Shown: positions 1 through 64,000 of the stretch, one piece after another
Layout of the letters: each line of letters begins with the position of its first letter
How positions within the stretch are numbered: the stretch's first letter is position 1
Assembly (NCBI GenBank): GCA_020635715.1
Contig: JACJZG010000012.1
Coordinates: 24,680-88,679, forward strand
Length of the DNA: 64,000 nucleotides
Source of the DNA: Flavobacteriales bacterium
GTDB taxonomy: Bacteria > Bacteroidota > Bacteroidia > Flavobacteriales_F > PHOS-HE28
Direction: 5' to 3'
Notes under the pieces: model-generated
Told to the model about the DNA's origin: nothing
Databases searched by the model: none
Seen by the model: the letters and a program-made list of their open reading frames with translations, nothing else
Position numbers and translations under genes: made by a program

Positions 1-1373
1 TCGGCATCGCGAACCCACCGCTGGAGACCTCGCATCATTGGCGACAGACCTCGGTGCTGATGGTGGCCCGCAACTATGCCGAACAGGGCGTGGACCTGCT
101 GCATCCCAGGATGGATACGGCCGGTGAGCTAAGCGGAATAACGGGCATGGAGTTCCCCTTGCTCAACGCCTTGATCGGTCTGGCCATGATGGTCTTCGGC
201 ACTGCGACATGGCCCGCGCGGCTGATCGTTTTGCTGATGGGGAGCCTGGGCGTAGTGTGCTTCCATGCCCTGGTGGAACGGCGCCTGGGTACGCGCACCG
301 GCCTTTACGCCGCACTATTGCTGCTCGTCTCGCTCTGGTTCATGTACAGCAGGAAGGTGATGCCGGACGTGTTCGCCCTCTCCCTGGTCATCATCGGCGT
401 GGAGCGCTTCGATCGCGCCCTTTCAGCCTCTCGATGGTGGATCATCGTTTCATTGATCGGAGCCGTCTGTCTCGCTGCGGGCCTGTTGAGCAAGATCACC
501 GCCGGATGCCTCTTGGCCGTGTGGCCCGTGCTGGCCTGGCGACAGCGGACCGAATGCCGCACATGGGCGATCACCGCCTTCATGGCACTTGCCACCATTC
601 CCGCGGTCTGGTGGTACCATGCGTGGGTGCCCCATCTCGTGGACACCTATGGTTATTGGCACTTCTTCATGGGCAAGCCGATCGCGGTAGGCGCCGTGGA
701 GTTGCTGCGCAACTGGCCACGCACACTGGACAACTTCTACTTCGACGCACTGCGTTTCAGCGGCGCTGCTGTATTCCTGCTAGGCCTTTTCTGCGCAATG
801 GAACGACGGGCCTATGGCATCCTCAGTGCCTTCCTACTCCTATGCGGCTCCTTCCTGGTGGTGATGTTGAAGGCTGGCGACACGTTCTGGATCCATGCCT
901 ACTATGTGCTGCCCTTCGTGCCTGTGATGGCGCTCCTCGGCGGCTTCGGACTGGCGCAGCTGCCCGGCAAGCGTTGGGCGACCGGCCTGCTCGTGGTGGT
1001 GGCCCTTGAAGGGATCGCGGCTCAGGCGAACGACTTCCGCATCAACCCGACGTTGGAGCCCTTACTAGAGCTGGAGGGCGACCTGATCGATGATGAAGGC
1101 CGTATCGCCATGAACACCGGGCAGGTGCCCACCGCGATGTACTTCGCTCACCGCCGGGGGTGGACATTGACCAACGCAGAGTTGCAGGACCCTGCCGTCC
1201 TTTCACGGCTTGAGCACCTCGGCTGTAGCCGTATCGTGGTCTTCCGATCCACCTTCGAGGGCGACGTGACCATTCCGTGGCCATTGCTCCTGGAAAAGGC
1301 CGCCTACCGCATCCATCGACCCCCGGATCGTGGAGCGAACGCCCCAATCGGAGAGGAGCCGAAGCCCCATTGA
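1..1373 (+). CDS. Membrane glycosyltransferase, GT-C fold (ArnT/PMT_2-like); 5' end lies outside the window
   Basis: The frame is open from base 3 (GIANPPLETSHHWRQTSVLMVARNY...), so the listed Met at 54 is internal. The protein has many hydrophobic segments and an N-terminal layout typical of lipid-linked-sugar transferases. Family call is from memory only. Confidence 0.6.
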   Translation, partial: GIANPPLETSHHWRQTSVLMVARNYAEQGVDLLHPRMDTAGELSGITGMEFPLLNALIGLAMMVFGTATWPARLIVLLMGSLGVVCFHALVERRLGTRTGLYAALLLLVSLWFMYSRKVMPDVFALSLVIIGVERFDRALSASRWWIIVSLIGAVCLAAGLLSKITAGCLLAVWPVLAWRQRTECRTWAITAFMALATIPAVWWYHAWVPHLVDTYGYWHFFMGKPIAVGAVELLRNWPRTLDNFYFDALRFSGAAVFLLGLFCAMERRAYGILSAFLLLCGSFLVVMLKAGDTFWIHAYYVLPFVPVMALLGGFGLAQLPGKRWATGLLVVVALEGIAAQANDFRINPTLEPLLELEGDLIDDEGRIAMNTGQVPTAMYFAHRRGWTLTNAELQDPAVLSRLEHLGCSRIVVFRSTFEGDVTIPWPLLLEKAAYRIHRPPDRGANAPIGEEPKPH

Positions 1374-1457
1374 CCAGCTTTCACACTTCTTAACCTGCCA
1401 CGGATGCTTTCGGCACGGTTTTCCACGTCTTGTTCACACAACCTACGACGAACGACC

Positions 1458-1619
1458 ATGCCACGCGCAAAGAAGAAACTGGTGCTTACCCAACCGATCA
1501 AAGAAGGATTGAAGGCGATCAAGGTGCGCCTGGACCACCGCACGGTCATCACCCTGGCCAGCTTGAAGGCGCTCGACTTCTGGAAGAAGCGCTACCCGCA
1601 GGCACAGGTGATCGGCTGA
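1458..1619 (+). CDS. Small basic hypothetical protein (53 aa; alternative ATG at 1404)
   Basis: ORF MPRAKKKLVLTQPIKEGLKAIKVRLDHRTVITLASLKALDFWKKRYPQAQVIG has coding-like composition. No family recognised. Confidence 0.35.
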   Translation: MPRAKKKLVLTQPIKEGLKAIKVRLDHRTVITLASLKALDFWKKRYPQAQVIG

Positions 1620-3104
1620 TCAATGGGGGCTGAGGCCCTCCACATACCGCCGGTCATTGGCCAGCCGTGGCATCTTGCTTTGGGCATCGTTCATGCCCCG
1701 CGCCTTCATGAGCGCGGCGAAGCCCCCGCGCACCACCGGCCGGATGACCAAGGGACGCAGCACTTTTCCGGCGATCAGGTCTCTGTAGTAGACATTGCGA
1801 CGCTGAAGCGCTTCGTCCACCAAGGTGGCGAACTTGTCCGGATGGGCCGGTGGAACAGCGAATTCGATGAACCATTCGTGATGCGGCATTCCGCCCTCCG
1901 GCGGAGTCAACTGCGGGGCCACCGTGAATTCGGCCACCTCGCACGCCATTTCCTCCATCGCCTCCTTCAGCGCCCCCTCCACTTCCACGGCGATCACATG
2001 CTCGCCGAAGGCACTGGTGAAGTGCTTCGTACGCCCGGTGACAACGATGCGGGGTGGTGCTAGTGAGACGAACTTGACCGTGTCCCCGATCTCGTAGCCC
2101 CAGAGCCCGGCATTCGTGTAAAGGACCAGCGCGTACTGCACATCGAGCTCCACCTCGGCAATGGACCGCGGCCGCTTGTCGATACCATGCACAGGTACGA
2201 AGCCGAAATAGATCCCGTTGTCGAGCACGAGCAAGAGGCCGTCCTCACCACTGCGGTCCTGATAGGCGATGAAGCCCTCGCTCGCCGGAAACAGCTCCAC
2301 GCTCGGGACGCTTGCACCGATGAGCGACTCCATCCGGCTGCGATATGGTGCGTAATTGACACCGCCGTATACGAAGAGCGAGAAGTTGGGGAAGACCTCC
2401 TTCACCGTGGCCTTGCCGGTCCGTGCGAGCAGACGCTCGAAGTACATCTGCACCCAGGCGGGTATCCCGCTGATCAGACGCATATCCTCGCTCACGGTCT
2501 CTCCCACGATGGCCTCCACCTTGGTCTCCCAGTCGCTGATGCTGTTGGTGGCGAAGGATGGCATCCGGTTCCTCAGGAGGTAGGCGGGCACATGGTTGGC
2601 TACGATGCCGCTAAGCCGACCGCTCGGGATATGCCTGCTCTTATCCAGCACCGGGCTGCCTTGCAGGAAGATCATCTTCCCATCCACGAAGTCCGCCTTC
2701 CCGCTCTGGGCGATGTAGGCCAGCAAGGCCCTGCGCGCGCTATCGATGTGGTTGGGCAGGCTCTCCTTGGTGATGGGGATGTACTTGGCACCACTGGTGG
2801 TACCGCTGGTCTTGCAGAAGTAGAGCGGCTTGCCCGGCCACAACACATCCTCCTCCCCGAAGCCGATCCGTTCGATGTAGGGCTTGATGGCTTCGTAATC
2901 CCGCAACGGAACGGCCTGCACCAGTTCGGCATGGTCGCGCACGGCATGCAGGCGGTGTTCCCGGCCGAAGGTGGTATCACCCCCGAAGCGGATCAGCTCC
3001 CGAAGTAAGGCGGCCTGCGTGTTCACAGGATCCATCGCCCGCGCCATCACTGCCTTGGTCACCGCCCTGGCGTATGGCTTCGCGATGATGGACTTGAGGC
3101 TCAT
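1620..3104 (-). CDS. GH3 (auxin-responsive promoter) family acyl-adenylate-forming protein
   Basis: 494-aa ORF with an N-terminus (MSLKSIIAKPYAR...LRELIRFGGDTTFGREH...LRDYEAIKPYIERI) and length typical of the Bacteroidota GH3 family. Its start overlaps the stop of the upstream M23 gene by 4 nt. Confidence 0.8.
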   Translation of the reverse strand: MSLKSIIAKPYARAVTKAVMARAMDPVNTQAALLRELIRFGGDTTFGREHRLHAVRDHAELVQAVPLRDYEAIKPYIERIGFGEEDVLWPGKPLYFCKTSGTTSGAKYIPITKESLPNHIDSARRALLAYIAQSGKADFVDGKMIFLQGSPVLDKSRHIPSGRLSGIVANHVPAYLLRNRMPSFATNSISDWETKVEAIVGETVSEDMRLISGIPAWVQMYFERLLARTGKATVKEVFPNFSLFVYGGVNYAPYRSRMESLIGASVPSVELFPASEGFIAYQDRSGEDGLLLVLDNGIYFGFVPVHGIDKRPRSIAEVELDVQYALVLYTNAGLWGYEIGDTVKFVSLAPPRIVVTGRTKHFTSAFGEHVIAVEVEGALKEAMEEMACEVAEFTVAPQLTPPEGGMPHHEWFIEFAVPPAHPDKFATLVDEALQRRNVYYRDLIAGKVLRPLVIRPVVRGGFAALMKARGMNDAQSKMPRLANDRRYVEGLSPH

Positions 3105-4000
3105 TCGAACACCATGTACGCCTGAGGGTCCAGCGGTTCGCCGCTCAGCCAGAGTTCGAAGTGGAGGTGCGGGCCGGTGGTGAGCTCCCCACTGCTCCCC
3201 ACGATGGCGATGGCCTCGCCCGCCTTCACCTTGTCGCCCACCTTCTTCAACAGCACGCTGTTGTGCTTGTAAACGCTCACCAGGTCGTTGGCGTGCTGGA
3301 TCTGCAGCACATGGCCCGCATCGGTGGTCCAGCTGGCCAGGGTCACGGTCCCCGATAGGCAGGCCTTCACCGCCGCATCGGCCTTCGCCACGATGTCGAT
3401 GCCGAAATGACCCTTCGAACGTTCGAACCGGCTGGTGACGATCCCGCGCAAGGGTGGGAAGAAGAAGACCCCGGCCAATTCACGCCGCTCGTTATCCACC
3501 CCACCCTCCTTCACACTGAAGGCCTCCTCGCGTGCCACCCGTTCGCGCAACATGCTATCCGAAACACCGGGCTCCAGGTCCTCCACGGTGGGCTTCTTCG
3601 CCAATGGCGCCAACAGGGCGGCACTATCCGCCGGCAGCTCGCCGCTCAACACCGCACGAAGGTTCGCGATGTAGAGGTCGCGCTCCTGGATGTTCCGTTC
3701 CAGGGAATCGGCCAGCAGCAGGCTGCGGTAAGCGTTGCGCTTGGTCTCCTGGTCCGCATAACCGGGGATGTAGCGTTTCAGCGGGGTGTACACGATCACC
3801 GCCGTAACGAAGGCGCCGTAGAGCAGGAAGGCCGCCGTGCCGAGCAACAGGACGTTCAAGCGGTTCAGGCGCATGCTGAAGCGCTCCTCGAAGGTGCTGT
3901 CGTTGATCAGCATCAACCGGTACCGGTCCCGGAGCTTCCGGAGCAGTCGCCGCTTGGCGCCACGTCCTTCCCCTTCCTTCCTGGCCGGTGCAATGGGCAT
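3101..4000 (-). CDS. M23 family metallopeptidase, membrane anchored
   Basis: The start was chosen at MPIAPARKEG (ATG at 4000), inside the longer listed ORF 3101..4888. It has a TM segment (LLLGTAAFLLYGAFVTAVIV) and the catalytic motifs HFGIDI and GPHLHFELW. Confidence 0.8.
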   Translation of the reverse strand: MPIAPARKEGEGRGAKRRLLRKLRDRYRLMLINDSTFEERFSMRLNRLNVLLLGTAAFLLYGAFVTAVIVYTPLKRYIPGYADQETKRNAYRSLLLADSLERNIQERDLYIANLRAVLSGELPADSAALLAPLAKKPTVEDLEPGVSDSMLRERVAREEAFSVKEGGVDNERRELAGVFFFPPLRGIVTSRFERSKGHFGIDIVAKADAAVKACLSGTVTLASWTTDAGHVLQIQHANDLVSVYKHNSVLLKKVGDKVKAGEAIAIVGSSGELTTGPHLHFELWLSGEPLDPQAYMVFE

Positions 4001-4030
4001 TGGACAAATATCGCGCTCTACTTTCGGGCC

Positions 4031-4912
4031 GTGGCGTTCGTGGAGCGATATGCGCAGATCAAGGAGCTGGAGGAGCGGAGCCCACGGGCCCTCCTGCGGC
4101 ACGCCGCCCTCAATGGGCTGTCCCTCAAGGACCGCTTGACCGGCAGGACCGAGCGCGGTCTGCGCCTCCCCCGGGTGCAGTTCCTGTACATCCACCACTC
4201 GTTCACCGATGAGCTGGATGCCCTGCGCCGCCTGGTGGAAGACCTCGCCGACACCCATACGTTCATCCCGCACAGCGAGGGCGTGACACGCGTTCAGGAA
4301 GGGCGCATCGACGCACCGTACATCTGCCTGAGCTCGGACGATGGCTTCCGCAACAACCTCGACGGTGCGCGGGTGTTGCACGAGCTGGGGATCAGCGCCT
4401 GCTTCTTCGTAAACCCGGCGCTGATCGGGCTGCAGGACGGGGCGACGATCGAGCGGATGTGCGCCGACCGCTTCCACCTGCCGCCCGTGCGCTTCCTGGA
4501 CCGCAACGAGTTGGATGAGATCGTGCACATGGGTCATGAGATCGGCTCGCATAGCTGGGAGCACCACCGCATGGCCGCCCTCCCGCATGAGGCGATGGTC
4601 GAGGACATCCAACGCACGCGGGACACGCTCATCAGCTGGCTTGGCCGGGCCGATCACTTCGCCTTCCCGTACGGCCGCTTCGCGGATCTGACCGCTGCCG
4701 GCTACCGCGCCGTGTTCGCTGCCGGCCATGTGAGCTGTGCCACGGCCGAGCGCGGCTGCCACGCGAACACGCGGCCGATCCGTGCGGACCACCTGCTCAT
4801 CCGGCGCGACCACATCATCCTGGACTGGCCCCTGGCGCACATCCGGTATTTCCTCGGGAACAATGCCCTCAACGGCAGTGCGGACCACAACCCCTACCTC
4901 ACCGCGCCATGA
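4031..4912 (+). CDS. Polysaccharide deacetylase (NodB homology domain)
   Basis: Motifs ICLSSDDGFRNN and GSHSWEHH are present. Only the C-terminal ~290 codons of listed ORF 3407..4912 look like protein, because the upstream part overlaps the M23 gene on the other strand. There is no in-frame ATG; candidate starts are GTG 4031/4040 or TTG/GTG up to ~4172. Confidence 0.7.
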   Translation: MAFVERYAQIKELEERSPRALLRHAALNGLSLKDRLTGRTERGLRLPRVQFLYIHHSFTDELDALRRLVEDLADTHTFIPHSEGVTRVQEGRIDAPYICLSSDDGFRNNLDGARVLHELGISACFFVNPALIGLQDGATIERMCADRFHLPPVRFLDRNELDEIVHMGHEIGSHSWEHHRMAALPHEAMVEDIQRTRDTLISWLGRADHFAFPYGRFADLTAAGYRAVFAAGHVSCATAERGCHANTRPIRADHLLIRRDHIILDWPLAHIRYFLGNNALNGSADHNPYLTAP

Positions 4913-5688
4913 GGGTGGTGGTGCTCACCAGCGCTCGGCGCGGCACCGCCAGCCACCACCTGCCGATCCTTGCAGGCAGTGCCCAGTACCAGGTGGTGCG
5001 GGTGATCCTCGCCGGATCGCCGACGACCCCGCGCGGTGGCCTGCGGAAGAAGCTCCGGAAGGTGATGCGCATAGGCCCATTGGGGGCGCTCATGGGGTAC
5101 AGGATGCGGGCCTGGTACACCACCGATGTGCAGGCCCTTTGCCCGTTGGAGGACATCGGCGTGCTGTGCGAACGCCACGGGATCGAGCTGATCACCACCC
5201 CGTGGGTGAACCACCCGGATACGGTGACGGCCATGAAGGAGGCCCACGCGGACGTCGCGCTCAGCCTGGGCAATGGGTACATCGCCTCCAAAGTGTTCAC
5301 CCTGCCCCGCCTCGGCATGCTCAACATCCACCACGAGCTACTGCCCGAGTACCAGAACGCCCAGGGGGTGATCTGGCCGATCTATAACGGATCGCGGGTC
5401 ACCGGCTACACCATCCACCGCATCGACAAGGGCATCGACACTGGCGCCATCGTGCAACGCGAGGAGGTTCCGATCCACTTCGGTCCGCGCCTGCGGGATA
5501 CGGTGACCCGCACGATGGTGGCCGTTCTGGACGCGAGTGCTGCCGGCTGCCGCGCGGTGCTGGAGGACCTGCCCGCGAAACTTGCCACCGCCAGGCCACA
5601 GGGCCCGGGCTGCAAGTGGACCACCCCCAGCTTCGGGCAATACCTGCGCATCCTGCGCAACCACCGCCGCCTGCGCGCCGAACGGTGA
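4909..5688 (+). CDS. Formyltransferase-domain protein (short, sugar/ArnA-N-terminal-like; no Fmt C-terminal domain)
   Basis: Contains the LNIHHELLPEYQNAQG...TGYTIHRIDKGIDTGAIV pattern (Asn/His/Asp of the formyl_trans_N fold). ATGA overlap with the deacetylase stop. Confidence 0.75.
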   Translation: MRVVVLTSARRGTASHHLPILAGSAQYQVVRVILAGSPTTPRGGLRKKLRKVMRIGPLGALMGYRMRAWYTTDVQALCPLEDIGVLCERHGIELITTPWVNHPDTVTAMKEAHADVALSLGNGYIASKVFTLPRLGMLNIHHELLPEYQNAQGVIWPIYNGSRVTGYTIHRIDKGIDTGAIVQREEVPIHFGPRLRDTVTRTMVAVLDASAAGCRAVLEDLPAKLATARPQGPGCKWTTPSFGQYLRILRNHRRLRAER

Positions 5689-5763
5689 GCCCTGGATGGG
5701 CGACAGCCGGATCCGCCGGTCATAATAACTTCGCCCGTTCGTAGTTATCCCTTGCGTTCCGCC

Positions 5764-8391
5764 ATGCGCCCTCCCCATTTCCTTCGGTCCGCCGGTGCGG
5801 CGCTGCTCATGGCCGCCCTTGCCGCTGGCTGTTCCCAGGAGAAGGACGCCTTCCTGAACCGGACCTTCCACCGACTGACCACGCGGGATAACGGCTGGTT
5901 CAACGCCAACGAGAAGCTGAAGGAGGTGGTGGCGGGGATCGAGGAGGCTCATGTGGACGATTACGACCATGTGCTCCCGCTCTTCATCTACGGCTCCGAC
6001 GAGCAGGCCAGGAACGCCACGCCGGACCTGGAGAAGTGCATCGAGAAGTGCTCGCTCGTGATCGAGCGCCACTCGATGAACATCCAGGGCAAGGAGAAGA
6101 ACAAATGGATCGATGACGCCTGGTTCGTCATCGCCAAGAGCCATTTCTACAAGAAGAACTTCTACGAGGCCGAGCGCGGGTTCACCTATGTGAGCCGCCG
6201 CTTCAAAGGGGAGAACCGACAGATGGAGAGCCTTGTATGGCTGGCCCGTACCGCCATCGTGCTGGAGCAGTTCGGCAAGGCGCAGAGCGCGCTGGACGAG
6301 GTGGGCAACCAGAAGGAACTGCCCAAGGACTTCGACCACGGCGAGTTCGAGGCGGTGCGCGCCGAGCTGGAATTGAAGCGCGGCAAGGTGGATGATGCCA
6401 TCGTGCACCTGGAGGCGGCCATCCCGAACGCGGGCACCAAGAAGGAACGGGTGCGGTGGGCCTTCGTGCTGGCCCAGTTGTACCAGCTCAAGGGCCTGGA
6501 GGAGAAAGCGATCAAGCAGTTCGCCATCGTGGGGCGCATGAACCCGCCGTACGAGATGGCCTTCCACACGCAGATCTTCCAGGCGCTCGCCTTCAACAAG
6601 GGCAACAGCAAGGAGATCCGCAAGAAGCTCAACCGCATGCTGCGCGATGAGAAGCATGTGGACCACTTCGACATGCTGCATTACGCGATCGCGGACCTCG
6701 ACCTGAAGGAGCGCAAGGACTCCTCCGCGATCGACCACCTGATGACCAGCGCCCGTGTAAGCACCACGGACACCAAGCAGAAGGCGAAGACCTTCCTGCG
6801 CCTGGCCGACCTCTACTTCGACGATCGGGCGTACGGTGACGCACAGAAGTACTACGACTCCACCCAGACCATCCTGGCCGAGACCCATGAGCGGTTCGAG
6901 GAGGTGACCACCCGCGCCCGGGTCCTGGGTGAGCTGGTGGAGCAGCTGCGCATCATCGCGTTGGAGGACAGCCTGCAGGGGCTCGCACAATTGGACGAAA
7001 AGGACCTGGAGAAGAAGATCCGCGGCATGATCCGGGAACGGGAGCAGGCGGAGGCGGAGCGGAAACAAGCCGAAGAGGAGGCCCGAGCGCTGGCGGAAGC
7101 CAACCCCGATGCAGGAAAGACCCCCCAGCAACAAGGGGGAAACCGCGGAGCCTGGTACTTCTATGACCCGCAGCAGATCGGGCGTGGCCTGAGCAACTTC
7201 CGCAAGAAATGGGGGAACCGACCGCTCGAAGACGACTGGCGTCGCAAGGACAAGAGCGGCAGCGCACTGGCCGAAGTGACCGAGGAGGAGGAGGAAGAAA
7301 TGGCTGGTGGCGCCGACAAAGAGGAGAAGCAGGAGGAGTGGAAGGACCCTTCGTTCTACACCAAGGACATCCCGAAGGATGATGCCGCACTGGCCGCCTC
7401 CAACGCCCGGATCTGCTCGGCCCTGTATACCTCGGGCATGATCTACAAGGAGCAGCTGAAGGACCCGGACAACGCCATCGAGAGCTTCGAGGTGCTGAAC
7501 GGGCGCTTCGAGGAATGCCGCTACACCCCGGAGAGCTATTATCAGCTTTACCGGATCTACCTGGAGAAGGAACAGACCACGAACTACTTCGCGCCGGACG
7601 GCATGGGCTCGCAGTATTACGCCAACGTGATCCTGGAACGATGGCCCGATTCGGAGTTCGCCCGCCTGATCCGCGACCCGAACGTGCTGCAGGCCGATGA
7701 GGCCCGCCGCAAGGAAGAGGAGATCGCCTACAAGGAGGTCTATGATCGCTACCGGCAGTACCTGTTCGCCTCTGTGATCGTCTCCTGTGAAGGGGTGATC
7801 ACCAACGAACCCAACAACCACTTCCTGGCGAAATACCACATGCTGCGGGCCATGGCGCTCGGTGGCATGCGCGATCGGGCCGGTTTCCGCGCGGCCCTGG
7901 AGGAAGTGAAGATCAAATTCGCCGGTACGGACGAGGAGCGCGCCGCCACCGAGATGCTGGCAGCGTTGGACCGCAGCGCGGGCGCCCCGCCCCCACCGCC
8001 CAAGCAAGGCGCCGCCGGCTCGTACACACCCGATGCGGGTCCGCACTTCTTCGCGCTGATCGTGCCCAACCAGGGGTCCGACGTTACCAGCATCAAGACC
8101 AGGATCTCCGCCTTCAACCAGCTCTATTTCCCCGGAACACCCGTGGAGATCACCAACAGCTTCCTTGATCCGGAACACCAGGTGGTGCTGATCAGTGGAT
8201 TCCCGACCAAGGAGACGGCGATGCTGTACAACGGCCTGTTCACCAGTGGCAACCAAGAGCTCGTAGGGATCAACGACCAGGGCTACCCGGCCTTCCCGAT
8301 CACCACGGCCAACTACGCGCAACTCTACAAGAGCAAGGATGTGGACGGCTACACCGCCTTCTTCGCGCAGAATTACCTTGACCGTCAGTAG
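5764..8391 (+). CDS. porW: T9SS periplasmic TPR lipoprotein, PorW/SprE-like
   Basis: Lipobox LAAGC|S is followed by KDAFLNRTFHRLTTRDNGWFNANEKL, which is the R-x-[FY]-H-x-x-T-x-x-[YD]-N-x-x-F-N signature as I remember it for PorW/SprE. The protein is ~875 aa and TPR-like helical throughout, with an acidic low-complexity insert. ATG 5764 is preferred over TTG 5752. Confidence 0.6.
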   Translation: MRPPHFLRSAGAALLMAALAAGCSQEKDAFLNRTFHRLTTRDNGWFNANEKLKEVVAGIEEAHVDDYDHVLPLFIYGSDEQARNATPDLEKCIEKCSLVIERHSMNIQGKEKNKWIDDAWFVIAKSHFYKKNFYEAERGFTYVSRRFKGENRQMESLVWLARTAIVLEQFGKAQSALDEVGNQKELPKDFDHGEFEAVRAELELKRGKVDDAIVHLEAAIPNAGTKKERVRWAFVLAQLYQLKGLEEKAIKQFAIVGRMNPPYEMAFHTQIFQALAFNKGNSKEIRKKLNRMLRDEKHVDHFDMLHYAIADLDLKERKDSSAIDHLMTSARVSTTDTKQKAKTFLRLADLYFDDRAYGDAQKYYDSTQTILAETHERFEEVTTRARVLGELVEQLRIIALEDSLQGLAQLDEKDLEKKIRGMIREREQAEAERKQAEEEARALAEANPDAGKTPQQQGGNRGAWYFYDPQQIGRGLSNFRKKWGNRPLEDDWRRKDKSGSALAEVTEEEEEEMAGGADKEEKQEEWKDPSFYTKDIPKDDAALAASNARICSALYTSGMIYKEQLKDPDNAIESFEVLNGRFEECRYTPESYYQLYRIYLEKEQTTNYFAPDGMGSQYYANVILERWPDSEFARLIRDPNVLQADEARRKEEEIAYKEVYDRYRQYLFASVIVSCEGVITNEPNNHFLAKYHMLRAMALGGMRDRAGFRAALEEVKIKFAGTDEERAATEMLAALDRSAGAPPPPPKQGAAGSYTPDAGPHFFALIVPNQGSDVTSIKTRISAFNQLYFPGTPVEITNSFLDPEHQVVLISGFPTKETAMLYNGLFTSGNQELVGINDQGYPAFPITTANYAQLYKSKDVDGYTAFFAQNYLDRQ

Positions 8392-8410
8392 GATAAGCCG
8401 GATCGGCGCC

Positions 8411-8418
8411 TATCTTTG
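8411..8418 (+). promoter_or_regulatory. Bacteroidota sigma-A -7 box (TATCTTTG = TAnnTTTG)
   Basis: Perfect match to the TAnnTTTG consensus, 31 nt upstream of the bactofilin ATG. Confidence 0.35.
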
Positions 8419-8448
8419 CCGCGTCTTCACCCTGGAACCGAACTGAAG

Positions 8449-8916
8449 ATGTTGTTCCGATCCGATAAACCTGCGAACCCGGCACCCATGAACAAGACCG
8501 CTGAACCCGTTAGCCCCGGCAAGATCAATAGCATCATGGAGGGCACCTCCATCGAGGGCGAGATCAAGAGCGATAGCAACATCCGCATCGATGGCCGGGT
8601 GAAGGGTACGATCAATGCCCGGGGCCGCGTGATCGTCGGGCAGACCGGCAGCATCGAGGGCGAGATCATCTGCCAGAGCAGTGACATCGAGGGCACGGTG
8701 ATCGGCAAGGTGAACTGCCAGGACCTGCTGAGCCTGAAAGCCACGGCCAAGTTGCAGGGCGACATCAACACGAAGAAACTGGCCATCGAGCCGGGTGCCG
8801 TGTTCACCGGGAATTGCAGCATGGGCGGGGGCGTTGTGAAGGAGATGGATCCTGTACGCCTGCGCACCGACAACGCGAACACGGCACGTCCCGAGCAGCA
8901 GCAGGCCACGCGCTAA
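8449..8916 (+). CDS. Bactofilin (polymer-forming cytoskeletal protein)
   Basis: Repetitive beta-helix pattern (IEGEIKSDSNIRIDGRVKGTINARGRVIVGQTGSIEGEIICQSSDIEGTVIGKV...) with disordered termini. Start taken at MLFRSDK. Confidence 0.8.
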   Translation: MLFRSDKPANPAPMNKTAEPVSPGKINSIMEGTSIEGEIKSDSNIRIDGRVKGTINARGRVIVGQTGSIEGEIICQSSDIEGTVIGKVNCQDLLSLKATAKLQGDINTKKLAIEPGAVFTGNCSMGGGVVKEMDPVRLRTDNANTARPEQQQATR

Positions 8917-8940
8917 GCCGACATTCCACTGTTCGTTCCG

Positions 8941-9333
8941 ATGGCCGCACCGCAACGGTCGTTCCTCACCGTATTGGTGGCTTTCACCCTGGCCTGCGTG
9001 GCCGGGCTTGCCTTGACCGCTCGTGCGCTGCACCTTCCGCCGAACCCGGTGTTCCTGGGGCTGCCGCTGTATTTCGCGGTGCTGACCTTCCTCCTGCATC
9101 GCTGGCAGGAAAAAGCGCTCGCCGGTGACCCCAAGGGCTTCGTGCAACGTTTCATGACCGCGTTGGTGGTGAAGATGTTCGCCTCGGTGGCCGTGCTCGT
9201 AGCCTTGCTGCTCACCGCACCGGACGCCTTCATCACCCCCATGGCCCTCGGCTTCGCCGTGCTCTACCTGGCCTACGTTGTGTTCAGCACGGTGCGGCTG
9301 ATGCGGCTCTCGCAACGCGCAGGCAGGACATGA
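8941..9333 (+). CDS. Small integral membrane protein upstream of the atp operon
   Basis: 130 aa with 3-4 hydrophobic helices. 4-nt overlap with the next ORF. No family recognised. Confidence 0.5.
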   Translation: MAAPQRSFLTVLVAFTLACVAGLALTARALHLPPNPVFLGLPLYFAVLTFLLHRWQEKALAGDPKGFVQRFMTALVVKMFASVAVLVALLLTAPDAFITPMALGFAVLYLAYVVFSTVRLMRLSQRAGRT

Positions 9334-9566
9334 GCGGACCCTCTCGCCGCGTCCCGAAGAAGGCGCAGGAGGGCTACAACAGCTACCTGCGCTTCACCGG
9401 CCTTGGTTTCACGATGATCGGGATCATCCTCGCGTTCTGCTTCGCCGGCTACTGGCTCGATGGCGTGATCGGCTGGAAGTACCCGGTGCTCACCATCGTA
9501 TTGAGCCTGACCGGCATCGCGGGTTCGATGGTGTACCTGTTCAAGGAAACGTCCACCCGGAAGTAG
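9330..9566 (+). CDS. AtpZ/AtpI-family small membrane protein
   Basis: 78 aa with two TM helices and the motif YLRFTGLGFTMIGIILAFCFAGYWLD. Its position directly upstream of atpB is typical for this family. Confidence 0.65.
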   Translation: MSGPSRRVPKKAQEGYNSYLRFTGLGFTMIGIILAFCFAGYWLDGVIGWKYPVLTIVLSLTGIAGSMVYLFKETSTRK

Positions 9567-9754
9567 CTGAAGCGCATCTTGGAATTCCCTTCGGGCTGTG
9601 CTCCGCTGACCGGGCATCCCTCTTGAGGCACCGGAAAAGGCAGGCGCCAGTGCCTTGTTCTCAGACCCTTGTGAAGATCCTGGAAGAAGTGGATCCACCA
9701 TTGCGGGACGAGTCCTACCTTCGCGGCCGCAAACAGGGGTATCCCCCTCCCGTG

Positions 9755-10921
9755 ATGTCGATCCCGAACCTGCTGCGCGCCGCGTCCCTCCTGATCGGAA
9801 GCCTCCTTTTCGGCGCCGCGAACGCACAACACGAAGGGCATGGACAGGTCCCCCAGCACGATGTGGTGGACAGCACCGTGGCCGCCGTGGTGGCCGCGGA
9901 TACCGATGCGCCCAAACTGGCCCTGGAAGAGGCCGAGCACGGTGGCCGGTTCGATGCTGGCAAATTGATCATGGGTCACATCGGCGATGAGCATGGCTGG
10001 CACCTCTGGGGCCATACCACCCTGCCGTTGCCGATCATCGTGTACAACACGGAACGCGGTGTATCCGTCTTCAGCAGCAGCCATTTCGACCACGGTCACA
10101 AGACCTACGGAGGGTACATGCTGCATGAAGGCAGCATCGTGGCCACCAAGGCGGAGGACGGTACGGATGTGCACCACGCCACCATCGACGAGCCACTGAC
10201 CAAGGCCACCTGGGACATCAGCATCACGAAGAACGTGATGAGCCTCTTCATCAGCCTGGCCATCCTGCTCTTCGTCTTCATCGGTGTGGCCAAGGCCTAC
10301 ACGCGGCGTGCGGGTCAGGCACCCACCGGTTTCCAGAACCTGGTGGAACCGATCATCCTCTTCGTGCGTGACGATGTGGCCAAGAGCGCCATCGGGCCGA
10401 AGTACATGACCTTCATGCCGTACCTGCTGACGGCCTTCTTCTTCATCTTCCTGAACAACCTGCTGGGGCTGGTGCCCTTCTTCCCGGGCGGGGCCAACCT
10501 CACCGGCAACATCGCGGTGACCCTGGTGCTCGCACTGATCACCTTCATCATCGTTACGGTAAAGGGCAATAAGCACTACTGGCACCACATCCTGGCCATG
10601 CCGGGCGTACCCGGCTGGGTGCTCTTCATCCTCACCCCGGTGGAGATCCTGGGCATGTTCCTCAAGCCCTTCGTGTTGATGATCCGACTGTTCGCCAACA
10701 TCACGGCCGGTCACATCATCGCGCTCAGCTTCTTCAGCCTGATCTTCGTGTTCGGCGAGACCAACGCGGGCGCCGGCTACGGCGTGTCCGTGATGTCACT
10801 GGCCTTCACGGTCTTCATGACCATGCTCGAACTGCTGGTCGCCTTCATCCAAGCCTACGTGTTCACCTTCCTGTCCGCCATGTACATCGGAGCGGCGGTG
10901 GAGGAACCACACCACCATTAG
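9755..10921 (+). CDS. atpB: F0F1 ATP synthase subunit a
   Basis: Contains the C-terminal MIRLFANITAGHII motif with the essential Arg, and is polytopic. The start is taken at the signal-like MSIPNLLRAASLL; listed ORF start 9623 is an upstream extension. Confidence 0.9.
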   Translation: MSIPNLLRAASLLIGSLLFGAANAQHEGHGQVPQHDVVDSTVAAVVAADTDAPKLALEEAEHGGRFDAGKLIMGHIGDEHGWHLWGHTTLPLPIIVYNTERGVSVFSSSHFDHGHKTYGGYMLHEGSIVATKAEDGTDVHHATIDEPLTKATWDISITKNVMSLFISLAILLFVFIGVAKAYTRRAGQAPTGFQNLVEPIILFVRDDVAKSAIGPKYMTFMPYLLTAFFFIFLNNLLGLVPFFPGGANLTGNIAVTLVLALITFIIVTVKGNKHYWHHILAMPGVPGWVLFILTPVEILGMFLKPFVLMIRLFANITAGHIIALSFFSLIFVFGETNAGAGYGVSVMSLAFTVFMTMLELLVAFIQAYVFTFLSAMYIGAAVEEPHHH

Positions 10922-11191
<270 letters not shown>

Positions 11192-11245
11192 GCAAGGACG
11201 ACCCGTCCGCGCTTCTTCCACTTTCAACCTCAATAACGCAAGCCC

Positions 11246-11755
11246 ATGCTGCTCGCTAGTCTCGTAGAGCCCTCCTTCGGCCTCATCTTCTGGATGACGC
11301 TGTCCTTCCTGGTGGTGCTCTTCATCCTGGCCAAATTCGCCTGGAAGCCCATCCTCAACGGGCTGAAGGAGCGCGAGGCCTCCATCGCCGATGCCCTGAA
11401 CGAGGCCAGGAAGGCCCGTGAGGAGAACGCCGCGATGATGGCAAAGAACGAGGACCTGATGCGCCAGGCGCGTGAGGAACGCGAAGTGCTGCTGAAGGAG
11501 GCGCGCGACATCCGCGACCGCGAGATCGCCGGTGCGAAGGCCAAGGCCAAGGCCGAAGGCGACGCGCTGCTGGCACGTGCCCGCGAGGAGATCCGCAACG
11601 AGAAGAACGCCGCGATCACCGAGATGAAGAACCAGGTGGCCGAACTGAGCATCCTGGTGGCCGAACGCATCCTGAAGGAGAAGCTCGGTGATGCCGCCGC
11701 CCAGAAGGCACTGGTGGACAAGGTGATCAGTGAAGCCGACCTGCGCAAGTCATGA
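11246..11755 (+). CDS. atpF: F0F1 ATP synthase subunit b
   Basis: N-terminal TM followed by a long charged helix (KPILNGLKEREASIADALNEARKAREE...). Operon position supports the call. Confidence 0.85.
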   Translation: MLLASLVEPSFGLIFWMTLSFLVVLFILAKFAWKPILNGLKEREASIADALNEARKAREENAAMMAKNEDLMRQAREEREVLLKEARDIRDREIAGAKAKAKAEGDALLARAREEIRNEKNAAITEMKNQVAELSILVAERILKEKLGDAAAQKALVDKVISEADLRKS

Positions 11756-12312
11756 ACATCACCCCGGTCGCATACCGCTACGCTCGTTCGCTGATGGACC
11801 TCTCGTTGGAGAAGTCCGCGGTGGACGCCGTGCACGAGGATATGGGGCTGGTGGCCGCGACCTGTGCCGGCAGCCGCGAGCTGCAGGTGCTGCTGAGCAG
11901 CCCGGTGGTGAAGGCCGACAAGAAGGAGAAGGTGCTGGACCAGCTCTTCGCCGGAAGGATCGGCACGATCACCAACGCCTTCATCGGCATCATCGTGCGC
12001 AAGGGTCGCGAGGCCTTGCTGCCCCAGATCGCCGCTGCGTTCGGTGAACTCTACAACCAACACAAAGGCATCGTCATCGCCGAGGTGACCAGCGCCGTGC
12101 CGCTTACCGACGACGCCCGTAAGCGCGTGGTGGAGCTGGCCAACGCCAAGCACCCCGGCAAGTCCATCGAACTGGTGGAGAAGGTGGACCCGTCGATCAT
12201 CGGCGGTGTGACGATCCGCATCGGCGATGAGCAGTACGACGGCAGCGTGAGCCGTCGTCTGAGCGACATGCGCCGCGAATTCTCGAAGAACCCGTACATC
12301 CCCGAGATCTAG
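11752..12312 (+). CDS. atpH: F0F1 ATP synthase subunit delta
   Basis: 186 aa with OSCP-like sequence (VAYRYARSLMDL...IIGGVTIRIGDEQYDGSV). 4-nt overlap with atpF. Confidence 0.85.
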   Translation: MNITPVAYRYARSLMDLSLEKSAVDAVHEDMGLVAATCAGSRELQVLLSSPVVKADKKEKVLDQLFAGRIGTITNAFIGIIVRKGREALLPQIAAAFGELYNQHKGIVIAEVTSAVPLTDDARKRVVELANAKHPGKSIELVEKVDPSIIGGVTIRIGDEQYDGSVSRRLSDMRREFSKNPYIPEI

Positions 12313-12356
12313 GTCTCCTAAGAACCCTCCTCCGCCGAGGCAACGGCGGGTGAAAG

Positions 12357-13937
12357 ATGGCCCAAGTGCAACCCGCCGAAGTGTCGGCGATCCTGAAACA
12401 AGAACTCGCCGGCTTCCGCAGCGAGGCCGAGCTCGAGGAGGTCGGTACCGTGCTTCAAGTGGGTGATGGCATCGCCCGCATCTACGGTCTGAAGGGTGTG
12501 CAGAGCGGTGAGCTCATCGAGTTCAACAGCGGCCTCCGTGGCATCGTGCTGAACCTTGAAGAGGACAACGTTGGTGCGGTATTGCTCGGACCCAGCGTGG
12601 GCATCAAGGAGGGCGATACGGTGAAGCGCACCAAGCGCATCGCCAGCATCAAGACCGGCGAAGGCATCGTGGGCCGCGTGGTGAACACCCTTGGCGAACC
12701 GATCGATGGCAAGGGCCCGATCACCGGCGAGCTGTTCGAGATGCCGATCGAGCGCAAGGCGCCCGGTGTGATCTACCGCGAGCCGGTGAAGGAGCCCCTG
12801 CAGACGGGCATCAAGGCCGTGGACGCGATGATCCCCATCGGTCGTGGCCAGCGCGAACTGATCATCGGCGACCGCCAGACCGGCAAGAGCACGGTGGCGA
12901 TCGATACGATCATCAACCAGAAGGAATTCTTTGACGCCGGCAAGCCGGTGTTCTGCATCTACGTCGCTGTGGGCCAGAAGGGCTCCACCGTGGCCGGTAC
13001 GGTGAAGGTGCTCGAGGAGGCCGGTGCCATGGCCTACACCGTGGTGGTGGCCGCCAATGCCAGCGATCCCGCACCGATGCAGTTCTATGCGCCGTTCACG
13101 GGTGCCGCCATCGGCGAGTACTTCCGCGACACCGGCCGCCCTGCACTGATCGTTTACGATGACCTCTCCAAGCAGGCCGTGGCCTACCGCGAGGTGTCGC
13201 TGCTGCTGCGTCGTCCTCCCGGACGTGAGGCGTATCCGGGTGACGTGTTCTACCTGCACAGCCGTCTGCTGGAGCGCGCCGCCAAGGTGACCGCTGACCA
13301 GAGCGTGGCCGAGCAGATGAACGACCTGCCCGAGAGCCTGAAAGGAAAGGTGAAGGGTGGTGGCTCCCTGACCGCGCTGCCGATCATCGAGACCCAGGCC
13401 GGTGACGTGTCCGCCTACATCCCGACGAACGTGATCTCCATCACCGATGGTCAGATCTTCCTGGAGAGCAACCTCTTCCTGAGCGGTGTGCGTCCCGCCA
13501 TCAACGTGGGTATCAGCGTGAGCCGCGTAGGCGGTAACGCACAGATCAAGTCCATGAAGAAGGTGGCCGGTACGCTGAAGCTCGACCAGGCCGCCTACCG
13601 CGAGCTGGAGGCCTTCTCGAAGTTCGGCTCCGACCTCGACGCCGCCACCAAGGCCGTTCTGGACAAGGGTGCCCGTAACGTGGAGATCCTGAAGCAGGGA
13701 CAGAACAGCCCGGTGCGGGTGGAGGAGCAGATCGCCATCATCTACTGCGGTACCAAGGGCCTGCTGAGCAAGGTGCCGGTGAAGAACATCAAGCAGTTCG
13801 AGGCCGAGTTCATCACCATGCTGCGCAACAAGCACAACGATGTACTTGAAGCCCTGAAGCGCGGTGATTACAACGACCAGATCACCGGCACGCTCGAAAA
13901 GGTGGCCGCCGATCTCGTAAAGAGTCTGGATAACTAA
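12357..13937 (+). CDS. atpA: F0F1 ATP synthase subunit alpha
   Basis: Walker [10 protein letters not shown] is present, with unmistakable alpha-subunit sequence across all 526 aa. Confidence 0.97.
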
Positions 13938-13996
13938 GAACCTCACCCCCGGCCCCTCTCCGAGGGAAAGGGGAGCAACTCAGAAAGAACGCAGCG

Positions 13997-14884
13997 ATGC
14001 CAAGCCTGAAGGAGGTACGCAACCGGATCGTCTCGGTCAACAGCACCAAGCAGATCACCGCCGCCATGAAGATGGTGAGCGCGGCCAAGTTGCGTCGTGC
14101 CCAGGATGCGATCACCCGCATGCGTCCCTATGCGGAGAAGCTGCAGCAGATCCTGAGCAACGTGAGCGCCAGCCTCGACAGCAGTGAGGGCAGGTACAGC
14201 CAGCAGCGTGAGGTGAAGAAGGTGCTGCTCGTGGCGATCGTGAGCAACCGTGGCCTCGCCGGTGCCTTCAACACCCAGGTCTTCCGCCAGATCCGCCGGA
14301 CAGCCGCTCAACTGGAGAGCGAAGGAAAGACCGTGCACGTCCTGCCGCTCGGCAAGAAGGCGCTGGACACCTACCGCCGCACGAAGTACTTCAGTGCTGA
14401 GCTCCCCACCGACGGTGCCAGCCTGTACGATGGACTGAACTTCGACAAGGTGGCCCCGAAGGCGGAGCTGTTGATGGAGCTGTTCGCCAATGGCACCTAC
14501 GATCAGGTGGTGCTGATCTACAACAAGTTCAAGAACGCGGCCGTGCAAGTGCTCACCGAGGAGCCTTACCTGCCCGTCGCTCCACCCAAAGCCGATGCGA
14601 ACGCCAAGGCCGCCAGCTCCAAAGTGGACTACATCATGGAGCCGAGCCGGGAGGAGATCGTGGAGAACATCATCCCGAAGAGCCTGAAGATCCAGCTCTA
14701 CAAGGCGCTGCTGGACAGTAACGCCGCCGAGCACGGTGCGCGCATGACCGCCATGCACAAGGCCACGGACAACGCCGACGCGCTGCTCAAGGACCTGAAG
14801 CTGTCCTACAACAAGGCACGTCAAGCGGCGATCACCGGCGAGATCCTCGAGATCGTTGGCGGTGCCGAAGCCCTGAAGGGTTAG
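13997..14884 (+). CDS. atpG: F0F1 ATP synthase subunit gamma
   Basis: N-terminal MPSLKEVRNRIVSVNSTKQITAAMKMVSAAKLRRAQ and C-terminal ITGEILEIVGGAEAL. Confidence 0.95.
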   Translation: MPSLKEVRNRIVSVNSTKQITAAMKMVSAAKLRRAQDAITRMRPYAEKLQQILSNVSASLDSSEGRYSQQREVKKVLLVAIVSNRGLAGAFNTQVFRQIRRTAAQLESEGKTVHVLPLGKKALDTYRRTKYFSAELPTDGASLYDGLNFDKVAPKAELLMELFANGTYDQVVLIYNKFKNAAVQVLTEEPYLPVAPPKADANAKAASSKVDYIMEPSREEIVENIIPKSLKIQLYKALLDSNAAEHGARMTAMHKATDNADALLKDLKLSYNKARQAAITGEILEIVGGAEALKG

Positions 14885-14897
14885 ATCACCCCTGGGT

Positions 14898-14917
14898 CCG
14901 CAAGGGCGCGCTTGCGG
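14898..14917 (+). terminator. Hairpin after atpG (CCGCAAG-GGCGCG-CTTGCGG)
   Basis: 7-bp GC-rich stem 14 nt after the atpG stop, followed by CTCATCTTTG. The T-tract is weak. Confidence 0.4.
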
Positions 14918-14934
14918 CTCATCTTTGCCGTCCC

Positions 14935-16203
14935 ATGGCCTCCCCCGGAGAACACGCCTTCACGCGCTACCAGGTCTTCCTGATCGCGGTGCTTGCCTTC
15001 TTGCAGTTCACGGTGATCCTGGACTTCATGGTGATGGCGCCGCTGGGGGCCATGCTCATCCCGGAGCTGCGGATCACCCCGGAACAGTTCAGCCATGTGG
15101 TGCTGGCCTATGCGGCGGCGGCAGGCATGAGCGGATTGCTGGCTGCTGGGTTCGCGGACCGGTACGACCGTCGTTCGCTCCTGCTCTTCTTCTACATCGG
15201 CTTCCTCCTTGGCACGCTGTTCTGCGGCCTGGCCCCGACCTACGAGCTGCTTTTGGCTGCCCGGGTCTTCACCGGTGTCTTCGGCGGCGTGATCGGTTCG
15301 GTGTCGATGGCGATCATCACCGATGTGTTCCTGCCGCATGTGCGTGGCCGGGTGATGGGCTTCGTGCAGATGGCTTTCGCGGTGAGCCAGGTGGCCGGCA
15401 TTCCCATAGGACTCTTCCTCGCCCATCGCTTCCACTGGCACGCCCCCTTCCTGATGATCGTCGGGCTGGGCCTGGTGGCCGGCTTCGTGATCTTCCGTTT
15501 CATGCGACCGGTCAGGGAGCATCTGGCGCTCCAGGGCAAGGTCAGGCCGGTCGAGCACCTGGTGAAGACCTTCCTGAACCCGAGACATACCGTGCCCTTC
15601 CTCACCATGATGATCCTTGCCACCGGCGGCTTCATGATGATGCCTTTCTCGACCACCTTCCTCGTGAACAATGTGGGCGTGACCGAGGCTGAACTCCCCT
15701 GGGTGTTCGTGATCATCGGCCTGTGCTCCATGATCACCTTCCCGGTCGTCGGACGCCTGAGCGACCGGTTCGGCAAGTTCAAGACCTTCACGGTGGGCAC
15801 CGCGATCGCCATCACCACCACCATCATCTATAGTCATCTGGGACCGACCCCGCTGTGGAAGGTCATCGTGATCAATGCGATCAGCTTCGTGGGCATTGGT
15901 AGCAGGATCGTGTCGTCACAGGCGTTGATGACCAGCGTACCTACGATGCGCGACCGTGGCGCCTTCTCGGCCATCACCGCTTCCATCCAACAACTATCCG
16001 GGGCCATTGCGGCAGGGATCGCCGGACTGATCGTTATCCAGGCCAATGACCATGCGCCGCTCGAGCACTATGACACCCTCGGCTTCGTGTGCGCGGGAAC
16101 CATGCTGGCCTGCGTGGTGCTCATGTACTTCGTGGACCGCCAGGTGAAAGCGCAAGCCCTGATGGATGCCGATAGCGAGCGGCCTGTAACGGTGGCCGCC
16201 TGA
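14935..16203 (+). CDS. MFS transporter
   Basis: 422 aa with about 12 TM segments and an MFS loop motif (GFADRYDRRSLLL). Confidence 0.8.
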   Translation: MASPGEHAFTRYQVFLIAVLAFLQFTVILDFMVMAPLGAMLIPELRITPEQFSHVVLAYAAAAGMSGLLAAGFADRYDRRSLLLFFYIGFLLGTLFCGLAPTYELLLAARVFTGVFGGVIGSVSMAIITDVFLPHVRGRVMGFVQMAFAVSQVAGIPIGLFLAHRFHWHAPFLMIVGLGLVAGFVIFRFMRPVREHLALQGKVRPVEHLVKTFLNPRHTVPFLTMMILATGGFMMMPFSTTFLVNNVGVTEAELPWVFVIIGLCSMITFPVVGRLSDRFGKFKTFTVGTAIAITTTIIYSHLGPTPLWKVIVINAISFVGIGSRIVSSQALMTSVPTMRDRGAFSAITASIQQLSGAIAAGIAGLIVIQANDHAPLEHYDTLGFVCAGTMLACVVLMYFVDRQVKAQALMDADSERPVTVAA

Positions 16204-16240
16204 CGGGCTTGCGCATACGGGAACGCACTGTCCGAAACGA

Positions 16241-16274
16241 AAGGACCTGCGGCCCCTCCGAGCCACAGGTCCTT
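16241..16274. terminator. Bidirectional hairpin between convergent genes (AAGGACCTG...CAGGTCCTT)
   Basis: 9-bp perfect stem with a 16-nt loop, lying between the MFS stop (16203) and the PorP/SprF stop (16288). Confidence 0.5.
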
Positions 16275-16287
16275 CATGCGATCACTC

Positions 16288-17295
16288 TTAGAATGCACTG
16301 CTCGTGGACATGCGGCGTTGTCGCCCATTGTGGGTTCCGTAGTAGAGAATGGAGAATTCGAAAGCCCCGTTCTTTCGCGTGTAGTTCTGCAGCGATGACA
16401 TGTTGATGTCATAACTGAATCGGAATGCCGCGTTGTTGTGCTTCAGTCCGACTTGCGCGATGATCGCGTCCTTCACACGGTACGAGCAACCGACGACCGC
16501 GCTGTACGGTGTGCCCATGATGTTGACCTCGGCAAGCATCCCTGCGTTGATCATCTGATCCTTGCCCTGGAGCATGTACAACCCCATCGGGATGAGGTAC
16601 ATCCCCTCGTTGAACTCCACCCGCGCTCCTGCGTTCACGGAATAGCGGATGGGCAGATCGGTCTTGGCGGTACGCAAGATGGATTCATCCGGGGTGGTGA
16701 CGTGGAATAGCGCGAAGTTGCCGAATGGATTCACCCTCTTCCGCGCATCCGTACTCCTGTAAGCGACCCCTGCGGAGATGTCAGGCATGAAGCGTGCACC
16801 GCGCTGCAGGATCTCGCCTGAGGGTAGGTCGCTGTCGAAATACCCATTGTTATACTGATTATCCCAAAGCAACTGCTGGCTGTTCACCTTCTTGTAAAGG
16901 AGCCCGATGTGCGCGCCCACGGAAAGCGTGTGGCCTGCATTCTTGGTTGATACGTTGTATGCCCCGGACGTACCGAGTTGGAACGTGTTCACGATCCCCG
17001 CCTGGTTGAAATTCGTCATGTACAGGCCAGCTCCATAGCGGTTCTGAAGAGCGAGGTCATAGGCGAATCCCGTCGTAAGGAAACTGCTCTGCAGGCTGTT
17101 CCATTGACTGCGCACATTGCTGGTCATACGGAAATCCGCATTCTCGAACATGCCTGTGAGCGCCGGATTCAAGGTGTTCGGCGCGGTCTCGTATTGGGAC
17201 AGGTGCGCATCCTGAGCCAGGATCGTACTGCTCACGCAGCCCGTGATCAGCAGCGCGGAAAGAGCATTCAGGTTCTTCATGTTGCTCAGGTTCAC
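16288..17295 (-). CDS. PorP/SprF-family T9SS membrane protein (cognate partner of the upstream type B cargo)
   Basis: Signal peptide followed by QDAHLSQYETAPNTLNPALTGMF, the family-defining N-terminal motif. Beta-barrel-like composition and a C-terminal aromatic residue (SSAF). The first possible ATG at 17295 abuts the adhesin stop (17296-17298); an alternative ATG is at 17280. Confidence 0.8.
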   Translation of the reverse strand: MNLSNMKNLNALSALLITGCVSSTILAQDAHLSQYETAPNTLNPALTGMFENADFRMTSNVRSQWNSLQSSFLTTGFAYDLALQNRYGAGLYMTNFNQAGIVNTFQLGTSGAYNVSTKNAGHTLSVGAHIGLLYKKVNSQQLLWDNQYNNGYFDSDLPSGEILQRGARFMPDISAGVAYRSTDARKRVNPFGNFALFHVTTPDESILRTAKTDLPIRYSVNAGARVEFNEGMYLIPMGLYMLQGKDQMINAGMLAEVNIMGTPYSAVVGCSYRVKDAIIAQVGLKHNNAAFRFSYDINMSSLQNYTRKNGAFEFSILYYGTHNGRQRRMSTSSAF

Positions 17296-20200
17296 TTATC
17301 GGATGAGTGAGATCTTCCCGGAACGATCGTGCACCGTTCCGTCCTTCGTCGTGGCGACCACGGAGTACACGTACACTCCATTGATCTCCGGCTGTCCATC
17401 ATGGGTTCCGTCCCAGCCGAACGTGGGGTCCTCGGTCTCGAAGATCAATTCGCCCCAGCCGTTGAACACCCGTAGATGCATTGTTTCGAAAGGACCGCCC
17501 CGCACATAGAACACATCGTTCACACCATCGCCGTTCGGGCTGAAGGCATTGGGTAGTTTCGGTGGCAGAATGTCCTTCACCTCGACCTTGATCAGCAGGG
17601 AATCACGATCGGTGCAGCCGTTCGCGTTGGTCACGGTCTGAACGATGATGTACTGACCCGGGGTCTCATAGGCATGGACGGGTTCGGCAAGCAGGCTTCC
17701 GCCGCCATCCCCGAAGTCATAGTGCCAGTTCGTGGCGCCCACCGAGGTGTCCGTGAAAGCGATCTCCGTCTCGGTCAGCAGCTCGCCGCTGATGGTGAAG
17801 CCGGCGACCGGTGCATCGAGCACTTCGACCGTCCGGGTGATGCTGGCACTGCAGCCGTTCTGGGCGAACACGGTCAAGGTGACGGTGTACTCACCCGGCT
17901 CGGTGAAGCTCGTGCTCGCTTCAGGTCCATTGACCGGAACACCATTACCCAGGTCCCAGCTCCAACCGATGATGGCCGATCCCGAGGTGGTGCTGGCATC
18001 CATGAAGCTCGTTATGGAGCCTGCGCATGCATTGGTCACCCCGAAGGCGGGTTGCAGAGGGTTCACGAACGACAGCATCAGGGTATCGCTCACTGCGGCA
18101 CACACCCCGTTGCCGGTCGTGGTCAACACCATCCGCACGGTGCCCAGTTGTTCATCCGTGGCACCGGGCTGGTAGCTGGCATTCGCTGCCGTGTTGCTCG
18201 GCAGGAACACGCCTGCACCATTGGTGGACCACTGGATGCCACTGGCTCCCGTGAACGAACCGGATAGATCCACAGGCGCGCTCGCATCGCAGGTGCTCAG
18301 ATCCGAACCCGCATTCACCGTCGGAACAGCTTGCAGGGACACCCGCATGGTATCGGTATCCGCAGGACACCCCATGTTGCCCGTGGTGGTCAGGATGAAC
18401 CTCAGCTCGTTGAAGGCCATGTCTGTTGAGCTTGGCACATACGCGGCTCCCAGGGTCGTAGCATCGGGCAGGAAGGTCCCTGTACCGCTTGTGCTCCAAA
18501 CGCCGCCACTCACTCCAGTGATGCTACCTCCTAGTGCGATCGGATCCATGTCCGCACACACTGTCTGATCCGCCCCGGCGTTGGCGATCCGCGTCGGTCC
18601 GATGTCGATGAACACCGAGTCCGCCGCGTTGCCGCAGGTCCCCGTGCCGAAGGCGGTGAGCACGAGGTACACACCACCGGCGATGCTGTCGTTCGCGGTC
18701 GCGGTGTATACTGCGTTCAGTACATCAGCACTCGGTTGGAAGCTGCCCGAACCCATGGTGGTCCACTGCACGCTGCCTTGGTTCTGAGCCGTCCCGTTCA
18801 GTTGCACATCCTCCAGACCGTTGCACAGGAGCACGTCAGCTCCTGCGTTCACCGTCGGTGGCACATGGTAGCTCACCACAAGCGTATCCCGGCCTGCGGG
18901 GCAGCCCTGGTTGTTGGTGGTGCTCAGTACGAGGTTGATGTTCCCGATCGCGTAATCAGCCGCACCCGGGATGTAGGTCGCGTTGAGCGCGTTCGCGTTC
19001 GGCATGAAGGAGCCGGTTCCGCTGGTGGACCAGGTACCCGTGGTGGTGCCGGCCACCGCGCCGTTCAGGGCGATGTTCGGATCGGTGCTGCAGGCCACCA
19101 CGTCCGCTCCGGCCACGGCCGCAAGGCCACCACCGAAGCTGATCACGAGCTCATCGGATACCGCGCTGCATGGCGCCATACCGATGGTGGTCACTGTCAG
19201 GGTCACTGAGCCAGCAAGGCTATCGGCAGCGCTCGGCAAGTACAGTGTGGCAAGCGCGTTCGGGTCGAAGAAGGTTCCCGTACCCGACGTGGTCCAGGTG
19301 CCGCCTCCCGCGTTGGCCACATTGGCCGTGAGCTGAACAGGTGCGGCCGTGCAGGCGATGATGTCAGCACCCGCGTTGATGTTCGGCAGCGGGTTCACGG
19401 AGAGGAGCACGACATCGCTGGAGACGGCGCATGCTCCGCTCGTGATGGTTGTAAGGGTGAGCTGCACGCTGCCGGCCGTGATGTCGGCACCGCTCATCGT
19501 ATAGGTGGCGCCCGGGTCGGTGATGTTGCTGAAGGAGCCCGTGCCACTCGTGCTCCACGTGATGCCGCTGGATCCACCGCTGTAGTTGCCCGCCAGTTGC
19601 GCGATGGGTGCATTGGCGCACAGCACCTGATCAGCACCGGCATAGGCGTAGCTGCTGTTGCCGAAGGTGATCACCATGGCATCCTGCGTGCTCGGGCAGG
19701 TGCCAGTGTTGGTAGCGGTGAGCGTAAGCACCACGGAGCCGTTGGTCACGTCGGCGGCCGAGAAGAAGTACTGCGCATTGAGGGCGTCGGCACTCGGTTC
19801 GAAGGTGCCCGTGCCCGTGCTGGTCCATGTACCCGAGGGCGAGCCATTCTGGATGCTGCCCAGCAGGTTCGCGTGGTCGGAAAGCACGCACACGTTCTGG
19901 TCCGGACCCGCGTTCGTGATGATCCCATCCGTGAGGTAGATGGTCATCTGGTCGGTCACTGGGTTGCAATTCGCGTTGTCGAGCGAGCTCAGCGTGAAGG
20001 TGATCGAGCCGTTCGCGATATCCGCAGCGCTGGCCGTGTACGTGGTGTTCAGCGCGCCCGCATTGGCGATGGTACCCGTGCCGGTGGTGGTCCACTGGCC
20101 CACATTGGTGATGCCGCTGATCGCGCCGTTCAGGTTGAATTGCGTCACCGCGTTGCAGTAGGTCTGGTCCGGACCGGCATTCACGTAAGGTGCCGGTGTC

Positions 20201-23200
20201 AGCGTCAGCTGCATGGCATCGGTAGCGTTGTTACAGGATCCCGGCGCGCTGATGGTCAGTGTCAGATTGCCGATGGCCGTATCGATCGCGCTGGGGATGT
20301 AGGTCGGCGTGAGCACATTGGGGTTCGGGTAGAAGGAGCCGGTTCCCGAAGTGCTCCATTGCACTTGGCTGGCATCACCGCTCAGCTGTCCGTTCAATTG
20401 CGTCACCGCATTGTTCGCACAAGCCGTAACGTCCAGGCCCGCGTTCACCGTCCCTTCCGGTTGGATGGCGATGAAGAGCGTGTCGGCCCCAGGCGCGCAT
20501 ACACCCGTGTTCGTCGCGGTGAGGACCAGGTAGGCACCGCCCGCGAGCTGATCGTTGGCGCTGGCCTGGTACACGTTGCTGAGGGCGGTGTTCGCATTGG
20601 CGAAGCCGCCGCTGCCCAGGGTGCTCCAGGTACCACTGCTGCTGGCGCCGCTCACGGTTCCGTTGATCACCACATCCAGATCACCGAAGCAGGTGACTTG
20701 ATCGGCGCCCGCATTCACCACGGATTCCGGTGTGATCGTCAGCACCATCTGGTCCATCGCATTGTCGCAACTGTTCACGCTCCAGGTGAAGGTGAGCGTG
20801 CCTTGCGCCGCATCGCCAGGTGCGAGTTGGTACACCGCGTTGGCATCAGCAGCGCTCGGCAAGAAGCTGCCCGCGCCCGTGCTGGTCCATTGACCTTGGG
20901 TCGCGTTGCCGGTGATCGTGCCGCTCAGTTGGATCGAGCTGGTGCTCGCGCAGATCGTCTGATCCACGCCGGCGTTCGCGATCGCGTTCGGCAGGATGGT
21001 GATCGTCATTGCATCGCTGACCGCGGTGCAGAGACCGTTGTTACTGCTGCTCAGCGTGAGCTCAACCGATCCGTTCAGCGAATCGAGGCTGCTGGCGATG
21101 TAGGTCGCGTTCAGCGCCGTCGGGCTTGGGCTGAAGAGGCCCGTGCCGCTTGTGGTCCATTGACCTGTGGTCGCCCCGCCTTGCACGGTGCCGTTCAAGG
21201 GCACTTGCAATTGGTTCGAGCAAGTGGTCACATCCGCTCCGGCGTCCACCACCGGCGATGGCGTCACGGTGATCATCATCTGATCACTCACCGCCGTGCA
21301 GTTGCCATTGCCGGTCGTCGTCAGCGTGAGCTGCACGCTGCCGGATCCCAGTTCGAACGAAGAAGGCACGTATTGCGCGTTGAGCGTCTGGGCGTTCGGC
21401 GTGAAGGTGCCGAGGCCGCCGCTCCATTGCGCGCCAGTGGCCACGGTGACCGCGCCGTTCAGCGTCACCACCGCGTTGTTCATGCACATGTTCTGGTCCA
21501 CGCCTGCGTTCACGGTCGGGGCCGGGGTGAAGGTCACGACCACCGTATCGCGCACGGCGAGGCAGTTGCCATTGCCGGTGCTGGTGAGGTAGAGTGAGAG
21601 CGTTCCCGCGGCGAGTTCACCGGCGCTCGGCGTGTACACCGGGCTCAGCACGTTGGCGTTCGGTGCGAAGGATCCGCTGCCGCCCGTCCAGGTGCCACCG
21701 CTGGCGTTGGTGACGTTGCCGGTGAGCTGCACCGCGCTGTTGTTCGCGCAGATCTGCAGATCGCTGCCGGCATCCACGATGGGCGCACCGGTGAAGACGA
21801 TCGTCATCTGATCCGTGACGGCATTGCAATACGCCGTGCCTGTCGAGCTCAAGGTGAGCGTCACGCTGCCTGCGGCGATCTCGGCCGCCGTGGGCGCGTA
21901 TTGCGTGGCCAGCATGGTGTTGCTCGGGAAGAAGGTCCCTGCTCCACCGCTCCACGCACCGCCCGGCGCATTGCCCACGAAGCCGTTCAGCTGCACGTTG
22001 GAGTTGTTCGCGCAGATCTGCTGGTCCGGACCCGCGTTCACGACAGGAACAGGATCCACAAGCACGATCAGGCTGTCGCGCACGATGGCGCAGTTGCCAT
22101 TGCCCGTGCTGCTCAGCACAAGTGTGAACTGACCGGATGCGATCTCCGCTGCCGTTGGGAAGTAGGTCGCGTTCAGCGCAGCGTTGCCGGGTGTATAGGA
22201 TCCATTGCCGCCGGTCCAGATGCCGCCGGTGGCCACAGTGACCGCACCGCTCAGGCTCGCCTGCGCCGCGTTCGCGCACACATGTGCATCAGGACCCGCG
22301 TTCACCGTGGGTGCGGGCGTGAAGACCAGTTGCACCGAATCCTGGGTGGACACGCAGCCTCCGTTACCGGTGCTGGTGAGGAAGAGCCACACCTGTCCGC
22401 TCGCGATCTCGGCCGCGCTGGGCGTGTAGGCCGCGTTCAACGTGTTGCTGTTCGGGCTGAAGGCGCCGGAGACACCGCTCCAAACGCCACCCGTTGCGTT
22501 GGCCACCGAGCCATTGAGCTGGGCCACCGCGTTGTTCGCGCACAAGGTCTGCGGCGATCCCGCTTCCACGACCGGCGCGGCCGTGATGGTCAGCACCACC
22601 TGGGAGGCTACCGCGTTGCACAGGCCGTTGCCGGTGCTGGTCAACGTGATCGTGGCCGTACCAGCCGCGATCTCCGCGTTGCTCGGCGTATAGGTCGCGC
22701 TCAGGTTCGTGTTGCTCGGCGAGAAGGTGCCCGCGCCGCTCCAGATACCGCCCGTTGCGTTCTGCACGGAACCGGCCAGTTGCACCGCAGGGTTGTTCGC
22801 GCAGGAGGTCAGCGGCGTGCCTGCGTTCACGATCGGCGACGGGATGATGGTGATCACCACCTGGTCGCTTACCGGGTTGCAAGTACCGTTGCCAACGGTC
22901 GTCAGCGAGAGCGTCACAGTGCCTGCGGCGATCTCCGACGCGCTCGGCGTGTAGGTCGCGTTCAGCGTGCCGTTGTTCGGCGAATACGTGCCGTTGCCTC
23001 CGCTCCACAGCGCACCCGTAGCCACGGTGATCGCACCGTTCAGTTGCACCGAAGCGTTGTTCGCACAGGTGAAGAGGTCCGCACCGGCGTTCGCGGTGGG
23101 CGCCGGTGTGAAGGTGTAGGTCACGTCATCGCTCACCGCCGTGCAACCGTTGTTGCCCGTGGTGGTCAAGGTCAGCGTTACGCTACCAGCCGCCAGTTCA

Positions 23201-26200
23201 CCAGCGGAAGGCGTGTACAGCGCGTTGAGCGCGTTGGCGTTCGGGGTGAAGGTTCCGCCCGCTCCGGACCAGGTACCGCCGCTCGCGACGGTCACACTAC
23301 CGTTCAATTGGATGCCCGCGTTGTTCGCGCAGCGCACGCCGTCAGCACCGGCGTTCGCGGTGGGCGAAGCAGTGAAGGTGATGAGCACCTGATCCGATAC
23401 CGGCACGCAATTGCCATTGCCGATCGTCGTAAGGGTCAGGGTCAAGCTACCTGCGGCGACTTCCGCTGCGGTCGGCGTGTAGATCGCGTTCAGCGAAGCG
23501 ATGCTCGGCGAGAACGTTCCCGCACCACCACTCCATTGGCCACCACCCGCACCGCTCACGGAACCGCCGAGCTGCACGTTGGGGTTGTTGGAGCAGACCG
23601 CGATGTCATTGCCCGCATTGGCCACCGGCGATGCGATGATGGTGATGACCATCTGGTCGCTTACCGCATTGCAGAGGCCGTTGCCGGTGCTCGTCAACGT
23701 CAGCGTCACCGTGCCCAGGGCCAATTCCGCCGGGCTCGGCAGGTATGTCGCATTCAGCGTGTTCGCGTTCGGCGTAAAGCTGCCACTGCCACCGCTCCAC
23801 ACACCACCGGTCGCGATGGTCACAGAGCCGTTCAGGACGACCGTCGGATCGTTCGCGCACACGGTGCGGTCGATGCCGGCGTTCACCACGGGGCTCTGCG
23901 AGAAGAAGATCGTCATCTGATCGCTCACCGCCTGGCAGGTACCGTTGCCGGTGCTCGTCAGCGTGAGCGTCACGGAACCGTTGGCGAGTTCCGAGGTGCT
24001 CGGCGTGTAGGTCGCGTTCAGCGCATTGATGCTCGGTGAGAAGGTGCCCGTGCCGCCGCTCCAGATGCCGCCGCCCGCGTTGCTCACGGTACCGGCCATC
24101 TGCACTGTGGCATTGTTGGAACACACGGTCTGGTCCACTCCCGCGTTCACCACCGGCGAAGGCGCGATGGTGATCGTCATCTGGTCGCTCACCGCGTTGC
24201 ACAGACCGTTGCCGGTGCTGGTCAGCGTGAGCGTCACCGTACCTGCGGCCACTTCACCCAGCGTTGGCGTGTAGGTGGCATTCAGGTTCGTGTTGCTCGG
24301 GTTGAAGGTGCCGGAACCGCCGCTCCACACGCCGCCCGTGGCGTTGTTCACCACACCGGCCAATTGCGCGGTCGATTGGTTCGCGCAGGTGGTGATGTTC
24401 GCACCGGCGTTCGCGATCGGCGTAGGTGTGATGGTGATGGTGATCTGGTCGCTCTCCGGATTGCTGTTGCCGTTGCCCACCGTGGTGAGCGTCAGCGTCA
24501 CCGTGCCGGCCGCGATCTCAGAAGCGCTCGGTGTGTAGATGGCGTTCAGCGCACCGCTGTTCGGGTTGTACGTGCCCGTGCCACCGCTCCAGATACCCCC
24601 GGTGGCGATGGTCACCGCACCGTTCAGTTGTACGGTTACATTGTTCGCGCACACCGTCTGATCCGGACCTGCGTTCGCCGTCGGCGCAGCACCGAAGGTG
24701 ATCGTCATCTGGTCCGTTGAAGGCGAACACGCGCCATTTCCCGTGGTGATGAGCGTCAGCGTCACGCTGCCCGACGCGATCTCCGCAGGGGTCGGTGTGT
24801 ACACCGCGTTCATCGTGCTGTTGTTCGGGCTGTAGGTGCCCGCGCCGCCGGTCCATTGCGCACCGGTGCTGATGCTGAAGCTGCCCGCGAGCGTGGTGTT
24901 CGCGTTGTTGCTGCTCACCGTCTGATCCGGACCCGCGTTCGCGACCGGCGCCTGGGTGTAGGTGATGGTCACCGCATCGCTCACGGCGGCGCAGTTGCCG
25001 TTGCCGGTCGTCGTCGCGATCAGCGTTACGGAGCCGTTCACCACTTCGATGGGCGAGGGCGAATACGTGATGTTCTGCGCGGTGCTGCCCGGACTGTACG
25101 CACCGGTCCCCCCGGACCACTGCACACCGGTGGCCACCGTGATCACGGCGCCCAGCGTGGCGGTCGCGTTATTGCCGCAGACCGACTGGTCCACACCGGC
25201 GTTCACCGTCGGTGCGGGGGTGATCGTGTAGGTCACGTTGCTCGAGACCGCATTGCACTGGCCGTTGCCAGCAGAGGTCAGCGTGAGCGTCACCGTACCG
25301 GCCGCGATCTCCGCCGCGGTCGGCGTGTAGGTCGCGTTCAGGGTGATGTTGTTCGGGCTGAAGGAACCCGCACCACCGCTCCACACGCCACCGGCAGCAC
25401 CGGTCACGGCACCGTTCAGAGCGATCGCCGGAGCGTTCGCGCACACGCTTCCATTGGCGCCAGCGTTCACGATCGGCGCAGGCGTATAGGTGATGATCTT
25501 GGTGTCCGTGGCGGGCGTGCAGTTGCCGTTGCCCGTCGTGGTCAGTGTCAGCGTCACCTGGCCAGCAGCGAGGTCACCCGCGCCGGGGTTGTAGGTGGCG
25601 TTCAGCGTGTTCGCGTTCGGCGTGAAGGTGCCCGTACCGCCGCTCCACACACCGCCGGTTGCTACGATCACGCTTCCGCCAAGCGCTACTGCAGCATTGT
25701 TCGCGCAGCGCGTTACATCCGGACCGGCGTTCGCCGAAGGCGGATCGGTGAAGGTGAGCAGCACCTGATCGGTGGCGGCGTTGCACAGGCCGTTGCCCGT
25801 GGTGGTCAGTGTCAAGGTCACGCTGCCCGCTGCGATCTCCGCCGCGGTCGGCGTGTAGATCGCGCTCATGTTCGTCGTGCTCGGATCGAAGGTCCCCGCG
25901 CCGCCGCTCCAGATACCGCCCGTGGCGATGGAGAAGGCGCCGGACAATCCAGTGGCTGCGTTGTTCGCGCAGAGGACGCGGTCCGCGCCCGCATTGGCCG
26001 TCGGGGCAGGCGTGATGCTGTAAGTCACCTGGTCGCTCACGGCGTTGCAATTGCCGTTGCCCGTGGTGGTCAACGTCAGCGTTACAGTGCCAGCGGTACG
26101 TTCCGCCGCGCTCGGCGTGTACACTGCGTTCAGCGTCGTGTTGTTCGGGTTGAAGGTTCCCGTGCCGCCGCTCCAGGCAGCACCGGAAGCACCGGTCATC

Positions 26201-29070
26201 ACACCGGCCAGCGTGATGTTCGCGTTGTTCGCGCACACCGTGCCGTTCGCACCGGCATCCACCGTGGGCGCATCCGTGAAGGTGATCACCTTGGTGTCGC
26301 TCACGGCATTGCAGTTGCCGTTGCCCGTGGTGGTCAGCGTCAGCGTGAGGCTGCCGAGGGCGAGTTCCGATGGCGTAGGCGTGTAGGTCGCGTTCAGCGT
26401 GGTGTTGTTCGGCGTGAAGGAGCCCGCGCCGCCGCTCCAGATGCCGCCCGTGGCCACACCAACGGTACCGCTCAGCGCGACCGCCGCGTTGTTGCGGCAC
26501 ATCGATACATCGGCGCCCGCATCCACGGAAGGACTTGGCGTGAAAGAGAGCACCACGTTGTCGCTCACCGCCACGCAGTTGTTGTTGCCCGTGGTGGTCA
26601 GCGTCAGTGTCACCGAGCCGTTGGATATCTCCGCGGCGGTAGGCGTGTACGTAGCGTTCATCAAGGTGGCGCTCGGGCTGAAGGTTCCCGATCCACCGCT
26701 CCAAACGCCACCGGTCGCCACCGTGAACGAGCCGTTCATCGTGGCCACCGCGTTGTTGGCGCAGAGTGACTGGTCAGCACCCGCGTTGACCGTCGGCGCA
26801 GGCGTGATGCTGAAGGTCACGTTGTCGCTTACCGCGTTGCAATTTCCGTTGCCGGCGGAGGTCAGCGTGAGCGTCACGGTACCGGCGTTGCGCTCGGCAA
26901 CGGTCGGCTGATAGGTCGCGTTCAGCGTGGTATTGTTCGGCGAGAAAGTGCCCGCACCGCCGCTCCAGATCGCGCCGGTCGCGCCGCTCACTGATCCGTT
27001 CAAGGTGATGAGCGAGTTGTTCGCGCACACGGTGCCGTTCGCACCGGCGTCCACAACCGGAGCAGGTGTGAAGGTGATCGTGCGTGTGCTGGTCACGGCG
27101 TTGCAATTGCCATTGCCGGTCGTCGTCAGCGTGAGCGTCAACGTACCGGCTGCGAGTTCAGCTGGCGTCGGCGTGTACACCGCGTTCAAGGTGGTGTTGT
27201 TCGGCGTGAAGGATCCCAGGCCGCCGCTCCACACACCTCCTGTGGCACCGGATACGGAACCGGTCATCGTCACCTGCGGGTTATTCACGCAGATGGAGAT
27301 CGGCGCTCCAGCGTTCGCCACAGGCGCCGGCGTGAAAGCGATCGTGATGTTGTCGCTCACTGCCACGCAATTGTTGTTGCCCGTGGTGGTCAGCGTGAGC
27401 GTCACGGAGCCCGTCGCGATCTCGGCCGCGGTCGGCGTGTAGGTCGCGTTCAGGTTCGTGGTGCTCGGCGCGAAGGTGCCCGCACCGCCGCTCCAGATGC
27501 CGCCGGTGGCCACCGTGACGGAACCCGCCAGGGTCGCCACCGCATTGTTCGCGCAGAGGCTTTGATCCGGACCAGCGTTCACGGTCGGTGCCGGAGTGAT
27601 GCTGTAGGTCACTTGATCGCTCACCGCGTTGCAGTTGCCGTTGCCCACCGTGGTGAGCGTGAGTGTCACGGTACCGGCCGCGCGCTCCGCAGCGCTCGGT
27701 GTGTACACCGCGTTCAGCGTGGCGTTGTTCGGACTGTATGTGCCCGTACCGCCGCTCCAGACCGCGCCCGTTGCGCCGCTCTGCGAACCAGCCAGCGCGA
27801 TGGACGCGTTGTTCGCGCACACCGTGCCGTTAGGGCCAGCATCCACCGTGGGCGCAGGCGTGAAGGTGATCACGCGGCTGCTCTGCACCGGATTGCAGGT
27901 ACCGTTGCCGGTGCTCGTCAACGTGAGGGTCAAGGTGCCTCCGGCGATCTCAGCGGCCGTGGGTGTGTAGGTCGCGTTGAGCGTGCTGTTGTTCGGGTTA
28001 TAGGTGCCCGTTCCGCCGCTCCACACGCCGCCCGTCGCACCGCTCACGCTGCCGTTCAGGCTCACTTGCGCATTGTTCGCGCAGAGCGAGATCGGCGCGC
28101 CGGCGTTCACCACCGGTGCAGCTGTGAAGTTGATCGTCATCTGATCGGCGACGGCGGTGCAGTTGCCGTTGCCGGTCGTGGTCAGCGTCAGCGTGACAGA
28201 ACCGTTCGCGATCTCCGCAGCGCTTGCCGTGTAGATCGCGCCCATGTTCGTGGTGCTCGGATCAAAGGTTCCCGCACCGCCACTCCAAACCCCGCCCGTC
28301 GCGACCGTGAACGAACCGTTCAGTGCAACCGCAGGATTGTTCGCGCAACGGGTCGCATCGGCACCCGCATTCACCGTCGGTGAAGGCGTGATGGTGAAGG
28401 TCACCGCATCGCTCACGGCGTTGCAATTGCCGTTGCCCACGGTCGTCAGCGTCAGTGTCACGGTACCGGCCGCGCGCTCGGCAGCGGTCGGCGTGTACAC
28501 CGCGTTCATCGTGGCGTTGTTCGGGTTGTAGGTGCCCGCGCCACCGCTCCAGATCGCGCCCGTGGCACCGGTGAAGGCTCCGTTCAGGCTGATGTTCGCA
28601 TTGTTCTCGCATACACTCGCATCAGCTCCCGCGTTCGCGGTAGGCGCGGGCGTGAACGTGATCACGCGGCTGCTGGAGACCGGGTTGCAATTGCCGTTGC
28701 CCGTGCTGGTCAGCACCAGCGTAACGGTGCCCGCGGCCAGGTCGGCAGCGCTCGGCGTGTAGGTTGCATTGAGCGTGGTGTTGTTCGGGGAAAAGGTGCC
28801 GGAACTGGCGGTCCAGGCGCCGCCGGTAGCACCATCACACTGCTCAAGCTCACCTGCGCATTGTTGGCACAGAGCGATATCGGCGCGCTTGCGTTCACTG
28901 AAGGCGCATCGGGCGACGCGATCACCATCTGGTCCGTCGTTGCGTTGCAGGTCTTGCTGCTGGTCGTGGTCAACGCCACGATGCTGCGGCGATTCCGCTG
29001 CGCTCGGCGTGTACACCGCGCCCATGTTGGTGGTGCTCTGGACCAAAGGTGCCTGCACCCCTGCCCACAC
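17296..29070 (-). CDS. Giant T9SS-secreted repeat adhesin (SprB-class), the in-frame 3' 11.5 kb. The true reading frame is continuous only up to about 28,834.
   Basis: Single 3,924-codon ORF containing 40 tandem 88-aa modules (consensus ...P-x-P-x-[VA]-[ND]-A-G-x-D-x-x-x-C-x-N-N...A-T-G-G-x-W-S-G-G-x-G-T-F-x-P...L-N-A-x-Y-T-P...T-L-T-L-T-T-T-G-N-G-x-C...), then 2 PKD-like domains and a type B sorting domain. The listed Met at 29070 is in a wrong-frame extension and has no signal peptide. Confidence 0.85.
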   Translation of the reverse strand: MWAGVQAPLVQSTTNMGAVYTPSAAESPQHRGVDHDQQQDLQRNDGPDGDRVARCAFSERKRADIALCQQCAGELEQCDGATGGAWTASSGTFSPNNTTLNATYTPSAADLAAGTVTLVLTSTGNGNCNPVSSSRVITFTPAPTANAGADASVCENNANISLNGAFTGATGAIWSGGAGTYNPNNATMNAVYTPTAAERAAGTVTLTLTTVGNGNCNAVSDAVTFTITPSPTVNAGADATRCANNPAVALNGSFTVATGGVWSGGAGTFDPSTTNMGAIYTASAAEIANGSVTLTLTTTGNGNCTAVADQMTINFTAAPVVNAGAPISLCANNAQVSLNGSVSGATGGVWSGGTGTYNPNNSTLNATYTPTAAEIAGGTLTLTLTSTGNGTCNPVQSSRVITFTPAPTVDAGPNGTVCANNASIALAGSQSGATGAVWSGGTGTYSPNNATLNAVYTPSAAERAAGTVTLTLTTVGNGNCNAVSDQVTYSITPAPTVNAGPDQSLCANNAVATLAGSVTVATGGIWSGGAGTFAPSTTNLNATYTPTAAEIATGSVTLTLTTTGNNNCVAVSDNITIAFTPAPVANAGAPISICVNNPQVTMTGSVSGATGGVWSGGLGSFTPNNTTLNAVYTPTPAELAAGTLTLTLTTTGNGNCNAVTSTRTITFTPAPVVDAGANGTVCANNSLITLNGSVSGATGAIWSGGAGTFSPNNTTLNATYQPTVAERNAGTVTLTLTSAGNGNCNAVSDNVTFSITPAPTVNAGADQSLCANNAVATMNGSFTVATGGVWSGGSGTFSPSATLMNATYTPTAAEISNGSVTLTLTTTGNNNCVAVSDNVVLSFTPSPSVDAGADVSMCRNNAAVALSGTVGVATGGIWSGGAGSFTPNNTTLNATYTPTPSELALGSLTLTLTTTGNGNCNAVSDTKVITFTDAPTVDAGANGTVCANNANITLAGVMTGASGAAWSGGTGTFNPNNTTLNAVYTPSAAERTAGTVTLTLTTTGNGNCNAVSDQVTYSITPAPTANAGADRVLCANNAATGLSGAFSIATGGIWSGGAGTFDPSTTNMSAIYTPTAAEIAAGSVTLTLTTTGNGLCNAATDQVLLTFTDPPSANAGPDVTRCANNAAVALGGSVIVATGGVWSGGTGTFTPNANTLNATYNPGAGDLAAGQVTLTLTTTGNGNCTPATDTKIITYTPAPIVNAGANGSVCANAPAIALNGAVTGAAGGVWSGGAGSFSPNNITLNATYTPTAAEIAAGTVTLTLTSAGNGQCNAVSSNVTYTITPAPTVNAGVDQSVCGNNATATLGAVITVATGVQWSGGTGAYSPGSTAQNITYSPSPIEVVNGSVTLIATTTGNGNCAAVSDAVTITYTQAPVANAGPDQTVSSNNANTTLAGSFSISTGAQWTGGAGTYSPNNSTMNAVYTPTPAEIASGSVTLTLITTGNGACSPSTDQMTITFGAAPTANAGPDQTVCANNVTVQLNGAVTIATGGIWSGGTGTYNPNSGALNAIYTPSASEIAAGTVTLTLTTVGNGNSNPESDQITITITPTPIANAGANITTCANQSTAQLAGVVNNATGGVWSGGSGTFNPSNTNLNATYTPTLGEVAAGTVTLTLTSTGNGLCNAVSDQMTITIAPSPVVNAGVDQTVCSNNATVQMAGTVSNAGGGIWSGGTGTFSPSINALNATYTPSTSELANGSVTLTLTSTGNGTCQAVSDQMTIFFSQSPVVNAGIDRTVCANDPTVVLNGSVTIATGGVWSGGSGSFTPNANTLNATYLPSPAELALGTVTLTLTSTGNGLCNAVSDQMVITIIASPVANAGNDIAVCSNNPNVQLGGSVSGAGGGQWSGGAGTFSPSIASLNAIYTPTAAEVAAGSLTLTLTTIGNGNCVPVSDQVLITFTASPTANAGADGVRCANNAGIQLNGSVTVASGGTWSGAGGTFTPNANALNALYTPSAGELAAGSVTLTLTTTGNNGCTAVSDDVTYTFTPAPTANAGADLFTCANNASVQLNGAITVATGALWSGGNGTYSPNNGTLNATYTPSASEIAAGTVTLSLTTVGNGTCNPVSDQVVITIIPSPIVNAGTPLTSCANNPAVQLAGSVQNATGGIWSGAGTFSPSNTNLSATYTPSNAEIAAGTATITLTSTGNGLCNAVASQVVLTITAAPVVEAGSPQTLCANNAVAQLNGSVANATGGVWSGVSGAFSPNSNTLNAAYTPSAAEIASGQVWLFLTSTGNGGCVSTQDSVQLVFTPAPTVNAGPDAHVCANAAQASLSGAVTVATGGIWTGGNGSYTPGNAALNATYFPTAAEIASGQFTLVLSSTGNGNCAIVRDSLIVLVDPVPVVNAGPDQQICANNSNVQLNGFVGNAPGGAWSGGAGTFFPSNTMLATQYAPTAAEIAAGSVTLTLSSTGTAYCNAVTDQMTIVFTGAPIVDAGSDLQICANNSAVQLTGNVTNASGGTWTGGSGSFAPNANVLSPVYTPSAGELAAGTLSLYLTSTGNGNCLAVRDTVVVTFTPAPTVNAGVDQNMCMNNAVVTLNGAVTVATGAQWSGGLGTFTPNAQTLNAQYVPSSFELGSGSVQLTLTTTGNGNCTAVSDQMMITVTPSPVVDAGADVTTCSNQLQVPLNGTVQGGATTGQWTTSGTGLFSPSPTALNATYIASSLDSLNGSVELTLSSSNNGLCTAVSDAMTITILPNAIANAGVDQTICASTSSIQLSGTITGNATQGQWTSTGAGSFLPSAADANAVYQLAPGDAAQGTLTFTWSVNSCDNAMDQMVLTITPESVVNAGADQVTCFGDLDVVINGTVSGASSSGTWSTLGSGGFANANTALSNVYQASANDQLAGGAYLVLTATNTGVCAPGADTLFIAIQPEGTVNAGLDVTACANNAVTQLNGQLSGDASQVQWSTSGTGSFYPNPNVLTPTYIPSAIDTAIGNLTLTISAPGSCNNATDAMQLTLTPAPYVNAGPDQTYCNAVTQFNLNGAISGITNVGQWTTTGTGTIANAGALNTTYTASAADIANGSITFTLSSLDNANCNPVTDQMTIYLTDGIITNAGPDQNVCVLSDHANLLGSIQNGSPSGTWTSTGTGTFEPSADALNAQYFFSAADVTNGSVVLTLTATNTGTCPSTQDAMVITFGNSSYAYAGADQVLCANAPIAQLAGNYSGGSSGITWSTSGTGSFSNITDPGATYTMSGADITAGSVQLTLTTITSGACAVSSDVVLLSVNPLPNINAGADIIACTAAPVQLTANVANAGGGTWTTSGTGTFFDPNALATLYLPSAADSLAGSVTLTVTTIGMAPCSAVSDELVISFGGGLAAVAGADVVACSTDPNIALNGAVAGTTTGTWSTSGTGSFMPNANALNATYIPGAADYAIGNINLVLSTTNNQGCPAGRDTLVVSYHVPPTVNAGADVLLCNGLEDVQLNGTAQNQGSVQWTTMGSGSFQPSADVLNAVYTATANDSIAGGVYLVLTAFGTGTCGNAADSVFIDIGPTRIANAGADQTVCADMDPIALGGSITGVSGGVWSTSGTGTFLPDATTLGAAYVPSSTDMAFNELRFILTTTGNMGCPADTDTMRVSLQAVPTVNAGSDLSTCDASAPVDLSGSFTGASGIQWSTNGAGVFLPSNTAANASYQPGATDEQLGTVRMVLTTTGNGVCAAVSDTLMLSFVNPLQPAFGVTNACAGSITSFMDASTTSGSAIIGWSWDLGNGVPVNGPEASTSFTEPGEYTVTLTVFAQNGCSASITRTVEVLDAPVAGFTISGELLTETEIAFTDTSVGATNWHYDFGDGGGSLLAEPVHAYETPGQYIIVQTVTNANGCTDRDSLLIKVEVKDILPPKLPNAFSPNGDGVNDVFYVRGGPFETMHLRVFNGWGELIFETEDPTFGWDGTHDGQPEINGVYVYSVVATTKDGTVHDRSGKISLIR
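17299..17556 (-). other. T9SS type B C-terminal sorting domain (gliding-motility-associated CTD, TIGR04131-like)
   Basis: LPNAFSPNGDGVNDVFYVRGGPFETMHLRVFNGWGELIFETEDPTFGWDGTHDGQPEINGVYVYSVVATTKDGTVHDRSGKISLIR* matches the PNxFxPNGDGxND...WDG...G.Y.Y...R pattern. Confidence 0.8.
17557..18066 (-). other. Two PKD-like domains
   Basis: F-x-D-x-S...W-x-[WF]-[GD]-[DL]-G...H-x-[YF]...G-x-Y-x-V-x-L-x-V...G-C patterns (WSWDLGNG...GEYTVTLTVFAQNGC; WHYDFGDG...GQYIIVQTVTNANGC). Confidence 0.7.
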
Positions 29071-32000
29071 CCCGCCGGTAGCAATGTAGAAGGGAACCGT
29101 TCAGTGCAACAGCCGCGTTGTTCGCGCGGTGACCGTGCGGTCGAGTCCGCGTTGGGCCGTCGGAGCCGGCGCGATCGTGAAGGCTCACGTTGTCGCTCAC
29201 GGCGTTGCAGTTGCTGCTGCCTACGGTCGTGGAGGGGAGTGAGCGTCATCAAAGCGCAGTACGTTCGGCGGCGCTGGCGGCACACCGTGCCTGGCGTCGT
29301 GTTGTTCGGTTGTAGGTGCCCTGCGCCACCGCTCCGTGATCACCCTGGTCGATACCGTGAAGGAGCTGTTCAGTGTGATGTCTGCGCGGTTCGCGCACAC
29401 ACTTCGTCGCGTTTGCACCAGCATCCACTGCCGGTGCTGCGTGAAGGCGATCACCGGCTGTCGGAAATGGCGCGCTGCAGCTGCTACTGCCGGTCGGCTG
29501 GCGGTCAGTGGTCAGCGTACCCGCAGCCAGTTCAGCGGGGTCGGCGGTAGAAGGTTGCGTTGATGTCGTGCGTTGTTCGGCGTGAAGGATCCCGCACCAC
29601 TGCTCCAGATGCCGCCCGGCGACCGTCACGCTTCCGCCCAGGCCACGCCTGCGTTATTGCAGCAGAGTGTCAGGTCCGGACCAGCGTTGGCCGTCGGACC
29701 GGGGTGAAGTTCAGCTGTACCTCGACCGGTCACAGTGATAAGGCGGTGCCGTTGCCGGTCGTGGTCAGTGTAAGCGTCACCAGGTTGCCTTCGCGCATCC
29801 TTTCGGCCGCCGTCGGTGTGTAGGTCGCGTTGAGGTTCGTGGCGCCTGGCGCGAAAGTGCCTGCTCCACCGCTCCAGATGCCGCCTGTCGCGATCGTCAC
29901 GCTGCCACCCATAGGGGAGGCGACAGGGTTGTTGCAAAGGATTGGTCGGCGCCCGCGTTGGCTGTCGTGGACAGGTGTTATCGCGTAGGTTACGTTATCG
30001 CTCATCATGTTGCAGTTAAGCGTTGCCGGCGGAGGTCAGCGCTGCATCACCGTTCCAGCAGTTCAGCGGCGGTGGGTGTATAGGTCGCGTCTGGCGCGGT
30101 GTTGTTCGGGAAGAGCAGGTTCCCGCCCCACTGCTCCAGGATGCCGCCAGGCGCCGGTCACGGGATCCGTTCAAACCGACCGTTGCGTTGTTCGTGCAAA
30201 TCGAACTGTTCGCACCCGCGCTCACGATCGGCGCAGGCGTGAAGCGACCACCCTTGTTACCACGACTGGGTTGCAAGTACCCGTTACCGGTACTGGTCAA
30301 GGTGAGGGTGAGCGCGCCTGCGGCCATTTCCGATGCAGTGGGTGTGTAGGGTGGCGGTGAGCGCGGTGCTGCTCGGGTTGGCTGCGCCGTGCCGCTCCAG
30401 ATGCCACCGGTGGCCCCGGTCACAGAACTACTCAAGCTCACCTGCGCATTGTTGGCGCAGAGTGAACAGGCGCGCCTGCGTTCACCACAGGAGCTGGCGT
30501 GAAGCCGATCACCATCCGGATCCGGTGACCGCCGTGCAGGTACCATTTCCGGTCGTCGCTCGCGTAAGCGGTCACAGGAGCCGCTCGATATCTCACCAGC
30601 GGTCGGCGTACCGCACCCAGCGTTGGTGGTGCTCTGATCGAAAGAGCCTGCCGCTGCTCCAGATACCACCAGTGGCAACCGTGAACGAAACCGTTCAGGT
30701 GACCACCGCAAGAAATTGCGCAGGTGACCGTGCGATCGTTGCTCGTACTGGGCTGGGCGTCGGAGTGCCGCCGGCGCGACCGTGATGCGGACGTTGTCGT
30801 CACGGCGCTGTAGCTGCTGCTGCCCACCAGGTGAAGGCAGAGCGTCACGGCGCCTGCCGTGCGCCTGCTAGCCGCGCTTCGGGTGTGTACACCCCGCGCG
30901 ATGTGGTGAATATTGTTCGGGCCAGGTGCCCGTCTGCCGCTCCATGTCGCACCGGAAGCACGGCGCATCGAGCCCGCCAGCGTGATGGAAGCGTTGTTCG
31001 CGCAAACCGTCGCGTTCGCTCCCGCATCCACCGTTGGTGCAGGTGTACGGCGATCACCTTGCTGCTGGATACCGCATTGCAGTTCCTGTTGCCCGTAGAG
31101 GTCAAGGTGAGCGTCACCGTTCCCGCGGCTGCATTTCCGGGTTGTGCGGCGTGTAGGTGGCGTTCAGGGTCGCACTGGGTTGAAGGCCCGTGCCACTCGC
31201 TCCAGGCACCGCCCGTGGCGCCGGTCACACTGCCGCCTTTGCTGACTCTGCGCATTGTTCGCGCATACCGATAAACAGCGGCACCCGTGCTCACGACGGG
31301 CGCAGGCGTGAAGTTCAATTGCATCGCTGTCCCGTCACCGCGATGCAAACTGCCGTTGCCGGTGTCGCCAGCGTAAGCGTGACGAAACCGCTTGAGACTC
31401 CCCCGGGCGTAGGCGTGTATTGAGCACCCATGTTGGTCGTCGCCTGGGTCGAAGGAGTTTCGCACCGCTGCTCCAAATTCACCGGTCGCCACGGTGAACG
31501 ATCCGTTCATCGGCTACCGCGTTGTTCGCGCAGAGTGTCTGGTCCATACCCGGCGTTCGCCGTCGAGCTGCCGCGATCGTGTACGTCATTGCTGTCGCTC
31601 ACGGCGCTGTGCAGGTGCGTTGCCTACGGTGGCGTGACAGCACGGTGCCAGCGGTACGTTCCGCTGCGCTCGGCGTACACTCCGCATTCAGTGGTGTTGC
31701 CCGCTGGTGGTAAATTTCCGGGAAGTTCTGCTCCATACCGCGCCAGCTGCGCTGCTCTGCGTACCTGCCAGCGTGATGTCCGTATCACCGCGCACACCGA
31801 CCTGCTCGCACCGGCATCCACATCGGTGCCGGGTGATAATCACCTTTGTCGTTTCGTCACCGGCAGGCAGCGCCGCTATTGCCCGTACTGCTCTGGCGTC
31901 AACGTCAAGGTGCTGTAGCAGCGACCCTGCAGCTGTCGGCGGTAACGCGTTCAGCGTCGTTGTTCGACTGTAGAAAAGCCCGCACCGCCGCTCCAGGCAC

Positions 32001-32610
32001 CACCGGTCGCGCCGGTCACCGTGCCGTTGAGGCTCACCAGCGCGTTGTTCGCACAGAGCGAAACAGCCGCACCGGCATTCACCACGGGTGCTGCCGTGAA
32101 GCTGATGAGCACCTGGTCGTTCACTGCGGTGCAATTGCCATTGCCCGTGGTGGTCATCGTCAGCGTTACCGAACCACTGGAGATCTCCGCGGCCGTCGGC
32201 GTGTATTGCGCCGACATGTTGGTCGCTCGGGTCGAAGGATCCCGCACCACCGCTCCACACACCGCCCGTGGCCACGGTGAACGAACCGTTCAGATGCACC
32301 ACCGCGTTGTTCGCGCAGCGCGTCTGGTCCGCTCCCGCATTCGCGGTCGGCGCAGGCGTGAAGGACACGAGCATGCTGTCGGCCACCGCACTGCACACAC
32401 CGTTGCCGGTAGAGGTCAATTTGATCCACACCGAACCCGCCGTCAGGTCAGCGGCGCTGGGTGTGTAGGTCGCGTTGAGGTTGCTGTTGCCAGGCAGGAA
32501 GGTTCCCGTGCCGCCCGTCCATACACCACCGACCGCGTTCAGCACGCTGCCCGCGAGCTGCACCACATTGTTGTTGCGGCACACGCTCTGATCCGGTCCC
32601 GCGTTCGGTA
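18067..32610 (-). repeat. Tandem array of 264-nt (88-aa) coding modules, with a 792-nt three-module higher-order period in the 5' half
   Basis: The plus-strand anchor TTGCAnTTGCCGTTGCC (reverse complement of the GNGNC codons) sits at 25253, 26045, 26837, 27629 and 28421 (steps of exactly 792 nt) and at 28685 (+264). The 40 intact modules were counted by their [ND]AG...C starts. About 13 further degraded modules extend up to about 32.6 kb. Confidence 0.85.
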
Positions 32611-34244
32611 TCGGCTGCGGGCTGGAAGGTCACCACCATCTCATCATCCTCTGGCGTACGGCCCCTGTCGAGGTCAGCGTCAGCGTGACTGTTCCATCGC
32701 GAGATCACCGGATGCTCAAGGGATAGGTGGCGTTCAACGAAGTAGCGCTTGGCGAGAACAACGTGCCGCTTCCGCTCGTCGTCCAGATGCCCGTTGTACC
32801 CCGCTGGAAACGCTCCCGTCAACAACACGCTGTCCCCGGCACATCGCGTCTGGTCCGCACCCGCGCTCACATCGATCCTTCCGGAGAACTCGGAGAAGAA
32901 GCCGTAGCGGCAACCCGAAGTGGCACCGCCGTTGATGATCGCCAGCGAGAACACATCGCTCGTGTTGCTCACGATGAAGGCCTGGTTCACTGGCACCTCG
33001 GTGGTGTTGTACTGATGCGCGGCCACCATCGCCGCCGGTGCCCGGTACCGTCACGAATGCCGAACCCGGTATCGTTGCTGTACCGGGTCCCGTCACCACG
33101 AAATCGTTCTGCGATCCGTTCCGAACGAGGAGATTCAGGTAGAAGGCCTCGCTGGTACTTCGCGTGAAGCTGAGCTGCGTGCTACCCGCACAATTCAATG
33201 GCGGCAGGATCGCCATGCCCTGCTCGCAACCGAAGCCGGTGACATGGATCGCGTATAGCGGCTTGGAGCCGCTCACGTAGGTCGCGTTGTTCCCACCGCT
33301 CGGCAGGTAGTCCATGTCGTGGCGGTAGTACTGGCCGGCGAAGAGCGTGGCCACCGGCGTGGTGTTGCCATCGATGTAGACCTGCGTATTGTTCTGCACA
33401 GCCATCACGAAGAGCGACTCGTCGCCGGTGGTGTTGAGCGCGCCCTTCACGGCCACGTAATCGGTGCCGAGGATGTTCACCGGCACGATCTGGTCCAGCA
33501 TCAGGTCATAGCAGCCGCCCGATGGGTTGTGGTTCGAGTCATCCTTGATCGACACCGCAACAGGCTTGTTCGAAAGCACGACAGCTCCCGAAGGGTGCGT
33601 CGCCGGGTCGGTCTGGTTGGTGCCGGTCCACGCGCAGGAATAGGTCTGGCCCCGGTTCAAGGTCACCGTGAAGGGCGTAAGCGCGGGATGACCATCCACC
33701 GGCAGGGGCGAATAGATCATCACCAGCGTCCCGTTCTCGGTGGCTACGATATCGAAGGAGGCGTAGGCCTTGTTCGGCGCGGAATAACCGTGGTTGTAAA
33801 ATGGCGCGTGCTTGTGCAGCGGGATATAGAACTCGGTACCCAGGCCATTGGCACCTTTCAGCGCTGCGATGTCGGGGTTGTTCGTGAAGCTCGGCTCATA
33901 GTAGCACGATGTCTGGAGGTGCTCTGGATGTACAAGCCGGTGTTAAGGACCGCATCCGTTGACGCGTCTCCAACTTCGAATTTTCAAGGAGGTCAGGGTC
34001 GTACTGCTGCGCCGCTGTGTTGGCCAGGTTCAGCACGACGGCTGCTCTGCTGAAGCCTGGGTTACAGGTTGCGAAATGGTCACGACCGCAGGCAGGCCCG
34101 TGGAGGTGACGTTGATGTGTATCGGCTGGTCGCCAAAGTGGGACGACGACCTCGGGAGGTGCCAGCCAGAAATTGGTACTGGTTTGGGCATGGGTCAGCC
34201 CCTGAAGAGCAGCCTGCCACTGGTGGAGGAAGTGCCTGTTTCAT
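28835..34244 (-). pseudogene. Frame-disrupted 5' third of the giant adhesin gene (signal peptide, ~550-aa unique N-terminal domain, ~13 modules)
   Basis: At least 15 collinear minus-strand ORF fragments carry module sequence or N-terminal-domain sequence (for example 32734..33723 YYEPSFTNNPDIAALKGANGLGTEFYIPLHK...). The putative start MKQALP... is at 34244, followed across frame hops by STNFWLAPPEV / SSSHFGDQPIHINVTSTGLPAVVTISQP. The first disruption is at about 28,834 (one base missing in AGC AGT GTG A-T GGT GCT ACC). Confidence 0.7.
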
Positions 34245-36773
34245 TCGGAGAAGGTCCCGGTCCATGAGTGGTGGACCGATGCTCGCCCCCACGGTCATCG
34301 ACGAAAAGGGTTCATTCTTCACGGAGGTCTGTCCACCGACTCCCCCTCGGTTCCTGGCGCGCGACCTTCCACTCACTTTGGTCCGGCTCTGCCGCCTTTG
34401 ATCACCATGCCGCGCCACCTCCTCCCGCTCGTCCTTCCGGGCTTGCTGGCCCCTGCTGGCCTGACGGTTGACGCCCGGGATGCGGACGCGCGTCTGGGAA
34501 AGCGAAGCCGCGCGACTACAGCAACGCTCCTTCGACGAACGGAGCATTCGCACGGCTCGCGCCACACAGGCGCTCTCGCGCAGGTGAACTGGTCGAGCTT
34601 GGTCTGACCGTGCTGATGGTGGAACACGCACGGGGATCTGGAAGACGAGCACTTCCACACCGGGACCACCTACCCTCGGCTTCATTGGTGACAGCCTGGT
34701 GCTGGGGCTGGTCGGTCCTGAGGATGCGGGCCTTGTAGCCAGTGACGCCACGGCGCTGGCCCAGCGCGTTGCGCTCAAGGTGGCATCCACCAACATGCGA
34801 TGGTCGCGGTGGCACCTGCACCCGGTACGCCCTGGTGCCTGCCCTGGCTCACGCCCCGATCGAGAAACCGCCACCTCCAACGCCGTTTCCACCTGTCCTC
34901 GACCTGGGCGCCCTTTACCCAACCCCGCGAAGCATCGGGTCCGTTGATAGCGGATGCGGCGGACAGCCCGTTGCTACGTCTCGCCTGGCGCGGAGATGTG
35001 ACCGGGATACAGGGCCTCCCGGATCATCGGTCGGCCTTCGTCCTGCTCCCCTGCTCAGCGCTTGCTGCCCCATCGTACGAAAGCGGTCCCATCCAGTCGC
35101 TGATCGGCTTATCGAGCGCCCTGCCTGTTCTCGATCTTCCTGGGGTTCCGCTCACTGCGTTGGCGGTGCTTCCTCTTCATACCATCCGCCCTTCTGACCG
35201 GCTCCCTGGCGTTTCCTTCGGACCCGGCCACCTATGTGGCCTCCTTCGCCTTCCCTCCTCGGGATCTGGGCATCAACGCCGCGGCCGACGCATCGCTGTT
35301 GTTCACACCTTCGACGACAGTTCAGCAAGGGCCATCACTGGTGCACCACAGTTCTACGATCCTGTTCTGGGCGCGTTTCTTGACCAGTGGTACTGGATCA
35401 CGGACACCATCATCGGTCTGGTGAACGCAGTAGGACCTGACCTATACCTACGTGCAGAACCTCACCGCGGGTGCTGCGGCCTTTGTCCGGCATCGCCCTG
35501 CCTCTTCATCGTGCGGACTTTGCTCGCGGAGACGTGCGTGCATGCCATGGCGCGCTTCCGACCTGGCTCCATGCCACATGGCTCGTAGGTGCCATGGTCT
35601 TCGTCCCTTTCCGTCATCCCGTGGTAACCATAATGGACTGGCGTGCGCGACACCGCCCTCCTTCCTCTGCCATTGCTTCCGATCGTCGCCCTGCTCGTTC
35701 ATATTACTGAACATGACCGTTCGAGGTTCATACATGCTGCAGTGGGTGTTGGCGTCCTTGGTAGGCTCACCGCGCACGTCCTCAATGGGGCATACGCGGG
35801 TCGAGAGCACCGCGAACGCCTGTGCTCGCCGAACGCCTCAGCGTTAAGGAGACCTGAAGTCGGAGGTGCTCTTCCGCGGCGGTTCTACCCCTGCGAAGCG
35901 ACACCGCCCTTCACCGCATCATCACCTCGACTAAGCGTTCCCTGCGGCCGGCGAGCTTGATGCGGCCGTTCGCTCATCTTCTTCGGGGATTCTGGGAACG
36001 GTACAGCGCGCGTCTTCGCCCCTGATGCAGTAGCCCGTGCGCCGTTCCTCCAGCTAACACACCCCGAAGCCTGGAGATCGCTAGGCTCCCTCCCTTCACG
36101 GACCACGCCGCACCCCGCCGACATGCCCGATCTCTCTTCTGAACAAGCGAGGCACCGAAGGACCTTACCGCCACGCACGACTGGTGGTGATGCTAACAAC
36201 AGACACCCCGGGTCAGCTTTATACCGAACTGCATCCACGCCCGCCTCCTGTGGTCATGGGCTTTCTCCTGACCCGCTCCTTCCGGAGATGAGGCCCCTGT
36301 CGACGGCACGATCACATGCCATCGCCCGCTATGAGCATTTGGCATGTTGTGGACCCATCCCATGTGGCGACTTCCGCTCACCTGGAACCGAGCTCGGTAC
36401 GGATGGTAGGCCTTATGGTACACTACCGCGGGAATTCGGCCCGCATCACGACCGGGACGGTCATCGTTCTGGGTCTTCCGGTACCTGGCCCATTGGACAA
36501 GGCCACCACCTTCAGCTACCTCTTCGCATTCTCTCGGCTTCCTGCTCGCACTGGCTATGGGCGCGCGCAGCATGGTACGGAAAATGAGGCATCCCCGCCG
36601 ATGGGCATCGGGGCTAAGGTCCATCGCCCCTGCTGTCCCTTCGCCGCATCAGTCTGGTCTTCTTCGGCGCCGGGGCGAACATGCTGCTGGCCGGCAGTAC
36701 ACCGAACGCACTGAGTGCCGCCATCCTCGAGAGAAGGCCCGTTCGGCACATGCAACCGTAAATAACGATTCGG

Positions 36774-38026
36774 ATGGCCAGCCGACCCTCGGGCGCATCA
36801 GGATGCCCGCCATCTGGAACATCTGTTGGCAGGCTGAGCAACATGCTCTTCTCCGACATCACGGTGTACGACATCAACGGCAGGGCATCATTTCTTCACG
36901 TCCACAGGTGTTCACGAACGGACTGCCGGCCCCTACATGGACCTGCTGGCCTTCGTGCGCCTGGTACCGAGGGCGCGGGCGACTTCGCATGAGGAATCCA
37001 TCGGCACGGCACTATACCAGAACGCCTACATGCCCCTGCGCGATCGGTCCGGTCAGGTGCTTGGCCACCTCTCGCTACCTGCGTTCGCTGATCAACGCCA
37101 GCAGGAACAGGAGCGCTCGGGTGTGCTCATCGCCGTGGTCAACCTTTTCGTGCTGCTCTTCGCCCTCAGCGTTCTCGTGGCGCTCTTCATCAGCAACTGG
37201 ACCACCCGACCGCTCGACCTCTTGAAGCGATCGCTCGCCAGCGTGGAATTGAAGGGCACCGACCGCAAGCTCCGCTACCGCGGGCGCGATGAAGTGGGTC
37301 AGCTGGTGGAGGTGTACAACCGCAAGGTGGAGGAATTGCGGGTGAGCGCAGAGAAGCTCGCGCAAAGCGAGCGGGAAAGCGCGTGGAAGGAGATGGCCCG
37401 GCAGGTGGCGCACGAGATCAAGAATCCCCTCACGCCGATGAAGCTGTCCATCCAGCACTTCCAGCAGACCCAGACCTGGCTGCAGCGGGCGCGCGGGAAC
37501 GCCCGGAATTGCCGCAGCAACAACCGAGTTTTACCCAACGGCCAGAGTTCAGCTTATTTCCGCGCAGATGCCGCCAGTATTGTTCCCCACGACCATCGAC
37601 CTCGCCGAAGTGGCGCGGACATCCGTGCAGCTCTTCGGGCATGCGCCCGGTTGCTCCGTTAAGCTCACGAGCCATGGCGAACTGCTGGTGCATGCCGATC
37701 GCGAGCACCTGCTGCGCACCTTCAACAACCTCATCAAGAACGCACAACAGGCCATCCCCGATGGGCGGCAGGGTGTGGTGGAGGTGATCCTACGGGCGGA
37801 AGGAGGCGAGGCCATCGCCGAAGTGCGCGACAATGGTGCGGGCATCCCGGCCGATACCGCCGACCATGTCTTCGTTCCGAAGTTCACCACCAAGAGCAGC
37901 GGCATGGGCCTGGGCCTCGCCTACAGGAAACGTATGGTGGAGAATGCGGGCGGGCGGGTCTGGTTCAATTAATGACAGAGGGGAGCGGCACCAGCTTCTT
38001 TGTGGCTCATGCCCTTGCAGAAGTAG
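36774..38026 (+). pseudogene. Sensor histidine kinase (extracellular Cache-like domain, TM, HAMP, HisKA, HATPase_c) with several frameshifts. The 5' limit is uncertain and probably lies upstream near 36.2 kb.
   Basis: Readable pieces sit in three frames. These are LSNMLFSDITVYDINGR / IISSRPQVFTNGL / YMDLLAFVRL...LPAFADQRQQEQERSGVLIAVVNLFVLLFAL (TM), then HAMP, then the H-box WKEMARQVAHEIKNPLTPMKLSIQHFQQT. After a frame hop come EFYPTARVQLISAQMPPVLFPTTIDLAEV...NLIKNAQQAI (N box)...DNGAGIP (G1)...GMGLGLA (G2)...GGRVWFN. Two more hops then lead to EGSGTSFFV..LPLQK*. Confidence 0.7.
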
Positions 38027-38092
38027 CCGATACCTTTGGCCAGGCCGATCAACTGACCGCCTCATTTCCTGATCATCTGATCCTTTCGGTAC

Positions 38093-38875
38093 ATGTCCTA
38101 CAAGAACCTCCTCGTCACCGACGCCGACGCCGTCCGCACCATCACCATCAACCGTCCCGACCAGCTCAATGCGCTGAACCGTGACACCATCGCCGAACTG
38201 AACAAGGCGCTGACCGCTGCCGAGGCCCACAAGAGCATCCGCGTGGTGCTGCTCACCGGCAGTGGCCAGAAGGCCTTCGTGGCCGGCGCCGACATCAAGG
38301 AGTTCGCCAACTTCAGTGTGCCCGAAGGGAAGGCCCTTGCTGCTGATGGCCAGAAGCAGCTCTTCGATCATGTGGAGCACCTCGGCAAGCCGGTGATCGC
38401 GGCCGTGAACGGATTCGCGCTCGGCGGTGGATTGGAGTTGGCCATGAGCGCACACGTGCGCATCGCCAGTGAGAATGCGAAGATGGGCCTGCCCGAAGTG
38501 AGCCTTGGCGTGATACCCGGCTACGGTGGTACGCAACGTCTGCCGCGCCTGGTGGGCAAGGGCAAGGCGATGGAGATGATCCTAAGCGCCCAGATGATCG
38601 ACGCGAACGACGCGTACCAGTGGGGCCTGGTGAACCGCGTGGTACCGCAAGAACAACTGCTGAGCACCGCGCATGAGCTGGCCGTGCGCATCATGAAGAA
38701 CAGCCCCACCGCCCTCGCCGCTGCCATCCGCGCGGTGAACGCCGGTTACGAGCCCGGCGCCAACGGCCTGCAACGCGAGATCGAGGAGTTCGGAAAGTGC
38801 TTCGGAACAGCGGACTTCAAAGAAGGGACAACGGCGTTCGTGGAGAAACGGAAGGCGAATTTCACGGGGGCGTGA
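38093..38875 (+). CDS. Enoyl-CoA hydratase/isomerase (crotonase) family protein
   Basis: 260 aa, full-length and uninterrupted. Motifs VVLLTGSGQKAFVAGADIKEF and AAVNGFALGGGLELAMSAHVRIAS (oxyanion hole). Confidence 0.9.
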   Translation: MSYKNLLVTDADAVRTITINRPDQLNALNRDTIAELNKALTAAEAHKSIRVVLLTGSGQKAFVAGADIKEFANFSVPEGKALAADGQKQLFDHVEHLGKPVIAAVNGFALGGGLELAMSAHVRIASENAKMGLPEVSLGVIPGYGGTQRLPRLVGKGKAMEMILSAQMIDANDAYQWGLVNRVVPQEQLLSTAHELAVRIMKNSPTALAAAIRAVNAGYEPGANGLQREIEEFGKCFGTADFKEGTTAFVEKRKANFTGA

Positions 38876-38962
38876 TCCACAGATGACACCGATGACGCAG
38901 ATGAGATACAGTTGTGGTCACGTCGTGGGCTGCTCATCTGTGTCATCTGCGCCATCTGCGGA
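38876..38962. repeat. Imperfect inverted repeat (30-nt arms, 27-nt spacer) built from CAGATGA/GATGAC motifs; REP-like element or terminator
   Basis: Left arm TCCACAGATGACACCGATGACGCAGATGAG (38876-38905). The reverse complement of the right arm is TCCGCAGATGGCGCAGATGACACAGATGAG (38933-38962). 25 of 30 positions can pair. Confidence 0.5.
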
Positions 38963-38971
38963 TGTACTGCA

Positions 38972-40469
38972 TTGAGCACACTTCGCAAACTCGCCGGCCA
39001 GACAGCCATCTACGGGCTGAGCAGCATCGTTGCGCGCTTCCCTGAACTTCCCTGCTGGTGCCCTTGTACACCAGCAGTCTTCGTCTTCGCGTTTGGCGGA
39101 ATACGGCGTGGTCACCGCGCTCCACTTCCTGATGCCTGCTCAACGTGGTGTCACCTTCTCGGCATGGAGATCCACCTTCTTCCGCTTCGCCAACAACAAG
39201 GACCATGTTGGCGAAAACCCTGATGGTGGGCGTGCTGCGGCCAGCACCGCCACCTGGTCTTCTTCTTCCCCCGCGCTCGCCTTCATGCTCCTCGGCGGTC
39301 TGTTCTCACAACAACTGGCGGATGGTCTCCACTTCAGTGCATACGCCAGCTCGGTGCTCATGCTCGTGGGCATCATCGGTATCGATGCCATCACCGCCAT
39401 CCCCATGGCACGCTTACGCCAGGAAGGACGGCCCTGGAAATACGCCGCCATCAACCTGCTCAGCGTGGGCGTGAACATCGGCCTCAGCCTCTTCTTCCTG
39501 TTGTACTGCATGAAGCGCTACAACATGGGCGAGAGCAACGCGCTGATCGACGCGGTGTACGACCCTTCGCTCGGTGTGGGCTATGTGTTCGCCATCAACC
39601 TCGTGAGCACCGCGGTGAAACTGCTCGTGCTTCTACCCTCGTGGCCCCGGTTCGGTGGCTTGAACAAGGAGCTGCTGCGCGCGATGTTCGCCTTCGGTGC
39701 GCCGCTCATGATCGCGGGTCTCGCCGGCATGGTGAACGAGACCGCCGACCGTGTGATCCTCAAGTACCTCCTGCCCGCCGATGTGGCCGATAGCGAGCTC
39801 GGGATCTACGGCGCCTGTTACAAGCTGGCGGTGCTGATAACCCTCTTCATCCAGGCCTTCCGCATGGGCGCCGAGCCCTTCTTCTTCAGCCACGCGAAAG
39901 AGAAGAACAGCAAGGAGACCTTCGCCCGGATCATGAACATCTTCGTGGCCGTGTGCATGAGCGCCTTCCTGGTGGTGATGCTCTTCCTCGACCTGTTCAA
40001 GTGGTTCATCCCGAACCCGGCCTACCACGTTGGATTACGCGTGGTGCCGATCCTGATGCTCGCCAACGTCTTCCTGGGCATCTACTACAACCAGAGCGTG
40101 TGGTACAAGCTCACCGACCGGCCGCGTGTGGGTAGCACCATCAGCATCATCGGCGCGGGCATCACTATCGTGCTGCTCTTCGCACTGATACCCGCTATGG
40201 GCTACATGGGCGCCGCATGGGCCACCTTCATTTGCTACGCGTGCATGGCGGCCATCAGCTACGTCTGGGGGCAGAAGCATTACCCGATCCCGTACAACGT
40301 GAGCCGCATCCTGCTGTACATGGCGGGTGCGGTGCTCTTGTGGTGGGGATGTGAGCAGCTGGCGTTGGAGGGAGCGGCCAACTATGCCATGCGCTCTACA
40401 GCCTTGTTGATCTTTCTGGCCGCTGCCTGGAAGCTTGAAAAGGACGTGCTCCGACCTTTGCGGGCATGA
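38972..40469 (+). pseudogene. MOP-superfamily (Wzx-like) polysaccharide/oligosaccharide flippase. The first ~290 nt are frame-disrupted and the remaining 400 codons are intact.
   Basis: A TTG start gives (M)STLRKLAGQTAIYGLSSIVARF. The expected continuation LNFLLVPLYT..EYGVVTAL...LNVV.TFGMETTFFRFANNKD is only obtained after removing or adding single bases between 39,040 and about 39,260. Listed ORF 39030..40469 carries the intact polytopic remainder. Confidence 0.7.
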
Positions 40470-40924
40470 ACGAGGCCCATGAGCATTCCATCGAAGTCCG
40501 CATCACCAACCGCAGCCACCACCCGCTCCCCTCCTACGCCACCCCCCACAGCGCCGGCATGGATCTCCGTGCCAACCTGGACAAGCCGGTGACCCTGGAG
40601 CCCGGCCAGCGCGCCCTGATCCCCACCGGCCTCTTCCTGGAACTCCCCGAAGGCACCGAAGCCCAAGTGCGCCCCCGCAGTGGCCTGGCCTTCAAACATG
40701 GCATCACGGTGCTCAACAGCCCGGGCACCATCGACGCGGACTACCGCGGTGAGGTGGGCGTCCTTTTGATCAACCATGGCCACGAGGCCTTCGAGGTGAA
40801 GGATGGCGAGCGCGTGGCGCAACTGGTCATTGCCCGCTACCTGCGCGTCACTTTGGCAGAAAGTGCGGACCTTCGCGCCACTGAACGAGGAGCGGGCGGC
40901 TTCGGACACACCGGCACCCGCTGA
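40466..40924 (+). CDS. dut: dUTP diphosphatase
   Basis: Motifs [36 protein letters not shown] and [14 protein letters not shown] overlap with the flippase stop. Confidence 0.95.
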
Positions 40925-40939
40925 GCGAGTTAGAACCGA

Positions 40940-41947
40940 ATGAAGATCATCGTCCCCATGGCCGGAATGGGCAAGCGGATGCGTCCGCACACCCACACCA
41001 CCGCCAAGCCCCTGCTGCCCATCGCCGGCAAGCCCATCGTACAACGCCTCGTGGAGGACCTGGCCGCCGTGGCCGGCGAACCCGTGGAAGAGGTCGCCTT
41101 CATCGTGCACCCCAGCTTCGGGGTGAAGGTGGAGAACGAGCTCGTGGCGATCGCCAAGGCCGTGGGCGCCAAGGGCACCATCCACTATCAAGAGGTGGCG
41201 TTGGGCACCGCCCATGCGATCCTCTGCGCCGAAAAGGCGTTGTGCGGCCGGGTGATCGTGGCCTTCGCGGATACCCTTTTCCGTGCCAAGTTGAAGCTGG
41301 ACAAGGACTGCGATGGCGTGATCTGGGTGAACAAGGTGGAGGATCCGCGGCCCTTCGGCGTGGTGAAGCTCGATGCCAGCGGCATCATCACCGAGTTCGT
41401 GGAGAAGCCCCAGGAGTTCGTGAGCGACCTGGCGATCATCGGCATCTACTACTTCGCCGATGGCGAGTACCTGCGCAAGGAGATGCAGTTCCTGATCGAC
41501 AACGACATCAAGGACAAGGGCGAGTACCAGCTGACCAACGCCATGGAGAACATGAAGCAGAAGGGCGCACGCTTCAAGGCCGGCAGCGTGGACGTGTGGA
41601 TGGATTGTGGCAACAAGAACGCCATGGTCGATACCAACACCAAGGTCCTCGGCTTCCTGAAGGGAGAGAAAGGGCTGGTCAGTGCCTCGTTGAAACAGGA
41701 GCACAGCTTGGTGATCGAGCCTTGCTTCATCGGCGAGAACGTGACGATCACCAATAGCATCGTGGGGCCGAACGTGTCCATCGAGGGCGGTGCTGTGGTC
41801 AGCGGCAGCGTTGTGCGGAACTCGATCCTTCGCGGCCATACGCGTGTACAGGATTGTGTGATGGACAACAGCATGATCGGCGAACGGGCCAGCGTGAAGG
41901 GCACGGCACTTGATGTGAGCATCAGCGACGACAGTACCTTGGGATGA
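40940..41947 (+). CDS. Sugar-phosphate nucleotidyltransferase with a C-terminal left-handed beta-helix
   Basis: N-terminal MKIIVPMAGMGKRMRPHTHTTAKPLLPIAGKP (G-x-G-x-R signature). The C-terminus has hexapeptide-like repeats (ITNSIVGPNVSIEGGAVVSGSVV). Confidence 0.8.
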   Translation: MKIIVPMAGMGKRMRPHTHTTAKPLLPIAGKPIVQRLVEDLAAVAGEPVEEVAFIVHPSFGVKVENELVAIAKAVGAKGTIHYQEVALGTAHAILCAEKALCGRVIVAFADTLFRAKLKLDKDCDGVIWVNKVEDPRPFGVVKLDASGIITEFVEKPQEFVSDLAIIGIYYFADGEYLRKEMQFLIDNDIKDKGEYQLTNAMENMKQKGARFKAGSVDVWMDCGNKNAMVDTNTKVLGFLKGEKGLVSASLKQEHSLVIEPCFIGENVTITNSIVGPNVSIEGGAVVSGSVVRNSILRGHTRVQDCVMDNSMIGERASVKGTALDVSISDDSTLG

Positions 41948-43764
41948 CCATGCTCCCGGCCCCGATATCACACACGCCACGCTCAGGAGGTGTGCTGCTC
42001 GCCGTGCGGCGCACTGTTCTTGGTTCGTTGGTGCTCGTGCTGGTGGCGTGCAGCGGCCCCAAGACCGTGGCGGAAAAGCACACGGGCTCCGCGGAGCCGA
42101 GTGCGGCCACGAACGCCCCAGGGGATAAGCGGGCCCAGGTCATGCGGGTCTTCATGGAAGCGACCCAGGCCCGATTGGGCGGCCAGATCCCGAAGGCCGT
42201 TCAACTCTACCAGCAATGCCTCAAGCTGGACCCGACCAATGGGGCGGCACATTTCGAGCTCGCCAAACTTTACCACCAGGGACAGAACTTTCCCGCTGCC
42301 GTGGATCACGCCAAACGCGCCGTGGCCGCGGACAAGGAGAACATCTGGTACCGCTTCCTGCTCGCTGATCTCTATGCCCAGAACGAGCAGAGCAATGAAG
42401 CCGCCGCCGTTTACCGCGACGTGCTCGCCAAATGGCCGGACCGCTACGAGGTCTATTTCGACCTGGCCAACATGCTGGCATACGGCGGAAAGGTCGATGA
42501 GGCGATCAAGGTCTTCGATGACCAGGAACAGCGTTTCGGCCTGAGCGAGGAGCTCATCATGCACGAGTTCTCCATGCTCAGCCAGCAGGGCCGGATGGTG
42601 GAGGCACAGGCCCTGGTGGAGCGCGCGGCAAAAGCATACCCTGACGAACCCCAGTACATGGGTCTGCTCGCTGAGATCTACGATCAGCAGGGCGAACACG
42701 AGAAAGCACTCGAACAATACCGGAAGACGTTGGAGCGCGACCCGGATAACAGCATGCTCCGGATCGCCCTTGCCGAACACTACTACGGTGTTGGGAAGAT
42801 GGAAGAGGCATACAACGAACTCGGCCTCGCCTTCCTCGACCCCGACCTGGACATCGACGCCAAGATGCAGGTGCTCATCGGCTTCTTCGAAATGACCGAG
42901 CGCGAGGGTGAACAGCCCAACGACCGCCCCGACCTGATCCGTCGCTCCTACGCCTTGATCGAGTCCCTCGAGAAAGCGCACCCCGAAAGCGGGAAACCAC
43001 ACACCATCCACGGCGACTTCCTGCTTCGCGATGGCGAACTGGAAGAGGCGCGCGACCAGTTCCGCGAAGCATTGCGCACAGAGAAGGAGCGCTTCCCCAT
43101 CCACATGCAGCTGCTCCAACTGGACCTGCAACTCGGGGACCACGGATCCCTGCACACCGACGCGGAGGAGACGATCAGCATCTTTCCCACGGTACCGGAA
43201 CCTTACATCTACAACGGCATCGCCCTTTCCCAGCTCAAGCAGCACGATGCCGCCATCGAGACCCTGATCACGGGCCGTGACATGGTCGTGGACAACCCAC
43301 CCCTGCTCGCCCAGTTCTGGAGCAGCCTCGGCGATGCGTACAACGAGGCCGGTCGGCACGCCGATTCGGACAAGGCCTACGACAAGTCCCTTGCGCTGGA
43401 ACCGGACAACTCCGGCACGTTGAACAACTACGCCTATTACCTCAGCGTGCGTAACACGCAGCTGGAGAAGGCTGAACGCATGAGCGCTCGCTCACTCGAG
43501 CTTGCCCCGGGCTCGGCCACCTTCATGGATACCTACGCCTGGGTCCTGTTCAGGCTCCATCGTTACGCCGATGCCAAGGTCTGGATAGAGAAGGCGGTGG
43601 CTTCCGGCGAGGTCGATGGTGTGGTGGCCGAACACCACGGCGACATCCTCTTCGAGCTCGGCGACAAGACAGGTGCCCTGGAACAATGGCGCAAGGCGAA
43701 GGAACTAGGCGGAGGTAGCGAGCTGTTGGACCGCAAGATCAACGAAGGCGTTCGCGTGGAATGA
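41944..43764 (+). CDS. TPR-repeat lipoprotein
   Basis: Lipobox LVAC|S followed by multiple TPR units (A..Y...L...P.N..A...LA..Y). ATGA overlaps on both sides. Confidence 0.8.
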   Translation: MTMLPAPISHTPRSGGVLLAVRRTVLGSLVLVLVACSGPKTVAEKHTGSAEPSAATNAPGDKRAQVMRVFMEATQARLGGQIPKAVQLYQQCLKLDPTNGAAHFELAKLYHQGQNFPAAVDHAKRAVAADKENIWYRFLLADLYAQNEQSNEAAAVYRDVLAKWPDRYEVYFDLANMLAYGGKVDEAIKVFDDQEQRFGLSEELIMHEFSMLSQQGRMVEAQALVERAAKAYPDEPQYMGLLAEIYDQQGEHEKALEQYRKTLERDPDNSMLRIALAEHYYGVGKMEEAYNELGLAFLDPDLDIDAKMQVLIGFFEMTEREGEQPNDRPDLIRRSYALIESLEKAHPESGKPHTIHGDFLLRDGELEEARDQFREALRTEKERFPIHMQLLQLDLQLGDHGSLHTDAEETISIFPTVPEPYIYNGIALSQLKQHDAAIETLITGRDMVVDNPPLLAQFWSSLGDAYNEAGRHADSDKAYDKSLALEPDNSGTLNNYAYYLSVRNTQLEKAERMSARSLELAPGSATFMDTYAWVLFRLHRYADAKVWIEKAVASGEVDGVVAEHHGDILFELGDKTGALEQWRKAKELGGGSELLDRKINEGVRVE

Positions 43765-44651
43765 ACGGGGGGAGCATCGCGTTGGCGCTTTCCGCGCTCC
43801 TCCTTGCCGCCGGTTGCAAGTCCCGGAAGCCGATACCCATCCTGCGACCCGAACTGCCGGCGCGAAGCGCCGAGAAGCTCATCGAGCGAGTCACGGCGGC
43901 ACATGCCGACACCTTCCGTTATTATTCGGCGAAGGCCGGCGTGGATATCGAACTTCCCGATGGAGGCAAGAGCTTCAAGGCACAGATCCGCTCCGTTCGC
44001 GATAGTGCCGCCTGGATCAGCGTGGTGCCCGCGCTCGGTATCGAGGTGGCGCGCATCCTGCTCACCTCGGATTCGCTGAAGCTGATGGACAAGCTCCACG
44101 ACGAGTATTTTGTGGGCGATACGGGCACGGCGAAGGCGCGCTTCGGGCTGCAACCCAGCCTCGACCTGTTCCAACAGGCCCTGCTGGGAAAGCCCATCGG
44201 TCTTGTTCCTTCGGAGAAATACCGCAGCGACCGGGAGGACGGGCAGTACGTCCTGACGAGCCGTGAGAAACGCCGGTTCATCCGGGCCGCCGAGGACATC
44301 AGCCCGGGTGATACCCTCGCTCACGATCGCGACATGAAGGAGAAGCGGCTGGAGCGCACACTGCGCAAGGCCGAGGAGAAGGAAGCCATCGTCCTGCGGT
44401 ACTGGATCGAACCCGACAGCTTCCTCGTTTCACGCGTGCAGATCGCCGACCTCGTACGCGACCAGACCGCCGATGTGCGTTATGAGGAACGGGGCGATGC
44501 CTCCATCCACCACCTGCCCACCCGGATCCGCATCACCCTGCGCGATGGTGAACGGCAGGCGACTGGCCTGTTGGATCTCTCGCGTGTGGAATTGGAGGGT
44601 CCGTTGCAGATGAGCTTCCGCATACCTGAGAAATTCACCCCGATGCCATGA
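43761..44651 (+). CDS. Lipoprotein, DUF4292-like (LolB-like fold family commonly found after the TPR gene in Bacteroidota)
   Basis: Lipobox LAAGC|K, 296 aa. The gene order TPR, then this ORF, then EnvC-like M23 matches what I recall for DUF4292. Assignment is from memory. Confidence 0.55.
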   Translation: MNGGSIALALSALLLAAGCKSRKPIPILRPELPARSAEKLIERVTAAHADTFRYYSAKAGVDIELPDGGKSFKAQIRSVRDSAAWISVVPALGIEVARILLTSDSLKLMDKLHDEYFVGDTGTAKARFGLQPSLDLFQQALLGKPIGLVPSEKYRSDREDGQYVLTSREKRRFIRAAEDISPGDTLAHDRDMKEKRLERTLRKAEEKEAIVLRYWIEPDSFLVSRVQIADLVRDQTADVRYEERGDASIHHLPTRIRITLRDGERQATGLLDLSRVELEGPLQMSFRIPEKFTPMP

Positions 44652-45901
44652 GGATCATGCACATGATCCGCAACTTCGTGGTCATGCCGCGCCTGGCCGT
44701 TGCCTTCCTGTTCCTGCTCCTTGTGGCAGGCGCTTCCGCGCAGAGCAAGAAGGAACTGGAGAAGAAACGGGCCGCACTCGACAAGCAGATCAAGACGACC
44801 ACCGCCCTGATCGATCAGGCCCGGAAGGAACAGCGCGTCACCCAGGAGCAACTGCGCCTGCTGGAGAGCCAGATCCAGGCCCGGGAGGAATTGATCAATG
44901 CCATGAGCGGTGAACTCCGCAAGGTGGACCAACGCATCACCGAGGATCTGGAACTCGTCGCCTCATTGAAACAGGACCTCGTGACGCTCCGCGAGGAATA
45001 TGCACGCATGCTGCAGTTCGCGTACCGCAACCGGAGCGCCTATGACCGCATGAGCTACCTCTTCGCGGCCAACAGTTTCCAGCAGGCCTATCGACGTTCG
45101 CGCTACTTATCGCAGATCGCGGAACAACGCAAACGACAGGCCGCGCTCATCGAGGAGACCCGCGCCACCATCGACGAGCGATTGGCAGGACTGCAGGTGC
45201 AGCGCGAGGAGAAGACCAAGCTCATGAGCGAACAGCAGGTGGAGCGCAAGCGGCTGGATGGCGACCGCCATGGCCAGCAGGCTGCGCTCACCAACCTGAA
45301 GAAGGAGGAAGGCCGCCTGCGTGAGACGCAGAAGAAACAGGAGAGCCAGCGCCGCGACCTCGACGTGGCCATCCGCAAGGCCATCGAGGCGGAGCTGAAG
45401 CCCAAGACCAGACCGGGCGCCAAACCGGGTACCACCTCGAAACTGGACCTGACACTCACCCCCGAGGCCAAGGAACTGAACGCCGACTTCGAAAAGAACA
45501 AGGGTAAGCTTCCCTGGCCGGTGGAAAAGGGCGTCATCACCAGCCGCTTCGGCAAACAACCCCATCCGGTGCTCCCCGGCATCGTGATCGAGAACAACGG
45601 CATCGACATCACCACCGAGAAGAACGCCAGTGTACGGGCCTTGTTCCGCGGAGAGGTGAGCAGCGTGATCGTGATCCCCGGAGCTGGCAAGGCCGTGATC
45701 CTGAGCCATGGCGTGTATCGCACCGTGTACAGCAACCTGCGTGAGGTGAGCGTGACCAAGGGCCAGAAGGTGGACACCAAGCAGACCGTGGGCACCGTGC
45801 TCACCGACGACAACGGCTCCGTGGCCCATATCGAGCTCTGGAAGATCACCGCAGAGGGGCTCGTGAAGGTCGATCCGGGACCCTGGCTCTTCCGCGACTG
45901 A
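44648..45901 (+). CDS. EnvC-like murein hydrolase activator (coiled coil plus degenerate LytM/M23 domain)
   Basis: Signal peptide, ~230-aa heptad-rich coiled coil, and a C-terminal LytM-like domain (GKLPWPV..G.ITSRFG...NNGIDI...VAHIELWK) lacking the full HxxxD/HxH set. Confidence 0.8.
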   Translation: MRIMHMIRNFVVMPRLAVAFLFLLLVAGASAQSKKELEKKRAALDKQIKTTTALIDQARKEQRVTQEQLRLLESQIQAREELINAMSGELRKVDQRITEDLELVASLKQDLVTLREEYARMLQFAYRNRSAYDRMSYLFAANSFQQAYRRSRYLSQIAEQRKRQAALIEETRATIDERLAGLQVQREEKTKLMSEQQVERKRLDGDRHGQQAALTNLKKEEGRLRETQKKQESQRRDLDVAIRKAIEAELKPKTRPGAKPGTTSKLDLTLTPEAKELNADFEKNKGKLPWPVEKGVITSRFGKQPHPVLPGIVIENNGIDITTEKNASVRALFRGEVSSVIVIPGAGKAVILSHGVYRTVYSNLREVSVTKGQKVDTKQTVGTVLTDDNGSVAHIELWKITAEGLVKVDPGPWLFRD

Positions 45902-45920
45902 TCCGGGCCGCCCGATCGGC

Positions 45921-45928
45921 TACCTTTG
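45921..45928 (+). promoter_or_regulatory. Bacteroidota -7 box (TACCTTTG)
   Basis: Perfect TAnnTTTG match 20 nt upstream of the tatA ATG. Confidence 0.35.
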
Positions 45929-45947
45929 ACCCACAATCGCTTCGGAG

Positions 45948-46136
45948 ATGTACTCCCCATTCCTTTCCATCCTGCTCGGTGTTATCGGGCCCTGGCAGAT
46001 CGTCCTGGTCGTCGTGGTGCTGCTTCTGCTCTTCGGCGGGAAGAAGATCCCCGAGCTCATGCGCGGCCTTGGTCAGGGCATGAAGGAGTTCAAGGACGCC
46101 AGCAAGGGCGACGAGAAGAAGGACGACGCGAAGTAG
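45948..46136 (+). CDS. tatA: Twin-arginine translocase subunit TatA/E
   Basis: 62 aa: TM helix, then [21 protein letters not shown], then a charged tail. Confidence 0.85.
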
Positions 46137-46143
46137 TGCACGC

Positions 46144-47550
46144 GTGACCCCGACCGATCCCGCAACCAGCACACCCGTGCTTTCCCGCGATGGGCGGGTA
46201 ACGGAGACCGTGGAGCGCGCGCTCGCCGTCGCCACCGCCAACTCCGAACTCAACGCCTACCTCGAGCTTTTTAATGAGAGCGCCCGCGAACACGCTGGCC
46301 GTGTGGAGGATCGTGTGCGCCAGGGCGATGCAGGGCCACTTGCTGGAATGGTGCTCAGCATCAAGGACAACATCTGTTACAAGGGCCACCGGGTGAGCGC
46401 GGCTTCACGGATCCTGGAAGGCTTCACCTCCCTCTACAGCGCCACCGTCGTCGAACGCCTGCTCGCCGCCGACGCGGTGATCATCGGTCGCACCAACTGC
46501 GACGAGTTCGCCATGGGCAGCAGCAACGAGAACAGCGCTTTCGGCAATGTGCTGAACCCGGTGGACCGCACCAAGGTTCCCGGAGGATCCAGCGGTGGCG
46601 CCGCAGCTTCCGTGGCGGCCGGTACGGTGCATGCCGCACTGGGCAGCGATACAGGAGGTAGCATCCGCCAGCCCGCGTCGTTCACAGGAACGGTCGGATT
46701 CAAGCCCACCTACGGCCGCGTAAGTCGGTATGGTCTCATCGCTTTCGCCAGCAGCTTTGATCAGATCGGACCCTTCGCACGCAACGTGGCTGATACCGCC
46801 GCCGTGTACGAAGTGATGGCCGGGCACGATCCAAAGGACGGCACCACCAGCCACAAGCCCGTGGACCCGATCGACCTGCAACACCCCGGCAAGCTTCGCA
46901 TCGGCTACTACCGCGAGGGCCTGGAACGTCAGGGCATGGATCCGGAGATCGTGGCGCACCTCCAGGCGCACATCGACCGCTTGAGGGCGGAGGGACATAC
47001 CGTGGAGCCGATCGAGGTTCCCCTGCTCGACCACCAGGTCCCCACGTACTACATCCTCGCCACTGCCGAAGCCAGCAGCAACCTGGCGCGTTTCGATGGT
47101 ATCCGCTTCGGGCACCGCAGCACCAAGGCAAAAGGGGTGGATGAGACCTATCGGCTCAGTCGTACCGAGGGTTTCGGACCCGAGGTGAAGCGCCGCATCC
47201 TGCTGGGGACCTTCGTCCTTAGTGCAGGCTACTACGATGCCTATTACGCACAGGCTCAACGCGTGCGCCGCATCATCCGAGACCACACCCTGGAGACCTT
47301 CGCGCAATACGATCTGATCCTGAGCCCCACCTGTCCGACCACGGCATTCGGTCACGGTGCCATTTCCGACCCGGTGGCCATGTACCTCCAGGACATTTTT
47401 ACCGTGCAGGCCAACCTCGCCGGTGTCCCCGCCATAAGCCTGCCCACGGGCACCCATAGCAATGGCCTGCCCTTCGGCGTGCAACTCACCGGCAAGCCCT
47501 TCGACGAGGCCCGCCTGTTGGCCGCCAGCGCCCACCTCTTCGGCCGCTGA
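46144..47550 (+). CDS. gatA: Glutamyl/aspartyl-tRNA amidotransferase subunit A
   Basis: Amidase signature GGSSGGAAASVAAG...GSDTGGSIRQPA. 468 aa with a GTG start. Confidence 0.95.
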   Translation: MTPTDPATSTPVLSRDGRVTETVERALAVATANSELNAYLELFNESAREHAGRVEDRVRQGDAGPLAGMVLSIKDNICYKGHRVSAASRILEGFTSLYSATVVERLLAADAVIIGRTNCDEFAMGSSNENSAFGNVLNPVDRTKVPGGSSGGAAASVAAGTVHAALGSDTGGSIRQPASFTGTVGFKPTYGRVSRYGLIAFASSFDQIGPFARNVADTAAVYEVMAGHDPKDGTTSHKPVDPIDLQHPGKLRIGYYREGLERQGMDPEIVAHLQAHIDRLRAEGHTVEPIEVPLLDHQVPTYYILATAEASSNLARFDGIRFGHRSTKAKGVDETYRLSRTEGFGPEVKRRILLGTFVLSAGYYDAYYAQAQRVRRIIRDHTLETFAQYDLILSPTCPTTAFGHGAISDPVAMYLQDIFTVQANLAGVPAISLPTGTHSNGLPFGVQLTGKPFDEARLLAASAHLFGR

Positions 47551-47577
47551 CCCGAACAACACCCGCACTTAGTAGCT

Positions 47578-47600
47578 ATTGTCCTGATATACAGGACAAT
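47578..47600. promoter_or_regulatory. Perfect palindrome ATTGTCCTG-ATATA-CAGGACAAT (possible operator or short terminator hairpin)
   Basis: 9-bp arms with a 5-nt AT loop, 28 nt after the gatA stop, in the lowest-GC patch of a 600-nt gap. No U-tract follows. Confidence 0.3.
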
Positions 47601-48149
47601 ATGCGCTATTCGACGTTCATTCCAGCACGCCCAGCACGCCTCGCTCACCTATTCCCAACGCGCAGACCCCGCTCTGCGCGGACCCATTTTCCCAAATACG
47701 TTCCCATTTTCCGGATCTGGTGGTGTATTTCCCTCCGTTCATAACCCCGTTCATATCTCTCCCCTTTGTTCATCTCCACCCCCTCCCTTTCCCCAATAAT
47801 TTTGCCGGGGGTGCTTTTCAGGGTTGCTCCTCCCCCGGAGCAGATACCCCCGGCCCAACGCCTCCTCCACCCACGCCCCGCAAGCCTTCTCACCGCTAGC
47901 TCTTGGTCGCGAGCCGGAGGGATCGTGAGCCGATCCGCTTCGTTCCAAGCCGGAATGACTCCCGAACATGGCGGCCCGCTCCTTGAGGGTTGAGCAACCC
48001 GCTGCCGCGCTATGGGCCTGGCTCCGGATGAAGCACCACTTTCAGATGACGTATTCCGAATGGCCCTTCGCCTCGTTTCCAGCCCTCCACAGACCGTTGT
48101 GCACATAACAAAGGCGTTGTTCCAACGTATGAAGGATAATTTGGTGCCC

Positions 48150-49628
48150 ATGTTCGCCGCCCTTCGCACCTTCCTCTTTGCAGCACTCCTGCCTGTTGCG
48201 CTCATGGCCCAGACAGGAGTTACCCGCGCACCATTGGAGGACGACCCCGTTGCCGCCCGGCTGGATGAGCTCGCTGCCCTTCCTTGGGTGAAAAACTCCC
48301 CACTGCACGCCGATACCGCCCGGTTGAACGTGCACGGCTTCCCTCCCGCATACATACCCGCCTGGTCAGAAGCGACCTATCAAAGCCGACTGCTGGCACT
48401 GGACGGTCACACACCGTTCAACCTCACCTACAATCCGGTCGTGCAGTCCTTCATAGACCTGTACGCCGTTCGGAAGCGCGAGATGACCGCCCGGATGCTG
48501 GGTCTGGCCGATCTGTACTTCCCGGTCTTCGAAGAAGCCCTGGACCGCCATGGCATGCCGCTCGAACTGAAGTACCTCGCGGTGGTGGAAAGTGCACTGA
48601 ACCCCTCCGCCCGCTCCCGCGCCGGCGCCGTGGGGTTGTGGCAGTTCATGCTGCCAACAGGCAAGATGTTCGGGCTGAAAGCGACGAGCTATGTGGACGA
48701 ACGTCACGATGTGTACCTGAGCACTGAGGCCGCCTGCCGCTACCTGAAGTACCTCCACGGCCTCTACGACAATTGGGAGATGGCGCTTGCTGCATACAAC
48801 TGCGGCCCCGGCAATGTGAACAAGGCCATCCGGCGAAGCGGTGGTGCCAAGGACTATTGGCGGATCTACGATCACCTTCCGCGCGAAACACGCGGCTATG
48901 TGCCAGCGTTCATCGCAGTGAACTACATCTTCGCCCACGCCGCGGACCACAACATCTACCCGGTGGTCCCGACCTATTGCGCGCACCAGGTGGACACCGT
49001 TCAAGTGTGCTATCCACTTGATCTGGCCGGCGTGGCTCGTCTCACGGGGAGCAATGCCCAGGAGCTCCTTGACCTGAACCCGACCTTCAAGCTCGGCACG
49101 GTCCCGGACGTTGACCAACCTGTCACCCTTTACCTTCCGAAACAGGCCGCCGGTGTTTTTGTCTCGAATGAGGACAGCTTGAAATACGCCTTCTTCGAGG
49201 CCCCACCTGCCACATCAGCAGCCGCGGCGGGAGATGAGCGGATCGCCAGCGGGACCCATACGACCACGGTACCCAGATACCACACCGTGCGGCGGGGTGA
49301 ATCGCTCGGCGTCATCGCGAGCAAGTATCGAACGAGCGTGACCGCACTGAAGCAGATGAACGGTCTGCGTGGAACCATGATCCACGCTGGACAGAAGCTG
49401 AAGGTCGGCACCCAGACGAAGACCGTTGCCGCCAAACCCGAGGAGCCTCCTCCTCAAAGGACCACCGGATACATCTACTACGAGGTCCAACCCGGCGACA
49501 CGTTGATCAACATCGCGGAGCGCTACCCCGGGGTCACTGTGGACGACTTGCGCCGCTTGAACAAGGAGATCGAGGAGGACGGCCTGCAGCCTGGTCGCAA
49601 GATCAAGGTCGGCATGCAGGAAGGCTGA
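48150..49628 (+). CDS. Lytic transglycosylase (SLT domain, MltD-like) with two C-terminal LysM domains
   Basis: Signal peptide MFAALRTFLFAALLPVALMAQ, catalytic region LAVVESALNPSARSRAGAVGLWQFM...AYNCGPGNV, and two LysM units (YHTVRRGESLGVIASKY...; YEVQPGDTLINIAERY...). Listed start 48012 is an upstream extension. Confidence 0.85.
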   Translation: MFAALRTFLFAALLPVALMAQTGVTRAPLEDDPVAARLDELAALPWVKNSPLHADTARLNVHGFPPAYIPAWSEATYQSRLLALDGHTPFNLTYNPVVQSFIDLYAVRKREMTARMLGLADLYFPVFEEALDRHGMPLELKYLAVVESALNPSARSRAGAVGLWQFMLPTGKMFGLKATSYVDERHDVYLSTEAACRYLKYLHGLYDNWEMALAAYNCGPGNVNKAIRRSGGAKDYWRIYDHLPRETRGYVPAFIAVNYIFAHAADHNIYPVVPTYCAHQVDTVQVCYPLDLAGVARLTGSNAQELLDLNPTFKLGTVPDVDQPVTLYLPKQAAGVFVSNEDSLKYAFFEAPPATSAAAAGDERIASGTHTTTVPRYHTVRRGESLGVIASKYRTSVTALKQMNGLRGTMIHAGQKLKVGTQTKTVAAKPEEPPPQRTTGYIYYEVQPGDTLINIAERYPGVTVDDLRRLNKEIEEDGLQPGRKIKVGMQEG

Positions 49629-49844
49629 CCAACATGCGACCGAGGAGGATGCGCCACGACATGCGCCATTCCTCCACATCACCCTCCTGTCGTCATTCGC
49701 TTGAGGCTCAACGTGCAGCACACGTTCAGTTCGTTCGAACCCAGCGCCTTTGCTGGCATTGTTGATATTTCTCGTTCCCGAGGAACTGCTCGGGCCTCTA
49801 ATTTGCGTCTGCTTGAACGACGGAACCATCGTCGATCAACGTCC

Positions 49845-50096
49845 ATGGAACTCGCGAACATCCGCTCTTTCACGCACAAACACTGCCGGTTCAAACTGCG
49901 TAACGGGAAGGAGGTGTTCGGCGTGATCTGGGAAGTGGAGACCCAGACCAGCGCCCCGTCCGAACAGGGCGGCCCCCGTCTCTTCTTCGCCAGTATTCGC
50001 GACTACGAGCGATTGCAGACCGGGCCGAACGGACCCGTGAACATCATCGACATGCGTCCCGAGGAGATCATCAACGTGGAGAGTCTCGCCAGCTGA
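49845..50096 (+). CDS. Small hypothetical protein (83 aa)
   Basis: MELANIRSFTHKHCRFKLRNGKEVFGVIWEVE... has reasonable composition. No family recognised. Confidence 0.35.
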   Translation: MELANIRSFTHKHCRFKLRNGKEVFGVIWEVETQTSAPSEQGGPRLFFASIRDYERLQTGPNGPVNIIDMRPEEIINVESLAS

Positions 50097-50111
50097 CGCA
50101 GGCTTTCCTTC

Positions 50112-52274
50112 CTACTTGTTGAGACCTGCGCACCAGAGCAGGAACGCGTAATTCCGCGCCACATCACGCAGCGCCTCAAAGCGCCCGCTGGCTCCGCCAT
50201 GCCCCGCTTCCATGTTCACGTGCAGGAGGATGGGGGCATCGCCCTGCTGATGCTCCCGAAGTCGAAGGACCCATTTGGCCGGTTCCCAATACTGCACCTG
50301 ACTGTCATGGAAGCCCGTGCCCACCAGCATTGCCGGATACTTCTGGTCGCGCACGTTGTCGTAGGGTGAATAGCTGAGCATCCGCGCATACGCCTCCTTC
50401 TCCTTGGGATCCCCCCACTCTTCGAACTCACCCGTGGTCAGCGGAATGCTCTCATCCAGCATGGTCGTCACCACGTCAACGAAAGGCACATCGGCGATCA
50501 CGCCGTTCCAACGATCCGGACGCATGTTGACCACGGCACCCATGAGCAGGCCACCAGCACTTCCTCCCCACGCATGCACCCGTCCGGGATCCGCGTACTT
50601 CTTCGCCACCAGGTGGTCCGCACATGCGATGAAGTCCGTGAAGGTGTTCATCTTGTCCTCCATCTTCCCACTCTCGTACCATTCCCGGCCAAGCTCCTCG
50701 CCACCGCGTATATGCGCAATGGCGTATACGAAGCCACGATCGAGCAGGGATAGACGCGAACTGCTGAACATGGGTTCCACACTGATACCGTAGCTCCCGT
50801 ATCCGTACAACAACAGAGGAGCGCTGCCATCCAGCCGGGTGCCCTTCCGGTACACCACTGATACCGGCACCTTTTCCCCGTCCCCGGCGGGGACCCAGAT
50901 GCGCTCGCTCGTGTAGTTCTTCGCGTCGAACGAGCCCACGACCTCCTGTTGTTTGAGCAGCCTGTCGGTCGCTGCGTTCAGGTCGTGTTCATACACGCTA
51001 TTGGGGGTGGTGAGCGAGGTGTAGCCGTAGCGTAGCCGGTCCGTGTCCCACTCCGGATTGGTGCCGGTATAACACACATAGGCCGCGTCGTTGAAGGCGA
51101 TCTCGTGTTCCCGGCCATCGCTCAGCCGCCTCACCACAAGGTGGGTCAGCCCCTCACGACGCTCCGAGAGAACGAGGTGATCCCGGAACGCATCCACATC
51201 CTCGAGCAGCACCTCTTCGCGATGCGCCACCACCTCCTTCCAATTGCGCTTGTCCGCGGTGGCACCCTCAGCACATTCCATCAGGCGGAAGTTGAGCGCC
51301 TCCCAGTTCGTTACGATGTACCATTTCCCGGGATCCCCAGGCACGTGGATCACGGTGTGTTCGTGGTCCTCTTCCCGGGGAAGGAAGGGTGTGAAGCTGC
51401 CGTTCGGCTCTTCCACCGGCAGGGTCAGGTGTTCGCTGCTGGTGGTGCTCTCGGTCGTGATGATCACGAAACGGTCGCTCCGGCTGCGGTACACCTCACA
51501 ACTGAAGGCGGGATCCTTTTCCTCGTATACCAGTACATCAGCGGTCTCCGGAGTGCCCATCTCATGGCGATAGATCCGGTAGGTGCGCAGTGTTTCATCC
51601 TTCCGCGGATAGAAGACCGTGCGCTCGTCCGCCCAGGCACATCCACCGCCTGTATTGGTGATCACGTCCGGAAGGTCCTTGCCCGTGTTCAGGTCGCGAA
51701 AGCGCAGCTCGTACTGCCGACGGCCCACACGGTCCTCGCTGAAGCACACGATATTGTTCCTGGGGCTGATCTCCAGATCACCAAGATCATAGTACGTGGT
51801 GCCTTTCGCCTGTTCGTTCTCATCCAGGAAATCCTGTTCCAGCGCACCCGGCTCATCCTTGCGCCTCACCTGTATCGCGTACTCCTTTCCCTCTTCGAAC
51901 CGGTGATGGTACCAGTAGCCGTTCTCGCGATAGGGCACGCTGAGGTCCGTCTCCTTGATCCGCGCCTTCAGCTCCTTGAAAAGCTCCTCGCGCAAGCCCC
52001 TCACCGGTGCCAGCACACTGTCGCAATAAGCGTTCTCCGCCTCCAGATGCGCGATCACCTCCTGCGTGCGGGCATCGGGTCGTTCGGCGGTGCGTTGCTC
52101 CTCGCTCAATCGCAACCAATGGTACTCATCGTTGCGGACGTGACCATGCGCACTGATCTCGAACGGTCGTTTGGCGGCTTGCGGGGGCGCAAGTAAAGCG
52201 GTCTTCATGGGTGTGGTCGCATGCTGGCATCCCGCCACCAGGAGGGTGACCAGAAGTGGAAGGGGGCGGATCAT
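50112..52274 (-). CDS. ptrB: Oligopeptidase B (S9A prolyl-oligopeptidase family)
   Basis: The C-terminal catalytic domain is near-identical in pattern to PtrB (HIRGGEELGREWYESGK...GGSAGGLLMG...VPFVDVVTTMLDESIPLTTGEFEEWGDP...SYSPYDNV). Lipoprotein-like start MIRPLPLLVTLLVAGC at 52274. Confidence 0.9.
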   Translation of the reverse strand: MIRPLPLLVTLLVAGCQHATTPMKTALLAPPQAAKRPFEISAHGHVRNDEYHWLRLSEEQRTAERPDARTQEVIAHLEAENAYCDSVLAPVRGLREELFKELKARIKETDLSVPYRENGYWYHHRFEEGKEYAIQVRRKDEPGALEQDFLDENEQAKGTTYYDLGDLEISPRNNIVCFSEDRVGRRQYELRFRDLNTGKDLPDVITNTGGGCAWADERTVFYPRKDETLRTYRIYRHEMGTPETADVLVYEEKDPAFSCEVYRSRSDRFVIITTESTTSSEHLTLPVEEPNGSFTPFLPREEDHEHTVIHVPGDPGKWYIVTNWEALNFRLMECAEGATADKRNWKEVVAHREEVLLEDVDAFRDHLVLSERREGLTHLVVRRLSDGREHEIAFNDAAYVCYTGTNPEWDTDRLRYGYTSLTTPNSVYEHDLNAATDRLLKQQEVVGSFDAKNYTSERIWVPAGDGEKVPVSVVYRKGTRLDGSAPLLLYGYGSYGISVEPMFSSSRLSLLDRGFVYAIAHIRGGEELGREWYESGKMEDKMNTFTDFIACADHLVAKKYADPGRVHAWGGSAGGLLMGAVVNMRPDRWNGVIADVPFVDVVTTMLDESIPLTTGEFEEWGDPKEKEAYARMLSYSPYDNVRDQKYPAMLVGTGFHDSQVQYWEPAKWVLRLREHQQGDAPILLHVNMEAGHGGASGRFEALRDVARNYAFLLWCAGLNK

Positions 52275-52308
52275 GGGCGCGAGCGGGCCGAAAATTAACA
52301 TGGCAGAC

Positions 52309-53019
52309 CTAGCCGAGGACCTCGTGCAGCACCGCCGGTGAACGAAGCTCTCCAAGACCCTCGATATGCAGGCGGAAATACAGGAGAAGATGATCCAACA
52401 GTTCGCGCCGTCTCCCTACCGGTATGTTCAGCGTACCCAGCTCCGCGAATCCGACAGGAAGGAGTTCGGCCATGTGATCGCTCAGGGGAGGCCCCATCAA
52501 GTGCCCGTGCCGCTGTCCTTCGCGCATGAACTCCCCCTCCCGTAGATCGAACCATCGCTCTTCGGCACCAGGGGTCGCAGGCAGGAAACCGAGCATCTCA
52601 CTATACCGGACGAGGAAGACCAACGGGAAATGCCTGACGTCCGGCGAGCCGTCCATCGCGTGCAAGGCATCTTCCACGAATCCGTAAAGCTCCGGATCAG
52701 GGGATTCGCCGCGCAAGGTGCGGTAGAGGACCTCTTGTGTGAACAACGCCAGCGTTCCGCGCACCGGATCGAACGGGACCCGCTCATAGGGTGCTGCCAC
52801 GCGCAGCTCGCGCACCGCCAGCAGCTCCCGTTCCGCTATCTCCTCCGCCACGATCTCCACCCGGCTCAACGGCTGAAGAGCGGCCATTGCGCCACCCTTC
52901 CTTCCAAGACGGACCAGGAATGAGCGAAGACCAAACGCCTCGGTCAAAGCCTTCAGGACAACGGTATGGTCCCCGTGCCGGATGGTCTTCAGCACGATCG
53001 CCCGCGTGGTGTGCAGCAT
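52309..53019 (-). CDS. recO: DNA repair protein RecO
   Basis: 236 aa with the N-terminal OB-fold pattern MLHTTRAIVLKTIRHGDHTVVLKALTEAFGLRSFLV. Confidence 0.85.
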   Translation of the reverse strand: MLHTTRAIVLKTIRHGDHTVVLKALTEAFGLRSFLVRLGRKGGAMAALQPLSRVEIVAEEIAERELLAVRELRVAAPYERVPFDPVRGTLALFTQEVLYRTLRGESPDPELYGFVEDALHAMDGSPDVRHFPLVFLVRYSEMLGFLPATPGAEERWFDLREGEFMREGQRHGHLMGPPLSDHMAELLPVGFAELGTLNIPVGRRRELLDHLLLYFRLHIEGLGELRSPAVLHEVLG

Positions 53020-53052
53020 GTCCGGGCCTGAACAGCGATCCGTGGAAGCGAC

Positions 53053-55398
53053 TTACTTCAGCAGCAGCAACTTGGTGTTGCACTTGAACGTGCCCGTGAT
53101 GTCGCTTGCGAACACCAGGTAGACCCCTGTTGCCGCCCGCCGACCGCTCATGTCATTCCCATCCCAGATGGCCTGACCGCCCAGGGACCGTGTGCGGTAC
53201 ACGATGTTCCCGCTCACATCGGTCACCTTCACCTCGCTGTCGCTTACGAGACCAGTGATGGCGATGGGACCGGTGTACGTCTCGTGAACAGGGTTCGGAA
53301 AGACCTTCGCGCAATCACTCTTGTCCCCACCCTCGATCGCATCGCTGCGGTAGCTCATCAGGCCACGGTCCGTAGCGATGAAGACCTCGCCCGTGGTACC
53401 ATCCACAGCGATGTTCAAGATGGTGTTGCTAGGCAATGGACTGTTCTCCACCGTGAAGTGATGGACCTCCTCCCGTCCGTCCGGTGATATCAGATAGACC
53501 CCGCTCGCCTGGGTACCGATCCACTTGCGGTCGGCGCCATCCACGGCGATGCTGTTGATGGCCTCCGTTTCCAGGAGCACCTGCACATTCCCATCCTGCT
53601 CGATGAGGATCTGCTGGGCATCCACCGGATCGCTAGAGAACACGGAGCCGGGATCATAGAACACACCAAGCCCTCGACTGGTCCCTGCCCAGATCCGACC
53701 TTCATGATCCTCCACGATCGTATATACGTCCGGCGCAGGAAGCCCGCCGGTCCCGGTCTGGTTGTTCAGCAGCTTGTACCGGTCATCATCCGTGCTTTCA
53801 ACCGATGCACCACTGTCGTACACCAGGATACCGTTCCCCCGCGGCCGCAGGATCCACTTGTAGCCGTTCTGATCAACGATCAGGTCCGCCAGTAGCAGGT
53901 TCGAGCCCAGGATGGTGCCTGGCGAGAACGCGTACCAATCGCCGCTCTTGCGTCGCACCACGATCGGCTTGGTGGACCAGGGGTTCGTGGCCCACAGGTC
54001 CCCGTCCTCGTCAAAGGCCAGCCCCCCCACGTACAGCCGTTCCTGATAAGGGTTCACGTCGTAGCCCAGCGCACTGTTGGTCGGATTGTAGATCTGCACC
54101 GGCCAACCGTCACGGAATTCCAGGATCCCTTCATCCCAGCTTCCGAAGAAGGCGTGGGCAGGATCATCCGGGTCAATGGTCACCGCCACGATGTCCGCTA
54201 TGCCGGAAACGAATTCATTCACCCCGTTCATGAACGTGGAGGTCGACTGATCCACGGTATGCCACTCATCGTTCATGTACACATGCACGCCTTCCCGATG
54301 ATATTCGTTGGCCCAGGTCCCGTTCAGTGCACCGCTCGCCACGTACAGATCTCCGCCCGCGCTGGCCATCCGCCAGACGGCCGAAGTGCGCGGACCGTTA
54401 GGCGCCACCCGCAGCGTACCACCCGTACCCATGCGCAGCAAGCCGAGACCCTGGTCCGCCACCCATAAGGTGCCACCTGCCGTGATGGCCACTTGCTGAG
54501 GCCGGATGACCTGTCCCTCGAAGTCGCTGTAGTACCGCGCCTCGGCGAGGACTTGATCGTAGACATGGATGTTGAAGTCGTGCGGGATCGCCACGAATTG
54601 ACCATCCCCACTCACCGCGAAGCCCTTGTTCACGCGGCCAAAGAGCGGCTCGAACCGGGACCACAGCCCATCCGGACCAAGCACCAACAGGCTATCCCCA
54701 CCCGTTGTGCGCTTTGCGTTCACCAGCAACTTGTCACCGAACGATACGACCGCATTGAAGGGGCCGGAGGCGAGCGCTGGTCCCATGTCGGTCCGTTTCC
54801 TCCAATTCTCGAAGAAGGCCAGGTTCGGGCTGTTGCGTGCAGCAGCGAACAAGCCCCTGTCCGTTGCCGCGTAGATCGTATCCGCCGTCATGGCGATCCC
54901 GTTCACCAGCTCCTGCGATCCTCCGGGGCCAATGAACCAGGTATCCCTCACCTCACGCTGCAGCAGATCCACCACCACGATGCCGAAGCCGCAGCCCAGG
55001 TAGGCCGTGGACCCAACCATGTAGGCGCAATACACGCCCTTGTTCCCGACCAGTGAACTGCGCTTGATATCCCCGATGTTGTACGCCGCATCTCCCTTGA
55101 GCAGATCGAGGTTCCCGTTGGTATAGAACACCAGGGTACCTTGCACGGCTTCGTTCCAGGCCATGCCCTGGATACCCACATCGCTCAGCCGGTTGGTCTT
55201 GTTCTCCCGCTGGATCTCGCCGCTTTGCAGGTCGTAGCGGAAAGCCCCGTTGGCGCTGCCCGCATGGACCAGGCCGCCGCCCAGGGACACCACCGACACA
55301 TCGGAGTAGGAGAAATGGTCCCGCCATTCACCGATGGCGGACTGGCTGTGAGCGGCCATGGCCACAATGGCCAGGATCAGGGTGGTCGTCGTTCTCAT
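53053..55398 (-). CDS. Double beta-propeller protein with a type A T9SS sorting domain (PorZ-like)
   Basis: Signal peptide followed by GEWRDHFSYSDV. The body is a two-component-regulator-propeller-like repeat, and the C-terminal ~80 aa (KVFPNPVHETYTG...VKVTDVSGNIVY...GVYLVFASD...LLLLK) is Por_Secre_tail-like. Size (~780 aa) and architecture fit PorZ. Confidence 0.55.
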   Translation of the reverse strand: MRTTTTLILAIVAMAAHSQSAIGEWRDHFSYSDVSVVSLGGGLVHAGSANGAFRYDLQSGEIQRENKTNRLSDVGIQGMAWNEAVQGTLVFYTNGNLDLLKGDAAYNIGDIKRSSLVGNKGVYCAYMVGSTAYLGCGFGIVVVDLLQREVRDTWFIGPGGSQELVNGIAMTADTIYAATDRGLFAAARNSPNLAFFENWRKRTDMGPALASGPFNAVVSFGDKLLVNAKRTTGGDSLLVLGPDGLWSRFEPLFGRVNKGFAVSGDGQFVAIPHDFNIHVYDQVLAEARYYSDFEGQVIRPQQVAITAGGTLWVADQGLGLLRMGTGGTLRVAPNGPRTSAVWRMASAGGDLYVASGALNGTWANEYHREGVHVYMNDEWHTVDQSTSTFMNGVNEFVSGIADIVAVTIDPDDPAHAFFGSWDEGILEFRDGWPVQIYNPTNSALGYDVNPYQERLYVGGLAFDEDGDLWATNPWSTKPIVVRRKSGDWYAFSPGTILGSNLLLADLIVDQNGYKWILRPRGNGILVYDSGASVESTDDDRYKLLNNQTGTGGLPAPDVYTIVEDHEGRIWAGTSRGLGVFYDPGSVFSSDPVDAQQILIEQDGNVQVLLETEAINSIAVDGADRKWIGTQASGVYLISPDGREEVHHFTVENSPLPSNTILNIAVDGTTGEVFIATDRGLMSYRSDAIEGGDKSDCAKVFPNPVHETYTGPIAITGLVSDSEVKVTDVSGNIVYRTRSLGGQAIWDGNDMSGRRAATGVYLVFASDITGTFKCNTKLLLLK

Positions 55399-55486
55399 TC
55401 TAGCGGTCATGCACACAACGCAGTTGTCCGGCGATCCGTATCGCACAAGATAAGATGGTCCTTCATCCGCCTACCCCTTGAACAGC

Positions 55487-55509
55487 GAACGCCCCGGTCA
55501 GGGGCGTTC
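55487..55509 (-). terminator. Hairpin immediately 3' of tRNA-Cys (GAACGCCCC-GGTCA-GGGGCGTTC)
   Basis: 9-bp perfect GC-rich stem starting 5 nt beyond the tRNA 3' end. Confidence 0.55.
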
Positions 55510-55513
55510 GTAG

Positions 55514-55584
55514 AGGTCGCGTGCGGATTCGAACCGCAGTAGCAGCTTTTGCAGAGCTGTGCCTAGCCACTCGGCCACGCGACC
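55514..55584 (-). tRNA. tRNA-Cys (anticodon GCA), CCA not encoded
   Basis: Minus-strand sequence GGTCGCG-TG-GCCG-AGTGGCT-AGGC-A-CAGCT-CTGCAAA-AGCTG-CTAC-TGCGG-TTCGAAT-CCGCA-CGCGACC-T folds into a 7/4/5/5-bp cloverleaf with a GTTCGAAT T-loop. Confidence 0.85.
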
Positions 55585-55629
55585 AGAAGGGGCGGCGAAG
55601 ATAAGTGCTTCCACCCGCATGCAGGGCGA

Positions 55630-55989
55630 TCACCCTTCCACCGTGTACACCGCCTGTTCCACATCCCCTTGGATGGGTGGTCGTAGTTTCACCACCCGCA
55701 CCCACCAACGATGTTCCGGCCCCCAGGTCGACCTCAACCTGGCCAGGATGCGGGCCGTCACATGTTCGATCAACCGGCTGCGGGTGCTCATTTCCGCTCG
55801 AACGATGGCCGCCACGGCGCCGTAATCCACGGTGGCAGCCAGGTCATCCTTCCGCTCGGCCTCCCCGAAGTCACCCTCCACCCGCACATCCACCACGTAC
55901 TGCCCACCAATGGTCGACTCCTCCTCGAGGCAGCCGTGATAGGCGAAGACCTTGATCCCGATCACCTCGATCAAGCCCATGTCGCGCAA
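55630..55989 (-). CDS. folB: Dihydroneopterin aldolase
   Basis: About 117 aa with IKVFAYHGCLEEESTIGGQYVVDV...TVDYGAV, typical of FolB. Overlaps the gltX 3' end by 10-19 nt. Confidence 0.85.
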   Translation of the reverse strand: MRDMGLIEVIGIKVFAYHGCLEEESTIGGQYVVDVRVEGDFGEAERKDDLAATVDYGAVAAIVRAEMSTRSRLIEHVTARILARLRSTWGPEHRWWVRVVKLRPPIQGDVEQAVYTVEG

Positions 55990-57506
55990 TGCTCAAGTCC
56001 CGCACGCAAGCGTGCGACCACCTCCTCCTTACCCAGCAAGGCGCTTACGTCGAACATGCCCGGGCCCTGCATCCGACCGGCCACGAAGAGCCGATAGATG
56101 GGCATCACCTGTCCCACCTTCATACCCTTCTCCTGCAGGACGGCGGTGAAGGTGGGCTCCAGGTCCGTCACACCAAAGGACGAGAGCTTACCGAGCGCAT
56201 CCATATAAGCTTCAAGCACGGGCGCCACCTCCGGCTTCCAGCGCTTGCGAAGTTCCTCTTCCGCAGATGCATTGCCCTTGAACGGTGCACCGGCTACGAA
56301 GAGGTACTGCCCTTCCAGCATATCGTCCACGAAGGTGGCACGCTCCTTCAGCAGGGCCGCTGCCTGGGTGGCCTTTTCCAAGGACGTCGTTATCCCGCGC
56401 GCACCCAGCCGCTCCTTCAGCTGCCCACCGAGCTCAGCATCGGGACGGGCGCGCAGGTATTGTTGATTGAACCACTTGGTCTTCTCCGGATCGAACTTGG
56501 CTCCTCCCTTGTGCACGCGGCCGAGGTCGAAGAGCTCCGTCAATTCGTCCAGGCTCATGATCTCCTGATCCGTTCCCGGGTTCCAGCCCAACAAGGCGAG
56601 CATGTTGATGAAGGCCTCGGGGTAATATCCACGCTCACGATAGCCGCTACTCTTTTCTCCGCTCACCGGATCGGTCCAATCCAGCGCGAACACCGGGAAA
56701 CCCAGCCGGTCGCCATCACGCTTGCTCAATTTGCCGTTCCCATCGGGCTTCAGGATCAGCGGCAGGTGGGCGAAAGCGGGACGCTCCCAGCCGAAAGCCT
56801 CGTAGATGAGCACATGCAGAGGCGCGCTGGGAAGCCACTCTTCCCCGCGGATCACATGCGTGATGCGCATCAAGTGGTCATCAACGATGTTGGCCAGGTG
56901 GTAGGTGGGCATGCCATCGCTCTTGAACAACACCTTGTCATCGATGTTGGCGCTGTGGACCACCACCCATCCGCGAATGATGTCCTCGAACCGCACCTCG
57001 GCGTGGCGCGGCACCTTGAGGCGTACCACGTACTGATCGCCACGCGCAAGTCGGTCCTTCACCTCATCGGCGCTCAAGGTGAGGGAGTTCTTCATGTGCT
57101 CCCGGGTCACCGCGTTATAGGCCGGGGCGGCCACGCCGGCCGCCTGCAGCCGCGAGCGCATCGCCTCCAGCTCCTCCGGGGTATCGAAGGCATGATACGC
57201 CTTGTCCTTGGCGATCAGTTCGTCCGCGTAAGTCTTGTACAAGTGCTGCCGGTCGCTCTGGCGATAAGGACCGTCCGGACCACCCGCCCAGGGGCTTTCA
57301 TCCGGGACCAAACCGCACCAGGCCAGGCTCTCGCGGATGTAATCCTCCGCACCCGGCACGTAACGTGTCCGGTCCGTATCCTCGATCCGAAGGAGGAATT
57401 GCCCGCCATGCTTCCTGGCGAACAGGTAATTGTATAGCGCGGTACGCACTCCACCCATGTGCAGTGGACCGGTGGGACTGGGCGCGAATCGAACTCGAAC
57501 GGACAT
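55971..57506 (-). CDS. gltX: Glutamate--tRNA ligase
   Basis: Class I signatures PTGPLHMGGVRTALYNY (HIGH-type) and GKLSKRDG (KMSKS-type). 511 aa. Confidence 0.95.
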   Translation of the reverse strand: MSVRVRFAPSPTGPLHMGGVRTALYNYLFARKHGGQFLLRIEDTDRTRYVPGAEDYIRESLAWCGLVPDESPWAGGPDGPYRQSDRQHLYKTYADELIAKDKAYHAFDTPEELEAMRSRLQAAGVAAPAYNAVTREHMKNSLTLSADEVKDRLARGDQYVVRLKVPRHAEVRFEDIIRGWVVVHSANIDDKVLFKSDGMPTYHLANIVDDHLMRITHVIRGEEWLPSAPLHVLIYEAFGWERPAFAHLPLILKPDGNGKLSKRDGDRLGFPVFALDWTDPVSGEKSSGYRERGYYPEAFINMLALLGWNPGTDQEIMSLDELTELFDLGRVHKGGAKFDPEKTKWFNQQYLRARPDAELGGQLKERLGARGITTSLEKATQAAALLKERATFVDDMLEGQYLFVAGAPFKGNASAEEELRKRWKPEVAPVLEAYMDALGKLSSFGVTDLEPTFTAVLQEKGMKVGQVMPIYRLFVAGRMQGPGMFDVSALLGKEEVVARLRAGLEHCATWA

Positions 57507-57600
57507 GGGCTAGGGATGGGCACGGCACCCCATGGACGGCCCATGAGGAACGCCGGTTGAATGAGGCGCGAAGGTAACCGGAACGACCCGTCCCCCGGGA

Positions 57601-57933
57601 TCAGATCTGGACCCCCTTCACCAGCAAGCGCTGCCAGGAAGTGTTCTTGCGGAGATACGTCTTTACGTATGGACAGTACGGCACCATGCGCATGTTGTTC
57701 GACTCCACCCAGCCCAGGACTTTCTCGGTCAGGACGGCGGCCACCTCCGACGACTCCATGGCCGGCGGCACCTGCACATGGGTCAGGAAGATCCGATCGG
57801 GCGTGCGGTCATACTCCATGCGCACACGATGACCATCCACCACCATCACGAACTGGCGCGACTCCTCTTCGTCGATCAGCTGTAATTCGTTCAGGTCCGT
57901 TGCTTGGGGAGAGTTGCTTCTTGCCATGATCAA
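57601..57933 (-). CDS. Small GNAT-like N-acetyltransferase (YjdJ/Acetyltransf_CG type)
   Basis: About 108 aa with the C-terminal pattern IFLTHVQVPPAMESSEVAAVLTEKVLGWVESNNMRMVPYCPYVKTYL, which resembles the THTEV...G.G....L.......P.CP[FY] family. Confidence 0.6.
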   Translation of the reverse strand: MIMARSNSPQATDLNELQLIDEEESRQFVMVVDGHRVRMEYDRTPDRIFLTHVQVPPAMESSEVAAVLTEKVLGWVESNNMRMVPYCPYVKTYLRKNTSWQRLLVKGVQI

Positions 57934-57995
57934 GGCCGCGAATTTACGGCTTATGATGGATAACCCCGTCTACGGAGATCACCGGGACAACTCAT

Positions 57996-58787
57996 TTAGA
58001 AGTTCAACGTGGCCGCCAGGAAGGGCATCCCCACGGGTGTCACTTTCGTGCTGAACTCCTTGTCGTACGCCAGACCCACATCAATGGCCAGCGCCTCTCC
58101 CAGGATGCGCACACCGGCCGCATGAGCGCTGAAACCGCGATCGGGATCACTGAAGACCCAATGCTCGGTGACCAACATGACGTTCGCAAGAACACGCGCC
58201 GCCCCACCGATGTTGAACACCGGGCCGCGACCCATCTCCTGTCCATCATGCGTCAGACCTCCGGATAGCGTGAGCTGATAGTCCTTGCTACCTAAGGTGA
58301 CCATGGCCAAGGCTGTGAAGAAGCCGTTGGATATCGGGGTCCCTTCAGGCACAGGAGCGCCCACCGGCACCCGCGCGTTCAGGTAGGTGATGGATGCGCC
58401 GAGGTGGAAGAGTTCGGATGTCGAGCCACACACCTGTATCCTCCCGGTATATACCGGACCGCCATCACGCGCCCGGATCAGCGAGATCAGGTCCAACGAG
58501 CCGGAAGCTGAGAGATTTTCCGTTAGCCCGTATGCGACCGTGTTCAAGGACACCATGGTGTTCTTGTAATACCCTGTCTGCTTGCGCAGGGGAATGGCGG
58601 AGAGCGTGACGAAGTAGTGGGAACCGTAGGTGTTGTTGGTGCGCTTCACACGCGGGGTGAACCGCTTACCGGCCACCCCCAGGCCGTGCGCGGCCTCCAC
58701 GTAGCCCGGCCCGTTCGCCGCGATGTCCGGGACCAACAACGGCAATAGCACGATCAGTTGAAGGACCCTTAGAAGCTCGTTACCCAT
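57996..58787 (-). CDS. Hypothetical outer-membrane beta-barrel-like protein
   Basis: Signal-like start MGNELLRVLQLIVLLPLL, alternating hydrophobic beta pattern, and a terminal ...AATLNF*. No family recognised. Confidence 0.45.
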   Translation of the reverse strand: MGNELLRVLQLIVLLPLLVPDIAANGPGYVEAAHGLGVAGKRFTPRVKRTNNTYGSHYFVTLSAIPLRKQTGYYKNTMVSLNTVAYGLTENLSASGSLDLISLIRARDGGPVYTGRIQVCGSTSELFHLGASITYLNARVPVGAPVPEGTPISNGFFTALAMVTLGSKDYQLTLSGGLTHDGQEMGRGPVFNIGGAARVLANVMLVTEHWVFSDPDRGFSAHAAGVRILGEALAIDVGLAYDKEFSTKVTPVGMPFLAATLNF

Positions 58788-58969
58788 GATCGCGCCGCAG
58801 TAGCCGAAGATAGACGAGCTCGACCCATGCACGGATGCCTGGCCGCAGATCATCGCCCCGATGATCGAACCACCCCACCCAGGGCCGGGTACTGGATACA
58901 ACAACCCCCATGGCTTGCCGTAGATTTGTTCGAACATCCACGGCAGGAAGGCCGTACCGGGTGTGGAGC

Positions 58970-61900
58970 ATGCGGGAAAGCCAGGATCTGATCGTCAAAC
59001 TGGACGCCTTTGTTCGGAAGTATTACAAGGACCGGGTGATCCGGGGCCTGTTATACAGCGTGGGGCTGCTCGTGGCCTTCTACCTGGCGGCGGCATTGCT
59101 CGAATATGTCGGCCATTTCGGGACCGCCGCGCGCACCCTGCTGTTCTGGGGCACGGTCCTGGCCGCCACCCTCGTTGTCCTGCGTTTCATCGCGATCCCC
59201 TTGCTCAAGCTTTTCCGACTGGGCCCGGTCATCAGCCACGAGGAGGCGGCCCGCATCATCGGCACACACTTCGCCGAGGTGAAGGACAAACTGCTGAACA
59301 CCCTGCAGCTCCGGCATATGGCGGATGCCACACCGGAACAGCGCGCCTTGATCACGGCGGCCATCACACAGCGCAGCCGGGAGCTGGGACCCGTGGCCTT
59401 CGTCAACGCCATCGACCTTCGGCGCAACACCCGCTACCTGCGCTATGCCCTGCCGCCGCTCGCCGTGCTCCTGGTGTTGCTCCTAGCGGCGCCAAGCCTG
59501 ATCACAGGTCCCACCGAACGGCTCATCGCCCATGGCAGTGACTTCATTCCCGACGCACCCTTCCGCTTCGTGCTGGTGAACGACAGCCTGGAGGTGCCCG
59601 AAGATCAGGACTTCGAAGTGGTGGTGGTCATCGAGGGTCAGGCCATCCCCCAACAAGCAGAGCTCGAGATCGGGGACCAGCGCATTCCGATGGTGAAGAA
59701 GGACGCCACGCACTTCACCCATCGTTTCCGGAACGTACAGCAGGCCATCACTTTCCGGTTCGCTGCCGAGGGTCACCGATCCGAAGGCCATACCCTGCGC
59801 ACCATCCCCGACCCGCTCCTGCTCGACTTCGGCTTGCACTTGGAATACCCGGCCTACCTGGGTCGCCCCGCAGAAGAGGTGAGCAATACCGGGGACATCA
59901 CCGTGCCTGCCGGGACACGCGTCACGTGGGAGGTGAACGCCCGCAGTGCCGATGCCATGGACCTCGCCTTCGACGATACGACCCTGGTGCTCGCACCTGC
60001 GGCCGCCACTGCGGTCCACGGCAGGTTCCGCGCTTCGCGTAGGCTGTTGCATAGCCACACCTACCGCATGCGGCCGCGTCATGGCGATAGAGCCGCTCGG
60101 GATCCGCTGCAGTACCGGGTCGAAGTGGTCCCCGATCTTTACCCGACGATCCAGGTGGACACGCGCACCGACAGCACGGCCCTCAAGCGTTTGTTCTATC
60201 GGGGTGTCATTGCCGATGACCATGGCTTCAAGCGCCTGCGGTTCCACTACCGATTCGTGGCCGGCGGCGATAGTGTGCCCACCGAACTGCGATCCGGGGT
60301 TTCCGACCTGCCCTTCGATGCGAAGAACACCCGGCAGGAGTTCTTCCACAGCTGGGATGTCTACGGTTTCACCATCAACCCAGGCGACCGCATCGAACAC
60401 TGGTTCGAGGTATGGGACAACGATGGTGTGAACGGCAGTAAGAGCGCACGGTCCACGCCGCAGGTCTTCGCCGCACCCACCCTCAAAGAGCTGGCCGAGA
60501 AGGAGGAACAACAGAGCGAGGAGATCAAGAGCGGCCTGAAGGAACGGATCAAGGAAGCGCAGGACCTGCAGAAGGAACTGGACAAGTTGCGCCGCGATCT
60601 GCTCGAGAAGAAAGAGATCAACTGGCAGGACAAGCAGAAGCTGGAGAACGTGATGCAGCGCCAGCAGCAGCTTCAAGAGGCGATCGAGAAAAGCGCCGAA
60701 CAACTGCGCGAGTCCCAGCAGCTGCAGCAGGAGTTCAGGCCGGAGGATCAACGGCTCCTCGAGAAACAACAACAAGTGCAGGAGCTCTTCGAGAACGTGT
60801 TGAGCGAGGAGATGAAGGAGTTGTACCGGCAGGTGCAGGAGCTCATGGAGAAGCTGGACAAGGACAAGTTGCAGGAACAACTCCAGGAGATGAAGATGGA
60901 CCAGGAGGACATCGAGAAGGAACTGGACCGCGCGCTGGAGACCTTCAAACGCATGGAGGTGGAACAGAAGGCCGAGGACATCGCCAAGCAACTGGAAGAA
61001 CTGGCCGACAAACAGGAGGAGTTGGCACAGGACACCGAGGCGGGCAAGACCGATCAGGAGGTGTTGAAAGAGCGCCAGGAGGAATTGAACAAGGAGATGA
61101 AGGACCTCTCCGAACAACTGGACGAGCTGGAGAAGAAGAACGAGGAACTGGAGTCACCGATGGACATACCCAGGACCGACGAGCAGGAGCAGGGGATCCA
61201 GGAGGATCAGCAGCAGAGCAGCCAGGAACTCAACAAGAAGCAGAACCAGAAGGCCGGGAAGTCCCAAAAGAACGCCGCTGAGAAGATGGATCAACTGGCC
61301 TTCCAAATGCGCAGCGGCATGCAGAGCGGCGCACAAGAGCAGCAGGAAGAGGACATGGAGGCCCTGCGCCAGCTCCTGGAGAACATCGTACAGCTCAGCT
61401 TCGATGAGGAGCGCCTGATGGGCGCTGTCACCACCACCAGCACCAAGGACCCGCGTTTCGTCGAGCAGGGACGTGAGCAGCGCAAACTGCGGGACGATGC
61501 CAAGGTGATCGAGGATTCGCTCTTCGCCCTGAGCAAGCGCGTACCGCAGTTGCACAGCATCGTGAACCGGGAGATGAACGCGGTGAACGGGAACATGGAT
61601 GAGGCCGTTCGCTTGCTGGGCGATGCCCGCGCCAATGAGCGGTCGAAACCGATGGCCGCGGACAAGCAGCAGCACGCCATGACCAGCCTCAACAACCTCG
61701 CCTTGCTGCTTGACGAAGCCCTGCAACAGATGATGGCGCAAATGATGGCCCAGAGCAAACCGGGAAGCGGCAACTGCAACAAGCCCGGAGGCTCCGGCGC
61801 CAAGCCCAGTGATAGTGGCAAGATGGCCAGGATGAAGGCGAACCAGCAGTCCCTGCAGAAGCAGCTCGAGGAGATGCGCAAGGCCATGCAGGAGGGGAAG

Positions 61901-62383
61901 AAGCCCGGCGAGAAGCCCGGTGAGAAGAACCAGGGCAGCATGGGCATGCCGGGCATGAGCCAGCAGTTGGCCCAGATGGCCGCCCAACAAGCCGCCATAC
62001 GCAAGGAGATGCAGCGACTGGCACAGGAGCTCAACAAGGATGGCAGCGGGGCCGGCAACCCCCTCAACAAGCTGGCCGAGCAGATGGAGCAGAACGAGAA
62101 GGACATCGTGAACAAGAACATCACGCCCGAGACGTTGCGCCGCCAGCAGGAGATCATGACCCGGCTGCTGGAGCATGAAAAGGCCGAACGGGAACGCGAG
62201 CTCGATCAGCAGCGCACGAGCAACGAAGGCCGGCAATTGCCTGCCGCCGACCCGGCGCGTTATTTCGACTACCAGCGGAGGAAAGCGCGGGAAGCGGAAC
62301 TGTTACGAACAGTGCCACCGGGATTGAAGCCCTATTATCGCGATCGGGTCAATGCCTATTTCGGTACTTTTGACCGACCCTGA
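58970..62383 (+). CDS. Large membrane-anchored coiled-coil protein, DUF4175-like
   Basis: The N-terminus LDAFVRKYYKDRVIRGLLYSVGLLVAFYLAAALLEYVGHF...AARIIGTHFAEVKDKLLNTLQL, with 2-3 TM segments, matches my memory of DUF4175. The middle ~650 aa is an extreme E/Q/K-rich coiled coil. Start taken at MRESQDL (58970). Confidence 0.55.
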   Translation: MRESQDLIVKLDAFVRKYYKDRVIRGLLYSVGLLVAFYLAAALLEYVGHFGTAARTLLFWGTVLAATLVVLRFIAIPLLKLFRLGPVISHEEAARIIGTHFAEVKDKLLNTLQLRHMADATPEQRALITAAITQRSRELGPVAFVNAIDLRRNTRYLRYALPPLAVLLVLLLAAPSLITGPTERLIAHGSDFIPDAPFRFVLVNDSLEVPEDQDFEVVVVIEGQAIPQQAELEIGDQRIPMVKKDATHFTHRFRNVQQAITFRFAAEGHRSEGHTLRTIPDPLLLDFGLHLEYPAYLGRPAEEVSNTGDITVPAGTRVTWEVNARSADAMDLAFDDTTLVLAPAAATAVHGRFRASRRLLHSHTYRMRPRHGDRAARDPLQYRVEVVPDLYPTIQVDTRTDSTALKRLFYRGVIADDHGFKRLRFHYRFVAGGDSVPTELRSGVSDLPFDAKNTRQEFFHSWDVYGFTINPGDRIEHWFEVWDNDGVNGSKSARSTPQVFAAPTLKELAEKEEQQSEEIKSGLKERIKEAQDLQKELDKLRRDLLEKKEINWQDKQKLENVMQRQQQLQEAIEKSAEQLRESQQLQQEFRPEDQRLLEKQQQVQELFENVLSEEMKELYRQVQELMEKLDKDKLQEQLQEMKMDQEDIEKELDRALETFKRMEVEQKAEDIAKQLEELADKQEELAQDTEAGKTDQEVLKERQEELNKEMKDLSEQLDELEKKNEELESPMDIPRTDEQEQGIQEDQQQSSQELNKKQNQKAGKSQKNAAEKMDQLAFQMRSGMQSGAQEQQEEDMEALRQLLENIVQLSFDEERLMGAVTTTSTKDPRFVEQGREQRKLRDDAKVIEDSLFALSKRVPQLHSIVNREMNAVNGNMDEAVRLLGDARANERSKPMAADKQQHAMTSLNNLALLLDEALQQMMAQMMAQSKPGSGNCNKPGGSGAKPSDSGKMARMKANQQSLQKQLEEMRKAMQEGKKPGEKPGEKNQGSMGMPGMSQQLAQMAAQQAAIRKEMQRLAQELNKDGSGAGNPLNKLAEQMEQNEKDIVNKNITPETLRRQQEIMTRLLEHEKAERERELDQQRTSNEGRQLPAADPARYFDYQRRKAREAELLRTVPPGLKPYYRDRVNAYFGTFDRP

Positions 62384-62388
62384 ACGCC

Positions 62389-62826
62389 ATGGCCGCTTTG
62401 ATCGAAGAGCTGGAATTCACCCAACGGATCGACTTTCCGGCGAAGGCGGAGAACATCGCCCTCGCTGAAAAGCTGATCGACGAGGCCTGCACCAAGCACC
62501 AGGTGCACGAAAGCCACTACGGCAACATCCTCATCGCCCTCACCGAAGCCGTCAACAACGCCATCCACCACGGCAATGCACTGGACCCCTCCCGGTCCGT
62601 GACCGTGGGTTATGAAGTGAAGGACGGCCGCATCATCTTCATGGTCCAGGATCAGGGACCCGGCTTCGACCACGAGCACCTCCCCGACCCCACCGACCCA
62701 CAGAACATCGAGAAGCCCCACGGCCGCGGTGTCTTCCTCATGCGGGCCCTCGCCGACAGTGTCGAGTTCAGTGACAATGGGGCCACCGTGGCGATGGCCT
62801 TCAGCCTTCAGCCCGTTTCGGAGTGA
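62389..62826 (+). CDS. RsbW/SpoIIAB-type ATP-binding protein (anti-sigma serine kinase fold, HATPase_c_2)
   Basis: 145 aa with ALTEAVNNAIHHGN (N box), QDQGPGF (G1) and GRGVFLMRALADSVEF. Confidence 0.7.
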   Translation: MAALIEELEFTQRIDFPAKAENIALAEKLIDEACTKHQVHESHYGNILIALTEAVNNAIHHGNALDPSRSVTVGYEVKDGRIIFMVQDQGPGFDHEHLPDPTDPQNIEKPHGRGVFLMRALADSVEFSDNGATVAMAFSLQPVSE

Positions 62827-63260
62827 TGGCCACCAGCGGCACCATCGGGTTCATCGTTCAAGAAGTACCCGATGCGTTCCGTGAACGGACTCGCCTGAGG
62901 AAGTGGCTGCACCGGGTGGCCCAGGACCACGGCACACGCATCGATGCGGTCAACTTCGTCCTGATGCACGACAACGGCCTGCTCTACTTCAACCAGACCT
63001 TCCTTGGCCACGACGACTATACGGACGTGATCACCTTCCCCGTGGACAACAACAATGGAGTGGCCGGCGATGTGCTTATGAGCTATGACCGCATCAAGGA
63101 GAATGCGGTCGCTTACCACGTGCCCGCCGCTGCCGAGCTGCGCCGTGTAATGGTGCACGGCCTGCTGCACCTGCTCGGTCACAAGGACAAGACCAAGGCC
63201 CAACGCGAGGCCATGCGCGCCATGGAGGAGAAGTACCTCGCGCGCTTCCAGCGGATGTGA
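62823..63260 (+). CDS. ybeY: rRNA maturation endoribonuclease YbeY
   Basis: Zinc motif HGLLHLLGHKD. 145 aa. ATGA overlap with the upstream kinase-like ORF. Confidence 0.9.
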   Translation: MMATSGTIGFIVQEVPDAFRERTRLRKWLHRVAQDHGTRIDAVNFVLMHDNGLLYFNQTFLGHDDYTDVITFPVDNNNGVAGDVLMSYDRIKENAVAYHVPAAAELRRVMVHGLLHLLGHKDKTKAQREAMRAMEEKYLARFQRM

Positions 63261-63284
63261 TCCGTCAGGAGCCCCGTCCAACAT

Positions 63285-63316
63285 GAACAAGGGCTGCCCT
63301 GGGGCAGCCCTTGTTC
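63285..63316. terminator. Bidirectional hairpin (GAACAAGGGCTGCC-CTGG-GGCAGCCCTTGTTC)
   Basis: 14-bp perfect stem with a 4-nt loop, between the convergent ybeY (stop 63260) and the minus-strand ORF (stop 63336). Confidence 0.6.
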
Positions 63317-63335
63317 AAATGGAGGTCCCGGCGGG

Positions 63336-63770
63336 TCACTTGGTCATCGGAGCCTTGCTTGCCCCCGAGAGCACGCCTTTCTGCTCATCCAGTTCCTTGC
63401 GGAAGCTGGCGATGTGTTCACGGGCGGTGCCGAACACCGTCTTGCTATCCGCATCCGTGGCCTTGTTCACCAGCTCCAGCTGCTCGTTGATGCGAGCCTG
63501 AATGCCCTTGAGCGTTTCGCCAGCCGCCGTGTACTTGTCATGCTCGGCACCCGACGTGGTCGAGGCTAGATCCATGGCACGTTTGCCAAGTTCCTGCGCC
63601 TGGCCCATCGCCCCTTTCAGTTCGCCGGATAGTTGACGCTTCTGGTGCATGAGCTCATCGCTCGCAGTGGCCTTCGTTCCGGAGGCCATCGGTTTGGTCA
63701 CGCTCTCTTGAGCCATCGTGGCGGTGCAGCTCAGCAATGCCACGACAAAGGGAAGTAGGATCTTGCGCAT
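63336..63770 (-). CDS. Secreted helical hypothetical protein
   Basis: Signal peptide MRKILLPFVVALLSCTATMAQ followed by a ~120-aa helical K/E/A/L-rich region. No family recognised. The listed start 63890 is an extension. Confidence 0.45.
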   Translation of the reverse strand: MRKILLPFVVALLSCTATMAQESVTKPMASGTKATASDELMHQKRQLSGELKGAMGQAQELGKRAMDLASTTSGAEHDKYTAAGETLKGIQARINEQLELVNKATDADSKTVFGTAREHIASFRKELDEQKGVLSGASKAPMTK

Positions 63771-63919
63771 GGTCGGTTCAGGTTCTGTTCGGTTGTGACG
63801 TTCGGTGGTCTCGAATGGTTGTTCGCCCATCCAATACCGTGCCGCCAAGATAGCACCATCTCCGCGGCAGCGGTCGAGCTTCCCGCTCATGCTTACTTTC
63901 GAACCTCAACCCCGAGGCC

Positions 63920-64000
63920 ATGCGCACCACGCTCATCCCCATCCTTCTCTCCTTCCTCACCCTTGGCGCCTCCAGCCAGGACACCTTCACCCTGAGCAGC
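63920..64000 (+). CDS. 5' end of a secreted protein (runs off the window)
   Basis: ATG at 63920 gives MRTTLIPILLSFLTLGASSQDTFTLSS, a signal-peptide-like start that is still open at the window end. Confidence 0.3.
   Translation, partial: MRTTLIPILLSFLTLGASSQDTFTLSS

Follow-up and report, generated by a model that had tools for sequence, protein, structure and literature searches.

A giant type IX secretion adhesin gene, its PorP/SprF-family partner and a broken 5' third in an uncultured Flavobacteriales genome

The minus strand of the window, by which we mean the whole 64,000-nt stretch of DNA analysed here, carries a real and conserved gene that encodes a cell-surface fibre protein of about 5,650 residues for the Bacteroidota type IX secretion system (T9SS). 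Considering the locus as a whole, we hold it highly probable that the best explanation is a T9SS fibre adhesin that is anchored by a PorP/SprF-family protein, is likelier to be static than to serve gliding, and owes its broken 5' third to an artefact. The pair belongs to a known kind and is unremarkable there apart from its great size, and its biological value is modest as a well-resolved case of the rule that each type B cargo has one PorP/SprF carrier.

Reading frame and domain architecture of the adhesin

The intact part of the gene is an open frame at 17296..29100 (minus strand; 3,934 codons from stop to stop), within which the longest start gives an ORF at 17296..29070 (minus strand) of 3,924 aa that ends on the adhesin stop codon at 17296-17298. 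Module-like fragments run on collinearly beyond this frame, with the frames shifting, up to ~32.8 kb. The first-pass annotation of this DNA had led them back to an ATG at 34244 (MKQAL...), and this start is borne out by the orthologues and by a conspecific protein, which begin MKQALLLVLGLLFTGLTHA followed by QTGTEFW at the homologous place. Alignment to one orthologue locus (L074) places the start codon and a 20-aa Sec signal peptide at 34185..34244 (minus strand); the window keeps this frame for about six codons, and the same signal peptide (MKQALLLVLGLLFTGLTHA, then QTG) is intact in L074, in a second contig of the same bin (C53) and in the conspecific protein (P0051). Among 79 related loci, 76 possess an intact signal peptide. 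Family members also occur in cultured species, namely Putridiphycobacter roseus SM1701 (locus L070) and Cryomorpha ignava (P0119).

The conspecific contig aligns at 98.0% DNA identity over 21 kb with 6 gaps and bears an intact gene whose 5,647-aa product starts MKQALLLVLG... and is 99% identical to the open frame of the window over the clean 3,794 residues; its public record (GCA_041391865.1) names it a "PKD domain-containing protein". Its order is signal peptide, ~440-aa PF17517 domain, 56 modules of 88 aa, two PKD domains and a type B C-terminal sorting domain (CTD), and the window is collinear with it. Orthologues are also intact in three further relatives, at 5,666, >6,399 and 5,389 aa (overall range up to 6,701 aa), each then followed by a PorP/SprF gene, and the 5,389-aa orthologue (MBK6341613.1) carries the public name [quoted passage not shown]. 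Public protein sets hold the window's own copy only as the truncated 3,924-aa frame. Because the 5' fragments are collinear with the intact orthologues and the conspecific protein, with the 5' third compared by protein-level collinearity to the latter and by DNA to L074 and C53, the upstream fragments are, on sequence comparison, part of the adhesin gene. The earlier estimate of about 5,650 codons, made on the proviso that the gene is contiguous, thus agrees with the conspecific 5,647 aa, and the possibility raised with it that the 5' fragments come from another gene was checked and gave way to collinearity with orthologues of 5,389-6,701 aa as well as with the conspecific protein. The clean modules align to a relative's locus (L009) at 95-97% identity; because this alignment is gap-free over 5.5 kb and 86% of its 242 differences are at third codon positions, the clean part of the gene is judged to be under strong purifying selection.

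At the distal end lies an all-β domain of ~440 aa (32865..34184, minus strand) that matches PF17517, IgGFc_binding, at E 1.7e-35. The profile scores 123.2 bits on window positions 32737-33942 against a cut-off of 25.6, and 119.3 bits on another orthologue (L086); within the window the domain is in part clean (33.0-33.8 kb) and in part garbled. A unique N-terminal domain of ~550 aa had been described earlier, in place of which we find the 20-aa signal peptide and the ~440-aa domain, with the first module beginning at residue 461. The AlphaFold2 (AF2) model of this domain, built from the L074 orthologue, reached a pLDDT of 85.9, and its search for PDB folds returned no match better than E 1e-3 or TM 0.16.

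The array that follows contains 40 intact tandem Ig-like modules of 88 aa (18064..28638, minus strand), a count that hmmsearch with a module profile gave as exactly 40 full modules and one partial, just as first read. Each module has two conserved cysteines, and the upstream modules form a higher-order repeat of three modules (792 nt), seen as lag-3 periodicity. A module pair was modelled by AF2 at a pLDDT of 96.4, and its top Foldseek match was the base of GhpA, the Aureispira grappling-hook protein (9fly_A, E 2.6e-8, 25% identity), while a module-pair profile searched against PDB sequences matched GhpA as the sole solved structure (E 1.5e-13; best stretches at residues 4,730-5,640). The module is an Ig-like β-sandwich homologous to the GhpA repeats. 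The first-pass annotation had been able to name neither the N-terminal domain nor the module; the former does have a name in PF17517, and for the module the statement stands insofar as searches of both Pfam and NCBIfam (the latter giving nothing) found no model for it, though it has its homologue in the GhpA repeats. A Pfam match to RNase_PH_C was spurious, with no stretch passing, and was rejected as the module's identity. The repeat unit belongs to a very large, uncurated Ig-like family (13,373 representative clusters) of which GhpA is the only solved relative. DNA identity between modules of the array is only ~65-68%, and as a module and its orthologue in a relative agree at 95-97% whereas neighbouring modules share ~65%, the array is not homogenised; its length and order appear, from these sequence comparisons, to be constrained.

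Two PKD domains (17557..18063, minus strand; PF18911 at 81.3 bits in two stretches, and PF00801) and a type B T9SS sorting domain formed by the last 86 residues (17299..17556, minus strand) complete the protein, both as originally proposed. TIGR04131 scores 44.9 bits against a curated cut-off of 35 on residues 515-600 of the last 600 and 49 bits on the adhesin C-terminus in a whole-genome scan, and PF13585 (CHU_C) scores 58.7 bits.

The PorP/SprF partner and a proposed route to the surface

The gene directly downstream (16288..17280, minus strand; 330 aa) encodes a PorP/SprF-family outer-membrane β-barrel, with TIGR03519 at 153.3 bits against a cut-off of 90.55 (profile positions 8-290 of 292) and PF11751 at 120 bits, so that the family first suggested for this ORF is well supported. 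Its ATG at 17280, 15 nt past the adhesin stop, is where public gene calls begin the protein (330 aa); of the two ATG starts formerly offered this one holds, and the other, at 17295, is an in-frame GTG. The same 330-aa product is called, identical, on 9 independent contigs. Beyond the partner come a gene for an MFS transporter and then, on the other strand, the ATP synthase operon.

That cargo and adjacent adaptor form a pair, as had been claimed, is seen in the order of cargo then PorP/SprF kept in 4 of the 4 relatives examined and in about a dozen cargo/PorP pairs in this genome, where 12 of the 15 PorP/SprF matches come after a type B CTD match. The genome encodes ~15 PorP/SprF paralogues, the partner among them, and the one beside gldK is a different gene. 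The T9SS core is present in the same genome, including SprA (2,541 bits, two copies), GldM (341 and 313 bits) and GldJ/GldK-like matches.

For the secretion, anchoring, fibre length, oligomeric state and ligand of the adhesin we infer a model in which Sec would export the protein to the periplasm and the type B CTD would then direct it to the SprA translocon. The PorP/SprF β-barrel would receive the CTD and keep the adhesin on the outer membrane, by analogy with SprB-SprF and PG1035-PorP; type B cargo is known to bind its PorP-like protein, and SprF to bind and anchor SprB (PMC9143113). The module array would make up a fibre ~200 nm long, extrapolating from the 52 repeats and 240 nm of GhpA, and the PF17517 domain at its far end may act as the binding tip. 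The PG1035/PorP/PorE system of Porphyromonas gingivalis offers a likeness in that a type B CTD protein is held at the surface via a PorP-family β-barrel and not by A-LPS linkage; PG1035, though, is a small protein, and it binds the secretion machine's core PorP, unlike the present adhesin with its partner from a set of ~15 paralogues.

Grappling hook, gliding adhesin or static fibre

The closest known counterpart is GhpA/GhpB of Aureispira sp. CCB-QB1 (PDB 9fly and 9flp), described by Lien et al. in "Mechanism of bacterial predation via ixotrophy" (bioRxiv 10.1101/2024.01.29.577165), in which the ghpB (PorP) gene likewise adjoins ghpA. Both adhesins are giant T9SS substrates composed of a signal peptide, a distal N-terminal module, ~50 Ig-like repeats with conserved cysteines and a T9SS CTD, both have a PorP homologue encoded directly downstream, and their repeats are detectably homologous by profile and by Foldseek. 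That the fibre here is a hook of the GhpA type, i.e., a rigid, multimeric (heptameric) T9SS fibre that catches other cells, with a different tip, is thus suggested by a near-identical architecture (52 repeats and 5,898 aa in GhpA, 56 and 5,647 aa here; bioRxiv 10.1101/2024.01.29.577165) and by GhpA being both the one solved structure that the module profile matched in sequence and the top fold match, but we regard it as unlikely. The tips are unrelated, with a 440-aa PF17517 domain here versus the 1,400-aa hook module of GhpA (residues 26-1,402), to which neither profile searches against PDB sequences nor the fold search found homology in the adhesin N-terminus. The PF17517 profile matched nothing at E < 0.7 among PDB sequences even though full-length GhpA was included, and the tip is without a solved structure. 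Good matches are confined to the C-proximal repeats of GhpA, and the module family is so large that sharing it tells little about function. No PorE-like gene (GhpC in Aureispira) was found after the partner in the neighbouring genes, by Pfam and on the conspecific contig, which does have the PorP homologue. The present adhesin also has two PKD domains before its CTD, and its host is an uncultured high-GC member of the Flavobacteriales, in contrast to the filamentous saprospiracean predator. A broader proposal in the same direction, to which we give equally little credence, is that this gene may stand at the head of a GhpA-like "grappling-hook" lineage, widespread among uncultured Flavobacteriales of wastewater and freshwater, with ~56 position-specifically conserved modules making a fixed-length, rigid and possibly multimeric stalk and the PF17517 tip catching cells or particles; if true, ixotrophy-style capture devices would reach well beyond the Saprospiraceae.

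Less probable again is that the two genes are the organism's SprB/SprF gliding pair, with a fibre pulled along a helical gliding track so as to move the cell. As in Flavobacterium johnsoniae, a multi-thousand-residue, repetitive surface fibre (SprB has 6,497 aa, close to the size here) combines a type B CTD and Ig-like repeats with a dedicated PorP/SprF-family carrier gene immediately downstream; the genome also contains GldJ-, GldK- and GldM-like genes, and orthologues bear the public name that refers to gliding motility. Against this, none of the 98 PF13573 (SprB repeat) matches genome-wide falls on the adhesin's contig, Pfam scans of the parts of the gene found none, and these repeats instead mark other cargo/PorP loci of the same genome (contigs C23, C5, C13 and C2). 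No sprC- or sprD-like genes lie upstream of or adjacent to the adhesin, whose neighbours are the genes for a kinase and the MFS transporter. The SprF C-terminal tail holds a Cys-x-Cys motif that is required for gliding-track coupling, disulfide-links SprF to GldK and is invariant in close homologues (PMC12635249), whereas the partner here ends in a cysteine-free tail (...RQRRMSTSSAF), and the motif was absent from ...GTHNGRQRRMSTSSAF, there being no cysteine within the last 45 residues. Because SprB repeats are missing from the cargo and cysteine from the partner's periplasmic C-tail, the latter argument resting on analogy with F. johnsoniae SprF only, a static adhesin for attachment to cells, flocs, particles or prey seems more likely than a track-driven gliding adhesin.

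Probable indel noise in the 5' third

The first 16 modules of the array (28639..32864, minus strand) lie as fragments in all three frames, broken by dense 1-2-nt indels, with the last of them (28639-28836) a partial module still inside the long open frame. About 13 degraded modules had been counted earlier; the count against the conspecific protein, which has intact modules at these places, is 16, and "degraded" describes not the gene but ~10 kb of patchy indel noise in this assembly. The noise tract (28800..39300, not tied to a strand), traced by codon-periodicity coherence and indel counts, has dense zones at ~28.8-32.0 kb and ~33.9-36.9 kb and smaller patches to ~39.3 kb, and its boundary near 28.7 kb is sharp. 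Most bins beyond 28.7 kb have 12-30 non-multiple-of-3 gaps per 500 bp relative to L009, the figure being 12-28 over most of the broken modules and 1-7 in the cleaner part at 32.0-32.9 kb, and codon-periodicity coherence is 0.004-0.04 versus a window median of 0.09. Relative to L074 there are 233 indel events, 173 of them of 1 nt, with insertions about as frequent as deletions, lying among patches of ~99% identity. The tract extends over the divergent neighbour, a sensor histidine kinase of ~1,268 aa (Cache/HAMP/HisKA/HATPase by Pfam; 34300..38040, plus strand), which is an intact ORF at L074 (3377..7183) and L009 (5808..9623) and is fragmented by the same noise in the window, with no long ORF left there. 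Searches with Rfam and ARAGORN found no RNA genes in the ORF-poor 34.3-37 kb, the sole RNA gene detected being a tRNA-Cys at 55.5 kb, so that RNA genes were set aside as an explanation for the lack of ORFs.

These frame disruptions are not common to other assemblies: the conspecific gene is intact throughout, both the start and the N-terminal domain are unbroken at L074, and C53, which is 2 kb long and belongs to the same bin, gives 32658-34700 in clean form and so covers the same parts. On these comparisons with other assemblies, the broken 5' third is almost certainly a sequencing or assembly artefact and not gene decay, most likely from uncorrected long-read error. The strain behind L074 and C53 is slightly different, and since ~12% of positions differ in some patches that have no indels, a share of the mismatches is real divergence; the transition/transversion ratio was 1.3-1.6 everywhere and did not separate noise from divergence. 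Repeat-collapse misassembly was rejected as the cause of the frameshifts, given the low identity between modules and the noise over non-repetitive DNA, and a silent-cassette or phase-variation reading was rejected on the one-to-one collinearity of the fragments with intact conspecific modules. The frameshifts do stand in the deposited sequence, but a genuine pseudogene, in which the 5' third and the adjacent kinase gene really decayed to a remnant of 3,924 codons that lacks the signal peptide, is very improbable, as ~145 frame-breaking indels in 5.5 kb beside 11.8 kb with none could not be produced by uniform neutral decay, ~1 indel per 20-40 nt at ~88-90% base identity to close relatives far exceeds natural indel-to-substitution ratios, the rest of the gene shows strong purifying selection, the conspecific genome and C53 are intact, and the tract disregards gene boundaries to wreck an unrelated kinase gene.

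For database users the artefact is the point of greater weight, as ~10 kb of the deposited assembly would be indel noise that gives rise to spurious annotation: a 3,924-aa "protein" lacking a signal peptide, pseudogenes, and a stretch that seems "ORF-free". Other low-coherence tracts of the genome fall on other cargo/PorP loci, with one PorP gene carrying 4 in-frame TGA codons. Broken frames were also seen at other repeat-rich adhesin loci of this genome.

The adhesin gene and its PorP/SprF partner

The minus-strand open frame at 17296-29100 spans 3,934 codons from stop to stop (stop codon 17296-17298; longest start GTG 29070, giving 3,924 aa), and ends in an 86-residue match to the type B T9SS sorting domain (TIGR04131, 44.9 bits against a curated cut-off of 35; PF13585 CHU_C, 58.7 bits), directly preceded by two PKD domains (PF18911, in two stretches). 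A repeat-derived profile placed exactly 40 full-length 88-aa modules at 18064-28638 (minus strand; frame residues 155-3679) with one partial module ahead of them, so that the sorting domain, PKD domains and intact modules of the first-pass annotation all stand. Further upstream, module-like pieces occur in all three minus-strand frames, reaching ~32.8 kb, and the frame 32737-33942 (minus strand) carries an N-terminal domain that had been considered not nameable and that matches PF17517 (IgGFc_binding; E 1.7e-35), hereafter the tip domain.

Scanning species genomes for PF17517 revealed 79 loci, mainly from uncultured Flavobacteriales and many from activated-sludge MAGs, with a signal peptide and intact N-terminus in 76. 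Three relatives possess the entire gene as a single ORF (5,666 aa with 56 modules; >6,399 aa; 5,389 aa with 53 modules), and in all three a PorP/SprF gene comes next. A protein look-up also found the window's exact PorP/SprF protein on a 267-kb contig of the conspecific genome GCA_041391865.1, which aligns to window 6292-27280 at 97.98% identity with 6 gaps in 21 kb. The gene upstream of it there encodes P0051, a 5,647-aa protein with 56 modules and the N-terminus MKQALLLVLGLLFTGLTHA|QTGTEFW, which shows 38 differences over 3,794 positions of the window's clean frame and is collinear with every window fragment back to ATG 34244. Judged by this alignment, the upstream fragments and the open frame are parts of one gene. 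The length, start and collinearity of P0051 therefore bear out the earlier start codon (ATG 34244) and estimate of ~5,650 codons; the disrupted modules number 16 (56 in P0051, 40 intact in the window) rather than ~13, and what had been read as a ~550-aa unique N-terminal domain consists of a signal peptide and ~440 further aa.

The downstream ORF, 16288..17295(-), is PorP/SprF along its entire length (TIGR03519, 153.3 bits against a cut-off of 90.55; PF11751, 120 bits), as proposed. Its claimed start, an ATG at 17295, fell because the codon abutting the adhesin stop is GTG, and the alternative ATG 17280 held: it lies 15 nt past that stop and yields a 330-aa product in public gene calls from nine independent contigs. 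Among the 15 PorP/SprF matches in the genome, 12 come after a type B CTD match, two adjoin gldK-like and gldJ-like genes, and one is a truncated PorP within a noise tract. The pair is of an already known architecture, and about a dozen loci in this genome, this one included, have the cargo-then-PorP order; public names are "PorP/SprF family" for the partner and [quoted passage not shown] or "PKD domain-containing protein" for adhesin orthologues. What we add is the link to GhpA (the Aureispira grappling-hook protein), the name of the tip domain, negative SprB/SprF tests and the artefact status of the broken 5' third.

Probable assembly noise in the 5' third and in the bin

Window 23025-28500 aligns without gaps to L009, the orthologous locus of a relative, identity being 92-98% in single 500-bp bins and about 95.6% over the whole stretch, with third codon positions holding 86% of the differences. 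Above ~28.7 kb identity falls to 77-87%, and most 500-bp bins at 28.9-32.0 kb and 33.5-34.2 kb show 10-30 gaps (8-28 of them not multiples of three), as against just 1-8 in bins at 32.0-33.5 kb. Against L074, the locus of the closest relative and a slightly different strain, the window is a mosaic of ~99%-identity patches alternating with indel-carrying ones, and the 233 indel events (173 of 1 nt; 115 insertions, 118 deletions) are scattered in otherwise identical sequence. A codon-periodicity measure collapses at ~28.8-32.0 kb and ~33.9-36.9 kb and is normal in the rest of the window.

In the tract as a whole (28800-39300), 1-2-nt indels and mismatches come in patches, which are dense in 28.8-32.0 kb and again in 33.9-36.9 kb; at a minimum the tract runs through the adhesin gene, the divergent histidine kinase gene and sequence farther out. 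Gene boundaries do not confine it: the kinase, a 1,268-aa sensor histidine kinase whose gene is whole in both L074 and L009, is also shredded, and 34.3-37 kb appears ORF-free because the tract breaks that gene. About 145 frame-breaking indels fall in 5.5 kb, while the neighbouring 11.8 kb of the adhesin gene is unaffected and under purifying selection, and the indel-to-mismatch ratio is near 1:2 at ~90% identity; natural decay of the 5' third could produce neither such indel density beside an untouched, selected stretch nor this ratio. From these comparisons the disruption is very probably long-read error left uncorrected, as fits an assembly that is hybrid or poorly polished. The "degraded" modules would thus reflect assembly noise and not a property of the gene, and the public 3,924-aa protein of the locus is a truncation created by the tract. 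Two indel-poor or indel-free patches (32250-33000 and 37000-37500) diverge from L074 by 10-16% amid otherwise ~99% identity, which suggests real recombination mosaics of co-occurring strains besides the noise.

The MAG is 79% complete with 4% contamination and redundant contigs, several small ones duplicating larger ones at 82-100% identity. Its 2,041-bp contig C53 is a second copy of window 32658-34700, to which it is 90.9% identical (55 gap openings), and it matches L074 at 99.6% identity; the signal peptide, tip domain and first module that it encodes are all intact. C53 represents either a second close strain in the bin or a short-read version of the locus that was left unmerged. Full-length SprA occurs twice, with nearly equal scores (C18:5106-12200 and C47:7480-14577), on contigs that align at only 87% identity, suggesting two related populations in the bin. 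Codon periodicity revealed 26 low-coherence tracts genome-wide, one being the rRNA operon and at least three others lying at other type B cargo/PorP loci with broken frames (C13:27001-36000, C2:122101-124500, C2:131701-133500). At such loci one PorP gene holds four in-frame TGA codons, and the longest ORF is ~313 aa across about 9 kb of broken tract; identical PorP tails suggest that the C2 and C13 loci are duplicates of one another.

The module and the tip domain

Searches of Pfam and NCBIfam found no model for the module. An AlphaFold2 model of a module pair (90 aligned pairs; pLDDT 96.4) predicts two β-sandwich Ig-like domains whose top PDB fold match is the GhpA base (E 2.6e-8, 25% identity), then cadherins and SraP, and GhpA, chiefly its C-proximal repeats, is also the sole PDB match of the module sequence profile (E 1.5e-13). 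With 13,373 representative clusters at E ≤ 1e-3 and 3,255 at E ≤ 1e-30, the module is a large uncurated domain family with GhpA its only solved relative. Each module keeps two cysteines. The N-proximal ~30 modules (window ~20000-32600) form a three-module higher-order repeat of 264 aa / 792 nt, module identity being 0.71-0.73 at lags 3, 6 and 9 versus ~0.60 at other lags. From one relative to another, orthologous modules retain 95-97% identity, whereas neighbouring modules share ~65% DNA identity, and the array therefore shows no concerted homogenisation. The tip domain is modelled as all-β (pLDDT 85.9), with no PDB relative by fold or by sequence.

Proposed function

The genome encodes SprA, GldM and GldJ/GldK-like T9SS genes, and, following published work, the type B CTD would direct the adhesin through SprA. 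SprB is bound and anchored by SprF, and PG1035 by PorP (PMC9143113); by analogy, the adjacent PorP/SprF barrel may bind and anchor the adhesin. Its N-terminus would be distal, as in GhpA, and scaling from the 52 repeats and 240 nm of that protein (bioRxiv 10.1101/2024.01.29.577165), a 56-module fibre could measure roughly 200 nm or more. A multimeric hook of the GhpA kind is a less likely possibility, supported by homologous Ig-like repeats and the same gene order only; the adhesin's tip is unrelated to GhpA's and no PorE gene adjoins the locus. Two tests argue against a SprB/SprF gliding pair: the PF13573 repeats that SprB carries have 98 matches in the genome but none in the adhesin gene, and SprF requires an invariant Cys-x-Cys for its disulfide link to the GldK track (PMC12635249), whereas the partner's C-tail lacks any cysteine. 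The lack of both features therefore leads us to favour a static fibre adhesin.

The F. johnsoniae Cys-x-Cys was found in none of the genome's 15 PorP/SprF paralogues, whose C-terminal tails are of several classes: about six finish in ...SPRYF, another five, with ...CP(x)F-like ends, contain one cysteine or two there (the paralogue adjoining the gldJ-like gene has two), and the window's ends in ...STSSAF, with Ser where other paralogues have Cys. The large Cache/HAMP sensor histidine kinase (~34300-38040(+); L074:3377-7183; L009:5808-9623) is a candidate regulator; several relatives conserve its place upstream of the adhesin gene, in divergent orientation.

Follow-up and report, generated by a model that had tools for sequence, protein, structure and literature searches.

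Three shattered-looking neighbouring genes in a Flavobacteriales metagenome assembly are almost certainly uncorrected long-read noise

Tracts of genuine pseudogenes are known from genomes undergoing reduction, e.g. those of Mycobacterium leprae and Shigella, and the tract described here resembles them in that several adjacent genes are interrupted by frameshifts. A second resemblance concerns one of the affected genes. SprB-like giant adhesins of the type IX secretion system (T9SS) in Bacteroidota are giant repetitive surface proteins that carry PKD and CHU_C (type B C-terminal) domains and whose genes precede one for PorP/SprF, and the same arrangement is found at this locus; it matters here only as the substrate of an artefact and as a strain-variable locus, not as a finding in itself. 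A third likeness is to gene-fragmenting indel errors of long-read and hybrid assembly, in particular to the long-read consensus bridges that Unicycler lays across dead ends of the short-read graph. Shared features are small indels at the percent level that create artificial pseudogenes, the alternation of accurate and noisy segments with sharp borders, and the location in a strain-variable region that is hard to assemble. Failure of exactly this kind has been described (PMC5481147; PMC12007338).

The window, i.e. the whole stretch of 64,000 nucleotides analysed here, carries a tract of 10.4 kb that begins in the middle of an adhesin gene at 28,834 and ends inside a flippase gene at ~39,270. 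Frameshift-aware alignment to intact orthologues detects at least ~139 frame-shifting indels between 28,834 and 39,152, distributed over the 5' third of the adhesin gene (77), a sensor histidine kinase gene (56) and a polysaccharide flippase gene (6); further small indels extend past 39,152 up to ~39,270. Frameshift density is ~13/kb overall and ~21/kb within the dirty parts. Since the same aligner yields only 0-4 frameshifts when one orthologue is aligned to another, this signal is far beyond chance. A first-pass annotation had recognised the frame disruptions but counted several-fold fewer of them, and had assigned the damage to four neighbouring loci. Neighbouring genes are indeed damaged, but they are three: the stretch from 34.3 to 36.8 kb is the N-terminus of the kinase, and the enoyl-CoA hydratase gene at 38,093-38,875 is intact. 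The features concerned are:

16288-17280, minus strand: PorP/SprF T9SS membrane protein (PF11751), directly downstream of the adhesin gene, clean
17296-34244, minus strand: giant T9SS adhesin with type B C-terminal domain, true extent ~5,650 codons, as judged from the open reading frame 17296-29070 and the 5,647-aa orthologue of the sister genome
28834-34228, minus strand: disrupted 5' third of the adhesin gene, 77 frame-shifting indels in the alignment to the sister
34407-38026, plus strand: sensor histidine kinase, 56 frame-shifting indels from 34,497 to 38,008
38093-38875, plus strand: enoyl-CoA hydratase, intact inside the tract, 3 nt different from the sister
38972-40469, plus strand: polysaccharide flippase (Polysacc_synt family), 6 frame-shifting indels from 39,041 to 39,152 and small indels up to ~39,270

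The sister, GCA_041391865.1, is a genome of the same species. All three genes are intact in it (adhesin 5,647 aa, kinase 1,210 aa, flippase 495 aa), and because of this we consider the three shattered-looking genes almost certainly to be uncorrected long-read noise in a metagenome assembly and the tract to be no biological feature. In the living organism, adhesin (~5,650 aa), kinase (~1,210 aa) and flippase (~495 aa) are almost certainly each encoded by a single intact gene.

The adhesin is built of 88-aa (264-nt) modules and ends in PKD and CHU_C domains. Its assignment to the T9SS adhesins with type B C-terminal domain agrees with PF13585 on the homologues and on the sister product, with PF11751 on the neighbouring protein and with a signal-peptide-like N-terminus. 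The sister product matches PKD and CHU_C in Pfam, and its N-terminus with the signal-peptide-like sequence MKQALLLVLGLLFTGLTHAQ aligns up to 34,244. From 17,296 to 28,833 the gene is a single clean frame, as the first-pass annotation had held, and the alignments to the sister and four orthologues contain no frameshift events below 28,800. The first disruption had been placed at 28,834, and there is a deficit of 1 nt at exactly this position, on which four independent orthologue alignments and the sister protein agree; the minus-strand reading quoted for this site is present in the window, and the TTGCA anchors of the modules lie where they had been reported, with a spacing that drifts from 264 to 260, 260 and 805 nt. 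The fragments beyond were said to be collinear parts of one protein. This is borne out by the first 2,046 aa of the sister adhesin, which align from 34,244 to 28,102 with 84% identity after 77 frame corrections, and by orthologue L002 (71 corrections, 73% identity), 68 of whose 71 events are backed by at least two other references.

Kinase orthologues of 1,210-1,236 aa consist of a large N-terminal membrane/sensor part, HisKA and HATPase_c; the intact sister kinase has 1,210 aa and HisKA/HATPase_c. The apparently gene-free region from 34.3 to 36.8 kb corresponds to the N-terminal two thirds of the 1,210-aa kinase and contains ~50 further frameshifts. Frame hops at 36,889, 36,927, 37,472, 37,561, 37,971 and 38,008 match those proposed for the kinase earlier. 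In the flippase gene, whose 495-aa sister product belongs to Pfam PF01943, damage is confined to the first ~300 nt, and the frame is clean from ~39,270 to the stop at 40,469. The example of two superfluous bases given for its 5' end is exact to the base: where the sister has CGCTTCC-TGAACTT-CCTGCTGGTGCCC, the window contains two extra C. Frameshift-aware alignment to orthologues of kinase, flippase and adhesin, one of the checks that the first-pass annotation had proposed, returned collinear pieces of three single genes; comparison with a sister genome, another of them, returned intact genes at all three loci.

Damage had also been called patchy. Islands of 0.25-1 kb within the tract are without events (31,976-32,224; 32,224-32,624; 33,027-33,910; 36,987-37,472; 37,561-37,971; 38,008-39,041), the last one in addition to the clean stretches seen before. 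In the left flank (window 6,292-27,280) the sister shows 97.98% identity and no more than 8 gap nt over 21 kb, as against 85.1% identity and 429 gap openings (320-430 across alignments) for 28,103-40,387. In this comparison the sister is an imperfect truth set, as the dirty patches truly diverge by ~20% at third positions, and part of the small indels may reflect real in-frame differences between strains. Along the 3' half of the kinase gene and the hydratase gene, identity to the sister is 99.5-100% in clean bins and 75-87% in neighbouring dirty bins, with abrupt borders. All three genes are also intact in more than ten related metagenome-assembled genomes (MAGs). Moreover, Logan contigs assembled from short reads of two runs match the sister at 100% and 99.8% identity and depart from the window exactly at the window's indel sites.

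Within the tract, a second alignment to the sister contains 161 insertion and 161 deletion events. Inserted (251 nt) and deleted (252 nt) bases balance, so that net length is kept to 1 nt, and 93% of the events comprise 1-3 nt. Insertions of 1 nt are enriched in homopolymer runs of at least 3 (31% vs 10% background), and runs of at least 4 hold only 6% of them. Deletions show no homopolymer enrichment (12% vs 9%), which differs from the textbook Nanopore signature; a consensus from few reads can depart from this pattern. Indels are no rarer than random substitutions. After frame correction, 3 in-frame stops are found in ~2,350 codons, which fits a random substitution rate of ~2%; at 7.7%, 12 stops would be expected. 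The first-pass annotation rightly noted that substitutions accompany the indels, but these do not reflect decay, since mismatches to the sister in dirty bins concentrate on third codon positions (0.11/0.11/0.30 for first, second and third positions in the kinase gene, 0.13/0.08/0.25 in the adhesin gene). Most of them represent real strain divergence. Frame-corrected identity to orthologues follows the conservation profile of intact relatives, and the footprint of selection is still present in dirty bins. The 5.4 kb of the adhesin 5' end contain 77 frameshifts and the other 11.5 kb of the same open reading frame none, although the same density would predict ~160; damage follows positional blocks of sequence and ignores gene boundaries.

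We therefore hold it highly probable that the tract is an artefact of hybrid metagenome assembly, in which short-read contigs were bridged by raw Nanopore consensus across a strain-variable region. Percent-level indels, a block-wise distribution with sharp borders and intact genes in independent assemblies of the same species are all found. The source would be a hybrid Nanopore and Illumina MAG of an activated-sludge Flavobacteriales bacterium. The accurate short-read graph would have been fragmented in the strain-variable region (N-terminal half of the adhesin, sensor kinase, 5' end of the flippase), so that short accurate pieces of 0.25-1 kb, the present islands, would have been joined by long-read consensus from very few error-prone reads, the present dirty patches, in which later short-read polishing would have been impossible. 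We infer that the source project is HK-STAS and that the step responsible was Unicycler with raw long-read consensus as bridge across dead ends. Proteins of the window exactly match MCB9164658-675 of a 124,565-nt NCBI MAG contig, including MCB9164661.1 for PorP/SprF (which also matches MEZ4789736.1 exactly) and MCB9164669.1 for the hydratase; the MCB accessions are numbered near GCA_020635735.1 (JACJZE), whose WGS prefix is among the HK-STAS MAGs, a link by accession proximity. The HK-STAS MAGs combine PromethION reads, whose mean accuracy was 86.7%, with Illumina reads, and Unicycler was run bin by bin 'to bridge the gaps' (PMC8518188 and supplement). The tract's very high frameshift density, ~13/kb overall and ~21/kb in dirty parts, comes near few-read or raw quality, which is unusual for a deposited 'polished' MAG. 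A point against the artefact reading is that the island 33,027-33,910 is divergent from the sister yet error-free, and therefore accurate reads of that allele existed at least there.

A variant of this artefact, and no biological alternative, would be a consensus of long reads from two or more divergent strains piled up into a mosaic without counterpart among real haplotypes, which short reads cannot polish. The region is strain-variable, the sister differing from the window by 10-25% in the tract and by 0-2% across most of the flank; the contig of a third assembly begins at 40,274, ~1 kb past the right edge of the tract; and read recruitment in the likely pipeline was loose, with thresholds of 70% and 80% similarity (PMC8518188 and supplement). 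However, the bias of dirty bins towards third-position mismatches points to a single coherent allele beneath the noise and not to a scramble, and we regard such a pile-up as possible but unlikely.

Real and recent loss of adhesin, kinase and flippase by accumulated small indels is very improbable. Surface and sensing genes are often targets of gene loss, and the tract truly differs between strains, in a third-position-biased mosaic that extends outside it; but it is this very bias that decay would have erased. The natural ratio of indels to substitutions is roughly 1:10, at which 139 frameshifts would come with ~20% neutral substitution and ~30 in-frame stops instead of 3. Disruptions end abruptly inside genes, so that the adhesin gene is clean over 11.5 kb and the flippase gene over 1.2 kb, and dirty patches are interleaved with islands 100% identical to the intact sister. 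Unlike the tracts of reducing genomes, this one combines partial-gene damage with no accompanying nonsense codons, no relaxed codon-position pattern and no deletion bias, and a 98%-identical genome has none of its disruptions. Disabling mutations spread over the full length of the gene were found neither for the adhesin nor for the flippase; relaxed selection with nonsense codons, shown by codon-position rates in kinase and adhesin genes to be lacking, and deletion bias or larger deletions were not found. Of artefact and very recent decay, the two readings towards which the first-pass annotation leaned, the former is strongly supported by the intact same-species genes, the Logan contigs and the positional, indel-dominated damage.

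Phase-variable or programmed frameshifting of the contingency-locus type has a negligible chance and is effectively refuted by site count and sequence context: adhesin and polysaccharide genes are classic phase-variable loci and some insertions lengthen short C or T runs, but there are ~140 sites instead of one or few, no long homopolymer or simple-repeat tracts lie at them, a cytoplasmic-membrane kinase is equally hit, and the sister, devoid of such tracts, is simply in frame.

The same phenomenon recurs elsewhere in the sister, whose genes for dUTPase and an NTP-transferase form a dirty patch of their own with at least 15 frameshifts; both the window and the third assembly are clean at this site.

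The window (G+C content 62%) comes from an uncultured lineage of Flavobacteriales, of which nearly all records are MAGs from activated sludge and freshwater. From position 28,834 to about 39,270 it carries a tract in which patches of dense small indels (dirty patches) alternate with event-free islands. This tract is not a biological feature; there is strong support for reading it as unpolished long-read consensus. The gene order is as follows.

Before PorP/SprF: ATP synthase operon, then MFS transporter
16,288-17,280, minus strand: PorP/SprF
17,296 (stop)-34,244, minus strand: giant T9SS adhesin
Between adhesin and enoyl-CoA hydratase, plus strand: sensor histidine kinase
38,093-38,875, plus strand: enoyl-CoA hydratase
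End at 40,469, plus strand: Polysacc_synt-type flippase
After the flippase, plus strand: dUTPase and further genes

The adhesin of about 5,650 aa is composed of dozens of 88-aa (264-nt) modules with a GNGNC motif, followed by PKD domains and a CHU_C T9SS sorting domain; the PorP/SprF gene comes after this CHU_C end. When the adhesin C-terminus was searched against proteins, no match was closer than 81%. Since the matches listed for the adhesin were all no longer than about 1,230 aa, giants of this size may be under-represented among the proteins searched. For the hydratase, a scan of genome and metagenome contigs found relatives at no more than 92% amino acid identity.

A genome of the same species, GCA_041391865.1 (contig JAWKNH010000010.1; hereafter the sister), was reached via exact-protein look-ups and encodes the adhesin (5,647 aa), the kinase (1,210 aa), the hydratase (260 aa) and the flippase (495 aa) as single genes. 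Over 6,292-27,280 its identity to the window is 97.98%, and this 21-kb alignment has just 8 gap nucleotides and no net frame change within the adhesin; over 28,103-40,387 identity falls to 85.1% with 429 gap openings. In 200-nt bins the profile switches abruptly between clean and dirty: indel-free bins in the 3' half of the kinase and in the hydratase are 99.5-100% identical to the sister, and neighbouring dirty bins are 75-87% identical with 5-19 indel events each. Logan short-read contigs from two sequencing runs match the sister at 100% and 99.8% and depart from the window precisely where it has indels in 37,470-38,009. In divergent parts the sister is an imperfect truth set.

Frameshifts were counted with a protein-to-DNA aligner written for this analysis, which reported 0-4 frameshifts per 1,200-2,000 aa, mostly terminal, on intact orthologue pairs. 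With the sister proteins as reference, the window contains 77 frameshifts in the adhesin (28,834-34,228), 56 in the kinase (34,497-38,008) and 6 in the flippase (39,041-39,152), together about 139 in 10.3 kb. Six intact kinase orthologues gave 28-47 (40-47 for the five closest) and four intact adhesin N-termini gave 63-73, all of the latter within 28,831-34,251 and none below 28,800. Alignment to L002, the DNA of an intact adhesin orthologue (65-80% identity), was too divergent for precise indel placement. The disruption tract proposed in the first-pass annotation thus exists, at a density several-fold above the events counted there. Its individual observations were reproduced: the 1-nt deficit at 28,834 in the window sequence and the sister-protein alignment, the drift of the module anchor spacing from 264 to 260, 260 and 805 nt on re-checking the window, the kinase frame hops and the clean stretches by frameshift-aware alignment, and two extra C at the flippase 5' end by comparison with the sister. 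The loci are indeed disrupted, but they are three genes and not four: the stretch at 34.3-36.8 kb, which looks empty of genes, encodes two thirds of the same kinase, its N-terminal membrane and sensor part. Orthologues of this kinase are single ORFs of 1,210-1,236 aa, and the long N-terminal region is kept across more than 10 related MAGs. No Pfam matches besides HisKA/HATPase_c were reported on the kinase, and Rfam and tRNA scans of 34.3-36.6 kb returned nothing to account for the apparent gene desert.

That annotation had offered unpolished long-read consensus as one explanation, and the indel spectrum, the positional pattern and the intact sister genes strongly support it. Proteins of the window exactly match MCB9164658-MCB9164675, which lie on a 124,565-nt NCBI MAG contig; these accessions are numbered near those of GCA_020635735.1, whose WGS prefix JACJZE falls among the HK-STAS MAGs. 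Judging by this proximity of accession numbers, the HK-STAS project would be the source of the window. The project combined PromethION reads of 86.7% mean accuracy with Illumina reads; read recruitment was loose, and each bin went through Unicycler twice 'to bridge the gaps' (PMC8518188 and supplement). Unicycler normally draws bridge sequence from the short-read graph. Bridging by long reads in a multi-strain region would be predicted to leave near-raw stretches between accurate ones as long as short-read contigs, which is the pattern observed. A collapsed consensus of several strains would look similar and is a less probable alternative to bridging. Among 1-nt insertions, homopolymer runs of 3 or more are enriched (31% vs 10%), and no such enrichment was seen for deletions; due to this mixed signal we do not infer the sequencing platform from sequence alone.

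Genuine mutational decay of the adhesin, kinase and flippase is argued against first by where the damage lies. All 77 frameshifts of the adhesin fall in its first 5.4 kb; the next 11.5 kb of the same frame would carry about 160 at that rate but have none. Damage to the flippase is confined to roughly the first 300 nt, and the hydratase in the middle of the tract is unharmed. A uniform process with 13 events per kb would leave far shorter gaps between events than the event-free islands of 400-1,030 nt; under it, 883 clean nucleotides in a row have a chance of about 1e-5. Moreover, the sister assembly has a separate dirty patch where the window is clean. The kind of damage is equally unlike decay. 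Insertions equal deletions (161 events each, 251 vs 252 nt; 93% of 1-3 nt), so that the deletion bias of bacterial pseudogenes is absent and the length of each gene is preserved. Had more than 139 indels accumulated by natural decay, roughly tenfold more substitutions and therefore dozens of stops would be expected, but after frame correction only 3 in-frame stops remain in about 2,350 dirty codons. The footprint of selection is also kept: mismatch rates against the sister for codon positions 1/2/3 are 0.11/0.11/0.30 in dirty bins of the kinase and 0.13/0.08/0.25 in those of the adhesin, and in each bin the frame-corrected protein tracks the conservation seen among intact relatives. In simulations, 3 stops fit about 2% random substitution noise, with 6 expected at 4% and 12 at 7.7%. 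The uniform noise of about 7.7% calculated from codon-position rates was discarded as inflated by real non-synonymous divergence and misalignment near indels.

On another reading, which we consider very improbable, the frameshifts are real and record a burst of small-indel mutagenesis, very recent and confined in space, in a low-abundance strain. Its cause might be error-prone repair or slippage during replication across a recombined patch of 10 kb, and it would have inactivated all three genes at once, before substitutions built up. Programmed frameshifting or phase variation is ruled out by the number of sites and their sequence context.

Beneath the consensus errors, the third-position bias indicates that the dirty patches also represent a genuinely different allele from that of the sister, with synonymous-site divergence of roughly 20%. 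Comparable divergence occurs without errors at 28,400-28,833, 33,027-33,910 and 39,600-40,400, and the clean flank is a mosaic of 0-9% divergence. This error-free and mosaic divergence in and around the tract places it in a truly strain-variable segment. Identity to the sister drops to 87-92% immediately before the first indel. Against the same-species sequences L162 and L173, window 6,292-28,833 differs by 9% at 6-8 kb, 0% at 20-24 kb and 4-6% at 24-28 kb. On sequence comparison, these patterns suggest frequent recombination within the species, the giant adhesin included.

Since the organism very probably has a normal adhesin, kinase and flippase, the tract is biologically of no importance. 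It is a practical warning that a deposited 'high-contiguity' hybrid MAG holds 10 kb of sequence close to raw Nanopore quality. Public annotation places seven accessions (MCB9164662-668) between PorP and the hydratase and one more (MCB9164670) between the hydratase and dUTPase, so pieces of the broken genes have been deposited as separate proteins. Tracts of this kind inflate the numbers of pseudogenes and 'novel small proteins', break gene models of giant adhesins and kinases, and tend towards strain-variable surface loci, the regions most wanted for comparison.

The patch of the sister lies in housekeeping genes, where dUTPase and an NTP-transferase carry at least 15 frameshifts (17,680-19,066 of the sister sequence L170, corresponding to window 40,466-41,947). 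The window and GCA_020635735.1, a third assembly of this species, are clean there, and these two are 99.55% identical without gaps over window 40,274-50,924. As the patches shift between assemblies of one species, they are a property of the assemblies, and their recurrence in MAGs of this species is suggested. The contig of GCA_020635735.1 (JACJZE010000011.1, 66 kb) begins at window 40,274, inside the flippase and about 1 kb past the right edge of the tract, so that the neighbourhood is evidently hard to assemble. Between flippase and dUTPase, which overlap by 4 nt in the window (40,466-40,469), the sister has about 5 kb of extra genes (L170 12,364 to about 17,600) encoding a sigma-70 family protein and five small ORFs. 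This difference is a strain-specific insertion or deletion adjoining the tract.

Follow-up and report, generated by a model that had tools for sequence, protein, structure and literature searches.

A 2.5-kb stretch lacking a credible reading frame in a Flavobacteriales genome assembly: the front part of a sensor histidine kinase gene, very probably obscured by consensus noise

Small-indel frameshifts are a known problem of long-read and hybrid assemblies, as two sources describe (10.1101/2021.08.23.457338, on proovframe; PMC9262707). Sensor histidine kinases of about 1210 aa with HAMP, HisKA and HATPase_c domains occur in Flavobacteriales, and nearly all of the 82 full-length homologues collected here come from uncultured members of this order. 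Their annotations are generic, with the names 'ATP-binding protein', 'GHKL domain-containing protein' and 'HAMP domain-containing histidine kinase' at NCBI and NtrY at JGI. This kind of kinase is already annotated and its underlying biology is ordinary; its large sensor region of about 800 aa is uncharacterised.

The DNA analyzed here, referred to as the window, is a stretch of 64,000 nucleotides (G000:C4:24680-88679) from a Flavobacteriales metagenome-assembled genome (MAG) of 58 contigs with 79% completeness and 4.17% contamination. The original prediction singled out window positions 34245-36773 as a part without any protein-like frame, lying between the start of an adhesin gene and a kinase remnant. 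Judged by its alignments to intact relatives, this stretch is not gene-free and corresponds to a 162-bp divergent spacer followed by codons 1-789 of a sensor histidine kinase gene of about 1210 aa.

Reading-frame, RNA and composition signals of the stretch

The claim that the stretch contains no credible ORF was borne out. Only frames rich in Arg, Pro, Ser and Gly are listed for 34245-36773, with maximum lengths of 280 aa (minus strand) and 262 aa (plus strand), and a Pfam search with 10 ORFs of the stretch gave no match at E ≤ 0.1 except two sub-threshold noise hits in one ORF. An Rfam search had been proposed as a check. Rfam 15, run on both strands, returned no match at the gathering score (32000-39000) or at E ≤ 1 (33800-37200), and the tRNA/tmRNA scan detected none in the region of the stretch.

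The genome has a GC content of 62%, at which a three-phase GC periodicity is typical of coding DNA. This periodicity was lost at about 33.9-37.0 kb, where the score dropped to 0.02-0.17 in comparison with 0.3-0.65 in the adjoining genes, and the loss exceeds chance expectation. In the whole 3.6-Mb assembly only two low-periodicity runs are longer, namely the rRNA operon on contig C55, which is the longest, and a tract on contig C13.

The plus strand of the stretch had been described by eye as pyrimidine- and C-rich, and the GC skew of -0.05 to -0.17 and the AT skew of down to -0.27 agree with this description. In base composition the stretch (C 0.351, G 0.280, T 0.210, A 0.159) agrees with the coding strand of the intact orthologues (C 0.355, G 0.295, T 0.20, A 0.15), indicating that the skew belongs to the kinase gene and is not a separate signal. 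The statement that no frame gives protein-like sequence proved too strong, since tblastn with the orthologous protein uncovered collinear islands of identical peptide in all three plus frames.

The orthologous kinase gene and its neighbours

A DNA search against 40 relatives yielded short, weak matches only, which is explained by the noise destroying nucleotide matching, and the orthologue was found only by way of the clean C-terminal part of the kinase. With 37045-37560 as the query across the genus, kinase orthologues were retrieved from 36 of 41 genomes, with open frames of about 1130-1370 aa. The closest one resides on G041:C1 (JAGQVR010000099.1, Flavobacteriales bacterium HKST-UBA109), where the gene order is enoyl-CoA hydratase, an intact 1210-aa kinase (MPRHLLLLVL...) and, 161 bp off, a divergent adhesin start (MKQALLLVLGLLFTG...). 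L026 (GCA_041391865.1) likewise carries an intact orthologue with these neighbours in this order, and the gene is also intact in about 80 further Flavobacteriales MAGs. Altogether, the kinase and enoyl-CoA hydratase genes occur together in all nine loci examined, and the adhesin start lies beside the kinase in seven of them.

The window aligns collinearly to the orthologous kinase gene over 34407-38026 on the plus strand, as displayed by tblastn and a coordinate map; the homology and collinearity of the stretch with this gene are direct observations. As it stands, the window copy is not an intact translatable gene, for its frame is distributed over 164 same-frame segments, and this breakage is attributed to assembly noise and not to biology. 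On the minus strand, the 5' end of a giant T9SS/SprB-type adhesin gene (33909-34244; ATG at 34244, MKQAL...) is likewise frameshifted in the window, and its clean N-terminus (MKQALLLVLGLLFTGLTHAQ...) is provided by G041 and by contig C53 of the same MAG. A divergent intergenic spacer of 162 bp (34245-34406) separates the start codons of the adhesin and the kinase. Its length is kept in the relatives, with 161 bp in G041 (7009/7171) and 162 bp in L026 (5838/6001), and no other part of the stretch is truly non-coding.

In the orthologue P0001, Pfam detected HAMP (residues 928-979), HisKA (994-1060; 27.7 bits against a cut-off of 26.9) and HATPase_c (1103-1209; 81.2 bits against a cut-off of 26.4), together with a weak sCache signal at 814-890. 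A window frame at 37562-37966 is 93% identical to the HATPase_c part of P0001 by tblastn, and the H-box AHEIKNPLTPM is intact in the window ORF 36937-37662. The supposed kinase remnant is simply the last third of the gene to which the stretch belongs. Downstream, an intact enoyl-CoA hydratase (crotonase) gene follows on the plus strand (38093-38875), within a patch that is clean, of the L026 haplotype and free of private changes.

Residues 1-800 of P0001 matched no Pfam family, and the first 800 residues matched no PDB sequence. Residues 1-800 of the L026 protein were modelled with AlphaFold2 (mean pLDDT 79.5). The model starts with a transmembrane helix (TM1) and, transferred to the plus strand of the window by the coordinate map, continues with a putative Cache/PAS-like alpha/beta sensor domain (aa 26-192; 34482-34988), a multi-helix membrane bundle (aa 201-473; 35016-35842), a second alpha/beta domain (aa 478-692; 35853-36480) and a transmembrane helix pair (aa 696-756; 36488-36674). 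Foldseek against the PDB gave weak matches only (E ≥ 3e-3); these were ligand-binding domains of the dCache/PAS type, from chemoreceptors and from KinD. The predicted layout of the whole protein would therefore run TM1, Cache/PAS-like domain, bundle, alpha/beta domain, TM pair, sCache-like domain, TM helix, HAMP, HisKA and HATPase_c, and helix parity suggests that all three alpha/beta domains, including the first, are extracytoplasmic. The JGI label NtrY is not supported for this protein. No NCBIfam equivalog exceeded its cut-off, no NtrY model was among the best 25 NCBIfam matches listed, which cover the C-terminal kinase core at scores far below cut-off, and the N-terminal 800 aa are predicted to have a layout much larger than, and different from, the arrangement of four TM helices, HAMP and PAS.

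Several peptide fragments picked out in the original prediction can now be placed. The signal-peptide-like start at 34407 is real, and MPRHLLPLVL... (MPRHLLPLVLPGLLAPAGL) is the true start of the kinase. The pieces TVDARDA, GELVELG and ADAADSP..WRGD, which had been likened to a CarboxypepD_reg/TonB-plug N-terminus, align instead to the first extracytoplasmic domain of the kinase. The codon-biased piece PQFYDP...WITDTIIGLVNA is also genuine and aligns to the N-terminal region of the kinase, in the membrane bundle. The TM-like pieces at 36.2-36.7 kb do form a real TM pair, but they lie at kinase residues of about 600-770 and not at its N-terminus.

Where intact, the kinase gene is a functional coding region under selection. 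The G041 and L026 coding sequences, each of 3633 nt, align with no gap between them, and their differences in codons 1-790 number 264, 70 and 35 at codon positions 3, 1 and 2, respectively, which shows purifying selection. The homologues also share many invariant residues within the N-terminal 800 aa. In a mild reading, the conserved divergent pairing (seven of the nine loci) might mark the kinase as the dedicated regulator of the adhesin, which is a minor lead.

Damage spectrum, borders and strain haplotypes

Compared with G041, the stretch 34245-36773 carries 165 mismatches, spread as 43, 47 and 65 over codon positions 1, 2 and 3, and 158 indel events of 1-4 bases (81 insertions and 77 deletions), or about one per 16 bp. 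The indel-to-substitution ratio is thus about 1:1, and the kinase frame is cut into 140 segments within the stretch, the longest being 115 bp. In the same gene, 37000-37499 differs from G041 by 64 mismatches, 53 of them at position 3 (83%), with a single indel, and is identical to L026. Residual homopolymer errors are usual in a polished nanopore consensus. Here, 32 of the 77 deletions and 46 of the 81 insertions had a same-base neighbour. A link to homopolymers is therefore not clear, and the indels look more like raw-read noise than such residual errors.

A three-way alignment of the window with G041 and L026 was used to count private changes, defined as columns unlike both relatives. The main noisy block at 33909-36987 (3.08 kb) contains 541 such columns (17.6 per 100 bp) with frequent indels of 1-3 bases. 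The local error level is about 12% of positions. The block covers the first 110 or so codons of the adhesin gene, the whole spacer and the kinase gene as far as codon 860 or so. The stretch falls entirely inside this block, so its description as the most heavily damaged part of a disrupted tract was right. At 36988 a clean patch of 483 bp begins (36988-37470), comprising the end of the sCache-like domain, the last TM helix, HAMP and the start of HisKA, with zero private changes and with nothing but substitutions separating it from G041. Two small noisy patches follow on the kinase gene, one at 37471-37584 with 52 private columns, where the tblastn alignment breaks in the linker from HisKA to HATPase_c, and one at 37918-38009 at the kinase 3' end, after which 38010-38850 is again free of private changes. 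The borders of the noisy blocks are sharp, all-or-none and located inside genes.

Apart from the noisy blocks, the window sequence matches either G041 or L026 exactly, with the haplotype switching along it. Positions 32200-32999 follow L026, 33000-33799 follow G041 with almost no private change, 33909-36987 follow G041 with the 541 private columns added, and from 36988 onward the L026 haplotype returns with zero private changes outside the two small patches; at 37000-37399, 58 of 59 informative sites match L026. The haplotype switching, like the error spectrum and the sharpness of the borders, was observed directly, and mosaicism of haplotypes alone could arise from real recombination as well.

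Window 32658-34700 has a clean counterpart in contig C53 (2041 bp) of this MAG. The contig shares 99.6% identity with G041 and includes the adhesin N-terminus in an open frame of 553 aa as well as kinase codons 1-95; against the window it shows 108 mismatches and 55 gap events, which are arranged in patches. This strain-variant contig holds the only other copy in the assembly of any part of the stretch, namely its first 450 bp or so. The suggestion of a multi-copy element that escaped polishing is therefore half right, as the stretch is not multi-copy but its error spectrum fits an escape from polishing. Internal parts of large contigs recur, at 75-100% identity, on about ten small contigs belonging to the same bin. 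Plain strain divergence was rejected as the source of the damage, because in the other strain-duplicate contigs mismatches outnumber gaps by about 20:1 and the open frames are kept. A second tract of the same kind with sharp borders occurs on contig C13 at about 25.7-32.7 kb, where a 2878-aa frame that is intact in G041 is shattered in the MAG (G000). In addition, a complete rRNA operon lies inside a 179-kb contig, suggesting a long-read or hybrid assembly. A 44-mer from the noisy tract had no exact occurrence in JGI metagenomes and GTDB contigs, but a control 44-mer from the clean patch was also absent from the metagenomes, so the first absence carries no weight.

Competing explanations and comparison with known systems

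The best explanation, which we hold with high confidence, is assembly or consensus noise laid over an ordinary kinase gene in a strain-mixed and probably long-read or hybrid MAG. The MAG would have been built from at least two co-occurring strains, a low-coverage or unpolished long-read consensus was most likely left in place, for example as a bridge beside the hard-to-assemble repeat adhesin, and the neighbouring patches were probably resolved or polished to the sequence of either strain. Both the type of sequencing and the assembly step at fault are inferred in this account. A noisy read alone leaves the clean islands unexplained, and the account needs patchy polishing or graph-derived segments as an added assumption. 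The differences in the stretch are indel-rich, codon-blind and private to this assembly, and clean orthologues exist elsewhere.

The same damage could be read as a real pseudogene, in which the kinase and the adhesin 5' end are dead in this strain and the changes truly accumulated. The two damaged genes adjoin and could be lost together, which favours this reading, but several features make it unlikely. In decaying bacterial pseudogenes, substitutions far outnumber indels and the indels are deletion-biased; here indels and substitutions are about equal, and so are insertions and deletions. A dead gene should decay over its whole length, yet the damage ends abruptly at 36987 inside the kinase, and not one private change occurs in the 483 bp that come next. 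The absence of private divergence outside the noisy blocks indicates a lineage that had no time to acquire about 12% private change, and a clean copy of the left end of the tract is present in the same bin on C53. It is very improbable that the frameshifted sequence is real. A living strain would then carry, over the divergent promoter region of the adhesin and the kinase, a 3-kb block with sharp borders and about 12% private change, of which small indels make up half, and this would imply a localised indel-prone hypermutation or repair process. DGR hypermutation is confined to adenine-templated positions and does not produce indels, and a DGR-type process was rejected on this ground.

If the DNA upstream of the adhesin gene formed a large non-coding RNA or a regulatory region, this would account for the missing ORF and the skewed strand composition, but such a reading can be given practically no weight. 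Rfam returned nothing even at E ≤ 1, the skew equals that of an intact coding strand, only the 162 bp at 34245-34406 are intergenic, and the homologous DNA is a gap-free ORF of 1210 codons with third-position-dominated divergence and with HAMP, HisKA and HATPase_c downstream. The original prediction itself had named ordinary intact genes at an orthologous locus as the observation that would overturn the RNA idea, and such a gene is what the orthologous loci contain. Next to no probability is likewise left for a shattered TonB-dependent receptor or CarboxypepD_reg gene, or for a multi-copy mobile element. The short peptide resemblances that spoke for a receptor gene align to the N-terminal region of the kinase, neither the orthologue nor the 10 ORFs searched from the stretch gave a Pfam match to CarboxypepD_reg or Plug, and recurrence within the genome is limited to the first 450 bp or so, on C53. 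The stretch is not a real feature of the organism and is neither a new RNA nor a new regulatory element.

With consensus noise as the preferred reading, the main value of the locus is a caution. This species-representative MAG holds kilobase tracts of raw-read-grade noise, which gene callers would render as 'intergenic' DNA, pseudogenes or junk ORFs, and the missing kinase and the 'degraded' adhesin 5' end should not be taken as gene loss, a pseudogene cluster or a non-coding RNA. The C13 tract and the small strain-duplicate contigs suggest the same check for other oddities of this genome. As for the biology, only the large uncharacterised sensor region and the conserved position beside a giant gliding/T9SS adhesin gene are mildly notable.

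In comparison with known systems, the window copy aligns collinearly to the whole of the Flavobacteriales kinases of about 1210 aa, its clean parts are identical to residues 860-1020 or so of the orthologue P0003, and it has the same neighbours, with the adhesin gene diverging from it and the enoyl-CoA hydratase gene lying downstream; unlike these kinases, it cannot be translated as it stands. The locus resembles a strain-chimeric MAG consensus in that the window switches between G041-like and L026-like sequence every few hundred bases, in a bin with duplicate contigs and 4.17% contamination. A strain-chimeric consensus alone, however, produces substitutions (about 20:1 over gaps) and not the 1:1 indel load seen here. 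The locus also resembles the error tracts of long-read and hybrid assemblies, with which it shares dense small indels, codon-blind substitutions, patchiness with sharp borders, a position beside a giant repeat gene and an assembly in which an rRNA operon lies within a long contig, whereas its error level of about 12%, which is that of raw reads and far above that of a polished consensus, and its lack of a clear link to homopolymers set it apart from the usual consensus errors of such assemblies.

Indel-dense sequence beyond the main tract

A second tract of about 7 kb with the same syndrome as the main indel-dense tract, which covers the adhesin 5' end, the spacer and kinase codons 1 to about 860, lies outside the window on contig C13 of the same MAG (G000) at about 25,700-32,700 (locus L033, 1700-8700). 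Aligned to contig C33 of the close relative G041, this tract showed 8-42 gap columns per 250 bp, and its borders were sharp: no gaps occurred up to 25.5 kb or beyond 32.75 kb. The corresponding sequence in G041 is a single intact open frame of 2878 aa, whereas frames in G000 reach 337 aa at most.

Within the window, comparison with L026, the second close relative, displayed 5-14 gap columns per 200 bp across the minus-strand adhesin repeats (28800-32000), where the alignment is ambiguous inside the 264-nt repeats, as well as 17 and 6 gap columns in the pair of 200-bp bins located at the flippase gene's 5' end (39000-39300). Both sets of indels are probably part of the noise problem of the main tract.

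Haplotype switching, duplicate contigs and the rRNA operon

Along 32200-40077 of the window, the consensus changes haplotype at intervals of a few hundred bases: it resembles L026 at 32.2-33.0 kb and 37.0-39.0 kb, and G041 at 33.0-37.0 kb and 39.5-40.1 kb. These switches represent either a chimeric consensus or true recombination among co-occurring strains.

Around ten small contigs of the MAG (C27, C28, C30, C36, C38, C41, C42, C49, C53, and C54) copy interior stretches of large contigs with 75-100% identity in a mosaic pattern. Except for the pair of C53 and the window's contig C4, their frames stay open, and mismatches outnumber gaps by about 20:1. The duplicate contigs reflect within-MAG strain heterogeneity.

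A full 16S-tRNA-tRNA-23S-5S operon is located in the interior of the 179-kb contig C55 (143,260-148,270; locus L034, 1261-6268). A complete rRNA operon inside a long contig is uncommon in a short-read MAG, and its placement gives a hint as to the assembly technology of G000.

The kinase neighbourhood among relatives

The flippase and enoyl-CoA hydratase genes are separated by about 1.43 kb in G041 (contig C1; locus L022, about 1100-2528), compared with about 100 bp in the window and L026. This extra DNA is an insertion, and no ORF of at least 150 aa was listed in it except shadow frames.

The N-terminal domain of the adhesin, about 530 aa, shares 78-91% amino acid identity with the window across the genus (L023, L025, L029, and L031), whereas the neighbouring kinase is much less conserved at the same loci (47-69%). 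The divergent adhesin-kinase layout is retained at seven of nine loci and could reflect a regulatory link.
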